Positions 1-64,000 are shown, counted from the stretch's first letter. The stretch is 64,000 nucleotides of DNA from Camelus dromedarius (GCF_036321535.1 NC_087445.1:46934001-46998000); one strand, 5' to 3'. Notes: generated by a model from the sequence alone, not told the origin. A program made the numbers and translations.

Positions 1-730
1 GGATCACCTTGTAGAGCAGCGTGGCATACATGCTGACAAACTCTCATGGTCATCCCATCCAGATGCATGTGGATTAAATGTTATTTCCTTACACCTTCAG
101 TTGTGATATGGCATCTGCCTATCCCACAGGTCAGATCCCAAGGTGTAGCCAGCCTCAGGGGAGCTTTGAATAGCACAGCACTTTCCAAGTGCTTGTTACT
201 CAGATGCTGAAGCCTGTGATTAACCAGCAGAAACAGAAGTTGGCCCCCAAGTATACCTGTTTCAGTCCAGAAAGGTGAAGTCACTTGAGACTTCTGGTGA
301 GAACTTTGTGTTCCCTTAGAGATAAGTATTTGTGAGAGACCCATGAGGTACTTGAGAGCTGTGGACTATTAAAACTAAATCTGAATTGTAAATCTGGGTA
401 GAGTAGGACCCTTCAGCAAAACCTATGGGTCATTAATTATAGACACTTAACACCTGTGGATGAGTCAAAATGTTATGAATTCTCAGTATTTTCAAATGGA
501 TGGTGAACCAGCTTTGAACACCTCTTGATGGTTCCTGCAGCCCCCTTGTATGTCCTTGAGTTTGGTGAAATTGGTTTAATTAAATCATCAGGCCCAGCTG
601 TGTCTTGAGACTTGGTATTTTCTGCCAGAAGATTCAGCTGTGCACTTTGAGGACTATTTACAAGAGTTGGTGAAGTAGAACAGTGAAGTGTTTCGCTACT
701 GGGGATATCAGTTCTGCTCCAAAGTGGTTT

Positions 731-1072
731 TGTTAGAGGAGAGAGAGACCCCTAAATTAGGAGACCCACCAAAGTGTGGCTCCTGGCTGCTGGCTGTGAA
801 AGAATTCGCAGCAGAGGCAGAGGGATGAAATGGCTGCTTTGTTGCTCAAAAGAGAAAAGGAAAGAAAAGCACTTGAGTGGGTGCACCTAGATGTCAGCCA
901 AGATGACCGGTCGAGACAGTTCCAGCCCCAGACGGGCTGTGGACTTTTTTGGGAGGCTTCCGCCATAATGTCCTTGTTCTGGGGATGATGGAGCCAATTG
1001 CCTTGCCTTGTGTTCTCGTGTGGGCGTTTCCAGTTCTTGTCATGGTGGTCGTCATGGCACTGGTGGGTGTGT
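731..1072 (-). mobile_element. ERV1-type LTR fragment, same family as 24547-25480
   Basis: Starts TGTTAG and aligns by eye with 24547 onward (CCTAAATTAGGAG, GCAGAGGCAGAGGGATGAA, GAAAGAAAAGCACTTGAG, CATGGCACTGGT). Similarity stops near 1072. Confidence 0.7.
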
Positions 1073-1135
1073 TATTTTCTTGTTCCCTGATATCTGGTTG
1101 TCCCTTCTTCCACAATCAAAGAATCTTCAATTTTT

Positions 1136-1290
1136 AACTAGGTCACATGTTTGCCCAGAATTAAGGCTGTATTTCTCAGCATCTCCTGCAATTAACTATG
1201 GCCGCATGGCCAAGTTATGGCCAGTGGGTTGCAAGCAGAATTGTAGCATGACAGCTTCGAGAAACCTTTCCTGTAGGACAGCTGGTATAG
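1136..1290. mobile_element. MLT1-like LTR fragment (ERVL-MaLR)
   Basis: ATGGCCAAGTTATGGCCAGTGGG...GCAGAA resembles the recalled MLT1 motif. Confidence 0.45.
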
Positions 1291-1319
1291 GCCCTTTGCT
1301 CCCTATCAGTATTCTAGCT

Positions 1320-1750
1320 CCAATTAGTCAGTATTCTCCAGAGAAACAGAGCCAATGGGAGATACTTATTTGTTTGTTTATTATGAGGAATTGGCTCATA
1401 ACAATTAGGGAGTCTGGGAAGTCCCCAATCTGCTGTCTGTAGATACTGGAGACTCAGTCTGAGACCAAAAGGCCTGAGAACCAGGGAAGGTGATAATGTA
1501 AATCTGAGTCTGAGGTAGGAGAAGACGAGATGGGATATCCTGGTGAATTCCTCCTTCCTCCACCTTTTGTTCTATTCAGGCCCTCAACAGATTGAGTGAT
1601 GCCCACTCACATTGGGAAAGGGCAGTGTACTGTAAATTCACCGATTCAAACGTTAACCTCATTGGGAAACACTCTCACAGACACATCTAGAAACAGTGTT
1701 TAATCTGAGCATTCCATGGCCAGTTGGTTCTGAAGATAACAGCCATAAGC
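1320..1750 (-). mobile_element. MLT2 (ERVL) solo LTR
   Basis: Matches recalled MLT2 blocks: TTCTCCAGAGAAACAGA, GGAATTGGCTCA, AGGCCTGAGAACCAGGG, TTTTGTTCTATTCAGGCCCTCAAC, CTCACAGACACA. Confidence 0.8.
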
Positions 1751-2292
1751 TCTGTGAGGCAACGTGACTCCATTTTTACTCTGCAGAGAGCATTGCTAAT
1801 CCCAAAAGTACCTTTATCCTTGGCTTAAAATGTCAGTTCATTCCTAAAAACTTTGCTGCTGAGGGGAAGAAAGTCAATGGATAGAAAACGTTTTCTATTG
1901 ATTTTAACGGGAAAAATTAGAATACATTTCATCCTGACCCAAGATACCCTAAACAGTATTCACAGATAGAAAAATATATTAATTAAACAATGAAAACAAG
2001 TATGTAACAAATGGCAATTAGGAAGTAAACGGAGTTTATATGTGAAATGTAATATAATGAAGTTTACAGTACTTTCCAAGGGAGGATAGTGGGAGGGGCT
2101 GGTGGAGAAGGGGTTCTTTGGAAGGTGCAGTCTGCTTTCTGCTCTATTTTCTTCAAAAGTAATTCAACATTTTGGGAGTTCATGATAATCTTGTGATTAA
2201 ACTGTGCTATAAATAAAATCATAGCACAGGAAATACTTCTAGGGCAAAAAAAATAAATCCACAAGTTCTTCAAAACATGTAAAAAATAGTGG

Positions 2293-2464
2293 NNNNNNNN
2301 NNNNNNNNNNNNNNNNNNNNNNNNNNNNNNNNNNNNNNNNNNNNNNNNNNNNNNNNNNNNNNNNNNNNNNNNNNNNNNNNNNNNNNNNNNNNNNNNNNNN
2401 NNNNNNNNNNNNNNNNNNNNNNNNNNNNNNNNNNNNNNNNNNNNNNNNNNNNNNNNNNNNNNNN
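2293..2464. other. Assembly gap / masked run (172 N)
   Basis: N run directly before an L1 3' end. Confidence 0.95.
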
Positions 2465-2867
2465 ACAGGGGTGGACCTGGAGATTATCATACTAGGTGAA
2501 ATAAGTTAGGCAGAGAAAGACAAATACCATATGATATTACATATATGTGGAATCTAAAAAAAATGACACAAATGAACTTATTTACAAAACAAAAGGACTC
2601 ACAGACATGGAAAACACACTTATGGTTACCAAAGGGGATAGGGGAGTGGGAAGGGATAAGTGAGGAGTTTGGGATTAGCAGATACAAACCACTATATACA
2701 GAATAGATAAACAGCAAGGTCCTAAAGTATAGCATGGGGACCTATATTCAGTAGCTTGTAATAACGTATAATGAAGAAGTACATATATATGAATAACTGA
2801 ATCACTCTGCTGTACACCAGAAACTAACACAACATTGTAAATCAACTATACTTCAATTTAAAAAAAA
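2465..2867 (+). mobile_element. L1 3' end (artiodactyl/camelid-type), 5' side in gap
   Basis: GGACCTGGAGATTATCATACT...GTGGAATCTAAAAAA...ATTGTAAATCAACTATACTTCAAT plus A tail. Same subfamily as 51850-52250. Confidence 0.9.
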
Positions 2868-5800
2868 GTCCATGTGTACAGCCCACTAAAAAGTCACAGG
2901 AGATACTGCCTCTTCATTCCTATTGCTTGGCAGTATATGTGGCAGACAGTTCCTATTTTTTCTGTATGATATTGTCCAACTAGAAGCTGCTGTGCTGAGT
3001 AATAAGTTGGTGAGTGTGTCTGTGCCTGAAACAATAAAGTCACAATAGTCCTTCTTGTAGCATATGTCATTGGGTGAAAACGTTGTCATTCTGAAAAAAA
3101 TAAAATAGATGAATAAATAAAAGGAGTCACTGTCTGAAAAGTGGTATAACCTTTCCAGGCCTTAATGCAAGTCCTTACTGAACTGTCATGTGGGGTAGGT
3201 GTGGAGCTGAGCAGGGACAGGTCAGGAATCTCTTTATAGGCATCTTACACTTGGTAACCCCAACCCAACTACACTTGTTTCCTAGAACAAGCAGTGAGCT
3301 AAGTCCTTGTGAGGCCTGGTGAGAAGCTGAAACTGCAGACGAAACTGCGACATCTAGCCTTTTTGCTAGGGCCCAGGGCCTAAAATCCCTCCTGTGTTTT
3401 CTTTCAGCTATACTTGTGGGACACAGGGTGTGTGTCCCCTCACCGGGAGAAAGAACAGGAGAATTCTCCTGTACCTGCTTGCTTGCTTCCCCCGGCTGGG
3501 TCTGTGCTCGTTCTTACCCATCTCTGGGCCCCACTGGAAGCCGAGGTAAGTGCTGCTGGAGCTGAAAGGCATAGGGTGTTGGAGTTGGATTCGAATCCTG
3601 GCATTTCCTTCTCTGAACACTTTCATGTCCTCTTATTCACTTCCCCTCTCTTTCCCTCAAAACCTTCCTCTGACCTTGCATTCTCCTCAAGTTGCATCAT
3701 ACTGTGTTTTTTCTTGGCCAACTTCATTCTGTACAAGTGTTTAATTTGCCATCTTATCAGAAAGACTTTATGTGCTGGACTTAAAGCTCCTGGAATACTC
3801 TTGGCATGTTTTTGTTCCTCTTGCAGTTCACTTACGTTAGGAGACTTGTTTCTCTAGGTCCTGTTTGTTGTTCTGTCTGGATGCTAGCTGCCCTGCTGCT
3901 GGCACACTTTAGGTTGCTGCATCCTGAGAGTGGGGCAAGTGCGGTAGTCATCTCTTGTGAATTAGGATGTGAGACCTCAGCCAGTTGTGAGTCCTTTAAC
4001 AGGCCCCAAGCTGCCAAGGCTAGTAAAGCCTGGGGCATCCCCTGCTCAGGGCCAGAGACCTTGGGCTCTTCCAGCAACCCTGACATGGAAGCCACAGCCT
4101 TGCCCTTCTGTGGCCAGGAATCACCCAACCTGACTTAGCTACCACAGTGTTTCTTTCCTTTCCTGCCCCAACACCCTGGTGCTTGTCTCCAGGACCTCCT
4201 GGTACAGAGGAGTAAAATTCCTCTGCTGCTACATCTTTTGGGACCTTACCGTAGCCAGGGCATTGCCCATGGCCTTTGAGCCTCAGCAGCTGCTTGTTCT
4301 AGGAAATAAGAGTAGCTGGGTTGGGGTTGGGTCGTGAAGCATCATGGATTCTACAGAACAAACTGCCGTTTTCCCAGAATCATCCTCACCTAGAGGAGGA
4401 TTCTCACCTAGAATCTTTAGGATTTTAAATTTACGTTTTAATCTTTGATTCCTCTGGAATTTGTGTTGGTGTTTGGGGAGGAGCCTTATGGAACTAAGAC
4501 CCAAAACAATGAGCCTGGTTATAAGAATGCGGAAAGAAGCAGGACATTGTAACCAGCTGCTGCTGCTCAAGGGCATTTTGGGGCAACACAGCCAGGAACT
4601 GGAAGCAAATTGGACGGAGCAAGTCCTTGTTTCCACCTGTCCCACCAAATAATTTTATCCATTCTATTGATTTTCATTTGGGGGATATTAGAAATGAGTT
4701 CCTATATGGTGTGGTATCATAGCAATACTTTTTCAGAAAGACTGATGATGCCAGTCAATGAAAAGACAAGGAATGTGTAACTGGAGTGGGGTTAGCCTTT
4801 GTTCTTAGAGAAGACAGTTTATGTGATTGCTAACTTAACAATACATCAAGATCATGTAACTTGCAACATAAAAGGATAGGGCTGCCATTACTCAGAGGAA
4901 AAGAAAGGGAATAGAGGACAGCCTACCAAGAAGGTGGGGTTGTTCAAAGTGTTTCTCTATGTCAGTCTGATCAAGCAGTGCTGTTGTTATTCCCAAGGTA
5001 CTTTCAGAAATATCACAGTCTTTCTTTTGCTAAAATAAGAGATGATGCTCTAGACACAGTTCAGTAGCTGCCAGGTGGGTACTGTTGATTAATTTTGGCA
5101 CAGGAGGAAGGGCTGGGGTGGGTTAGGCTGGAGGGGAATAGGCTTGGGAGTAGAAGAATTACCTTCATATGTCAGAAGGAAGCAGATTAGGTGCATTTCA
5201 CGTAGAGACGCAAAGCTGAGTTAGGACTGGAAGGTGGAAGCTACTGGAAGATATATTTCAGCATAATTCAAGAAAGAATTTGCTAGTAGGGCTGAATGAA
5301 ACAGCTAGAATCCAGAAGTAATGAATTCTTTGTCAAGGGAGGTGTCCAAGCAGGTGATGGTTAACTGAGGTCAGGGATACTGGAGAGGAGCTCCACGCAT
5401 CATGTAGCTAAGGTTGAACAAGAGGAAAAGGCCTCTGAAGCTTCCTCTAAGGATGATATTGCATGGCTCCGCAAGTGTCTGAAGTTTGCTTGAGTGGCCA
5501 CTAGATGTCACTCTTGTATATTTGCAAGAGCTAGATTGTACTCTGGCTGATGCAAAGTAGAAATCAGGAACATGACTGACAAACAGAAAGTGAAATTTTA
5601 TCAACACAATGTGCATCATTATCTTGTGCAATTCATTTTTAATAAATATAAGAAAACTTAAATATCACTTGAAGCAAAAATTTCCAGTATTTACTGTATT
5701 CTTAAAATTGGATTCACTTTCTAAATTCTCTTTTAAGTTATTCTTCCAGAATTCTCAGCATTTAATATAACTTGCCATAAAACTGCTTCTGTTCATCCAC

Positions 5801-6770
5801 TGCCATCCATTTTCTGTGTCTGTTGTTCCAAATAGGAACTATGTCTCACTTTTTTCCACGTGGCACATAGCACTGTGTAGCACTCATAATAATACTTCTG
5901 ACAATATCTTACATTACTGTGATGCTTACTATTTGTAGAGCACTCATTTATAGTATCTCATCAAATCCATGTAAAATAAAGTGGTTAGGTTTTTAAAATC
6001 TGAAGAAACAGGCTGAGTGATGGTAAGCAATCTGTCCAAGGTCATAAGTAAGAAATACTTCCCAGTTTTATTGTGCTAAACTATGGAGACTCACGAAATG
6101 CTACAGACTTTATATCTCTTGGTCATTCACATGCACTTGAGCATATTAAAGTCTCTGAGAATTCCCAGAGCAGAGAAACCTGTCAAACATTAGCCCCCAA
6201 CCCCAAAGTCTACAAACATACTTAGCCACTATCTATTTCTATCTGTCTATTTACCTATCATGTATCTTTTTTTTTTCCAGAATGTGAGTTATCTAACAGA
6301 ATACTAGCTTTTTGATTAGGAATTGCTATAAGTGATGAGTGTCAAATTCAAACTCTACTCCGTCTTTTCTTTTTTTATTGAAGTACCGTAATTTAATTTA
6401 ATTTACTAGCAGTGTTTCAGAATGTGCCATGTATCAAGAAAAAAAGCCTCAATTTTTTTTCATAGCTCAAAAGAAATTCAGCTTATCAAAATAGATTATT
6501 CCCACCCCAAATCTTTCTATGTGGTCAAGCTTCTTTGTCCTTCTTAGCATTTCAGACATCTGAATCTAATAAACAGAAGTCCAAGATGAAAATTTCCACT
6601 TCCTCCTTGTTCCCCTGAGTCTCCTGGTGATTCCAGTTGGGGTGGCCACCTCGCTTCTCTGTACTGACTCTGCAGTTTAGACACAATATGGGCCATTAGG
6701 CTTGCTCTCAGTTTCCTGTGTTGTTGGTTCTAGCACGTGTTCGGTGTATCTTCATCATTTAATTAGAGTA

Positions 6771-6776
6771 TTTATT
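6771..6776 (-). terminator. Candidate polyadenylation signal for OR locus 1
   Basis: TTTATT on + (AATAAA on -), ~190 nt after the stop codon. Confidence 0.35.
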
Positions 6777-6961
6777 TTCTGGCATCTGTTGAAGCTGTCA
6801 GACATATGGCCAAAACTCAGGAAATACACTCTGAAAAGTTAAACATCCCTTGAAAATGGACTTAAGGGCAAGAGATTGTTCCAGTTAAGTTGACTTGGCT
6901 TTTGAATGGCAGCTGAAATGATTGAAGTCCTTACTTCCACTTACTGAAAGCTCCTTCTACA

Positions 6962-7921
6962 TCACTGACTGAAGTATTTCTGAGCCACCAGGTACCTCAG
7001 GGCAGCCTTCACATCCTTGTTCCTGAGGCTGTAGATGATGGGGTTGAGCATGGGGGTCACAACCCCGTAGAAGAGGGGGATGAGCTTGTCTGAAAAATCC
7101 TCTTTGTCTGCCTCCAGGGAGTCCTTAGACTTGGGTTTCCCATACATGAAAAATAAGGTTCCATAGAATATTATCACCACAGTGAGGTGGGCAGAGCAGG
7201 TGGAGAAGGCCTTTCTTCTCCCCTCAGCTGAGGGGATCCTCAGGATGGTAGCAATGATGAATATATAGGAGACAGAGATGAACAGCACAGGGACCCCCAG
7301 GAAGATCACATTGGTCACCCCCATGCTGATCACATTGATGGAGATGTCAGCACAAGCCAACTNNNNNNNNNNNNNNNNNNNNNNNNNNNNNNNNNNNNNN
7401 NNNNNNNNNNNNNNNNNNNNNNNNNNNNNNNNNNNNNNNNNNNNNNNNNNNNNNNNNNNNNNNNNNNNNNNNNNNNNNNNNNNNNNNNNNNNNNNNNNNN
7501 NNNNNNNNNNNNNNNNNNNNNNNNNNNNNNNNNNNNNNNNNNNNNNNNNNNNNNNNNNNNNNNNNNNNNNNNNNNNNNNNNNNNNNNNNNNNNNNNNNNN
7601 NNNGAAGGAGAGGAACATCTGCACGGCACAGCCTGAGAAGGAGATGGTTTTCCTGGGTGTGCGGAAGCCATCCAGGACCAGAGGGACCGAGGAGGTTGTA
7701 TAGCAGATGTCAAGGAAGGAGAGGTTCCCCAGGAAGAAGTACATGGGCGTGTGCAGGCAGGAGTCAGACACGGTCACCAGGACGAGGACCCCGTTTCCCA
7801 GCAGGATCATCAGGTACATCAGCAGGATGAGCACAAAGAACGTTTTCTCCAGCTTCGGGTGGGCTGAGAGGCCCAGGAGAATGAACCCCAGCACTGGAGA
7901 GGTCTGATTAGCTTTTTCCAT
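6962..7921 (-). CDS. OR2S2: Olfactory receptor locus 1, OR2S2 orthologue (OR37 subfamily), 319 aa, 241 nt masked
   Basis: OR motifs [25 protein letters not shown] and [16 protein letters not shown]-terminus [10 protein letters not shown] and ECL3/TM7 [37 protein letters not shown] closely match recalled human OR2S2. An extra in-frame ATG lies at 7933. Intactness cannot be confirmed across the N run. Confidence 0.8.
7363..7603. other. Masked run (241 N) inside OR locus 1
   Basis: Length preserves the 960-nt CDS exactly relative to locus 2 (offset 13440 at both ends). Confidence 0.95.
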
Positions 7922-8189
7922 GTAATATCCCATCTGTCGTGAGCAAAGTACAAAAGCAGCACATCAGGCTTTCTTAAGAAGAGTCCCAGGCATCTGGTAC
8001 ATGGTCAAGACCTGCTGCATAACAGGAGAGCGTGTGTGTCTTAGAGAAAAATGACCACAAGAGACAGTAGGTGTCCTCAGCTCTTAGATGAGAGAAGGTC
8101 AGAGCTGGAGCAGAGCTTTCAGTGGGCCAGGATTGGGTGAGAGTGTCCAGCAGTCTCACTATGTGAGGGGTTTCTCTCGTGTTGCTGCA

Positions 8190-8310
8190 TCCTCTCATTG
8201 CCCATCAAAGCAGCGGAGGCCTAGAGAGGGAAGTGACCTGTTCAGGTCTTCTAAGTTGGTGACAGAGACCGGACTTGAACCCAGGGGAGCTGATCCCCAG
8301 CCAAGGAGAG
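8190..8310 (-). mobile_element. MIR SINE fragment
   Basis: GAGGCCTAGAGAGGGAAGTGACCTG...GGACTTGAACCCAGG, a typical MIR core. Confidence 0.6.
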
Positions 8311-9505
8311 CTTTTCCTCTGTCTTATGTTTAATGGCTGGAAAATGCTATGAATAATTTCTCTTTAATGTAAATATACAGAAATTTGATTTCATCTGAGT
8401 TTTCTTAGATTCTCAGGGAGGAAAATCCTCAAGCTGATCCAATTCTTAGAAGCAGCAAATTTTAAAGCCTCCTTAAATTTTGATTACATTTGGAAGGAAC
8501 TTGTATAAAAGTGTTAATCCACTTCCAGAGAGAAGCAAGCCCAGATAAAGGCTCAGCCATATTGAGGAAGACTTTTCCAGTCTGCCCACCATCAGTGACA
8601 CAAACTTGACTGTCATCAGCATTGGGATCTGCCTATTTTAATACAGATTGACAGCAGTATATGAGGAGGTTCCTATATGGGGAGGAACTTTATGATGTCA
8701 ACACAAGTATTGACTGGAGTGATTGAACCTTGCTCTGGGATGACAGCTGTGCAGCTTACTGACCAGTTGACTCAGTGATTAATAACCATACACACTACAG
8801 TTAACAGATAGGAGACCATACAGCATCAACTTCTAACCTCATCTCACTGGGATATTGGTGAAATTTGTAGCTTGGAGGTAACTTAGGAATTTTTTTTTCT
8901 TTGTCCTTTTATGCTTGTATTTTATTCTTGTGTAATATTCCGGCTCTCTGACCCCATCCTTGTGTTCCATACAGGCAGCTAGCTTATAGGGAGACCTATG
9001 TGTCTTTGTGTAGAGGGTTTCTAGTCTTTTAGCTGCAATTGCTCAGACGCTAAATCCAGAATCCTCATTGATAATATTTCTCTAGCTCTTTCTTAATTGC
9101 AGTGGGGCGTATGTGTAGGAGTGGGTGGACGATGGAGGATGAGTGGTTAATACTAATGAGCATCTACTCTGTACCATATTTTTTGAAACATCCCATGGAG
9201 AAGATATTGTCATTCAAGGTTTATGGAGCAAGTCACCAAAGCTCAGAGGAGCAAAAGATTTTGCTCTGTAGGGTGGAATGACAGAGCTGGGGTTAAATTG
9301 CAGGCCCCAATTCTGAGTTCTTTTCACCAAATAGCTGCCTTGATGTCTTGGTGCACAGATTTTTAAAAGATCCTGTCTCTCCAGTACCAGCTCTGTGTAT
9401 TCTCTGATCCATCTCTTTGTTCAGCACGCTGTTGCCTCACTCATCGTGAAAGAATTTATGTGAGATGTATTGTCAGGCATTTCAGCTCCTGCCCTGAGTT
9501 GAACC

Positions 9506-9731
9506 CAGTCTCTCAACCTCAGCACCATTGACATTTTGGGCTGATCATCCTTTGTTGTGGGGGAACAGTCCTGTGCACTGTAGACTGTTTAGCTGCACCC
9601 CTGGCCTCTACCTACCAGTTGCTAGTAGTACCCGCTCCCAGAGTTGTAACAACCAAAACTTTCTCCAGACATTGCTAAATGTTTCTGGGGGGCGAGCGGT
9701 GTGCAAAACAGCACCCAGCAGAGAACCATTG
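9506..9731 (-). mobile_element. MER20 (hAT-Charlie MITE), near full length
   Basis: TCTCAACCTCAGCACCATTGACATTTTGGGC...CCTGGCCTCTACC...CTCCAGACATTGC...GAGAACCATTG matches the reverse complement of recalled MER20. Confidence 0.85.
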
Positions 9732-10480
9732 ATCTAATCCAGGAGAAGTCTCCCCCAGTATGCAGTTACGGATTTCATCGTATTTCCTGTACAAGCCTGT
9801 TACCTCCCTGCCTTGCCTTCTGGCTCAGCACGTGAGGGTGTTCCTGATTGCTCAGCGCAAGCCCACCCTGGGTGCCCCGCCATGAACTCCTGCCCCAGCG
9901 GATCTCATTCCTCCCAATGGCTCTCCCAGCCCCTCCAGGAAATGAAAAGTAAACATTACGGTCACTGTCACAAACAAAATTCAATAATGACAAGGACATG
10001 CTGTACTTACAGAAGCCAAGGAAGGTGGCTACTGTTAGAGAAGCCCTTCTGTCCACTGCCCTCAGACAGATCTTCGCACACAGAAGCCCCTGCCCATGAA
10101 TAATGTGGTGTGGGCATGAATGAGGTCCAGGATTTGACCTGTGTGAGAGCTGCATCCGTGGAAGTCTTAGTGCCTATCATATGAAAGGTGCTAAATAAAA
10201 GTTGGTTTAATTGGGACAGACTGAACATCTAGGAAGACCTTGCACATTGAGACCAGAGCTGTGGGACCTGCCCCTGCCCGTGACATGGATCTTCTATGTC
10301 GCTTGAGCAAGTCCCTTCTCCTCCCGAGGCCTCAGTTTCCCCATGTGCATTATGAGAAGGCTGAATTTGGTGCTTCTCTGGGCATCCTGACTCTCGTGGA
10401 CTGCCCTGTGCAGGGAAGCAGCAGTCCTTGGTGAAGGTGGCTACTCACTCCTTCGGGTGTGGGGAGAGGGTATATGTGTT

Positions 10481-10504
10481 TGTGTGTGTGTGTGTGTGTG
10501 TGTG
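10481..10504 (+). repeat. (TG)12 microsatellite
   Basis: Read directly. Confidence 0.95.
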
Positions 10505-10829
10505 AAGAGGAGATCTGAATGCCTGGTTTCCCATCAAGGAATGGTCACCAGGAAGTGCTGTGTCAGGTTTTGGAGGGGACTCAGAAGGGAAGAAAACAGA
10601 GCTCTGACTCCCACAGCCCATGAAAGGAGTGGGGAGGCCAGGCAGGAGCAGGGAGAGGAAGGGAAGCTTTCACTTTGTGCCCGTACCTGTAGGTGTGGCT
10701 CCCGGCTTGTCCCAAAGGCCTGGTCTTGCTGTGGTCCTGTCCCTGCCTGTCTCTGGAGCCAGCAGGCAGCTGAGGAATGGGAGGCAGCTCAGTGTGGTCA
10801 AAAGAGCCGCTTACACGCTCATACAGCTT

Positions 10830-11280
10830 TTCTGAGGAGCTGTTTGCCTCGAAAGAGGGAAAACTTGAAAAACCTGCATATCCATCACCTCAGCAATTCC
10901 AGCTCTGAGAAATAATTGTACGGAATCCATGAGAGTGGAGGGCCAGTATCTTGGAGTAAAGGCTCTTACCACAGCAGTATTTGCGAGCAAAAAATGGGAA
11001 AAATCACCATCCACTAATAAATGCCTAAGTAAATTATGCCATTTCATATAATGGAATGACATGAACATTATGTTTGTAATTTTTTGTACTATAATATTAT
11101 TCCACTATAGTGATAAATGAGAATGGAGAATAGGAAATTGTACACACCGTTACAATCTCAATTAGGTAGATGATATGCGTGGCTAGAAGTGACTGAAAGG
11201 AAATTACAGCAAAATCAGCGGTTTTGTACCTCTTTGTACCTCTTTAGTATGACCAAATTTTCTCTTAATACAACAGGCAC
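10830..11280 (+). mobile_element. Old L1 (L1ME/MC-type) 3' region
   Basis: CAGCAATTCCA...CACAGCAGTATTTG...GTAAATTATG...TATAATGGAAT, degenerate L1 3' motifs. Confidence 0.55.
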
Positions 11281-12067
11281 AAGTTACTTTGTAGTCAGTG
11301 GATAAAAATCTTAGTATTTATCAAAGGAAAGTGAGAAAAATGGGAAGAAGTAGCCACAGAGTGGGAACCACATGGACTAGCCTTGAGGCCCACCAGTCTG
11401 CTCACCCTCTGACCCAGAGGAAGCCCCATTCTTCTGAGAAATCTCTGCAGGAGGGGCTGGGGACCCCTCCCGCTCCCCTCCCTGGCTCCTCGTGAGGATG
11501 GAGCAGCAGGGCAGGGGCTGGATCAGTGGTGAGCACTGGAGAGCGTGAGGGCCCGCCTGGCATTTACTTCTGGTTGCTGCTCCCTGCTGTGGCACCAGCC
11601 ATGGGATGGTGTCTTGGAACAGAGGGAGGGCTAGGCGGAAAGTCTGTACAGGAAATGCTCTACAGAAGGCATGGCCACCACCTCTGTCCCCGCCACAGCC
11701 CAGCTCTCCCCACCTGATTCCTGCTTGTGGCCGCTGTTCTGAGTCCCCTGATCCCAGACACAATCCTCAACTGCTGACTGAACGCCGGGGTGAGAGCCTG
11801 GATACCAGAGTAATACCCAGACACTCCCCTGCCTGACTTCCTTTACCTCTGAGACCCTCTTTCTTCTTTTTCATCCAAAGTCCTTGTGGGAACTTTAGCC
11901 TCTTGTGGGTGTTTCCTTCCTCCCAGCTTTGTCGATGAGCCCTGGGCATCTCTGCTACAGACTTTTCATGTAGAGAACCTCTCATCTTGGTCTGAGGCCC
12001 AGGAATCCCAAGAGCCTATTTCCCCAACAGTGAAGAGAGTCCTCAGGCTGCAGCCATGGACTCCTAC

Positions 12068-12187
12068 GGGGACCCTTCTAGTCCCAGAAGCAATTTAAAG
12101 TTTGGAATGTAAAATGTGCACAGGGTGCAGGGGCCCAGCCTACCTGGGGGCTCCAGGGACCACATCCCCCCAACCCGTCACAATTAG
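12068..12187 (-). promoter_or_regulatory. OR37 promoter module upstream of locus 1
   Basis: GGGACCCTTCTAGTCCCAGAAGCAATTTAAAGTTTGG at 12068-12105 and CAATTAG at 12181-12187 (TAATTG on -). Homologous to five other copies. Confidence 0.75.
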
Positions 12188-12659
12188 AGACAGTGACAGG
12201 GACATGGCCAACTGGAGGCGGCGAGGGGAGCACAGCAGATGCTGGCCTCCTCCTGAGCCTTTCCTGGCATCTCAGAGAAGCCAGTGTTTGCTTCAGGGAC
12301 AGAGCACCTTGTCCCCAAGTTGAAAGACTAGACACCCAGAATGGAGAGGCAGGACAGATGTCTAACAGCAGCAGCCACTGCAGAATTAGCTGCATTCATT
12401 GAGGCTCCCCCGCGTGCTGGCCACCATGATAAGTGCTTCACACATATTATATAAGTTCAGTAAAATCCGGCAATACATATATATTGAGTGTCTACTTCCA
12501 GTCTTCCTGGGAGATCGTTTTACTATCCCCCTATTTTTTTTTTATTTGAGGGACCAAGCTTTAAAAAAATTAAGCAATTTACCAAAAACCACATGTCTTG
12601 TGAACAGCTGAGCAGGGATTTCAATCTCAGTACATCTAATTCTTTTTATCACCATTGAT

Positions 12660-12703
12660 ATCATCATCATCAGCAGCAGCAGCAGCAGCTGCAGCAGCAG
12701 CAT
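12660..12703 (+). repeat. Compound trinucleotide repeat (ATC)n(CAG)6 CTG (CAG)3
   Basis: Read directly. Confidence 0.9.
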
Positions 12704-12749
12704 CACTGTTATTTAATAGGTCTGGCTTGTACTTGGAACTAACTTCATA

Positions 12750-15520
12750 AGGTTTAGAAGGTATAATAAAATTAAACCTCTGTCTCTAGTCCCCCAGTTC
12801 GTCTCCCTCAAGGCAACCAATGTTAGCAATTTCTTGTCTGCTTTTTCTTCAGAGATATTCTATGCATTTGTTAAGCGAGAAAGTAAGATAGTAAGACAGT
12901 GTGCATTTGTGCTAAATTTGCCTCCAAAATAAATTTAGCACAAATACACTCTGTCTTGTCTTGCTTTTCTCAGTTAACAATATACCTTAGAGATATATAC
13001 CTGGGAAAAAATACATAGTACTGCGTCATTCTTTTCAATGTTTGCATATATTCCATTGTGAAGTTGTATCATCATTTAATTAACTAGTCTAATATTAATG
13101 GACACTTAGATTTTCAAAGCTTTTCCAATCTTATGCTATTACAATCAGTACTACAACAAACATACTTGCATATTAATAACTTAGTACATATAGTAAAATA
13201 TGGTTTAATGTACGTTTGTACTTTTGATAGATATTGCCAATTTACACATTCTTGTCATCGGTATGTGAGAATGTCTGTTTTCCCACGCTCTGTCAACATA
13301 ATATGTTGGTCTTAAGACTTTTTGGCCTTTGCCAAACTGAGTTGAGAAATGACATCTCATTGCAGTATTTAAAGTTTTGTGTTTAAAATAATTTAAAATG
13401 TGATATATAGCACACATATGTAAATGCATATCAAAATATATAAAACAAATTTTAAATCGAAAGAATAATAAAGTAATCACTACCTAATTTAAGGAGTAGA
13501 ACATTGCCAGCACCTGGGAACCTCCCTGAGTATTTTTCCCTACTCCTAGTCGTCTTTCTTTCCTTACAGAGATAATCACACTCCTGATTTTAGTTACAAT
13601 CGTTTCCATGCTTTTTTTGAATTTTATCATGTATGGATACATCCTTAAACAGTATAGTTTAGGTTTTCGTCTTTCTGAACTCTATAAAAATCAGATCACT
13701 TGAGGTTTTCTTTTTTTTTGTTTTTTCTTCATTCAATATTACGTTTGTAAGATTCATTGATATTTAGGAGTGTAGCTAAATTCATTAATTTCTTTTGCTG
13801 ACTTCCATTATATGACCATAGCACAGCTTATTTATACATTCTATTTTGATGAATAATTGGGTTGCTTCCCAACTGAATGCTGCTATAAGTATTTTATATG
13901 TTTTCCCTGGTACACACATGTATTCCCATTTGTCTTCATTGCATTTACAACCTGTCCTTTCTCCACCAATCTTCATTACCATCTCTGTCATATGTCAAGT
14001 CTCCAAACATAAATTGGTCTGTTGCTGAGATCTTTGTTCTTTTCCATTGGTATGTCTATTCCTGTGTCAATGCTACACTTCCCTAATAAATATTGCTTTA
14101 TTCTATGTTTTGATTTCTTATAGGGTAAATCCCTTTATTCCCACTCAATACTTTTTCAAATATGTCATGGCTGTTCTTGGTCTTTTGTTGTTTCATATAA
14201 ATTATTGAACCAGCTTATTAAATTTTACAATAATTATTTTAGAGATTAAAATATTGGGATTACATTGAATGTATAGATCAATTTGGGGAGAAGTAACATC
14301 TCTGTAATATTGAATATTCTTACCTATGAATGGGAAATATTTCTCTCTTTATTTTAATATCATTCAAAACACTTAATAATTTATAATTATATGCATAAAA
14401 GTCTTAGAGCTCTTTTGCTAGATTTACCTCTGTATGGTAGTATTTATTTTTTATTTCAATATATAAATATCTTTATTTATATTTCTTGGTGTCCTTAAAA
14501 ATGTTTCATATTTATTGCTAGAATATAGACATACAGTTGGGTTTTTGTATATTTATTTTATCTAGGGATCTTGCTAAACTCTCTTTTATATACTTATATC
14601 TCTAAATTATTTTAGATTCTGTACGTAGTAGGCATTTATGAATGATATTTATTTATGAATGATGACAGGTTTTTTCCTTTCTTCAAAAATTTTGATCTGT
14701 AGCCTATTTTTCTTGCCCTACCTCACTGGCTGGGACCACAGGTTCAGTACTGAAAGTTTTTATCATGAATGAGTGTTGTTTTCCCAAAGTTTCTTCTGCT
14801 TGACTTGATACAATCATGCGATTTTTTCCTATTTATTCTATTAATATGGTAGATTGCGTTGACTGATCTTTGAATATTAAACCAGCCTTGCATTCCTAGG
14901 AGGATAGTATCCTTCTTACTGCTGGGTGAAGAACAGGAGTTTCACTAGGGCTCTGTTGATTCCCTTCTGGCTGGCAGAGGCAGGAGTGCCTAGTATGACT
15001 CTCATGATCTCCATTGACACCATGGGAAGGGGTGGCTTCATAAGCATAGACACAAGTCCTGACTTTCCATTAGGCCCCCTTCTCTGATACCAGTCAAGTG
15101 GGAAGGAGAAGGAGCTTCCCACGTAGTCTCCACTGACAGTGTGGGGTGGGAACTTGTTACTCTTCCCAGGGGACATAAACATCCCACCTCCCTGCTCAGC
15201 CTCCTCTGATACCACACTGGCAGGGGAGTGGTTGGGCTGCCTTGTCATAGCCTGGCAAGGGTAGAAATCTAGGCCATCAGCTTAGTCTTTGCTGGTGGGG
15301 TGGGGCTGGGGCCATTGTTTTTTCTGATGTTTGGCTGGAGTAGAGTAGTTCTTGTCAGGACATTGAATTTTGTGAAACACTTTTTCTACATCTATTGAGA
15401 TGACCATTTGGTTTTTCTTCTTTAGTTTGTTAATGTGGTGAATTTTTAATGTTTAGCCTATCCATGCATTTTTGGAATAAATGTAACTTGCTCACAGGGA
15501 ATTATCCTCTAAGTCCATTA
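12750..15520 (-). mobile_element. Cluster of old L1 fragments (3'UTR, ORF2 and a 5'-type segment at ~14920-15355)
   Basis: Antisense L1 hallmarks such as GTAGATCAATTTGGGGAGAAGTAACATC, TTCCATTGTG...GGACACTTAG and AACCAGCCTTGCATTCCTAGGA. Confidence 0.7.
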
Positions 15521-15541
15521 CTATATTTGTTTTATTGATTT

Positions 15542-15667
15542 TGGGGGGGTGGAAAGGTAATTAGGTTTATTTATTTATATATTTATTTTTTAATGGAGGT
15601 ACTAGGAATTGAACCCAAGACTGTGCATGCTAAGCATATGCTCTACCACTGAGCTATACCTGCCTCC
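15542..15667 (-). mobile_element. tRNA-Ala-derived SINE (vic-1-like, camelid)
   Basis: On -: GTATAGCTCAGTGGTAGAGCATATGCTTAGCATGCACAG...GGTTCAATTCCTAGTACCTCCATTAAAAAATAAAT...AAACCTAATTACC. Flanked by TTGTTTTATTGATTT (15527-15541) and TTGTTTTACTGATTT (15670-15684). Confidence 0.88.
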
Positions 15668-15879
15668 AATTGTTTTACTGATTTTTATAATTTAGCATTT
15701 TGACATCAATGTTCATGGAGAGTACAGGTCTGAGAGGAATTTATTCCTTTTGTTTTATTTGAAAAAGAGTCTGGGATTTGAACAAGGCTGGTTTGTAGTT
15801 TCTTCTCTCTTAATTGGGAATGATCTCATGTAAAAAAATATAAAATTGCAGTTGGAGTACGCAGTGGTCAGCAAGTGAC

Positions 15880-16500
15880 CATATAAAGATGCCTTTACTT
15901 GGGGCTTTGTAATTTTCAGGACTTTGTAAGTTGCTATGTAGAAAAATTACTCCAGCCAGCTTAATTTCAAAATAAACTTTACTTTGATGCTTTTATGTAA
16001 CTGAGAAATTCAAGGGTGGATTCAGTCTCAGGCACAACTGGAATTAGGAACTTTAGGACTCTCTGTCCCTTCATCTGTTTCTTATCTCTACTTGTCTTTT
16101 CCTGGCTTCATTTTAAATTCTGGTGAGCAGACTTCCTCATATGTTAGGGAAGAGAGCGGTCAGCAACCTAATTCACATTCTGTTCGAGTCTCCAGATGAG
16201 AACTGAGCCCTGGCCAACACCTAGACTGCAGCCTTGCCGAGGACTTATTTTAACACCTAACTCACAGATACGGCAAGACTGTAAATGTGTATTATTTTAA
16301 GCCACTAAGTAGTGATCTGCAGTGCAGCACAGGAAGCTTATATAATACCCCTTCTCTTCTTGCCCCAATTAGAAATATCCTGGAGAATGGTTTAAATTAG
16401 TCTGACCTATGTTACATGCCTTCCCTTAGACAATTGCTGTGGCCAAGGGTTGACGTACTACCATTGGCAGCCCCACTAGAACCACATGATAAGAATGAGA
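15880..16500. mobile_element. MLT1-type LTR fragments
   Basis: CTCCAGATGAGAAC...GCCCTGGCCAACACC...TTTTAAGCCACTAAGT and related MaLR motifs. Confidence 0.5.
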
Positions 16501-17399
16501 GGGAGCAGTTTCCTCCCAGAACAATAGGTGTAACTGACCTCTGTCGTGGTGTTCTTAAGAACTCCAGCAATACTGTGATTTATGTGTGCTTATAGCAGAG
16601 GTCACAAATTGGCAACCCATAGCCAAAAGTGACTAGGGAACAAATATTGTTTGGTCCTTATAATACTTATCTTTATATTGTTAAAGAATTTAGGGAGATA
16701 CTCAGCTCAACTCTGCAAGCACTAAAGGTAAATGTGGAACCTGCAGGATGGGGAGCAGCTTCTGCGTACCCCCCCTTCCTGCATTCCTGCCTGGCTGCAG
16801 TTGGCTGGAACCAGGAGGAAGAGGCAGTTCGCTCCTGCTTCCCCACCTCGTTCTTTCCCTCAGTTACATTGCCTGTCTGGCATCTGAAATGCTCTGATTT
16901 AAGCTCTTTGGGTGATTACATTCTTGACGTGTTGTCTGTGATTATCTGTGATGTTTGATTTGGTCATATTTATGATAACCTTCATTGATACTCTACTCTC
17001 TTGAAGATTTTAGGGGTCATCCTAAATTGAGAAAAATGGTCACCAGTAATCATCAGGTAGAAATTAATCTGCACATACACAGAACTCTGAGAGACTCATT
17101 TGTCAGTGGTCTGATCTAAACTCTGGCAATTTCCAAAACAAGTACTGGAGTAAAGGCTGGTTTTCTTTGCTTCTGAGAGCCTTTGTCAGTGAGCCTTTGT
17201 GTTTGCCTCCAAGCCCTGTCTTGCACCTTTGTTCCTAACAAATAGGGTGGACCTGCTCTAGGGATGGGAAAGTAGATGGAACATGGGTCATCCCAACTTG
17301 CTAGAAAGGGGGAAAAAGACTGAATGAGGGCACTGGGAGGATACGCTAGACTGCCCTGAAGCTTACATTCAGGACTTTTCCTCCCTCCAACATGAAAAC

Positions 17400-19460
17400 G
17401 TCTTTTTAGAAATTTCTTCTGTTAATGCATGACCGACGTAAATATGTAATATACTCAAACTTCTGTATGTATTTTCCCTAGGTATTTTAAAGTTGTTGTA
17501 ACTGATGTGAATTATATATGACCATCCTACTTTACTTTCTTATTAGTTGTAGTAGTTTTGCACTTGCTTCAAATTTTTTTCTTAAGTAAACATCTGTTTA
17601 CTTACTGAATAGTTTTCCTCTTTCTTCTTTTCTATATTCTGTTCCTTATTTATTTTCTCTATCCATTTTAATTAGGTAGACTCTGTAGAACGATGCACAC
17701 ACTGAGAGCAGATGTCCTAACCCAGGCATGCTATCCTAGGCATGCCACTGGTGTTCTGCCATCAAGTGTGCTGTTTGCTGTTGTTCTGATACTTTCATTC
17801 ACATCAAGGATGGTTTCCTCTATTCAAGTTCACTGCTTTAAAAAAGTCAGAAATAGATGCTAAGTTTCCAAATAACTTCTACACATTTGTTGATGGGATT
17901 ACTTTTTCTTTTTTAATCTATTAATAAAGTGATTGTAGTAATTGATCTCCTAACATTCCTCATGTTAGAAACCCTGAATTAAGAAAAACACTGGATAATG
18001 TGTATTATTTTTTTAATGTACAATGGTTTAAATCTAATCAGGTTCAATAAATGAGTTTTTTCATTTGATCAACTTTCTTTGTTCTTTCATAATCCTTTAA
18101 TACTTTTAAGAGTTTTCCTCTTAATACTTGTCTGCTGGTATTTACTCCTAAATGTTCAACAAGCATATTAAGACTGTTGTTGCATTTCAGTATCAATGCT
18201 ATGGATTATGTTTATAAGAACCCCCTTCCCCCCACATCCTTCATAAGATGAGGCCTTTAGTGGGTTGTGACTTTGCTTCTCTGTCTCCATTTCCCAGCTC
18301 GATGAAGTCTCTAGGACTGTAACTGGAGCTGCATCGTTGCCTTGTTGTCACTGTTTACCTCAACTTGTTTGCTAATAAGTCCTTCATATATTCGTCTTTG
18401 CAAATTTGGTCTAAGAATTGTCTAGACCTTATTAGTCTCAGGTATTTCATTGTTTTCTGCTGTCTCTTCTATGGCATATCTATCACACTCTTTCAATTAT
18501 TTATTTTTAACTGTTTGTTGGGAGAACATTCTAAATCAATTTTTTTTTTCCCGGAAAGAGATTGTAGGGGTCTGTGCTTCCTGTGTTTACACGTGACAGC
18601 AAGTGTCTTTTTAACCCTCATTTGTCAGGAGTGTGTACAACTCGGGACTCTACAACCCATTTCCCTCAGAACTTTGTAAGCCTTGTTCCACTGATGTCTA
18701 CAGTTAGGGCTGCAGAACTGCAGGCCAGTAGCAGTCAGGTTCTCATTCCTTGTTAGCAAATGTGCTTTTCTTCCGTGGAAAAGTCTATAGAATTATTTTG
18801 GTATGTATAGGAATCAAAATTTACCCTTGAATCTAGGTAGGTGTGCCTTTTGCTACAATTCTTACCTGGTGATTGATGAACCTTTTATGAACAAACTATT
18901 TAAAACTTCTATTCAGTGAAATGATTTTTTAAAAATTATTATTTGTCTTTCATCTGCTCCGTTTTCTTTTCATGGATTCCATAATGGTTCCCTGGTCTAT
19001 CTTACATGCCTCTCATCTTTTCTTAAATAATTTAAATCCCTTTGTTTTTTTCTCTGAAGTCTAGGAGACCAATTTAAGTTATTTTTAATTTAAAAATTCA
19101 TTTTTAAGCATTGTCCTATCTACTTTCAAGTTCTTCCTGCTGAATTTTATTTGACCAAGTAAGCGGAATATTTTCCCTGAGAAAAGGCTCTTATTGCCCA
19201 GCTATCTTTTCTCCTAGCCTCTTTTTTTTTTGTAGACTTCTCTGGTTTTATTGATTCAGTACTTTCCTGAATCCCACTCAAAAAACTACTGAGAACTTCC
19301 TTTAGTGTTTTCACCATCTTCCTGCAGTAACTCTTTCTCAGCAAAGGCTGATGGTTTTGATTGTTAGTTTCCTCTCTGTTGGATTAAAAATTTCATATCA
19401 ACTGTCAGAGGTTTTCTATTTTGCTCATTCTTTTAACTAGACTTCTGGATTGATTACTCT
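17400..19460 (-). mobile_element. Highly degraded old L1 fragments
   Basis: T-rich antisense-L1-like composition with scattered L1 motifs. Boundaries uncertain. Confidence 0.4.
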
Positions 19461-20401
19461 AGGGAGTTGACTTGGAATTCCTCCCCAATCATACAGATGA
19501 TTCTTAGATGTCTCCTCCTTCTCCCTCTGAGCATCACCTCCTCTCCCTCTGACTACTGGGTGGCTTGGGAGATTCTTAGGTAGAAAAGCAAGTGATGGTC
19601 ACCACCTGGCTGTGTGCTTGGTCAAGCCAGGTCAGATGGCCAGTAGAATTCCTTTGATTCTCCTCGACACCTCTCAGTTTCCATGTGACTCTGATGACCC
19701 ATGGAAGGCCAATGCTATCTAGCAACAGAAGCCAGGGTTGAATGACATTTTCAAAAAGGGAAAAGAAAAAAGGCCTGCACCTTTGACCCTTGCATCAGTG
19801 TTGTCACACCTTACTCACTCTCATCTCTGCTGCAAGGACGTAAATGACTTCCTGGTGGGGGCCTTGATTAAGGGCAAGAGAAACAGGTTAATTATGAAGA
19901 CATAGTTACAGAAGGGCTCAAGAAACAGTTTTAAGAATTAAAATGACAGTAAAGAGAAAGAAACAATGAGGATAAAGATAAAAATATTACTATTATTTAA
20001 TAAGGAGTAAGATGAGTTGAAAGGTAACATAAAAGTAAGGACCCATTCAGATATGTTCAAAGAAAGAGCCAAGGAGCAGTTGAAGTACAGACTTACAGAC
20101 TAGAGCTTTTCATGAGTTAAGCAATAAAACTTGTGAAGAGTTACTTTTCCTTGACATCAGTTTGTTCAGTATGTATCACAGATATAGAGAAATTGACCAA
20201 CAGGAATATACTTTTATAGAATTGCTTACGGAATGAGGGGAAAATTCACATTAAATGCTCCCTCTTCACACAAAGCCCTTGTGTGTAGTGAGAGTCTGTG
20301 TAATTAGATTTACCTACGATAACTTGTATGAAAGTTGCCCTTCATCTTATCCTCTGAGACCCTCAGGTGAGAGAAACCAAGAGGCAGAGAAACATCCACC
20401 A

Positions 20402-21361
20402 TCACCAGGTGAAGTGTTTTTGAGTCAGCAGATTCCTCACAGCAGTCTTCCTGTCCTTGTTCCTGAGGCTGTAGATGATGGGGTTGAGCATGGGGGTTAC
20501 CATCCCATAAAAGAGGGAGGTGAGCTTGTCTGCAAGGCCTTGTTTGTCTACTCCCAGAGGGTCCCTGGATTTGGGCTTCCCATACATGAAGAGGATGGTC
20601 CCATAGAAGACGACCATGACTGTGAGGTGGGCAGAGCAGGTGGAGAAGGCCTTTTTCCTCCCCTCAGCTGAAGGGATCTTCAAAATGGTAGCAATGATGA
20701 ACACATAGGAGAAAGAGATGAGCAGCACAGGGACCCCCAAGAAAATCACATTGGCCACAACCATGCTGATCACATTGATGGAGATATCAGCACAAGCCAA
20801 CTTCAGGACAGCCAGGATCTCACAGGTGAAGTGGTTGATGATATTGTCCCCACAGAAGGGTAGTTGCATTGCTAGGGATGTCTGCACCATGGCAGTGGTG
20901 CTTCCAGCTGCCCAGGAGCCAGCAGCCATGGGCACGTAGGCAGCCTTGCTCATGACCCTAGGGTACCTCAGGGGGTTGCAGATGGCCACGTAGCGGTCAA
21001 ACACCATCATGCCCAGAAACACACACTCTGTGGCTCCCATGGCAAAGGAGAGGAACATCTGCATGACACAGCCCGAGAAGGAGATGGTTTTCCTGGGAGT
21101 AAGGAAGCTGTCAAGAATGAGGGGGACAGAGGAGGTCGTGTAGCAGATGTCGAGGAAGGAGAGGTTCCCCAGGAAGAAGTACATGGGCGTGTGCAGGCGG
21201 GAGTCAGACACGGTCACCAGGACGAGGACCCCGTTTCCCAGCAGGATCAGCAGGTACATCAGCAGGATGAGCACAAAGAACGTTTTCTCCAGCTTCAGGT
21301 GGGCTGAGAGGCCCAGGAGAATGAACCCCAGCATCGGGGAGGTCTGATTAGACCTGTCCAT
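20402..21361 (-). CDS. Olfactory receptor locus 2, OR13C7-like (OR37 subfamily), 319 aa, open frame
   Basis: Complete ORF from GCACCATGG (MDRSNQTS) to TGA, with seven TM segments and the extended ECL3 [19 protein letters not shown]. Carries atypical MVFDRY and RNKDRK. Confidence 0.9.
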
Positions 21362-22397
21362 GGTGCCTCTCCTCTGTAACTTGCAGGAATTCAAAAAGCC
21401 AACTTCATGATTTTCTGATGCCTAAAGTGGCCAGAAAGCCAGTGAGGAAACTCGTCCTGCCGAGCAGCTAGAGAACAGCTCTTGCAACCTGGGGGTCACT
21501 CTAAGTAAAATCTACTTTGTGATATTTGGCTGCCCGTAGAGGTATTTCAAAAACATGTCACCAGAGTGGACAGAATTTTTCTAATCATATTCAAGATTGA
21601 CATTACACATTTACTTCAAGTTATACCATGTGTGGCCAATTCATTTTAATCAATTTTGTGAGAAGTGTTATATTACATTTGTATGATTTTCCTGCCTTTA
21701 GGGTGTAAGACAGGTTGGAAATAACTGATCATTTTCATCCTCTATTCCTGACCATTCCCCTCTTCAAGCACTTTTGGATATTACCTTCCTCCTCTCACAC
21801 AGTTTTCTCTCCCCAGACCTCTGGGATATTCATTCCTTCTTTCCTTCATGCACCTGCCAGACTCCTCAGGTGCATTTACCCAAAGAACTGGCCTTTGCCA
21901 ACCACCCAGTGCCTGGCAATCATTAAGTTCCTTTCCCTCTCTGGGCCTCTGATTCCCTAATACTCACTCTGGAATGGATTTATTTTTAGAGGTATCCCAT
22001 CCCAGGGACCAAGTGACCTCAGGAATCTCTTGTTCTTGGGCTTTCTGTCACACCCCTGAGTTGTCCTTTTCCTTTTCCTTCAAGTTCCCTCCATGCCACT
22101 TAGTCACAAGGGTGAAGCCAGGAATGGGGCTGGGCCCACAAGAGTTTACATATTCTTTTAAAAGTGCTCTCTTACCTTTTTTTTTATAAATAGCTCAATA
22201 AGGAAAATCACTTTTCTGTGGTTTGGAAATAGTCCAGAGGCTGAAAATAGCCAATCTGGTCTGAAAGTAGCAGCCAGAGGAGTGAGCACCCGAAATGGGT
22301 GAAAGCTAAGTTTTCTTGTCTTTGTTCTGTGTTTCGGAAAAATCCACGAAGGCCCGTCCATTGCATATATGAAGCCATTTAAATGGCACCTTGCTAT

Positions 22398-22500
22398 TGG
22401 GATTATTCTAGTCCCTGAAGTAATTTAAAGTTGAGGCATTTAAGTGACAAAATTTAGAAACTTTATACATCTGAGATTATGTCCCCAAGATCCAATTATT
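22398..22500 (-). promoter_or_regulatory. OR37 promoter module upstream of locus 2
   Basis: GGGATTATTCTAGTCCCTGAAGTAATTTAAAGTT...GAAACTTTATAC...GTCCCCAAGATCCAATTA, ~1.0 kb 5' of the ATG. Confidence 0.8.
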
Positions 22501-23439
22501 CTGAAGTCCTCCAGAAATACTTTCTTCCCTCTCCCTCCCTTTGTACCCATCCTGCTGAGCTACTGGGAGGCATTAGAGAAGGGTCATTCTGGTCCTGCTG
22601 GAATTAACATAAACCCCTCAGTCAATAAGAACTCTTAGCAGAGCCCATAATAGATCTGGGAGAATGTGAACCCACTGCACAGGACAAATCCTTGTTAGCA
22701 GCCCCAGCATTTCCAAATTCAGGATCTCAGGGCTGGAAAGAAGCAAGTGACCTAGAAGGTTTTGTCTTGTCTGTCTCCCACCAAATAGATTCTGAGCACC
22801 TACCATAGGCCAGGCCTTCACAGGGCATTGGGAGAGTCATAAATGAATCTGGTCCTGGCTCCTGCCAAGAGTTTCACAGGTACAGCAGCCGTGGGCTTAA
22901 AAAAGGCTAGTTGATTGCAGAAGTGATGTCTTTTTGTTTGAAGACTTTCTTAGGTGTATGTGTTTTATCCTCTCCAGAGAATAAACTTTTTGTTGAGGTA
23001 GACAGGGGAGAGTTGACCGATGTCATATAATAAGGGAGGGGATGTAGGAACTTTGTTTATTATACATTTTTTCCTAATCCTCCTTATTTTAGCAGCACCT
23101 CTTTTCATTCCTGGTCTGAGGGACCTGGTACAGTGAGTCTTCTGTGCTGTAGGTCTGGTTGTGGCTGTCTTAGTTTCTGGCTTAGGATTTGACTCTATCA
23201 GATCTGCTATGGAAATGGCTACTAGTCCATTCACTTTCCAGCCTGCAGAACGTTATCACTCTGATGTCTCCTTTCTTCTCCTTAATCTTGTGATCTTGTC
23301 ATTAAAAACAAAAATTAAACAAAAAATATTACTGTAGTTTTTGTGGATTTCAGGAAGAGCAACATTAGATGCATGTGTTCAGTTCTCCTTAATGCCTCAG
23401 GCCTGATTCCATGCAGTTTCTAACAGCCGCTATTATTTT

Positions 23440-23610
23440 CTTATGTATGTTAGTCATTGTTTCTTGTCTGTTTCTCTCCTGCTAGAATGTAAGTTTCACA
23501 GAAGCAGAGGATTTTTTTTTCCTGCATTGTTCCCAGATATATCCTTAGTATAAAAGCTGGACCTGGCTCACAGTAGGCACTTGATGAGTAGTTGATGAAT
23601 GAATTAATAA
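23440..23610 (+). mobile_element. L2 3' end
   Basis: CTAGAATGTAAG...GGCTCACAGTAGGCACTTGATG...TGAATGAAT. Confidence 0.7.
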
Positions 23611-24546
23611 GTGAATTTGTGACCTACCTTTGTTTTTTTTCTTTGCTTTGTGTTAGCTCTTTTTTTTATATTTTATTTTATCTCTGTCCCATCTTTTTAA
23701 TTTCTGTTTTTGTAAACATTTTATAATGTGCATATTGGTGCAGTAGACCATCTATACATTTTATGAATAAATAAACAGACATATAGTGTAAATTATAAGA
23801 AAACATGATTTTAAAACCTAGGACAACATTGACCCTAGATACCTAAATCCTGGCTGTGACTACACCCTTTCAAATATTTAGCAAACCTCTCTTTTCTAAG
23901 TGGCTCTTAAACTTTGAGAACATCTATCATAAGCAAAGCAAGGTTGCAGAATTCAGGACTTTTGGCCTTATTTAGAGGAGATCTGCCAGCTTCCTTCTTA
24001 CCTGCACCACATGCCTTTTTTTTTTTTTTTTTTTTTTTTGCCAGAGGCCACCCATGGTGAACAGGGCTGGCAACTGCTCTCACCAGGATTTTGGAAAGTC
24101 ACCCCTGAGCTGCAAGATGCCTTGAGGTTCTGGTTTGGAGTCTCTCTCTCAACTCTTTGGGTTTCTCCTCAAACTCTTTCTCAGCCCATCAGCCCCCAGT
24201 ACTCTATTCATGGGGGCTTGGGTCTCCTGTGGAAAGCTCAGGGACAGGTGGAAGGGCCCAAACCATTGCTTCATCTGTTATTATTGGCACCAGTACTGTC
24301 AGGCACATGGGAATGTACACATCACAGGGACAACCTGACTCACTTCTCTTTCAAGGCCTGTGCCCATGTCAGCTCTTGGCAGCTTCTTATGTTGGTGTAA
24401 CTTTAAGCCCTCTCCATACTTTTCTGGAATGAGGAGATAGTATTTGGGAGAAGGAGATACAGGTATGAAATCAATGAGGTTAAGTAAAAATTCTGTAGAT
24501 CTTGATTTGAATTGCATCTATGTATTCTCTTCCACCTGAAAAGGTC

Positions 24547-25480
24547 TGTTAGTGGATAGTGAGACGCCTAAATTAGGAGGGCCACCCAAGTGTGGATCCT
24601 TGCCACTGGCTATGAAAGATTTCACAGCAGAGGCAGAGGGATGAAGTGAAAAAACTGCTTTATTTCTCAAAAGAGGAAAAGGAAGGAAAGTGGTCAGATA
24701 GGGAGAAGGAAAGAAAAGCACTTGAGCGGGGAAAGGAAGTGCTCTAGCGAAAAACCATCAGCCAAGATGGCCAGTAGAGACAGGTGCAGCCTGGGTCAGG
24801 CCATGTGGACTTTCATGGGAGGCTTCTGCCATCATGTCCTCCTTCTGGGTGTTATGGAACCAATCAGTCCTTAAACAGGCTTTTCAGTCCTTATATCAGC
24901 TTTTCTGGTTCTTGTCATGGCAGTTGTCAACTGTCATGGCACTGGTTGGTGTGTCATTTAGCATGCTATTACATTACAGTGAGTGTATAATGAGGCTCAA
25001 GGTCCACTGGAAGTCAAATCCTCCACCATCTTGGGCTCCATTGGTTCTAACAAGTTCTTATTTCTTCTCTTTGCAACTGCCTCCTGAGACTTAGATATGG
25101 GTAATTGGTTTCTATTTGATGGAGCGGTATGGTCACACCCTCAGGGGTATGATCCTGAGGGCAACAGCCTTGGTAACCAAAAGGAAAGTTGCTTTTAATC
25201 AGAATGGCTGCAATCTGGTGGACCCAGTGTCACCCCAAAAAACCCATTCCCAAAGATTCTGTTCAGCCATGAAAGTTTTAAGGGGAAATGGGGGGTAATC
25301 TCAGTTAATTGCTGAGATAGGTTGTTAGAGTCATTACCATCTCCCCAATGCCTGCAGGCTTGTCCTAATCATCTGCTTGAGCCTACTCTTCGATGACTTA
25401 GGGAGGTCTGGGAGACTTTGGGTTTCTATAAATAAGGGAGGGGGTTGAGAGGAGGGCCCGCAGAGTCCTGCTCAGTATCA
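24547..25480 (-). mobile_element. ERV1-type solo LTR (~934 bp)
   Basis: TG...CA termini, 4-bp TSD GGTC/GGCC, AATAAA on -. It interrupts an L1MC-type 3'UTR (CCACCTGAAAAGG|GGCCTAGAAAC). Confidence 0.75.
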
Positions 25481-25818
25481 GGCCTAGAAACTGACAAACT
25501 CAGTAGCACCCCTAGCACCCAGATTGTGGGTTCTAAATACCAATCCCCACTAAAGGAATAAGAGCTCCTTAGGGAAAATGGTTGTTTCCAGGTCTGGAGA
25601 GGAATTGTACATGCTGAGCGTCAAACATCTTGACATAACCAGAAGGCAAGGAAGCCATCAAAGATACTAGGGGACTGTTAGAAGATCTCAGGAGCCATGA
25701 GCTCCTTGCTACACTTGAAACAAAAACCTGTCAAGTATCTAGATCTAATCACCAATTTATAGGAAATACAGGGACAAATACTATAGGACTGTAATCAGCA
25801 AAATGCAGACTATGGTAA
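25481..25818 (+). mobile_element. L1MC/MD-type 3'UTR, resumes at ~27243-27500
   Basis: GCACCCCTAGCACCCAGATTGTGG...TAAATACC...TCAGCAAAATGCAGACTATGG, continuing as AAACTCTACAG after MER21. Confidence 0.65.
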
Positions 25819-27242
25819 TGTGATATTATGATTTATAAGAAACATATGTTTGTTCATTCAGCTGGCCAAAATGTATTTCTCATATATATTTGGTCTTTGT
25901 TCATGGTTCCTGGCTCACAGCTGCCAAGGCCCTTCACAGCTCTTAAAATCCTTGAAATTTTTTGGGTGATAATAGCAATGGAGCAACTTTCCTCATAGTA
26001 TTTGGTCTTTTATCCTCAATTCCTGAAAAACACTTTAGCGCCATAAAGGTGAAATAGGTGTCTTGTTATTCATAACAAGCTCATTTCAACCACAACAGGA
26101 TTTAAGTTAATTAGATGAGTTTTGGAAAGCACTTAAGAATGGAGCTGGTTGCTAGGGGAAGCAACCCTAAATAGAGGGTTAGAACTTTCAGTCTCACCTC
26201 CTGATTTCCTGGGAGGGGAGAAAGGCTGGAGGTTGAATTAATCACTAATGGCCCGTGATTTAATCAGTCCTGCTCCTATATGCAGCCTCCATAAAAACCC
26301 AAAGGTTATGGTTTGGAGACTTTCCAGGTTGGTGAACATGTGGAGATTTGGAAGAGTCGTGTGTTTGGAGAGGGCACAGAAGCTCCATGCCCTTTCCCCA
26401 TACCTTGCCCTGTGCATCTCTTCTATCTAGCTGTCCCTGAGTTATATCTTCTTATAATAAACTAGTGATACAGTAAGTAAAATGTGCCTCCAAGTTCTGT
26501 GAGCCTATCTATCAAGTTAATCAAACCCAAGTAAGGGGTCGTCGGAACCTTCAATCTATGACTGGTCAATCAGAAGCACAGGTGACAACCTGGGCTTGCA
26601 ACTAATGTTTGAAGTAGGGGAGGCAGGGCAGAGAGCAGTCTGATAGGACCCAGCCCTTAACCTGTGGAATCTGATGCCATCTCCAGGTAGGTAAGTTACC
26701 AGAGAATAAGTTCTTGTCTCACTCAGGAAGGAATTCAAGAGAGAGCCATAGTAAAGTGAAAGTAGATTTATTCAGGGAGACACACACTCCATACACAGAG
26801 TGCTGGCTGTCTCAGAAGGGAGAATGGCAATGATGTGTGGGGGTGGTTAATTTTTATGGGCTGGGTAATTTCATATGCTAACAAGTTGGAGGATCATTCC
26901 AACTATGTTGGGGAAGGGGCAGGGATTTCTAGGAATTGGGCCCTACTCACTTTTTGGCCTTTTATGGTCAGCTGTGGAACTGTCTTGGCACCTGTGGGTG
27001 TGCCATGAGGCTCAAGGTCCACTAGAAGTCAAATCTTCTACCATCTAGGTTCTACCCAGTGTATGTCCTATCCTCAATTGCTCATTCCTTCAGTGGTTGT
27101 GCCCTGCCCTCTTCCCTCCTGTCTCAGATAGTGAAACAATTTAGTCCAATTCTAGGACCCTCAGCTGGTGTCTGAGCATTGCTTGGTGGGAAGTGGGAAA
27201 CCCCCCTCTACATTCACATTGAAATTGGTAGCAGAACTCTTT
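25819..27242 (+). mobile_element. MER21-family LTR (ERVL), interrupted by an ERV1 LTR
   Basis: Starts TGTGATATTATGATTT. Contains GGCTGGAGGTTGAATTAATCACTAATGG, CCTTGCCCTGTGCATCTCTTC and AATAAAC. 5-bp TSD GGTAA at 25814-25818 and 27243-27247. Confidence 0.8.
26694..27126 (-). mobile_element. ERV1-type solo LTR nested in MER21
   Basis: (A/T)GTTACC...CTCA with 4-bp TSD GGTA/GATA. Shares ATGAGGCTCAAGGTCCACT-GAAGTCAAATC with 24547-25480. Confidence 0.75.
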
Positions 27243-27499
27243 GGTAAACTCTACAGTTTCCCATAGTGAGAAACTATTCCTTTCCCCAAAACGTAAATTA
27301 AAAAAATGGAGAGGGAGAGAAAAAAAGAGGAGAGAGCTATAGAGTAAAAGAGACCAATTATAATGTATAATTTGGATTTCAGTTCAAATAAACAAATTGA
27401 AATAATTAAAGCATTTATAAGACATTTGAGGAAATATAAATGCTAGATAATTGATGATAGTAATTAATTACTTTGGAGTTTTAGATATATTAATAGTGT

Positions 27500-27860
27500 T
27501 GTTGAACCTAAGTTCATGTGCCTGACACACAGTGAAACCAAACAAACCAAAATGTCTTAGTTTGGAGAAGAGAAATGTTTATTAGGTTGAGGAGGTGTCA
27601 AACTGGGAGATGGGAGATCTAGTCTTGTCTCATATCCACCTTGCTGTCCTGCCCAAAGCAAAGTTGCAGGCTTCCAGGTACCATCTTGTGACTTCGATGT
27701 GTCATTGGTGATTGTGATTCATCTATGTATTGCTGCAAAGTGAACTAGTAAATCATGGTCTCGTGATCCCTTAACTTCTTTCTAGGAAGAGAGCAAAAGT
27801 AATGGTTGAGGCATATTGACTTAGAGCCTTCGTGATGGTTCAGGAGTTTCAGTTCTTAAT
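27500..27860 (-). mobile_element. ERV1-type LTR; 3' boundary uncertain
   Basis: TGTTGAACCTAAGTTC...GCCTGACACACAGTGAAACCAAAC...GTTTGGAGAAGAGAAATGTTTATT resembles recalled ungulate ERV1 LTR ends. Confidence 0.55.
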
Positions 27861-29028
27861 TGACCAAGGTCTGAATTAATCCTGTGTTGAGGTCCTCCTC
27901 CCTGTAGTGAGCTAAGAAGGGCATAGAGGGGCTCTGTGCTCAGTAGGAAAGGCCAGTTCACACCCGAGTGGGACAGATAATACTGGGTATGAGGTGGTGA
28001 AACAGGAACACACCCCTGCGCTCCCACAGCCCAAGAGACTGTTTCAGTGACCGTGTCCACATTTCCATCCAGGATGGGCAGGGAGCTCTGTGGGGCCCAA
28101 GAGAGAGGCTGACCATGCCTCAGGCAGGAGGAGCCCAGGACACTCAAGCAAGGCAAGCTAAGAGCATTTGTTTTCATTAGAAAGTTTTGATTCTCCGGAA
28201 AATACGAACATCCAATTGCTTCGAGGAAAAAGAGGCAATTTCTCTCCCTAACGATATCTTTGCCCCCTTTTGTGTCATTACTGACTGAGATCCTCACACA
28301 TTTTACCTCTGGACCTCTTGCCAGGTACACAGTGAGCTGGCTCCGCCTTTCAGTTTTATCAATCAGCCACCTTGTTCCATCTTCTGCCGGTCACATCTCC
28401 CCTTCTTGACTCCAGCTTCCCTCGGATCCCTGTGGCGCCCCGGCTCTGCTCTCTCCCATAGATCCATCCTTTAACCCTCCAGACTATGGAGTCAGAATGT
28501 GTACTTAAGACTTACCTAGGGGAGGAAAACAAAGCTTAAATACAGATACTAGCTGTGAGCGTGCCTAGGCTATGATCCTCCACATGTGTGTTGCAGGATC
28601 CACCTTACTTGCCCTCATAGGAAATGCCCTCCGTGGAATCTGCAAGGTCCCAACTCCGCTGAGTCTCAGGGAAAGGATAAAGTCTAGCTTCAGCTTCAGC
28701 TTTGCCTCCAAGAAAAATAAAAGTTGAAGATGGGCCATTTCCTGCAATGAAGACCATTTTTCTTACTGCTGTGTCTTGAAGTTTTGCCCCACATTGTCTT
28801 CAGTGCAACCTTTTTAGAGTGAGATTTTTAATCTTTATGTGACACAAAGGTGCACTGAGCTGTTTTTCTCAAAGAGAGGGAGCAGTGTGCTTCCAAAGGT
28901 GAATTCAGACTTGCCCAGTAGAGAATCAGACAAATCATGAATTGTTCTTTTCAACAGCATTCCACTTCTATCCCCTCAAGTCACACTCCTATCAGGTTTT
29001 AGGTTTCATCGTTTTAAAAAAATTAGGT

Positions 29029-29131
29029 CTGGAGTGTGTATAGCTCACTGGTAGAGTGCTTGCTTGGCATGCCCCAGGTCCTGGGTTCAATCCCCAGTGC
29101 CTCCATTAAAAATAAACAAATAAATAAAATT
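29029..29131 (+). mobile_element. tRNA-Ala-derived SINE (vic-1-like, camelid)
   Basis: GTATAGCTCACTGGTAGAG (A box) and GGTTCAATCCCC (B box), followed by an A-rich tail. Perfect 11-bp TSD AAAAATTAGGT at 29018-29028 and 29132-29142. Confidence 0.9.
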
Positions 29132-29293
29132 AAAAATTAGGTTCAGTAACAGCTAAAACTCTCCATTGCATGTGTAATTCAATTTTTCTGGTCACTCTTC
29201 ATATGTAATTTCTTTGGGAGACACATTCTTCTGAGATTCATGGATGAAAGTGACCAAGAGGCACAGAACTACAGGGACATCTCTCCTCTAAGA

Positions 29294-30253
29294 TCACCAG
29301 GTGAAGTGTTTCTCACTCACCAAGTTCCTCACAGCAGCCTTCACATCCTTGTTCCTGAGGCTGTAGATGATGGGGTTGAGCATGGGGGTCAACACCCCAT
29401 AGAAGAGGGAGATGAGCTTGTCTGCAAGGTCTTGTTTGTCTGCTCCCANNNNNNNNNNNNNNNNNNNNNNNNNNNNNNNNNNNNNNNNNNNNNNNNNNNN
29501 NNNNNNNNNNNNNNNNNNNNNNNNNNNNNNNNNNNNNNNNNNNNNNNNNNNNNNNNNNNNNNNNNNNNNNNNNNNNNNNNNNNNNNNNNNNNNNATGTAG
29601 GAGACCAAGATGAACAGCACAGGGACCCCCAGGAAGATCACATTGGTCACCCCCATACTGATCACATTGATAGAGATGTCAGCACATGCCAACTTCAGGA
29701 CAGCCAGGATCTCACAGGTGAAGTGGTTGATGACATTGTCCCCACAGAAGGGCAGCCTCATTGCAAGGGATGTTTGAACCATGGAGGCAGCACTTCCAGC
29801 TGCCCAGGAGCCAGCAGCCATGGGCACGTAGGCAGCCTTGCTCATGACNNNNNNNNNNNNNNNNNNNNNNNNNNNNNNNNNNNNNNNNNNNNNNNNNNNN
29901 NNNNNNNNNNNNNNNNNNNNNNNNNNNNNNNNNNNNNNNNNNNNNNNNNNNNNNNNNNNNNNNNNNNNNNNNNNNNNNNNNNNNNNNNNNNNNNNNNNNN
30001 NNNNNNGAATGAGGGGGACAGAGGAGGTCGTGTAGCAGATGTCGAGGAAGGAGAGGTTCCCCAGGAAGAAGTACATGGGCGTGTGCAGGCGGGAGTCAGA
30101 CACGGTCACCAGGACGAGGACCCCGTTTCCCAGCAGGATCAGCAGGTACGTCAGCAGGATGAGCACAAAGAACGTTTTCTCCAGCTTCAGGTGGGCTGAG
30201 AGGCCCAGGAGAATGAACTCTGTCACGGAAGCAGTCTGGTTGGCACTTTCCAT
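29294..30253 (-). CDS. Olfactory receptor locus 3, OR13C7-like (OR37 subfamily), 319 aa, 304 nt masked
   Basis: MESANQTAS...[11 protein letters not shown]...[20 protein letters not shown]. No disabling change in the visible part. N runs at 29449-29594 and 29849-30006. Confidence 0.8.
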
Positions 30254-30779
30254 GGTATGTCTCCTCTTTAAACTGAATAAAACTCTCAGAGGTCCAAACT
30301 CAACATCCTTTGTCTCGTGTAGGTCCAGGGCATCTGGTCTGGAGTTCTAGTCAGGCTGAGTGATCAGAAAACAGTTCTGAATCCGTGGTCTCTGTTTCTT
30401 TACAAGAAAAGAGCAATAAAATCAGAAATTACTTTGGGGCCATAGGACATCAGGTTTACGGTGTTTAGAATGATGATTCTGATCTTTTAATGCATTCGAT
30501 CAGAGACAAGACACATAACACATTCATTTTAGTGGTTCTATGGTCTATATGGCAATTCATCTCATTAAACTTTGATTGGAAATGTGACTGTAAGTTTGTT
30601 CCATGTTCTCCCACTCTGTACTAGGTATTAGGGAAATCATTAATTGTGAATACAGATCATTTTCTCAGAAAATACATCCCTTGTTCCCAAGATCTTTTTT
30701 CTCATTAGCAACACCAGCTCCAGGGCTTTCCATCCATCTTGTGACCATCCACCAGTCTACTCATCCATCATTCTGTCCA

Positions 30780-31030
30780 TCCATCCATCCATCTGTCCAT
30801 CTGTGTCTAAACATCATCCACCAAAACACTTGTTGAGCACCCAGTGTGTGAATGTGACAGTTCCTCTGAGGAACAGGGGTGACCCATGGCTTAAGTGGGC
30901 TCACAGCCTGGCAGGGAAGGGAAACAGAAGGATTCAGGAGAGGCCAAAACATCCAAAATGGCAGGCAGAGTATTGGTAGAACAGGGGTCATAGAAGGCTC
31001 CTTTAATGATGTTGAATCCAGCTGGGCTAT
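30780..31030 (-). mobile_element. L2 3' fragment with (CCAT)n tail
   Basis: CCATCCATCC...AAACACTTGTTGAGCACC...GGCAGGGAAGGG. Confidence 0.55.
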
Positions 31031-31254
31031 TAAGGACAAAAGGAGGACTGGACACAAAGAGATGCAAGGGAAAGGGGGGAGGTCTCCAAGGTGACTTTGT
31101 GCTCAGGAAGTGTTGATATGTTCCTAGCAGTTGAATCTGTTGTTCAGTGAGGACAGACAGAGAACTGTCTCCAAAAACCCATAGTTGATCACAGTTTCTG
31201 AAAATCTAGTTCTCTTGGATAACTAAGCAGTGCTTTTTTTCTTTTTTTTTTTTT

Positions 31255-31470
31255 CTGTGTTGAATATATTTGACATATAATGTGTAAATTGAAGGTGTGC
31301 CATCTGGTACTTTGATACATTTATCTATTGTAATATGATTGCTGTTGTGGTATTTATCACATTACATAATTATAGTGCAATGTTGTCTATATTCATTATA
31401 GTATGCATTAGATCACTGACTTATTTACTACTTGTTGCAAGCTTCTACCTTTAAGCAGCATCTATTTTAT
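31255..31470 (-). mobile_element. L1MA-type 3' end
   Basis: T-rich tail, then TGTGTAAATTGAAGGTG...TTTGATACATTTATCTATTGTAATATGATT. Confidence 0.6.
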
Positions 31471-32745
31471 TTTATTTTAATACCATTCTCCCTTGGCGAT
31501 CATGCAAAAATCCATGGACATTAATAGTCCTTGAGCCTTTTGTCACTAGACTCATATCGTACCATTGATTATGCTCCCCAAGTTACCTAGTCCAACCCTG
31601 TCTCCATTGTAGTTCTTTTTCTGCCCCACACTGATCCATGGCTTTTCAACTTCAGCTTGATTTCTTCTAAAGATAAAGAGTCTACTGCATTCCCAAACAG
31701 CCTACTTCATATTTGCAAACTCTAGAGTATTAGAAAATTCTTGAACATATTGAGCCAAGCAGTCGGTTTTCTAAGTTTTTTTTGTTCATGTGATGGTGGT
31801 CAGCTTCCTTCTGGAACTACACTGAATCTGCAGATACATCAGATATGTAAGCCCAGAGACTTGGGCTCCATTGTGCTTAACCTTCTGACCTGCTGAGTAG
31901 ATTTCAGTACTTCTTCCCTCTCCTAGACCCTCAGGTTACCTTATTCTGTGTTGGGATTGGAAGAGATCAATGATGTTCAAACTTCTTATGAAAGAGAACT
32001 TTTGTTCTCTTAAATTCAGAACCCCCATGTATAAAGCAGAGCTGCTCTTATTGAAGGGGACAGGGAGGGCTCAGAAACTCTGGGCTGCTCAGCCCGTGAG
32101 GCTCCTCTGAGGCCAGGTCGCAGGACCACAGGCTCCATTTTCATTGTAGGCCATAAAAATGTCACTCTCTGGAGCACAACAACAGGACAACACTAGCCAT
32201 TTCCATAGTTACGGTGTGAATGGTGCTCCCTGGAGTTGTACAAGAAGAGGCTCTGAAACCATGGAACCATCTCATCCTGGGAGTCTCTCTGAAATTAGGA
32301 GAATCCATGAAGTGAGACAGTTTCATAGGCTTCTTGCTTCTAGGTTTTTCTGACCCAGGAAGAAGGGGTTTTGCATGGCCCTGAATCTTTGTGATACCAC
32401 CGAAATTGTTTCATTTCTTCCCTTCTCCAGTCTCAACCCCTTTGAAAAATCAAATCATAAGCTGGAAATGTCACTGCACTAATAAAAATTTGAAGACTAC
32501 TCTTATGAGAACTCTCACCTACCTTTTTCAGGAACCTACTGAAAAAGGGTCCCTCTGTCTTGGAAATAGTACATGGGCCAGAAATAGCAATACTAGTTTA
32601 AAGGCCCGGGCTGAGATGTCCACCTCTGATTTGAAGAAGGAATGAAAGCCAGTGCCTCCCTCTCTATCTTGGTTCTGTGCTTTAGGCAAAATCTCCAAAG
32701 GAACAACCAGTACATGAAGAAGGCAATTTGAAATCAGCACTGCAA

Positions 32746-32848
32746 TTGGGACTACTGTATTCCCTGAAGTGATTAAAAGTTTGGAAATGGAATCATACAA
32801 ATCAGGAAACTTTATACTTTTGGGACAATGTCCCTGAGATCCAATTAT
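32746..32848 (-). promoter_or_regulatory. OR37 promoter module upstream of locus 3
   Basis: TTGGGACTACTGTATTCCCTGAAGTGATTAAAAGTTTGG...GAAACTTTATAC...GTCCCTGAGATCCAATTA, ~2.5 kb 5' of the ATG. Confidence 0.8.
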
Positions 32849-33395
32849 GCTGAAAGCACTCCAGGAAAATGTCTTTTTTTCCCCCTTCTTTTGTTCCTGA
32901 TGGAACACTTTCCATCAGATGGAGAGATGTTTCTACTCTTAGGCCACTGAAGGACATCGAGGAAGCATTTCCATGTCATGCTTGAATTTCCACAAACTTC
33001 AAAATGCTTAAACTTCTTGAGGAGAACAGCTGGGGAGATAAGACACCCTATGTTCATGGTATTGTGGAACCAGCAGCTGCAGGCACAATGCTTCTAAACC
33101 AAGTGCTCAAGGTCATGACTGTGGACACTTAGGGGAACTACCACCCAGAGCCATGGGGAGACTTCACGGAGGAGGCAGCTTCTGGCCAGGGACAATGAGG
33201 GAGAATTTTCACATAAAGAGACGGGCAAGGGTTGGGAGAAAGGGGAAGACCATCTTGGGGACAATACTTGGCACAGGTCTTAGGACTGAGTATTTCTTCC
33301 ACAGCCTCTACAAGTCATTTGTTTGAAAAGCATCATGGAACAGGAGACATAGAACAAAGTCCAGGGAAGACCTTCTAAGTTGGTGGAATCTGGAA

Positions 33396-33873
33396 TGTGG
33401 TAGCAGCCTCTAAGATGGCCCCCAGTGATTCCTGCCTACTGGATTTCATGGGCTTATGTACCCTCCCCTTTAGTAATAATTTCTAACCAAAAAAAAATAC
33501 ACTTTTGCCAGTTTTGATGAAGAAAACTGCCAGATTGGAGAGGCCCATTTGGCAAGGAACTGTGGGAGGTCTCTAGCCAACAGCCAGGGAAGAATTGAGG
33601 TCCTCAGACCAGTAGCCCTCAAGGCATTGAATCCTTCCAACAACCATGTAAGTGAGTTTGATATTTAACCCTTTCCCAGTCAAACCTTCAGATGAGATCC
33701 CAGCCCTTGCCAACATCTTTGATTACAGTCTTGTGAAAGACCCTGAAGCAGAGGATCCAGCAAATCTGTGCTCAGATTCTTGACCCACAGAAACTGTGAA
33801 ACAATACATGTGTGTTCTTCTAAGTGACTAAGTTTTGGAGTGATGTGTTTTGGAATAATAGGTAACTAATACA
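33396..33873 (+). mobile_element. MLT1D/E-type solo LTR
   Basis: TGTGGTAGCAGCCTCTAAGATGGCCCCCAGTGAT...CCTTCAGATGAGA...TGACCCACAGAAACTGTG...TAACTAATACA. Confidence 0.85.
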
Positions 33874-34539
33874 CAGAATATGATTAAAAGCTGTGAGGAA
33901 GAAGCTAGGGAAAGAAAGAGGTGACACATCTGGAAAAAAGTGGTCCAGTGAAGGGGAGCCCCCTACTTCCCCAAAAGTCTTTCCTACTGCCAGGGGACAT
34001 TAGTGATCAGAAGGTATTTCCTCATTCTGAACCAAAGCCTGCCTATCTCCCTGCAGCTCTACCCTGGGTCCTCACTTTGCACCTGGGGGCCACACAGTGT
34101 GATTGCTTTGTCTTTTGCATATTAGCCCTTCAAAGGTAGGAGGACAATAAATCATTATAGATATGCTCAGTTACACTGAAGATGTGAGCTTGATCTAAGG
34201 ACAGCTACCCTTCTACAATAACTCAGCAAATAACGAATAGTAACTCAATAAATATGTAATAAAATCATGACTAAAAGCTATCAGGTAAACCAGTCTCTGC
34301 CATCAGTCCAAGTGGCACAAGGAATCTTGGGCCCTCAGATGACCTGCTTATAAGAGGAGCTTTTCATTATTATTTATAGCAAAGAAACAGTAACAAGTAC
34401 AAGAACAAGCCCCCATAAGAATACACCTTCATTTTGTAATGAGGCTGCTAGAAAGTTCACTAGACATATTTGTGGCTTGTCAACAACAATCACTATAAAA
34501 AGTCCATACATTTAGACAGACAGACAGTTAGTTGTCTAC

Positions 34540-37260
34540 TTTTTGGGGTCTAATTTCCTCACAGTGAAGTGCATAACTCTTAAGTGTACCAACCAATGAA
34601 TTTTGAAAGACACGCACACCCATGTAACCCACATCCTATTAAGTTATAGAATATTTCCAACACAACAGTTTTCTCATGCCCCTTACCAGTTAATCCTTAA
34701 TACCACCCTGTCAGAGCAATCCCCATTGTTCTAATATTTTTCATCTTTGTTTAAATATTACCTTTTCAGAAACATCATATTAATATAATCATGTGTAAGC
34801 CTTTATTCAGAATAATGTTTTTGAGATCTGTCGTGTTGTTACATGGTTTTGTAGTTTGTCCCTTTTTATTACTGAGTAGTAGTATTCCATTATAAGAACA
34901 TCCTAGTTTGTTTATCCATTCTCCTTGTTGATGGACATCCAGCTTGTTTCTAGTTTTGGCTGTTATGAATAAAGCCATTGTTAACATTATCATACAAGTC
35001 TTTTTGTAGACATGTATTTTAACTTCTCTTGGCTAAATACCCGAGAATGAGACTGTTTATAGATATACATTGGACAGGTCTTTTGCCAGAGTGTTTGTAC
35101 CATTTTACACTCTTATCAAAAAAGCCACAAGGGTTCTCATATCACATTTTCACCACTTTTGGTGTTACCAGTTGTTGAAATTTTAGCCACCCTGGTTGAT
35201 GTGTAGTGGTATCTCACTGTGGTTTTCATTTGCATTTTCTTGATAACTAATGGTATTTATGTGCTTTTTCATGTGCCAGTTGGTCATTCCAATATTTTTC
35301 TTTGTGAATTATCTGTTCAGCTATTTTGTCCATTATTATACTTTTCTTGTTTTTTTTTTTCCTAAATATTGAGTTGTAGCAAGTCCTTATGTATTTTAGA
35401 GTCCTTTGTCAGATATGTGTATTATGAACACCCTGCTAGCCTGTGGCTTGCATACTCATTTTCTTAATAGTGTCTTTTGCTGAGCACATGTTTGGTTGAT
35501 TTGTTTTTTAATGCATCTGGTGGCTCAAAACAGTATTCTGATTTCCTTTTATCCTGCAGTTTGGCTTTTGATAGGTGGAGGGACACATTTTTCTGACACA
35601 GTGGGGCTGGGGAAGGTGTAGAAAAATAAGGTGTGTGTAGGCTTCTGCCTGTTTTTGTCTTCATGTTTTGGTAAGATAATTTGGCTCTTACCAGCTGAGA
35701 TTTAATGTCCTCATTAACAATCAGGCAAGATATCAGGTAAAAAGAGGGAGAGCAAAGGTCAGAACATGGAGAGAGGGTTGGTAGATTGGTGATGAATGCT
35801 GGGGGCTTCCTCCCCACCCCCAACAAGGATTTCTTCAGAGGCACATGAATGTCCATGATCTCTGGACCATGCTTATGGCAGATTTGGTGGGTATGACATC
35901 ATTTTGAATGCTACCATCGAGCCTCTTTGGGGTATTGTCTCTAGCTCACCTGAGAGGTGCCATCATGCCAGTGTAAGACAGGGCTCATCCAGGGAGGGCA
36001 TTGTGCCAGAGAAGGGAGACAGCAGTGAAGCCATTGAGCTTAAAGTATTTCTACAAGAGTGACTCTCTAAAGTGGATGGGGTAAAAATGAGACCAGCAGG
36101 ATTTCTGTCTGTGTGGTTGATTTTGTTTGTTTGTTTTTTGAACAAGGACAAAGAACTCCTCAAGTAGAGGTGTATGTGCAAAGGGTCTGATAGGATGGGA
36201 GGGTGCAGGGTGAGTCAGTCCATGTGCTGAGAAATCCAGAGAATCTCTAGTAGCTGAGACTCAGGCTTTTTTCAGACATAGGCAAAGAGAGGAATTCACC
36301 TCTGATCATTCACTGCAAAGCTAGCTGCTATGTCAGTAGTCACCGCAGAAGTTTCCTTGAGTGAACTGAGTTGCAGGAGCCAGTGTGGCCCATAGCCCTC
36401 AGGCCTCAGCCCCACAGGCAGCCTGCTGAGCAGATGTTTTAAATTTTGGTGACCTCTATCTTTTTTTTCCCTTTTTTGGCTATTACTTTCTGTATCCTCT
36501 CTGAGAAAATTTTGCCTATCCCCAGTCACAAAGACATTTTTCTATATTTTATTATAAAAGCTTTATAGTTTTAGCTTTCATGTTCAGGTTCATGGTCCAT
36601 AGTGAAATAGTTTTTGTTTGTTTGTTTGTTTATTGTTTGGTCTAGTTGTTCTAGCAATTATTGAAAAAAAGGATACGAAAATCTCTAATTCTGACTGTAG
36701 CTCTGTCTCTTCCTTTATATCCATCTTTGCTTCATGTTATTTAAAGACTTGTTACTAGGAGAATACTCATTTATTATTTTTATGTCTTCCTGATTGACAC
36801 CTTATCATTATGCAATGTCCTTCTTTATCTACGGTAATACTCTTTGTCTTCAAGTCTGCTTTATCTGAAACTAATATAACCTTTCAGCTGTTTTCTTGAT
36901 ATATTTTCCCATCCTTTTACTTTCAACCTATGTATGTCATTATGAAATTCTTCCTTTAGACAGAATACAGTTGAGTCTTGCTTTTTTATCCTGTCTGATA
37001 GTCTGTATAGTTTAACTAGTAAGCTTAATCCATTTCTATTTAATATGATCATTGATTAGTTGGGTTTAGGTTTACTATTATGTTGTTTTCTTTTTATTGC
37101 ATCTATTTTTTGTTCATCTGTTCCTCCTTTCCTGCTGTCTCTTGGGTTAATTGTATAGTTCTTAGAACTAATTCCATTTTAATCTATTGGCTTTTAAGAT
37201 ATATCTCTTTGCCTTATTTTTCTACTGGTTGCTCTAGGAATTATTATATACATCTGAATC
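34540..37260 (-). mobile_element. Old L1 fragments interrupted by a ~930 bp insert; endonuclease remnant at 36861-37052
   Basis: Antisense 3'UTR/ORF2 motifs. ORF 36861-37052 (LNRNGL...RIKKQDSTVFCL...HRLKVKGW) is the L1 ORF2 endonuclease N-terminus. Confidence 0.75.
35494..36423 (-). other. Unidentified retroposed insert (possible retrocopy of an mRNA 3' end)
   Basis: 16-bp TSD TGCTGAGCA(C/G)ATGTTT at 35478-35493 and 36424-36439, a TTTT/AA site and a degenerate A tail on -. Confidence 0.65.
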
Positions 37261-37369
37261 TTTTAATTGTCTCAATATCCTTGCTTAAAAAAGGATATAT
37301 AAATCAATTAGGCAAACAAATAAATGAATTAGTCCCAATGGCAAACTACTTCTACTAGAATATTTTGGG

Positions 37370-37533
37370 TACTTGCTACTCAAAGTGTGGTCTAAGGCCA
37401 GTAACAACATCACTTGAGATCGTGTTAAAACTGCAGAATCTCTAGTTACACTCCAGATGTACTGAACCATAATCTGCATTTTGACAAAATCCTCAGGTGA
37501 TTTATAGGCACATTAAAGTTTGAGAAGTACTGT
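37370..37533. mobile_element. MER5A (hAT-Charlie MITE)
   Basis: CTACTCAAAGTGTGGTC...AATCTGCATTTTGACAA...GCACATTAAAGTTTGAGAAGTACTG. Confidence 0.8.
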
Positions 37534-38254
37534 CCTCCATGATTGAGTGACAATCTGAAGTAACACAGAGCAAATGTTAGTCACATCAGAATATCTGTCT
37601 GGCGATGTTCTGTTTGGCAATGTCCATTACTTCTTGGAATCCACCACACTATGTTCTTCTTGGGTAAACTTCGGTAGTTTTGTTTGCTTCCCATTTGTGA
37701 GCACTACTCTCAGAAGGGCCACAACCCCACAACTAGCCTTTTCTCATACTATCAGCTGCTTGGCTCCTTGCATTATTCTAAACCTGATACTCACACCTAG
37801 CCCCCTCAAAATGGAAAATGCACAGTGCCTTTGCTCCATCCAGTGCCATATTCACTTTTTGTTTGTTTGTTTTGGTGAAGTTCTATCTTCCTTCTACTCC
37901 AGAGCTGTGTTGTTCTTGTGGAGTGAAATGGTGGCTCCATTGAAAACCAGACAAACTGATTCTGAATCTCTGTGATTTGGTCCTACTGCCAAAAATTTAG
38001 TAGTCATAATTTAGGTTTTCCAGGTAATAGACTCTAAGGGATTCAGCATATGAATTTTTGTGAGGCACAAACATTCAGTCCATAGCAGCTCTCATTGTGT
38101 AAAGCGGCCTTATCTCCTCCTCATGACTAGGATCAGTCCTGTGCCACTAGGATAGTGACTTCTTTCCTTGCTTGCTGGTCTCTTGGCATAAGAAGTCCAA
38201 CATGACTGCGAGATAGCCATAGCTTAAAGTTTAACAGATAGAATAGAAAATCCA

Positions 38255-38283
38255 GTGTTCACTTAGGCAGCACATATACAAAA
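38255..38283 (+). pseudogene. U6 snRNA retrocopy 5' end; remainder in N run
   Basis: GTGTTCACTTAGGCAGCACATATACAAAA matches 25 of the first 29 nt of U6 (GTGCTCGCTTCGGCAGCACATATACTAAA). Confidence 0.75.
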
Positions 38284-38491
38284 NNNNNNNNNNNNNNNNN
38301 NNNNNNNNNNNNNNNNNNNNNNNNNNNNNNNNNNNNNNNNNNNNNNNNNNNNNNNNNNNNNNNNNNNNNNNNNNNNNNNNNNNNNNNNNNNNNNNNNNNN
38401 NNNNNNNNNNNNNNNNNNNNNNNNNNNNNNNNNNNNNNNNNNNNNNNNNNNNNNNNNNNNNNNNNNNNNNNNNNNNNNNNNNNNNNNNNNN
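38284..38491. other. Masked run (208 N)
   Basis: Lies between the U6 5' end and L1 ORF2 sequence. Confidence 0.95.
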
Positions 38492-39690
38492 AAGGCAATC
38501 CAATGGAGGAAAAGATAGTCTTTATATCAAATGGTACTGAAACAGGTGGATATTCGTATGTAATAATGATCGAGACCCTTACCTCATGCCATACAAAAAA
38601 ATTAACTCAAAACGGATCACAGATCTAAATGTAAAACCTAAAATCATACAACTTCTGGAAGAAAACATAGGGGGAAATCTTTGTGACCTTGGATTAAGTA
38701 AAGATTTCTTAAATAAGATACCAAATTTTAGATTATGATAAATTGTACTACAAAATTAAAAACTTTAATTTTCAAATGACACTGTAAGAGTGAAAAGACA
38801 AAAAAGAGTGAAAATATTTGCAAATTATATATGTGATAAAGGTCTTGTATCCAGGTTACATAAAGAACTCTTACATGTGACTCCATGATTAAAAAGACAG
38901 CCCAATTAAAATATCTACACCAAAAAGGTATGTCAATGGCTCAAAAGCACATGAAAAGATTCTCAATATTGGCATCCATCAGGAAGTGCAAATTAAAACT
39001 ACAGTGGCATACTACTGCACATCCACTAGAAAACTACATTGAAAAAGACTAATAAGAAAAGACTAATAACACCAAATGTTGGCGAAGATGTGCAGAAACT
39101 GAAGTATACATTGCTTCTGGGAATTTAAAATGATATAGCTTCTTTGGAAAAACAGTTTAGCAGTTTCTTAGAGCTGAGCACATTTGTACTATATGACCCA
39201 CCAATTCCACAGAAAGTTGAATACTAAATGTTCACAGCAACATTGGTCATAATAGCCAAAAACTGGGAGCAATCCAAATGTCCATCAATGGGTGAATAGA
39301 TAAACACACTGTGGTACAACCATACAATGGAATACTGTTCTGTAATAAAAAGGAACAGACTACTGATGCATTTTACAACTGGACAGGCCTCTAAAACATG
39401 CTAAGTAAAAAATGCCAGCCACAAAAGATTACGTATTGTATGGTTCCGTTCATCTGAAGTTTCTAGAAAAGGTAAATCCTTTTAGAAATAAACAAATTAG
39501 TAGTTACCTGCAGCTGGAGATTGAAAATGTGCATGAGAGGACTTTCTGAAATGATATGTAAATGTTCTAAAATTGATTTAGTGATAACTGCACAGCTGGA
39601 TTATATTTATCATAAATCATTGAGCTATACCTTACAATGGGTAAATTTTATGGTACGTAAGTTATACCTCAATAGAGTACTAAAAGTATT
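38492..39690 (+). mobile_element. L1 (L1MB/MC-type) ORF2 3' part and 3'UTR
   Basis: CCATACAAAAAAATTAACTCAAAA, CTTCTGGAAGAAAACATAGG, CCAAATGTCCATCAATGGGTGAA, TAAGTTATACCTCAATA. Confidence 0.85.
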
Positions 39691-39799
39691 TAATGAGACT
39701 TTCTCTGTCCACTAGTGGAAGCAACTCTCCTTTGGGAACTAGGACCCTAAGAGCTGAAAAGCCTAGAGCTGCAGAAATGCAAAATGCAAATTCTCAAGC

Positions 39800-42400
39800 A
39801 GGTTACTGGAAGTGACATAACCAGGGCTACTCTTGCTACTACCCTTGATTCCTAGGCCGTATATTTTTGCCTATTGGAGACACAGTAGCATAAAACAGTC
39901 ATTGGTTTAGGGTATATACTGTATTCTGGAGGCTGATGCCCCATTCTTGCAGAGTGTTATCTCCAAGCTGGTGCCTTAGCTATGCTTTCAAAGGGTCATT
40001 CTGTCATTCTCTTGGGCCAGTCTCTTATGGATGCTGCAGTATATGGAAGGATCAGTGGATCCCATAGTTGTGATCCCACAGCAACATCTGCTTTGATAAA
40101 TGAGTCCCTTGGTCTGATGAGATATTATGCAGGATCCCATGTCATTAAATCTAGTCCTTCATAAGCTTTCAGGTGATGATGTTTGCTAATGCCCTACAGA
40201 GACTGAAGATGATTTATACTCAGAAAAGGTGTTGATTTTAGTCATGGTGAATCGCTGTCCCTCTCAGAATAAAAACAGTCTAATGCAGTCAACTCACCAC
40301 CAAGTGGCTGATTAGTCTCTTCAAATGAAAGTTGGTCTCTGTTGCTACCATTTAAACATCAGCTGATAGCTGTTTAGCTCATAGATAACCTTCTTAGATG
40401 ATGGCTACTCCCTTCTTTGTACCAATGATAGAGGTTGGATAACATCAACTCCCTGAGTCATTTAATTCGGTTGTTGAGCCTAGTGGGGAATATGGAGACT
40501 TTAAAGATGCTTCTGGCACATGGACATTTAAGGAGATGAAAGAAACCAGGCTCAGCTTCAAATATGGACATTCTGCTGTGATACAGAGCATTGCTGTGTT
40601 CCCTCTTCAAGAGACTGTCCTGCTAGAGAAAGGAACTATAGAGCCAGGGAAATTCACAGGTGGGGGTCACCTAAGATATTTTGAACTCCCTCTTCATTGT
40701 GTGGATGGATATACCTGAGATTCTCCAAGAGCAGAGGACACACTCATGGTCACCCAGCTCTATGTGGGAGAGTAGGGATTTGAACTTAGGCTTCCTGTAT
40801 CACATCAATCCCTGGACATGTTCCAAATTTACAGGTGATAGAATCCACAGAGGGAAAAGCCACTGTAGCAGGAAAGGGTAATTGACTACAAGAAGCACTA
40901 TATATTGAGTTCGTAAGACTTCTGCTGTGTATGATAGCCGGACAATCTGTTTGAACATGGCACATGAAAGAGAATATTTATTTTATGCAAGTAAGTAATC
41001 AGATTAGATGTGACTTGTTGCCCCCTTAAAGAAAGTAATTTAATCTAGATTAGTGAAAAATAGACCCTGTATAAGGATATAGAGGTGTCTTTTGGAAGCA
41101 AAAGTACAGGAATGTGGCCAGCTTTAGGAAAAAATGGAAACCAAGAACTGAGAACATACGAGGATGCCCTCTTCTGTCGTTACTCTTTGGCTGTTCTTTT
41201 TTTTTTTTTTTTTTCTGTTTGAAGACCTGATTTCTCTTTAACACTCTCTGCCAAAATAAAGTTTATTCCCTTTAAGTTTATATATAAAATCTGTGTAAAT
41301 CTATAGATATGGTTATAATGTACAGTTAATTCCCCAGTGCATATGGTCAAACATGATTACCCCATAGCTTCTGAGTTTGCATGTTATGGATCCAGTGACT
41401 CCTTGGGCATTAATGACAATCCTAAAACCTGGCAGAAAGGATCTGATTTGTCTAGGTAGGGTCAGTGTCATACAGTACAGATACGAGTCCCTCATCAGTG
41501 TGGATAAGGAAGAGGGATGACTGGGGAAAATGCCCAGAGAAATGAGATTGTGGGCTCATAGGCTAGAAAGTCAACCAAAAAGGTGCTGCAATAATAAATT
41601 GGAATTGATTCAGTTAAGTATGATATTGAACACTGTCTTCAAGTGTCATAAGGCTTCCACAGAGGGGTTATTTAACATATTTAACTAACAATAAAAATAT
41701 TCATTTATTAACTGAGAGGTTATTCTTTGCTAGCCACTGTTTATTTATATATATATAATATTTATATGCATGCCTCATTTTAATTTAATCCCCATAACAA
41801 CTCAGTGGGGTTGGTTTAATTACCTCTGTTTTACAAATTAGAAAACGAAGAGTCTGCAAGATAAAGTAATTTTTGTAATGTGCCTGAAGTTACACAGACA
41901 AGAGACACCTCCATGTCAGTCTGGCTCCACAGTCTGTGCTCTTAACTACAAGGGTAATTACAAGTAGATTTTTAGCAACTGGTGCCAGTGTCCAAACCAA
42001 ATCCTGAAGAGACACAGGGAACTGAGTTTGACCATTGTGGTCTGGATGGTTACAAACATTAATTCCTGGGAAAGGAAGGGACTCAGATTATAAGCTTAGC
42101 ATTGTATTAATGATTAAATGGATACTGCTAGAAATTTTATTCATAGCCTACAGTATCTGGAGTTTGATTGGTGTTGATACAACTCCTCTGCAAATTTGGG
42201 TAAGGATGGATGTGCTCTCTATACAGTAGAGAAGAAGGAGTTTCCCCCAAATTGGCTCTAGGATCTATATCTAGGATATAAAATTGGCTTAAAGAAACAC
42301 TGAGCCCCTACAATGAAAAGGGGGTTAAATGATGTCATTTGGGATGTCTTGGTGTTGTTAATTTTCCAGAATGGCAGATTGGGTTTTGGTTTGGACACCA
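39800..42400. mobile_element. ERVL/MaLR internal fragments (~39800-40470, 41330-41660, 41970-42400) with MIR insertions
   Basis: Degenerate motifs such as CACCACCAAGTGGCTG and ATGGTCAAAC...GCTTCTGAG recall MLT-int/ERVL-int. No long ORFs. Confidence 0.45.
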
Positions 42401-42807
42401 GTTAAGAAGTGATTTTTCCTCACTGCCATGCTCCCCACTGCACAGTGAGCAGAAAACATGATTGTACACAAAAGCTGCAGCTAGTCTGCATGTGAACAAA
42501 GAGAACATACCTTTTTTTTTTTTACAAAGTTTTAATTTTTGTTTATTTTTTCAGAATAAAAATAAATTTTAATAGCCACTTATCCTTGATTCTGGGTGAT
42601 TTAGCATAAGTCCCTCTTCATTCTAAAGACTTGATGTTCCATTTTCAATTTCTCAGGAAAACCCCATCCCAGTGTGCATCGCTGAGGCAGTTTTGTCGTG
42701 AAACTGAAGTGTGGGACCATGGAGCAAGTCTGTGCTCACCAGGTGGTCATTTCCTGGGGAATCCCCTGTGTGCACAGAACTACAAGATACACTGCCTTCT
42801 CCCACTA

Positions 42808-43761
42808 TCACTGGGGAAAGCATTTCTGATTCATGAGATTCTTTACAGCAGCCTTCACATCCTTGTTTCTGAGGCTGTAGATGATGGGGTTAAGCATGGG
42901 AGTCAGCACCCCATAGAAGAGGGAAGTGAGCTTGTCTGAAACAGCCTGTTTGTCTGCCCCTAGGGGGTCCTTTGATTTGGGCTTTGCATACATGAAAAGA
43001 ATAGTCCCATAGAAGATGACCATCACAGTAAGATGTGCAGAGCAGGTAGAGGCCTTTTTCCTCCCCTCAGCTGAGGGGATCCTCAGGATGGTGGTGAGGA
43101 TGAAGATGTAGGAGACCAAGATGAACAGCACGGGGACCCCCAGAAAGATCACATTGGCCACCCCCATACTGATCACATTGGTGGAGATGTCAGCACAGGC
43201 CAACGTCAGGACAGCCAGGATCTCACAGGTGAAGTGGTTGATGACGTGGTCCCCACAGAAGGGTAACTGTACTGCAAGAGAGATCTGTACCAAGGAGTTG
43301 ACTCCACCAGCCAGCCAGGAGCCGGCAGCCATGGGCACGTAGGCAGCCTTGCTCATGACCACGGGGTACCTCAGGGGGTTGCAGATGGCCACATAGCGGT
43401 CAAACGCCATCATGCCCAGAAGCACACACTCCGTGGCTCCCATGGCAAAGGAGAGGAACATCTGCACAGCACAGCCTGAGAAGGAGATGGTTTTCCTGGG
43501 TGTGAGGAAGCCATCCAGGACCAGAGGGACCGAGGAGGTTGTATAGCAGATGTCGAGGAAGGAGAGGTTCCCCAGGAAGAAGTACATGGGCGTGTGCAGG
43601 CGGGAGTCGGACACGGTCACCAGGACGAGGACCCCATTGCCCAGCAGGATCGTCAGGTACATCAGCAGGATGAGCACAAAGAATGTTTTCTCCAGCCTTG
43701 GGTGGTCTGGCAGCCCCAGCAAGACAAAGCCTGCCACAACAGACTGGTTAGCCACTTCTAT
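42808..43761 (-). pseudogene. Olfactory receptor locus 4, OR13C7-like; start codon lost (ATA) and F deleted from KAFSTC
   Basis: ATA GAA GTG GCT AAC CAG aligns with locus 5 ATG GAA GTA TCC AAC CAG. The ORF track starts it at GTG 43755. GRKKASTC replaces GRKKAFSTC. Confidence 0.8.
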
Positions 43762-46144
43762 TTTAAATTCTCTCTTTCACCCTAAGGAAAACTGAGGACA
43801 GCAAACACATATTTATAGGGATCACTTTGTGAGGATTACAATGAGATGCTTCTGGAACTTATAATTAAATTTACCCTTTGACATGCTAACTTGTAATATC
43901 AGCATCTAAGGGATAAAATTCACTGTCCACTGAAGTTACCTTAAAAGTCAGAATATATCAAATCAAAAGCAGGAAAAGCAGACACCAGAAATCAGATCAA
44001 ACCACGATTTATAATAGAATTTAGCCAGATCAGTAATGTTAATGCACTTGATGGAAGAGATGTGTAAGGATGGGTCTATGGGAACCATAAAAGAGGAACC
44101 GTGAGGGTGTGCTGCCTGGGTCCACCACTGACTGGCCCCCTGGCCAGCCCTGCCTGTCCCCAAATTGACCCTGCAGTGTCCTTGGAGGCTTTGGGCTGTC
44201 ATACTCAGTGATGCTGAGCGTTGACACCAGCTCACTCACTCCCCTGGCTCTAATTCTGTGCTGTATAATAATTTTCTAATGATAATTTGGCCCCACCTGG
44301 AGTCGTACATGGAGAGAATATGATGAGCAGAGGCCAGGAAGATTAGATTCTGCCTAGCATTTACATTTGTTACTTGATGCCTGGTTTATACTTCATTTCT
44401 TGTGAGTTTGGTCAGCGATCCTCCTTCGCTGCCCTGTCAATAAAGAGTTTCTGGCCAATAGACCCTACAGACCCTAACAGTCCACATCCCCTCTCTCTAA
44501 CCATGGCCTTTGTCCATAGCACTGCAGTTTCCTCAGTCTGCTCCAGCCTGTGGGGCTGGGGAGCAGGGATAGAATCCATGGACAAGTGTCCCCCGTGCCT
44601 CCCAGTATGAGCATCTATAACTTTTGGACCAAGCTCCATGCTTTGGGAGCTGTTTTGTAAGTCACAGCTCCTAACTCAGACCCTTTTATATTTGAGTTGA
44701 CCATTAAAGTCACTGCAATGCCACAGTACTCCTTTCTCCCCTACAAAAAAAAAAAAAAAAAAAAAGACAATTCTACCCAGCCTTGCAGAGAGTTGCTCAA
44801 AGGAGGGATGGACGTGGGATGTACTTCAGTCACTGTGGAACAGTACATGAGTCTTCAATTCTCATATTAAGGATGAAAGGAAAGCTCAGAGAGGTCCCCA
44901 GGCAGCGAGGATAGGGCGAGGACGGAGCCTGCTTCCTCATCTTCTCCCTGGGGCTCCTTCCCTCACCACTCTGATTGTAATTTTGCTCCTCCATTTGTGC
45001 CAGAGCAGATCTACTGAGGAGCAAAGGACTGATTATGAAGTCTTAGTCATCCACGTTTTCCCTAGGACACTCATGAAAAATAGAAGTGTCACACTTTTCT
45101 CCAAGAGATTGCCTTGTTGTAGGGCTTGGATGAGTGGGGATGTCCCTGGGCTTCACTCATTGTATCCATGATTATAACACTGGTGCTGGTTGGGGGAATT
45201 TGGGTGGGAGAAACCGGGAGGAGTCTGAGGGTATCCTCATGCAATAATCAGAGGCAATTAACTGTAGGTGCTGAGAATATATGTTATTAGAGATATTAGT
45301 ACTGTTGACTAGAGAACCTTAGACTTGGCAGGAATGCTGTAAAATAACTAGTCTTGCCTCTTTCACCTCCATTCTGTGAGCACCTTCTGTGAAACAGTTT
45401 TCCCATTGCTACTTTGAATGCCTTGAGTTATGTGCGTGCAAGACTCCCATCCTTTGTCCAACAGTCTGGATTGTTGGAAAGCTTTCCCTTACATTGAGCA
45501 GAAACTTCATTTTTCCAATGTCACCCCTACTCCTAACCACCCCCCACCCCCACCCCGACACTGGTCTAGACTTCCAGGCCATGCCTGCTCCCTTCCCCTA
45601 TAAAAGTCCTTCAGAAACATGGAAACTGTGACCAGGCCCCCACTCGCCAACCATCTTTTCTCGGCTCCCCACGTACCTGAGGAAAGTTTGGCCACAGAGA
45701 GATCTTGGTCTGTGTCCAGTGTGGGGATAAGGCCGTGGTGGGGACGGGAGCTGACCTGGGAAGAATGTCTCATGGCAGGACTGCTCAAACCGTCCACCTT
45801 GACTATCCCCTGTCTAGCCCTACCTGTCGAGGCTGTGCCTGGAAGCATGCAGTAAATTCTGCTTAGCTGTCTTGGAGCTGAGCAGTCTCTTCAGATTTCA
45901 CAGCAAGGTAAAAAAAAATGTAGGGTTGGCCATAGCTGAAGGGGCTCTACTGCTCCTTTTCCTGGCCTTCTCCATGCCCAGCGAGTTAACAGGAGGGAAG
46001 ACCACTCAGGGAGCTGCCTCCCGGGGGTCCTGCAGTCCTGCTCAGCCTGTGCGCCCAGGGCAGACACCTTCTGCTCTTCGCCCCTTGCCCTCTCGCCAGA
46101 GGTTCTGTCAAAGAGCCATGGAGCAATTTAGAGCTCTGCTTGTT

Positions 46145-46231
46145 TGGGGCCAGTTTTAATCCCAGAAGCAATTTAAAGTTTGGTGGAGGCCTCTCAGGAG
46201 TTTAGGGCCTGTGTCCCATAAACCCAATTAG
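46145..46231 (-). promoter_or_regulatory. OR37 promoter module upstream of locus 4
   Basis: TGGGGCCAGTTTTAATCCCAGAAGCAATTTAAAGTTTGG...CCCATAAACCCAATTAG, ~2.4 kb 5' of the lost start. Confidence 0.8.
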
Positions 46232-47569
46232 GTAAGTTTAGACAGCTCCATGTAAATCTTAACTCGCTACCAAGAACTGTTCCTTAGATTAGAAAGTTTC
46301 TGTCCTGTCCTTGCCGACTTTCCTGGGAGTAGAGGAGGTAACTGAGGTCTGACTGCTTTGACCACAGTGGTGTCTGTGAGAGGGGGCTCTGCACTTGTCT
46401 TTCCAAGGCTAAGTGGTAAAACAAGAGGTGGAAGGCTTGCCTTGGCCCTGACCGACACACTGGCTGTCTCCATGCTCCAGAGCAGCTGGCCCTCCCTGCA
46501 GTCAGCCCCTCAGCATCGTCCAGAGCTGACCAGGTATGGCACTTGCCCTCAAAAACAGGAAGCAAGAGACATGTACCAAGGGCCAGTGCCGAGCACTTGA
46601 AAGAGAGCAGAAATGACAAGGATGGGGCCTCTGATCTCTAGGTAGATTCTGGTGACAGCTGCAGTCTGCAAGATGATTGCCAAATGCCCCTGAGGTGTAC
46701 GGGAGCCCAGAAGCAGGGCAGAGTCAGAGGAGGGAGGGTGGAGCAGATTGGATCCCAACTGGGAAGTAACTGACAGACACACAGAACAAAGATGACAGCT
46801 TGAAGCAGAGGGCCTGAGGGCAGAAGAGAGCTCTGGTGTTGGTAAGACAGCGGCAGGGTCATGCCTTAGACAGAGGCAGCTCTAGAGTCACAGGCCAGGC
46901 AGGTAGCTAGCATCTGGTTAGCTGGAGATCTTTGGTGGTGAGGAACAGAGAATCTTTGAAGTAATCTCAGCTGGGGCCAGGGAGGTGAGAGTCAGGTAGG
47001 ATGGAACATGGCTACAGGCACTCAGCAGGGCCTCAGGATGGGGAGTTTCTCTTAGAAGTAGATCAGGGGGAAGGCTGAGAGGGGGTGAGGAGCTCTGGAT
47101 CGAAGCCTAATCTGTATCAGAAGCAACTGATAAAGCCTGGTCTTCAAGAGAAGTAGGATGACTTGCTAATAAAAAGACCTGGGTACTAATTCTTCCTTGG
47201 GAGGAAGAAAATGGGAGTTGTTAGAGTTCTCTGTGTACCCTTGTCATCCGTGCAGACGCCATGGTCCACTTTACCGCAGGTGAAATGCACAGAGTTCTCA
47301 TAGAGTGTGGGTTCAGCCCCCTCCCCCGGTGCTTTTGTCATTTTCATAAAGACTGAGGAAAAGAAGCCCTGTAAATACAAATGAAGATCCATATATGGAA
47401 GTGAGAAGTAAAGGGATTTATTTTAGCAAGTCATTTTTAGGGGTTGGCTTTTTTCTTTGAACAAAAGGAATTTGCAGAGTTCCTTTTCTTGGGAGTCAGG
47501 GTTCAAGAAACACCTGAGAAGGACACTCTGAGAACACACACCGGGTTCATGCATCAATACTGAGACTGG

Positions 47570-48011
47570 CCATTACTCTCTGTCCCAGGGTTTCCCTGAA
47601 AGTTGACTCCAGTGGGGAGATTTTCATGCAGGATGTTGATGGGGGAGTGCTCTTAAGATCAACACCTGTGGAGTAGGGGTGAAGGAAGCAGGACTGGGCA
47701 GAGGGAGAACTCAGACTATCATGAGGAACCTCTCAAGCTAGAATGGCTCTTTAGAGTCATCCCCATTGGAAGCAAGGAGGACCAGGACTTTATATTGACA
47801 TTGACTCATCATTGGGTGTTGGATATGCACTGCCTCTGAGAAAGGAATGTGACTTTTGGTGAGGTAACTCTCTTGGGCCAAGGGCAAGCCATCAGAGGGA
47901 CTCAACTGACTGCTGTCAGCCACCAACATTCCCAGCAGCTGGCATTATGAGAGCTTCATCCCTAGGTGGGTGGAGGTAGGTTTGGACAGGACACCACTGC
48001 ATCCACTACTC
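47570..48011 (-). mobile_element. LTR16/LTR33-type ERVL solo LTR
   Basis: GATCAACACCTGTGG...GAAGGAAGCAGGACTGGGCAGAGGGAGAA...GAGGGACTCAACTG...CATCCACTAC. Confidence 0.65.
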
Positions 48012-48018
48012 ACTCTTA

Positions 48019-48190
48019 ACCAGTACTTCTCAATGTGTAACATGCATGTGAATCACCTAAGGGTCTTGTTAAAATGTAGATTCTAACTCGGTAGGTCTGG
48101 AATGGGCCCCAGGAGTCTACATGCCCCAAAATCTCCCAGGTGATGCTGATACTGCTGGTCCACGGACCATACTGTGAGTAGCATGGCTCT
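48019..48190. mobile_element. MER5A
   Basis: CAGTACTTCTCAATGTG...GAATCACCT...CTCCCAGGTGATGCTGATACTGCTGGTCCACGGACCATAC. Confidence 0.8.
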
Positions 48191-48286
48191 AAACTCAATT
48201 TCCCCCTCACCTGGCATTACTTTTTATTGAGATTCTCAAGTGAGGGTCATCAGAGTGTGGATCATATCATGGGACATATCCCACCA

Positions 48287-49243
48287 TCACTGGGTGAGGC
48301 GTTTCTGAACCACCAGTTTTCTCACAGCAGCCTTAACATCCTTGTTTCTCAGACTATAGATGATAGGGTTGAGCATGGGGGTCAGAAGTCCATAGAAGAG
48401 GGAGATAAGTTTGTCTAAAACATCCTGTTTGTCTGCCCCTAAGGGATCTTTGGATTTGGGCTTCCCATACATGAAGAGGATGGTCCCATAGAAAATGACC
48501 ACCACAGTCAGGTGAGCAGAGCAGGTGGAGAAGGCCTTTTTCCTCCCCTCAGCTGAGGGGATCCTCAGGATGGTGGTGAGGATGAAGATGTAGGAGACCA
48601 AGATGAACAGCACAGGGATCCCCAGAAAGATCACATTGGCCACACTCATACTGATCACATTGGTGGAGATGTCAGCACATGCCAACGTCAGGACAGCCAG
48701 GATCTCACAGGTGAAGTGGTTGATGACGTGGTCCCCACAGAAGGGTAACTGTACTGCAAGAGAGATCTGTACCAAGGAGTTGACTCCACCAGCCAGCCAG
48801 GAGCCGGCAGCCATGGGCACGTAGGCAGCCTTGCTCATGACCACGGGGTACCTCAGGGGGTTGCAGATGGCCACATAGCGGTCAAACGCCATCATGCCCA
48901 GAAGCACACACTCCGTGGCTCCCATGGCAAAGGAGAGGAACATCTGCACAGCACAGCCTGAGAAGGAGATGGTTTTCCTGGGTGTGAGGAAGCCATCCAG
49001 GACCAGAGGGACCGAGGAGGTTGTATAGCAGATGTCGAGGAAGGAGAGGTTCCCCAGGAAGAAGTACATGGGCGTGTGCAGGCAGGAGTCGGACACGGTC
49101 ACCAGGACGAGGACCCCGTTGCCCAGCAGGATCGTCAGGTACATCAGCAGGATGAGCACAAAGAATGTTTTCTCCAGCCTTGGGTGGTCTGAGAGGCCAA
49201 ACAAGACAAATTCTGTCACAGCAGACTGGTTGGATACTTCCAT
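48287..49243 (-). CDS. Olfactory receptor locus 5, OR13C7-like (OR37 subfamily), 318 aa, intact
   Basis: Fully sequenced ORF with all canonical motifs (NQS glycosite, [41 protein letters not shown]) and ECL3 [19 protein letters not shown]. Confidence 0.93.
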
Positions 49244-50266
49244 TTCAAGCTCTCTCTCTCATCTTTGGGAATCCTGAAGGCAGAAAATATGTTTGATTTA
49301 AAAAAAAAAAAAAGTTTGATTTTTTGATGGCTTGCTTAGATCAATACATGAGAATCACAGTACATATGATGTCCCTAAATTTAAACTTACCCTATGGGAT
49401 TCAATTTTAAAATCAAGTTATCAAAAGCCAAGCTGTGTATCAGCCAAAAATTTGAAGGGCAGACCCTGGAAATCTAATGAAACATAATAAAATGAAGGAC
49501 ATTTCTGTGTACTGAATGATACTAATATACCTAAAACAAATTCCTGTATCTACATATGTTGTGTATCTCCAGCACTCACCAGGGGAGCAGGAGCTTCTGA
49601 ATAACTGTCTTTCTCATGTAATTTGGGACCTCAGGCTATCACAGCTCAGTGACCCTGGTCATTAAGGTCACATGGCTCATTCTTCTGGATCTTATTCCTC
49701 TTTACATAGCAAGTTTCTATTATAATTCAACTTCCCAGATAGTCTTAGAGGGAGAGATGTGCTGGCTTGAAAACAAAGTTTTTTAAATCTCTTAAACAGC
49801 TCTATTTCTTATACAGTATCCGGTTTATACTTCAGTGTTTTGTGAGTATAACTAGTGTGAATCAGTTCATCTGATCTTGACCTTCTTCTTTGAATTATCT
49901 GACCAAATTGAATTTCTGGAGCCTGGAACATGGAGTATCCTACTAAAGTTTCCAGAAATCTGATCTGCAGAGTGGGCCTTGTGTTGCCCCCTGTAATCAT
50001 ACCTGACCTGTCTACAGCTCTGCTGCTTGGCCCAAGGAATAAAATCTTACCTGATAGTCAGAGCCCACTCATAATTCACATTCCCAGGCTGGGTTGAGTG
50101 GGGCCTTGGGTCACAAGCCATCCAGTACCATTTAGATGCTTTGCAGACATCATCACATGTAACTCTACTCAGCCTCCCAGGATATCCAAAGCCACACTGT
50201 AGATCATCACAACTTCACTGCCAAAGAGATTAAGAACCAGATGTCACCATGGACTGCCCAAAACAG

Positions 50267-52432
50267 CAGTGGAACTGGATGTCTAATACCTACCTGAGTG
50301 CTGGTTAAAAATACAAGTTGCTGGCATACAAGAGTAATATACAGGAATCTGTTGCATTTCTTTATACTAACAATGAAATATCAGAAAATGAAAGTAAAAA
50401 AAAACCCATTTAAAATTGCATCAAAAAATATGTAGGAATACACCTAACCAAGGAGGTGAAAGATATGTGAGAAGTATGAAACACCAATAAAGGAAATTGA
50501 AGATGATTCAAGGAAATAGATACCCCATGCTCTTGAATTGAAAAAATTAATATTCTTAAAGTGGCCATACTACTGAAGGCAATCTACAGATTCAGTGCAA
50601 TCCCTATCAAATTACCCGTGACATTTTTCACAGAACTAGAACAAATAATCCTAAAATTTATATGGAACCACAAAAGACCCAGAATTGACAAAGCAATCCT
50701 GAGGAAAAAGAACAAAGCTGGAGGTATAACCCTCCAAGACTTCAGACAATACTACAAAACTGCAGTAATCAAAGCAGCATAGTACTGGCACAAAAACAAA
50801 CATATAGAACAATGGAACAGAAAGAGAGCCCCGAAATAAACCCAAACATCTACAGTCAATTAATCTTAGACAAAGGAGGCAAGAGTATACAATGAAGAAA
50901 AGACAGTCTCGTTAGCAAGTGGTATTGGGAAAGCTGGTCAGCCACATGTAAATCCACAAAATTAGAACACTCTCTCACACCGTACACAGAAATAAACCTG
51001 AATGGATTAAAGGCTTAAATATGACATGACACCATAAAACTCCTAGAAGGGAACATAGGCAAAACATTCTTTGACATAAATTATAGCAATATTTTCTTAG
51101 ATCAGTCTCCCAAGGCAAAAGAAGTAAGAGCAAAGATAAACAAATGGGACCTAATCAACCTTATAAGCTTTTGCACAGCAAAGGAAATCATAAACAAAAC
51201 AAAAAGACAACCTATGTAATGGGAGAAAATATCTGCTAATGATGCAACTGATGAGGGCTTAATTTCCAAAATATACAAACAGCTTATACAACTCAGTATC
51301 AGAAAAACACACAACTCAATTTTAAAAAGGGCAGAAGACTTAAATAGACATTTCTCCAAAGAAGACATACAGATGGCCAACAGGCACATGAAAAAGATGC
51401 TGAACATTCTAATTGTTAGAGTAATACAAGTCAAAACTACAATGAAGTATCACATCACACTGGTCAGAATGACTGTCATCAAAAAATCTACAAATAACAA
51501 ATGCTGGAGATGGCGTGGAGAAAAGGGAGCCCCCCTACACTGATGGTGAGAATGCAAACTGCTGCAGCCACAATGGAAAACAGTATGGAGTTTCCTTAAA
51601 AAACTAAAAATAGAGTTATTGTATGATCCAGCAATCTCACTCCTGGACATATATCCAGAAAAGTTGAAAACTCTAATTGGAAAAGATACATGCACTCCAA
51701 TGTTCGTAGCAGCAATATTTACAATAGTCAAGACATGGAAGCAACATAAGTGTCCAGATGACTGGATAAAGAAGTGTGGTAGTATATACAGATACAATGG
51801 AATATTACTCAGCCATAAAAAAGAATGAAATAATGCCATTTGCAGCAACATGGATGGACCTAGAGATTATCATACTAAGTGAAGTAAGCCACAGAGAGAA
51901 AGACAAATACTGTATGTTATCACTTATATGTGGAATCTAAAAAAGAATACAAATGAACTTACAGAAACAGAGTCACAGACATAGAAAACAAACTTATGGT
52001 CACCAAAGGGGAAAGGGAGAGGTGGGGGATAAATTAGGAGTATGGGATTAACAGATACACACCACTATATATAAAATAGATAAACAACAAGGATCTACTG
52101 TATAGCACAGGGAACTATATTCAATATCTTGTAATAGCCTCTAATGGAAAAGAATTTGAAAAAGAATAGATATAGATATATAAAAAACTGAATCACTTCA
52201 CTGTACACCTGAAACTAACACAATATTGTAAATCAACTCTAGTTCAATAAAAAAAATGAAAGAAGAAATTGCAAACCAAAAAAATTGAAAATACAATGTA
52301 AGAAAGTGAAGGAAAAAAAAGTTTGCTGGGTCCTACCTTTGTAGTTGGTCTTAGAGATCAGTTTTTTGGTTTTCTGTTTTAAGTAAATGCTCCCCATGTA
52401 CTTCTGATGTACACCGGTGTTGGGAATCACTG
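50267..52432. mobile_element. MER5-type MITE split by an L1 (arms ~50267-50324 and ~52313-52432)
   Basis: Left arm CAGTGG...CTGGTTAAAAATAC. Right arm GCTGGGTCCTACC...GCTCCCCATG...TTGGGAATCACTG. Confidence 0.55.
50325..52312 (+). mobile_element. 5'-truncated L1 (~2 kb; ORF2 C-terminal part and 3'UTR)
   Basis: ORF 50561-50782 ([18 protein letters not shown]...[14 protein letters not shown]) is L1 ORF2. The 3'UTR matches 2465-2867 and is followed by an A-rich tail. Confidence 0.95.
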
Positions 52433-53577
52433 ACCTCTTGTAACGTGAGGAAACTGAGGTCAGGAGGGAGGTTGGTGAATTTCATGTGACTCTGAAGAAG
52501 GGTGCTTTTCTCTAACTGGTAGTGATACAGTCTCCGAAAGAGGTTATCTCAGGGTATCAGGAATTAAGGGATGCAGAATCATTTTTACAGAAAGGCTCCT
52601 TTAGTCTCAGGGAGTGCAGGATTTGAAGCTTGGGAGAATCTTCAGATATTAAATCAATCCAGTCCCCTCCTCTGACCCACCTGTTAACAGCTGTCCCGTC
52701 TTCAGGAAGTGATTTCTCGGGTTCTTCTTGAACATTTTGAACAATGGTGAGAGGGGGCTTACAGCCTCCAATGTTGTTGTCAGGAAGCCTGGGCTGTTAG
52801 ACTTCTCCACGGACCTGCTATGTGCCCTTTTCTAACTTCTCCCTTCCTCCACTGGTCCGAAGTCAGCCTCCTGGACTCATGCAAAACAGACCCACACCCT
52901 TGCCACAGCAGCAGCCTTTGGAGCTTTAGAAATAGTTGCCTTGTCCCCCAGCCCTGTCCTCCTCCCAGCCCCCAGTCTGCTCAGCCCTCTTTGCATTAGA
53001 CTGTTCTTTCCTCCCACTGGTGAAGAACCAGCCAGAGAGCTCATCCAGCACTTAGCCAGTATGGGGTCCCATCTAGGCTCAGTCTGTTGCTTGCGAGGAG
53101 GCAGGCCAGAAGTGGCTGTTTCTGGTGTCACCTGCCCATCTGGCTGCTACTGAGCCGTAACCAAGCAGGCTGGCCACACAGGCCATATCCCTCATAGCTG
53201 CTCTGGCAATGCCTAGGTGCACGCTCTTAACACAGCCACATGCCCTTCATCTGTTGTTTAACTTCCTGGTGTCTCTTAATGGCCCTGGGTGTAGAGGGCT
53301 CCCAGGTGCAGCCACACACAGCTTGCAGCTCACAGAAGCTACAGTTACCCACAGTGCCCTTGCCTGCCCCTGGGGCTCAGTGAGACAGGGAGAGGAAGGC
53401 TGACCCTTAAGGCTGAGGCTTAACCAGGTGCCCCAGGCAGGAGGAGGAGGCTGCACCACAGGGCAGACTGGAAAGCCGTGCCCAGCCCCTGGGCCCAGGA
53501 CCCTCTTCTCTGTGCTCCACCCTGCTCTCCAGGGGGTCCCACAATCAGTCTCTCAGGAATTTAGGGCTGGGTTGCTT

Positions 53578-53660
53578 TGGGACCAGGCCCTATTCCAGAA
53601 GCAATTTAAACTTCGGTGAGAGGCTCAGAATTTAAACTTCACCTCATAGACCCAATTAGG
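53578..53660 (-). promoter_or_regulatory. OR37 promoter module upstream of locus 5
   Basis: TGGGACCAGGCCCTATTCCAGAAGCAATTTAAACTTC...AATTTAAACTTC...CATAGACCCAATTAGG. Confidence 0.8.
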
Positions 53661-55199
53661 CATGTTGTGTTGTCTACCCAAAGTGCCCCTCTCACTACAG
53701 GAATATCTTAGCTTAGAACATTCTCTGGCCAAGTAATCAGAGTTCTCCTGGGCTTTAATTGCAACAGTTGGTCCAAGGTGGCTCTGTCATTGGCCCCCAA
53801 AGAGCCTAGAAAAGAGAAAGACTTGGGCCTCAGTGATTCAGATATTCCTGGGAACTTCGGACCAGATTCCTGGCCACCCAGGTATCTCCTCCCCTCCACT
53901 GGGTGACCCAGGATGCTGTCTGTCTCTCTTTCTCTCTCTCTCTCTGCCACCAGCCTGCCCTCCACTCTGAACAGTCTCCATGCTGCAAACATGTCATGTG
54001 TGTCAGACCTTGTGACCAGTACCAAAGAGTAGGGGTTGGAGGGGGGGCCATGATGACCAGAAATGGGTCTTGGTATTTGGAGAACGTCCAGCAGAGTGGG
54101 ACTCTCCGGAGACTAAGGCATAACTGAGTGTGTCACAGAGCTGTCTGGGGAGCTGGGCATAGGAGGAGCGTGCAGAACTAGCCCAGGATGAAAATAATGG
54201 AGATGAGGAGCAAGTGGCCCTGGGAGACATTAAGGAGGAAGAAATTATAGGATATGAGAGAGACCTGGGATGGGAGATGAAGGGGAGAGGAGAATTACCA
54301 ATGGCTGGAATCCCAGATCTTGAGACCTGGAAGAAAGACCTGGAGGAAGTGAGGAAGAGAACCTGTCTGGGCTGGTGTGGGGAGGGGGCTGCAAGGTCAT
54401 CTCTGACATTTCAGTGCATGGTTTCTGTACGTCTTCGTGCTCAGCTCCAGGCTGGTTACTGGAAATAAAGATAAGACTAAGAAATAGTTTCTGTGATTGA
54501 GGAGTTTATGGCCAGTTGAATTTGTTGTATTTGAGATAATGGTGAGATATTAATAGGAATCAGGGTTGCCCCTTATTTAGAACTGTTTTCTAAATCTTAT
54601 CCAGTGCTCCCCCCAGACCCCATGAGCTAGGTATGAGGGGTACTTGGATGTGAGCAGGTGGAGGGACCCTCCTTCGTTAAACTCTAGTGACTCATATTCG
54701 TGATACCTGGTATCTTTGACCTCTGTCCTCTAAGTGCCAGGACCTTCCCCTCCTTCACACTTGGATTTCCTCAGGAGTTAGGGAGTGTTGTGAGGTTCAC
54801 AGGGGACAGTGGCACCATCAGGCCTGACAGAATATCAGTGTTTTGAGCAGGAATCTGGTTGCTGACCTCATGAATTCTGAGAGGTATCGCGTGCACATTT
54901 GTCCTCAGAAAGCCACAATAAATAGATGCCTCCCCAGGAAATGCTGGGGTGGCTGGGGTGGCTGGGGTTCAGATTGTCCCTTTGGTCCATTTATCTTTGG
55001 CAAACTCATATTACACACATACACTCACATTTGCAGAAAGGAGATTTCTGTCACACAACGCTTCATCTTGGCCAATTAAAACCCAGTATCCCCTTGGCTA
55101 GTCTGTCCGAGGCTCCCCTAGACAATGAGGAGAAACTGTACCTCAAATCTTAATGCCCCGAGATGCCACACAGTGTTAGTAAGAAGTCTAGCCCTGTGC

Positions 55200-55415
55200 T
55201 CCTTAATGTGACCGACAGAGGGCAGTGTCACTATCGCCTGGGAGCCTGTTAATGATGCAGATTCCTAGGCCCCTCCCTGGACCTACTAAATCAGTCTCTG
55301 GGAGTGGGGTCCAGCAATCTGCCTGTGCACGCATGAGCGTGTGTGTGTGCTCATGTGTTTTAAAAAGTTCTGTAGATGTTTCTGATGCATGCTCATGTCT
55401 GAGAAGTACTGGTTT
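55200..55415. mobile_element. MER5A/B
   Basis: GCCTGGGAGCCTGTTAATGATGCAGATTCCTAGGCCCC...GACCTACTAAATCAG...TGAGAAGTACTG. Confidence 0.7.
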
Positions 55416-55879
55416 ATCTGGACTTTTCCGAGGATTAGGGTCCCACTTACTCCTTTTAAGGAATCTAAGAGGAGGGAGGGTGTTTTTATGAAGGATCAAG
55501 GCAGCCGCCTATAATTCCTCTGCTCTGGAGTCAACTGCTCTTTCAGTCCTTGCTTATCCCTAACTCTTGACCCTTGACCCTTGACTGTCCACACCTCTAG
55601 TGACCTCCTCTGGGTCATTGGTCTCTGGGGCCTTTCTCTCTCTTCTGCCTGCAGGGAATCTCTGTCCTGTCCTTAGAATCCACTTTCTCAGAGAGTTCTC
55701 ACAACAGAGCAGAGGGCCCTTAGTGGCCCAGAGGTCAAGGAAACCCTGTAGATATGAATTTGGATTTCAGGGAGCCTCCAACAGTGTACAGTGGTGGTAC
55801 AGTTAGAGTTGTACCTGCAGACAGCAGAGCAGTGCCTGCATCTCCAGGGTTCCAGCTACTCTTCCTAAGTGATGGATAA

Positions 55880-56580
55880 GTCAGTGAGTCCCCAGTTCAG
55901 ACATCTCCCCCATCTCCACCTGGATGTTCCTCAGACACCCTGTTCTCCAAAATGAATTCATCTTTTCTCCCCAAACCGGCAACTTGGTCAATATTCTCTA
56001 CCTTGGTGGTGTTGTCATCATCCCCCATAGCTGAGTTAGAAATATTGACTCTACACTCTTTCCTGCCTGCTGTATCCAACCAAACTCTAATATTGTATTT
56101 CATATCTACCAAACATTTCTTGAATCTCCCTATCTTCACCCTTCAATTACTTCCCAGTTAATATTCTTATCTTCATTTTCCTGAAGTGTCTCTCTGTCTC
56201 TTTAGAACTTGTCCTTCTGCTCCCAGTCTTCCTTCCACACTGTGCCCAGAAGAATCAATCTAAGATGCAAATTTAATCATGTCAGACCTTTACTTAAAAT
56301 CCCTAAGTGCCTCCTCATTGTCTATGGAAGAAAGTCCTAACTCCTCAGAATGCCCCAGAAGACCCACTAGGGTCCAGCCCTGCCTTCATCCCTGTCAGCA
56401 GCCCCTGTCTTTGTGCTCCAGCAACACTGCGCTGCTGGTCACTCCCCACTCCTAAGTCTCTTTCTCATTTCTATGCCTTGGTTTATGTAGCCCCTTCAGC
56501 CTGGGGTAATTCCCCACTCCACTTTGTCGGGGAAATCATCATTCCTCCATTCCAGTGATGTGCTAGTGAATGTTTCATGA
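55880..56580 (+). mobile_element. L2 fragment
   Basis: CTCCACCTGGATGTTCC...TGCAAATTTAATCATGTC...CTTAAAATCCCT...TTCAGCCTGG...AATGTTTCATG. Confidence 0.65.
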
Positions 56581-57242
56581 CCAGATCACCAGGTCAGAAA
56601 AAGCCCTGATCTGGAGCATTTGCTTATTTCTGTGGTGTAAACCCTCCCAGGATGGCCCATTTCAAGCTATCAGCGAAGTCACTGAATGGGAGTTGGGGGA
56701 TGTGCACATTGTCGAGCCAGCTCCAGCACGCAGGCACCTTCTGTCACCTTTTCCGGGAGGTCTGGCCCCTGCCTGCCTCTGAGCTGTCACAGCAGCGTGG
56801 GCATTCTCCCTGGCCTACATGTCTTTCCTTATTCTGTAATTTTCTTTTGCGTTCCTATTTCTTGCCATTGGACCGTGGTTCTCAGCACATTTCTGCCTTC
56901 TATGCAGTACACGCTCGGTAATTGTTTCCTGATAGAAGGAAGGTACCCATCCTCTGGACCCGTCCCTTTTGTGGGTCACATTCTGTCCATAATTCTAGAG
57001 GGAGAATATAAGTCTTTCACTTAGACCCCCAAAACTACTGCATAAGCACAGACTTGGGGTGATGGGGCTTGTCTGCAGCACAGGAAAAAAGACTTGGGGG
57101 TCTGAATGAGTCATGTAATCACTGACCAGCAGGCTGTTGGACTCTGCTAATGGAATTATGATGATCAGAGAGAAAGGAAGGAGGAGGGGTGTGAGGGAAG
57201 GAGAAAGGAAGCAGGCAGTAAACTTCCTCCAGTGCTTTTGAC

Positions 57243-57346
57243 ATAATTGGATCTTGGGGATGTTATCCCAGAAGGATACAAAATTTCTAAACTGAGTACA
57301 ACTCACTTTCCAAACTTTAAATGACTTCAGGGACTAAAATGGTCCC
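57243..57346 (+). promoter_or_regulatory. OR37 promoter module upstream of locus 6 (inverted with its gene)
   Basis: ATAATTGGATCTTGGGGA...CAAACTTTAAATGACTTCAGGGACTAAAATGGTCCC is the reverse complement of the 22398-22500 type. ~2.7 kb 5' of the ATG. Confidence 0.82.
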
Positions 57347-60009
57347 GAAGAACAAACTGGAATTTAAATTATCTTCTATGGGCAATGGACAGTCCTTCGG
57401 AGATTGTGCCCTGAGCACAGGGGACAGGTGGAGCACAGAGGACCAGCTGGACCCTTCACCTGTCACACATTCTGAACTCTCACCCTGACACTTCCCACCT
57501 GGTATCACTATTTCTGACCTGGTATCAACCCTTCTGAAGCTGATCCTTCTTGCTCACCATGCTTCTGATAAAGGTAAGCATAGGATGCAATCACACCAAA
57601 AGCTTCATTAGCTCAGCTGCGTTTCTGCCATCAGACTTGATTTTAATGGAATGGGGTTGAGAAGGGAGGTAGGAAGCCCTTTTGTTGATGTTATTCTTAC
57701 CGAGTCAAATAGACCCAGCAAACTGCAAGAGTCTCTGAGGTCATCTGGCCTCACTCCACTTCGTGCCGAGGGGAAAGGGCTTGCTCAGGTCCCCCCATCT
57801 GGCAGTCTTCTCACACAGTTGTTTCTTCTTTATTAAAACTGGGGGGCTCTTTCTTCTTTTGTAGTTAAGAATCCAAAGTCCAGCAATAGTAATGAGCCAC
57901 AATTCTGGATCTGGTAACAATGACACAGAGGGAATGGTTTCTTCACATGATCCAGGCTTTGGGGAGAGCCTGCAGGGCTGGCCATCACAAAGGGAAAACC
58001 TAGCCTGGGGTTGGTTTCCTGCCCCAGCACATCCACCTCAGGTACAGCGTGTCCTGGGCCCATGAGCCGTCCTGGAGCTGGGGGCTGTTCTCAGTTTTGA
58101 CCAGCCTTTGTAGTTAATTCCTGGATGGTTCATTTGCCCATGAGAGAAAACATCCATTTTAAAGCCCTAGGAGAAAAAGGGAGATGGACTCTTATTTATC
58201 TTCATGCTGAAGCCAAGCTATTTCGGGACATTTGGAGGGCTGTCTGTGGAAGAGGGATTAAGGTTGCAAAGGAACAGATTTCGGCTCAGTACCAAAGGGC
58301 ACTTATTTCAAAGTGAAATGAGCCTCGCCAGGAAGGACAGCGCCCCACATCATTCAGGGAACCAAACGCAGACCAGAGGACTGTGAGGAATGCAGCCAGG
58401 GACTTTCTAAATGGGAACGGGAGCAGATTGCAAAATAGATCCAAGGCCTGTTGTCAGTAGTGTAGAGCGATTGTTTGGTTGATGGTGATGAGGATGATGT
58501 AATTACTTGTTTGCATGACTATTGCCTCTGCTAGATTTTGAACTCTTTGAGGTTGTGGGCTGGGCCTCTCTTTGCTGTGATCTCATCACCTAGAATTAAG
58601 GCTGGCTTAGCACAGATGCTCAATAAATACGTCAACCTGAATTGAATTATTGTGGCACTGACTCGGTCACAGCTACAGTGCTGAGCACCACTGTCCCAGA
58701 GCTCCCAGGCAGGAAGTGCCCCCGCATGACTGAGGAAGGGGCTGGATGACTGAGAGCACTTGGAGAGATGGAGATCAGGAAGTTCATGACTATTTTAGAT
58801 ACAGAGCAAATAAAACCGAATGCTTAACACCCTCAGTGTTGCCTACGGTGTTTCACTGGTGCAGAGTAAATCCTAGTTTGAGGAACTCTTAGAAGTCTGA
58901 GGAGAGATTCAGGCTTCCCAGGAAGAAGGGCTGACAGAACAAGACTCAGGGAACAGTCTCAGGCAGAAGCCAGTGCCTCTGGTGAGGCTGATGGAGAATG
59001 AAGAAAAGAAGAGAGATTCAGTCAAACCCTCCTTCAACTTGGCCACAGCACACAAGAGCCCTGCTGTGCCCCAGATGTACAAAAGGACCAGCAGGAGGTT
59101 AAGTCCTTGGCAACATGTCTGAGCTAATTCCCTCAACAGGCGATACCAGAGCTGAGGAGCTGTTGGCTCCCACCTGCCCCTGGGAAAGGGAGGCTTGGTT
59201 TTCTGTCTTTTCCTATTGGTTTTCATTTATGTTGCCTTGTCTCCTGTGTCCTTTAGTCTTTTTCAGTGTGTGCCACACATTGTTTTTGCAGAACCATTTG
59301 TAGAAACGCTTTAGGGACAGGGGCGATGTTGCTTTCCTGCAAGGTAGATTTATGTTTGCTTCTGTTGAATGTTTAGGAGCACCAAAAATCTGGGACCACC
59401 CCAGTCCAACTTCAGGGCTTTGGAAGCTGAGCTACGGGACCTGTAGATGTGTGTTTCCTCCGATTCACTCTTATTCCTGTGGTGCTGCCCTTTGGGTTTC
59501 CCAGCAAAGGGAGGAAGTCTAGTCACAGGCCCTTCACAATAGGCCTTGCAATTCAAAACCTGTTCCCACCTCCAGGAGGCTGTGAGTAGTCCTTCTTGGC
59601 CTCCCAGTGACCACCTCCTGAGCTGCAGGTGCCCCAGCTGAAATAGCCTCAAATGCTTGACTTACTTCTCTGAATGCCTTTTTTACCCCCAGAATCATGA
59701 TTCCTTGTTTTACTTAACCTTGCCAGAGCTTTACACAGATGTTTTCTTTAGTTTGCCCAGTTTTTTAAATTTGTCATCTATCAATGAGTTAGTCCAAATC
59801 TACTCTTCATTCTTATTGGACACAGAGGTTAAATGCTGATCTCTACTGTATTTTTCCTAGAACCCCTTAGACATGACTGAATTGTCAGAGCTATTCTCCA
59901 GTTGCTCAGCAGTGGGGAGATTTTTGCCCTGCTGCCCGGGCACGTTTGGAGTCAGAGAGTGCTGAGATGGAGCTCAGAGAGTTCCTGCAGGTGACAGAGC
60001 AGAGGCACC

Positions 60010-60968
60010 ATGGACAAGTCTAATCAGACCTCCCCAATGGTGGGGTTCATTCTCCTGGGCCTCTCAGCCCACCCGAAGCTGGAGAAAACGTTCTTTGTGC
60101 TCATCCTGCTGATGTACCTGCTGATCCTGCTGGGAAACGGGGTCCTCGTCCTGGTGACCGTGTCTGACTCCTGCCTGCACATGCCCATATACTTCTTCCT
60201 GGGGAACCTCTCCTTCCTCGACATCTGCTACACAACCTCCTCTGTCCCCCTCATTCTTGACAGCTTCCTCACCCCCAGGAAGACCGTCTCCTTTCCGGGC
60301 TGTGCCGTGCAAATGTTCCTCTCCTTTGCCATGGGAGCCACAGAGTGTGTGCTTCTGGGCATGATGGCATTTGACCGCTACGTGGCCATCTGCAACCCCC
60401 TGAGGTACCCTATGGTCATGAGCAAGGCTGCCTACGTGCCCATGGCTGCTGGCTCCTGGGCAGCTGGTCTTGCCAACTCTGTAGTTCAGACATCCCAGGC
60501 CATGAGTCTGCCTTCTGTGGGGACAACATCATCAACCACTTCACCTGTGAGATCCTGGCTGTCCTGAAGTTGGCCTGTGCTGACATCTCCATCAATGTGA
60601 TCAGCATGGTTGTGGCCAATGTGATTTTCTTGGGGGTCCCAGTGCTGTTCATCTTTGTCTCCTATGTGTTCATCATTGCTACTATCCTGAGGATCCCCTC
60701 GGTTGAGGGGAGGAAAAAGGCCTTCTCCACCTGCTCTGCTCACCTCACAGTCGTGGTCATCTTCTACGGGACCATCCTCTTCATGTACGGGAAGCCCAAA
60801 TCCAAGGACCCCCTGGGGAGAGACAAACAGGACCTTGCAGACAAGCTCACCTCCCTCTTCTATGGGGTGGTGACCCCCATGCTCAACCCCATCATCTACA
60901 GCCTCAGGAACAAGGATGTGAAGACTGCTGTGAGGAACCTGGTATGTCAGAAACACCTAACTGAGTGA
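60010..60968 (+). pseudogene. Olfactory receptor locus 6, OR13C7-like; 1-bp frameshift at ~60511
   Basis: 959 nt versus 960 in paralogs. CTGCCTTCTGTGGGGAC replaces CTGCCCTTCTGTGGGGAC (LPFCGD). Split into ORFs 60010-60567 and 60570-60968. LHMPIY replaces LHTPMY. Confidence 0.82.
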
Positions 60969-63549
60969 CTGTCACAGATCCCCAGGCTGCCAGAGTGCAA
61001 GACCTTTAAACTCTTCATTGTCCTTGTGGGGAAATGGTAACCCAGGGAGGTCTTTGGGTTGTCAGTGGAGCCTTTTCATGTCTGGTGCCACTGGTTAGTT
61101 TGTTGGCTTCACCCAGAACCATACTGTGTCATATCATAGCTGTATTTTGCTGCCCAAGTCTTACTAATTCTCTGATAACAGAATTTGATGACTACCCATA
61201 AGAAGTTATAAACATAGTCAAAAGAGACAAACAAAAATGTTGGTGGTCCTGAGACCTTCAAGTACATTGTTTTTCCCTGTGTTGAACCACTGCTTCCTCT
61301 GTTCTGTTTTGGTCTCATCCCAGAGACTTTGGCTCCATCTGATAGAGGGAGAAACTGGAAAATGTCCTCTGCCTCAACATACAGTAGTGATCCTTAGCAC
61401 CACTGTGGGAATTCCTCTCCCACGTCAGCACTAGAAATAGTGGGACTTACTTTGAGCAGCTGCTTTGTTTTGATCTGACGGTGGGACTCTAAGAATATTA
61501 TCATGCACTATGTGCTCTTCTTGACTGTCACTGCAGGGAGGGGGCATGCAGGCCACTCCGCTGCAGCATAAGTAGAGTGTGCAGTACTAGGTGCCAGCAG
61601 TTGCCAAACTTCCGTCCATGCAACTGATGTGGCACGTGGATGCCAGTTACACCCCCGCACACACTCCATGAGTGTGTCCACATTGTGATGAAGCGCCAAA
61701 GGATTGTGGGAAAGCAAATGCAAAAATCATTCTCAACCCTACAACTAGTAAGAGACCGACAGTAATAGTTACTCCCTAGCATCTATGGCGCAGACAGGAC
61801 CGACTGTGCAGCCGGTGCCCCTCCTGGAGCTCTGCGTCCATGACTTTCTCCTATGCTCAAGGAACGTGTTGAAATAGAAGCGCAATTTATGGTATTATAG
61901 TGATTATTTTTAAACCACTTTAATTTATATCTTTTTGAATCAGTTATTGCCCAGTTTTGGTCCTTTAACTTTTGTTAGTATGTAACAGGTTGTTTCCTCT
62001 TTTTCTTTCCTCCTGCTTCCCTCTTTATCCCCATGTTAAATCAGGCCCAGGTCCTTGCCTTGGATGTGTTTTTGTAGGTGTAAGTGTAACAGGACATAGA
62101 GGGGATGGTCCAGAGAACTAAAGCAGCATGCCAGAGCTGGCACTCATCATTTCCTTCATTTTATAAAAGCCTAAGCCCATTAAAGAGACACATTTAAATG
62201 TCCTGAAGCAGAAGGGAAAGAGATCACCTTTGGGAAGGAGGCGAGATTCCTGGAGGCAGGGGAGAGGTGGAGGTTGCAGATCCCCATCTGGGTGGGACTC
62301 ACCCCTACTCTATGGCAGTGTCCTTGGGTCTTGGGGCGAATGGCTGCTTAATGCTCCTTGGGAGGACAGTGAATGCCAAACTCCTCAAAGACGTTGGTCT
62401 CTCCTTACTGGTGCTTTCCTTGTTGCCTTAGTGAAGAGGGTGGCCTCTGGGCCTTCCCAGGAAAAATAGCAGGGTGGTGCGTTCTTTGATCTCACCTCTG
62501 AAGCCTTTTCTAACATTCACAATCCCTGAACCTTCTCATTTATTCCTCCACACTCTGCCAAGGCAGCGCCAGCCTCCTCACCTCATTTACTGTGGACCGT
62601 TGTCACATCCCAGCTTCAGGAACCCATCGTAGCTGTACATTAGGATGAGCTCCAGTGTTCCTGCCAAGTCTTTAATCCTGAGTCAAGGAGAGCGTGCCCA
62701 CGGCTTCCCTGTCTAGCCATGTATGCATACACCCCTCTCCCCTCCAACACCCTCGAGATCCACTCCCACAAATGTTCCCCAGTTTCTCTACTAGCCAGAT
62801 CCTAGTATGCTTTTGGTGAGTGTGCTGTTTGCTCTCAGAGCAAGAACCTACCAAGGGGAGCCTGGGGTGGACCTTGAGAAGGGTGTCTGTCTCGATGAGA
62901 TCCCTGCATGGTCTCTAGGCAGGGGGAGGCTGCTCTCTGGCAGCCTGAGGCGAGGGACCAGAAGGGCTGATTCTGTTGGTCTTGAGGGTTCAGGGGAATC
63001 TAAGGGTTCAAGGCTCTCAGGGGCATCCATCCAGGTACCCAGATCTCAGGACTCAGGGTTCCTCGGGGTCCCACTCTTTCCCTGTCAAAGCACCAATTTT
63101 AGCTACACACCCAGTCTTTGTAGCTCTGCCAGTTTTACAAGTAAGTCCTGGCCCTGCCTGGTAGCACAGTCTGCCCTGTGGGTGCAGGAAATGAGAATCT
63201 CTTTAAAAACTGCCTTAGATGCCTGTTGGCTTTCACAGCACGCTGTGTGTGTACACTTGGCTTACCTGAACCTGTTATTCTTTCTTTAAAACTTACAAGG
63301 TAGTTTTAAAAAGAGTCCATTTTACCATCCTTAAAAATACTGTTACCCAATATTACTAAACACTAGAGCTAGTGAATAACTCATGCTTCCCCTTCAACCT
63401 GTAAAACACTCCAGCCCCCTACAGGTAAATGTCGTGTTGAGTATGATGCTACAACAGACCAGGGGTTATCACCACTTCATTTACCCACAGAAATGGGGTC
63501 CTTGTGCCATCTGAGTGGTGAAGAGATGTCTTCCAGGGCTACTTCTGGT

Positions 63550-64000
63550 AGCAGTTGTCTTGGTTGTGTTCCCCCAAAGCAGAGCCTGACACAGACTTGG
63601 GAGCAGATAGCTTATTTTGGAAGTGATCTCAGGAAGCTGGCATGAGGCAGCAGGAAGAGGGAGAAATGAAAGGAGGAAAAGGCAATATAAGGGTACATTA
63701 TTAAGGTGGCTGCTGTGGACAACAGAGGATCTGTTCTGCTGGAGAGGCCCAAGAAGCATGAAGAATACCTCTCAGAATTGTCTACACAAAGGATGGGAGG
63801 CTGGTGCGTTTATCCCCAGCTCCCTTCCTCTCATGGTTGATAGTTGTCTCCAAAGTTGGATCAGTTTTTTATTGCTGTGTAGCGGATCACCACATTTTAG
63901 CTGCTTAAATCAATGCCCATTTATGAGCTCCCAGTTGGGTAGGTCAAAAATCCAGCATGGCATAACTTGGTTCTTTTCTCAGGGTATCAAACAGCTGAAA
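63550..64000. mobile_element. ERVL-type LTR fragment (~63550-63845) followed by an MLT1 start (~63850-64000)
   Basis: TTCCCCCAAAGCAGAGCCTGAC...TTTTGGAAGTGATCTCAGGAAG, then TTTATTGCTGTGTAGC...GCTTAAATCAA...TCCAGCATGG. Confidence 0.5.

Follow-up and report, generated by a model that had tools for sequence, protein, structure and literature searches.

Six odorant receptor (OR) genes lie in tandem in the window analysed here, a stretch of 64,000 nucleotides from Camelus dromedarius. Pfam 7tm_4 was matched, and the best 120 protein matches were OR13C7, 13C7-like or 2S2-like, at 83-93% identity. The coding sequence of gene 1 (OR13C7-like; 6962-7933, minus strand) contains a run of N at 7363-7603, and that of gene 3 (29294-30253, minus strand) contains two (29449-29594 and 29849-30006); a further run (38284-38491) lies in the intergenic DNA between genes 3 and 4. 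The lengths of the runs in genes 1 and 3 exactly match paralogue spacing (242, 149 and 158 nt), and the two frames are continuous only if these length estimates are correct. Genes 2 (20402-21361, minus strand; 319 aa) and 5 (48287-49243, minus strand; 318 aa) are intact. Gene 4 (42808-43755, minus strand), in which the ancestral ATG is now ATA and one residue is deleted, is probably a pseudogene, and gene 6 (60010-60968, plus strand) has a 1-nt deletion near 60511 that shifts its frame. Genes 4 and 6 thus appear disabled, and the upstream modules described below are still intact in both. In all six units, the module and the DNA from it to the start codon are free of assembly gaps.

The OR37 subfamily is distinguished from other ORs by a third extracellular loop that is six residues longer and by expression in a central patch of the olfactory epithelium. 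Alignment of gene 5 with the consOR2 and consOR5 sequences revealed a 6-residue surplus between TM6 and TM7, the ECL3 surplus typical of OR37. Together with the closest relatives and the tandem arrangement, this surplus assigns the six genes to the OR37 subfamily (OR13C7-like, cluster I).

Modules upstream of the six genes

The initial annotation had described one short module per OR gene, and alignment followed by a wider alignment recovered all six copies at the positions and on the strands that it gave. Each module lies on the strand of its gene, 1.0-4.4 kb 5' of the ATG (1.0-4.3 kb had been stated). Additionally, a profile built from the six copies (nhmmer) found exactly six in the window, and the observation of one conserved module per OR gene is confirmed. 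An unbiased self-blastn of the window likewise bore out the claim that the surrounding intergenic DNA has no comparable similarity: once the OR coding sequences and a few interspersed repeats were set aside, the six gene units resembled one another only at the modules. The matches paired m2 with m3 (22319-22547/32667-32897, 72%), m4 with m5 (46039-46238/53479-53666, 67%) and m6 with both m2 and m3, while m1 matched m4 and m6 over 38-55 bp. The limits first given to the modules were too narrow. The positions hold, but the conserved block extends about 60-90 bp further toward the gene, and the added part comprises a second TAAAT box and a CCTYTGGAGA block.

On the minus strand, the predicted promoter m1 of gene 1 (12004-12187) has TAATTG at 12186-12181 and the core 21-mer at 12102-12082; it is the most diverged copy, without the second TAAAT box and without a composite-like site. 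The corresponding elements are at 22498-22493 and 22432-22412 in m2 (gene 2; 22343-22526), at 32847-32842 and 32781-32761 in m3 (gene 3; 32692-32867), at 46230-46225 and 46180-46160 in m4 (gene 4; 46093-46258) and at 53658-53653 and 53613-53593 in m5 (gene 5; 53526-53688). On the plus strand, m6 (gene 6; 57217-57403) has TAATTG at 57244-57249 and the core at 57313-57333, and both m2 and m6 carry the second TTTAAAT box. The core 21-mer AACTTTAAATTGCTTCTGGGA, allowing at most 3 mismatches, matched five modules against 0.00 expected in shuffles; the m3 core has 4 mismatches and lies beyond this cut-off. A further near-match at 39102 was rejected as chance, as it sits in the 3' end of an L1 and has nothing else in common with the module.

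The distance from TAATTG to the core measured 39-78 bp rather than the 55-95 bp reported at first. The spacing GGGA-N9-TCCC, claimed for four copies, is exact in m1, m2, m3 and m6, while m4 reads GGGA-N9-GCCC and m5 reads GGAA-N10-TCCC, with an N10 spacer. Comparing OR37 copies alone, GGGA-N9-(T/G)CCC is kept in 14 of 17 mammalian copies, and TAATTG or TAATTA is found in 16 of the 17.

The assignment of O/E (Ebf) sites stood only in part. Half-sites are present, but the sites originally named are 3 mismatches from TCCCNNGGGA, and none of the module copies contains a full O/E consensus. The best recurrent candidate is TCCCAARGMA at about +30, with 1-2 mismatches in five copies. For mouse, Monahan et al. 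(2017, PMC5608512) assign the Olfr155 and Olfr156 promoters an Lhx2 motif alone. A GGGA half-site lies 7 nt past TAATTG in five of the six camel copies, with m2, m3, m4 and m6 among them. The published degenerate composite pattern is fitted at 17/17 positions by m4 and m5 and at 16/17 by m2, m3 and m6, with 4 mismatches in m1, although a pattern that occurs 1.4 times per kb proves little.

Start sites and first exons

The mouse Olfr155 locus provides an anchor for these modules. The published Olfr155 promoter window is chr4:43851264-43851564 (300 bp), and an Lhx2-only ChIP-seq peak spans chr4:43851199-43851615 (Monahan 2017, PMC5608512 supplements). In our mouse locus, whose gene product is identical at 318 of 319 residues to the protein named Olfactory receptor 155, these intervals correspond to 6955-7254 and 6889-7305, with mm10 taken as equal to GRCm39 on the basis of the fit rather than a lift-over. 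The mouse module lies at 7080-7258, within the published window, and aligns with camel m6; judged by sequence, m6 is the orthologue of the Olfr155 promoter. The annotated mouse start site at 7255, which is taken from gene models and could be a few bases out, is 89 nt past the core and 40 nt past the second TTTAAAT box; the base aligned to it is not a canonical initiator. The centre of the Lhx2 peak (43851407) falls on the mouse TAATTG (43851406), and the reading of TAATTG as a homeodomain (Lhx2-type) site is well supported.

Start sites mapped over from mouse are predicted on the minus strand at about 12004, 22343, 32692, 46093 and 53526 for genes 1 to 5, and on the plus strand at about 57403 for gene 6. 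A conserved donor follows at about +257, counted from the core, and four of the six paralogue types have a donor at +254 to +265. The sequence AAG/GTAAG occurs at +254 to +265 in copies of the m2, m3 and m6 types, including those of leopard, galago, cow and mouse, and at +240 in rat. For gene 1, a non-coding exon 1 is predicted at 11847-12003, ending at a weaker donor (GAG/GTAAAG, GT at 11846) whose offset of +256 matches that of the other paralogues. Predicted exon 1 of gene 2 (22176-22342) ends at AAG/GTAAGA (GT at 22175), a donor conserved in leopard and rat, and that of gene 3 (32523-32691) at AAG/GTAGGT (GT at 32522), where the leopard and galago orthologues have AAG/GTAAGT at an equal offset. 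On the plus strand, predicted exon 1 of gene 6 (57403-57573) ends at AAG/GTAAGC (GT at 57574), and mouse Olfr155 has AAG/GTAAGT at the same offset. The donor of gene 4 is ambiguous, with candidates at +357, +425 and +504, and the donor scan gave no clear site for gene 5. A splice acceptor lies just before the ATG and is clear, 12 nt upstream, in genes 1, 2, 3 and 6, as before the ATG of gene 2 at 21361 and that of gene 6 at 60010.

The mouse start site, the Lhx2 peak and the downstream donor lead us to the conclusion that the blocks are proximal promoters and that a first exon of about 170 nt comes after each. The initial annotation had taken the six modules to be the six promoters, and our results support this: each is very probably the proximal promoter, about 200 bp long, of its OR37-family (OR13C7-like) gene. 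The orientation of the modules, with m6 on the plus strand and the other five on the minus strand, flips with the inverted gene 6 as had been noted, because the module is predicted to hold the start site and first exon. Conservation, position, orientation and splice signals were observed directly, and so was the finding that the start site and the Lhx2 peak of mouse both fall on the orthologous block; we infer that start sites and factor binding in camel are the same as in mouse.

Counting from the mouse-mapped start site, the proposed promoter would have the homeodomain element TAATTG at about -160, followed 7 nt on by a GGGA half-site in five of the six copies. The invariant core AACTTTAAAT-KR-CTTCWGGGA would lie at about -90 to -70, (T/G)CCC at about -60, a second TATA-like (T/C)TAAAT box at about -40 and the conserved CCTYTGGAGA block at the start site. 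Lhx2 would bind TAATTG, Ebf/O-E proteins would probably bind the weak half-sites, and transcription would initiate about 40 nt past the second box. The resulting non-coding first exon of about 170 nt would be joined, from the donor about 257 nt past the core, to the acceptor 12 nt before the ATG, removing an intron of 0.8-4 kb. It is established (Young 2011, PMC3247239) that O/E, homeodomain and TATA motifs are enriched a short way upstream of OR start sites.

It is improbable that the modules are instead Greek-Island-like intergenic enhancers, bound by Lhx2 and Ebf and acting on the cluster without being initiation sites themselves. Such an explanation would draw on the Greek Island Makronisos (chr4:43823778-43824191), which belongs to the same mouse OR cluster, at distance 0 from Olfr156, and is bound by Lhx2 together with Ebf, and on the TAATTG-N7-GGGA of m2, m3, m4 and m6, which has the register of the validated Sfaktiria composite site. 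The composite-motif score of the Olfr155 promoter window, 9.53, points the same way. However, Makronisos is itself recorded as overlapping an OR promoter window, and its composite-motif score is only 1.02, without an Ebf motif. Furthermore, the annotated mouse start site falls inside the block, a conserved splice donor lies at a fixed distance beyond it, and there is a single copy per gene whose orientation always matches that of the gene. The block is not an intergenic element away from OR start sites, since the mapped start site falls within it and predicted exon 1 follows.

Conservation across mammals

Exactly one profile copy was found upstream of each OR37 gene in rat, mouse, cow, elephant, tamandua, leopard and galago. 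The orthologous loci yielded 13 profile matches (E 1e-25 to 1e-37), and 12 of these lie 1.0-5.0 kb upstream of an OR37 coding sequence and on its strand (rat 1, cow 2, elephant 1, tamandua 1, leopard 2, galago 2, mouse 1 and another camel assembly 2). The thirteenth, a third cow copy, is on the opposite strand near the edge of the locus, and its gene falls outside the locus. A fourteenth, partial match (E 1.4e-11) is at the end of the locus of the other camel assembly, and no further profile match was present in the roughly 150 kb of orthologous loci. Alignable sequence is both common to OR37 paralogues and conserved across species.

The proposal that the modules lack any function and persist as a neutral residue of the duplicated unit fits the finding that they were duplicated along with the genes, with two major module clades corresponding to the two major CDS clades. 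This explanation is already contradicted by other evidence, and we regard it as very unlikely. Elsewhere between the genes, the paralogous units have diverged too far for any similarity to be detected, whereas the core 21-mer does not differ between camel, cow, elephant, tamandua and galago, or across four mammalian superorders. Between rat and camel, the alignable DNA consists of the module with exon 1 (366 bp; camel 22526-22165) and the coding sequence, and nothing else. Within aligning regions, the block forms a local conservation peak of 0.83-0.92 in all four orthologue groups tested (m2 0.92, m3 0.90, m4 0.89, m5 0.89).

That the module is an interspersed repeat fragment lying near OR37 genes by chance, as its short length and the 21-mer near-match in L1 might hint, has next to no probability, since that L1 is otherwise unlike the module, orthologous copies occupy orthologous positions, and the profile gave no match other than upstream of OR37 genes across 64 kb and about 150 kb more taken from eight genomes. 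The initial annotation had named genome-wide dispersal as evidence against promoters; no dispersed copies occurred in the roughly 210 kb from these eight genomes.

Comparison with known OR promoters and enhancers

Promoters conserved in this manner are not new. Motif blocks in mouse OR37/mOR262 promoters were reportedly described by Hoppe et al. (2000 Genomics 66:284; 2003 Genome Res 13:2674; 2006 Genomics 87:711), and Zhang, Breer and Strotmann (2007 Mol Cell Neurosci 36:95) are said to have found the motif block sufficient for patch-restricted transgene expression in mouse. Papers on the mouse mOR37/mOR262 motif blocks are cited by title in PMC3247239, PMC3247230 and PMC4721658, and the initial annotation was right that such blocks had been described. 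The camel modules match the blocks of Hoppe, Zhang and Strotmann, by description rather than letter by letter: in both, a conserved block common to paralogues has a homeodomain site and precedes a non-coding exon, predicted in camel, and the camel blocks would likewise lie immediately upstream of each gene's start site, with O/E half-sites as candidates for the O/E-like sites of mouse. They differ in that the camel has six genes, compared with five in cluster I.

Generic OR promoters (Young et al. 2011, PMC3247239) are reportedly treated by Michaloski et al. (2006), Vassalli (2002) and Rothman (2005) as well. Similar to the OR37 blocks, these promoters are AT-rich and without a CpG island, have homeodomain and O/E-like sites in the 200 bp or so upstream of the start site and a TATA-like box at -60 to -10, and precede a 5' non-coding exon, after which an intron extends almost to the ATG. 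In contrast, they have motifs in common but no alignable sequence, whereas the OR37 blocks can be aligned over about 100-230 bp among paralogues whose divergence predates the placental radiation, and their invariant 21-mer matches no listed OR motif.

The likeness to Greek Islands (Monahan et al. 2017, PMC5608512; PMC11643329) resides in TAATTG, 1 nt and a 10-mer ending in GGGA, the register of the Sfaktiria probe; additionally, Lhx2 binds the mouse Olfr155 promoter, and the listed islands include the Olfr156 promoter (Makronisos). In contrast to those elements, the OR37 block is at the start site instead of far off between genes, its Ebf 10-mer is poor in the 5' half, and the Olfr155 composite score is below the stringent HOMER cut-off of 10 (PMC5608512).

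The juxtaposition of an Lhx2 site with an Ebf half-site (TAATTG-N7-GGGA) has been kept for about 100 million years, Lhx2 occupancy in bulk neurons sets the mouse OR37 promoters (a peak at Olfr155, an island at Olfr156) apart from most OR promoters, and the promoters keep their paralogue identity across mammals while the adjoining coding sequences are homogenised by gene conversion. On this basis we tentatively raise the idea, itself rather doubtful, that OR37 promoters form an unusual, enhancer-like class of OR promoter that could interact in cis. If so, such interaction could underlie the patch-restricted choice of the subfamily. To the description of the mouse motif blocks, the present analysis adds the orthology of these promoters, paralogue by paralogue over seven mammals, in contrast to the converted coding sequences that they precede.

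Conserved blocks upstream of the OR37 genes

The window carries six odorant receptor genes in tandem, at 6962-7933, 20402-21361, 29294-30253, 42808-43755 and 48287-49243 on the minus strand (genes 1 to 5) and at 60010-60968 on the plus strand (gene 6). All matched Pfam 7tm_4, and their nearest database relatives are OR13C7, OR13C7-like or OR2S2-like receptors (83-93% identity). An alignment showed that the TM6-TM7 interval of gene 5 is six residues longer than in consOR2 and consOR5; six extra residues at this position are a hallmark of the OR37 subfamily. A protein 100% identical to gene 5 is encoded in Camelus dromedarius assembly L010, which represents another assembly of the same genus/genome and served for gene positions only.

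The initial annotation placed one conserved module upstream of each gene, at 12068-12187, 22398-22500, 32746-32848, 46145-46231 and 53578-53660 on the minus strand (m1 to m5) and at 57243-57346 on the plus strand (m6), and the six copies align as it described. Its further observation, that the intergenic DNA holds no comparable similarity, was borne out by a self-blastn of the whole window in which no prior pattern was used: apart from the genes' coding regions and a small number of interspersed repeats, only the modules are shared. In this search m2, m3 and m6 align with one another over 160-240 bp (70-74%), m4 aligns with m5 over 200 bp (67%), and m1 aligns with the other modules over 38-55 bp. 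An nhmmer profile built from the six copies found exactly six places in the window. The consensus 21-mer of the core matched five modules with three or fewer mismatches and had no match in 100 shuffles; the 21-mer of m3 carries four mismatches to the consensus. A possible seventh module at 39102-39122 (plus strand), a three-mismatch match to the 21-mer, lies in the 3' end of an L1, has no other feature in common with the modules and was dismissed as chance.

The copies were correctly recognized, but their limits were drawn too narrowly. Conservation includes the block AACTTTAAAT...CTTCWGGGA-N9-KCCC and runs 60-90 bp further towards the gene than first delimited, taking in a second (T/C)TAAAT box approximately 50 nt past the first one and, after it, a CCTYTGGAGA block. 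The gap from TAATTG to the core, originally put at 55-95 bp, measured 39-78 bp. The most diverged copy is m1 (12040-12187), which sits on a long branch (0.62). A GC-rich insertion lies between its TAATTG and its core, and m1 lacks both a composite-like site and the second TAAAT box; its core 21-mer and GGGA-N9-TCCC pair are perfect. Two dispersed repeat pairs in the window (2465-2867 with 51848-52256, and 731-1077 with 24547-24959) are 69-79% identical and unrelated to the modules.

The promoter-module finding is independent of assembly gaps. Two N runs are intergenic (2293-2464 and 38284-38491) and three fall within the coding sequences of genes 1 and 3 (7363-7603, 29449-29594 and 29849-30006); none lies in a module or between a module and its own start codon. 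The coding N runs match exactly the lengths predicted from paralogues (distances of 242, 149 and 158 nt between the alignments on either side), which suggests masking or reference-guided gap sizing as opposed to gaps of unknown size. If the N-run lengths are correctly estimated, the reading frames of genes 1 and 3 are continuous.

Two other genes look disabled. The ancestral start codon of gene 4 is now ATA (43755-43770), and one residue is missing from its protein (KKA-STCS). The NCBI model of this gene in another camel assembly is a 348-amino-acid protein with an upstream coding exon (window 45677-45773). This model was rejected as evidence for exon 1, as it begins 320 nt past the predicted start site and its splice acceptor consists of the mutated start codon ATA plus the next G; it appears to rescue a pseudogene by annotation. 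In gene 6, a 1-nt deletion near 60511 relative to gene 2 splits the open reading frame into 60010-60567 and 60570-60968, which could reflect either a real pseudogene or an error of the draft assembly. The promoter module of gene 6 is intact.

Conservation of the modules among placental mammals

Loci of 20 kb around OR13C7-type genes were obtained by exact-protein look-up from rat, cow, elephant, tamandua, leopard, galago and mouse. In these loci each OR37 coding sequence has one match to the camel profile, 1.0-5.0 kb upstream and on the strand of the gene, with E-values of 1e-25 to 1e-37, and nothing else matched. An additional cow copy lies near the edge of its locus, with the corresponding gene beyond it. 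In the rat locus, no separate module accompanies a partial OR37-type coding fragment downstream of Olr836 (L006 16331-16753). A search of metagenome contigs for module orthologues gave no match to a first pattern; five matches to a second pattern were microbial, without TAATTG and without further similarity, and were discarded as chance.

The core 21-mer is letter-identical in camel m1 and m4, two cow copies, elephant, tamandua and galago. Few known OR promoters are as deeply conserved as the OR37 promoter, whose 21-base core is unchanged over four placental superorders. Individual modules also group with specific camel copies: m2 with leopard and rat, m3 with leopard and galago, m4 with cow, elephant and galago, m5 with cow and tamandua, and m6 with cow and mouse Olfr155. 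Because these orthology groups cross species, the paralogous promoters must have arisen before placental mammals radiated, and every one of them has persisted.

Such similarity could be read as a neutral relic of gene duplication. In slowly evolving lineages much intergenic DNA can be aligned to camel (68-78%). However, the module is a local conservation peak (0.83-0.92) in all four orthologue groups tested, and rat aligns to camel only over the module plus approximately 240 bp downstream (366 bp, 73%) and over the coding sequence, which together rule out this explanation. An interspersed repeat was excluded within the approximately 210 kb examined.

Promoters and coding sequences have different histories. 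The module tree keeps cross-species orthology, whereas the coding tree groups sequences by species within two clades, uniting camel genes 4 and 5, camel genes 2 and 6, the two leopard genes, and rat with mouse. Thus the coding sequences are in concerted evolution and the promoters keep paralogue-specific orthology, a by-product of some interest. Genes 4 and 5 share an identical tract of 403 bp (43199-43601 and 48681-49083), which suggests gene conversion limited to coding DNA.

Predicted start sites and first exons, and Lhx2 occupancy in mouse

The mouse locus (GRCm39 chr4:43844311-43865270, L015) encodes a protein identical at 318 of 319 positions to the GenBank protein named Olfactory receptor 155, and its module lies at 7080-7258 of the locus. 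Monahan et al. 2017 (PMC5608512) give, in their supplements, an OR promoter window at chr4:43851264-43851564 and a 'Lhx2_only_OR' ChIP-seq peak at chr4:43851199-43851615; the distance of 27374 bp given there from Olfr155 to the island Makronisos implies the same start site. We infer that mm10 and GRCm39 coordinates are equal at this locus, which maps the promoter window to 6955-7254 and the start site to 7255. Relative to this start site, TAATTG is 159 nt upstream, the core begins 89 nt upstream, the second TTTAAAT box is 40 nt upstream and a conserved splice donor is 176 nt downstream. The Lhx2 peak has its centre (43851407) on the mouse TAATTG (43851406). So exact a fit is unlikely to arise by chance. 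An additional mouse protein, tried as a source of the Olfr156/Makronisos sequence, proved to be an Olfr155 variant with no gene-product record.

When the mouse start site was mapped through the 17-copy alignment, the predicted camel start sites fell at approximately 12004, 22343, 32692, 46093, 53526 and 57403; the modules as first delimited therefore span about -160 to -55 of the promoters. Camel m2, m3 and m6 have a strong donor, AAG|GTAAG, 254-265 nt past the core start, as do the cow, leopard and galago orthologues of these copies and the mouse copy. In rat the donor is at +240, where the rat-camel alignment terminates, and m1 has a weaker GAG|GTAAAG at +256. Candidate donors of genes 4 and 5 (+357, +425 and +504) are inconsistently conserved. 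A pyrimidine-rich tract and AG lie just upstream of each ATG, 12 nt before it in genes 1, 2, 3 and 6. The RNA runs found, with no olfactory library among them, all contain the whole 2.4-kb stretch including introns, most likely as DNA carry-over.

Conservation, splice signals and the fit to the mouse start site and Lhx2 peak thus support the original proposal that the modules are the six promoters, and we consider it highly probable that they are the proximal promoters of the camel OR37 genes.

Binding sites and comparison with known OR promoters

Of the 17 module copies, 16 contain TAATTG or TAATTA. Together with the in vivo Lhx2 occupancy in mouse, this makes the assignment of TAATTG as an Lhx2/homeodomain site solid. 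The O/E assignment is weaker: both O/E sites named in the initial annotation are three mismatches from TCCCNNGGGA, no module copy contains the full O/E consensus, and the best recurring candidate is TCCCAARGMA at about +30, with one to two mismatches in five copies. In the tables of Monahan et al. (PMC5608512), the Olfr155 and Olfr156 promoters have the Lhx2 motif only, and only Olfr157 has both Ebf and Lhx2 motifs. Young et al. 2011 (PMC3247239) described the general OR promoter as containing O/E and homeodomain sites and a TATA-like box at -60 to -10.

The proposed fixed spacing GGGA-N9-TCCC holds in the form GGGA-N9-(T/G)CCC in 14 of 17 copies and is thus conserved; the other three have N8 or N10. 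In most copies TAATTG is followed by another everted pair, GGGA-N5-(T/G)CCC. The module contains two similar everted half-site sub-blocks (for example window 22440-22498 and 22396-22432), one right after TAATTG and one after the TTTAAAT core. These paired sub-blocks could have arisen by an old duplication within the module, or could serve a factor with dyad binding sites.

The modules also resemble Greek Islands. The validated composite probe of the island Sfaktiria, TAATTG-ATCTCCA-AGGA, has the same register as TAATTG-N7-GGGA of m2, m3, m4 and m6, and all four instances of the stricter pattern TAATTR-R-N6-RGGA in the window, against 0.36 expected, lie within modules. The published degenerate composite pattern (PMC11643329) is matched at 17 of 17 positions by m4 and m5 and at 16 of 17 by m2, m3 and m6; at 1.4 occurrences per kb in the window, it was set aside as weak stand-alone evidence. 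The mouse Olfr155 promoter window has a composite motif score of 9.53, high for an OR promoter and below the stringent cut-off of 10, and the Olfr156 promoter window, which overlaps the Lhx2/Ebf co-bound island Makronisos, scores 1.02 with no Ebf motif called (PMC5608512). Published Lhx2 occupancy falls on the conserved block, and in one mouse paralogue the block would coincide with a named Greek Island. These resemblances allow that OR37 promoters may be enhancer-like.

Hoppe, Zhang, Breer and Strotmann reportedly described, between 2000 and 2007, conserved motif blocks directly upstream of the mOR37/mOR262 start sites that contain homeodomain and O/E-like sites, as well as interacting factors; promoter fragments are said to be sufficient for the clustered (patch) expression pattern. 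Since promoter blocks, sites and patch role were thus already worked out in mouse, the camel modules open no new question by themselves. They are further members of a known promoter family, and the analysis provides sequence-level annotation (promoter, predicted start site and first exon) for six OR37 genes of a non-model mammal.
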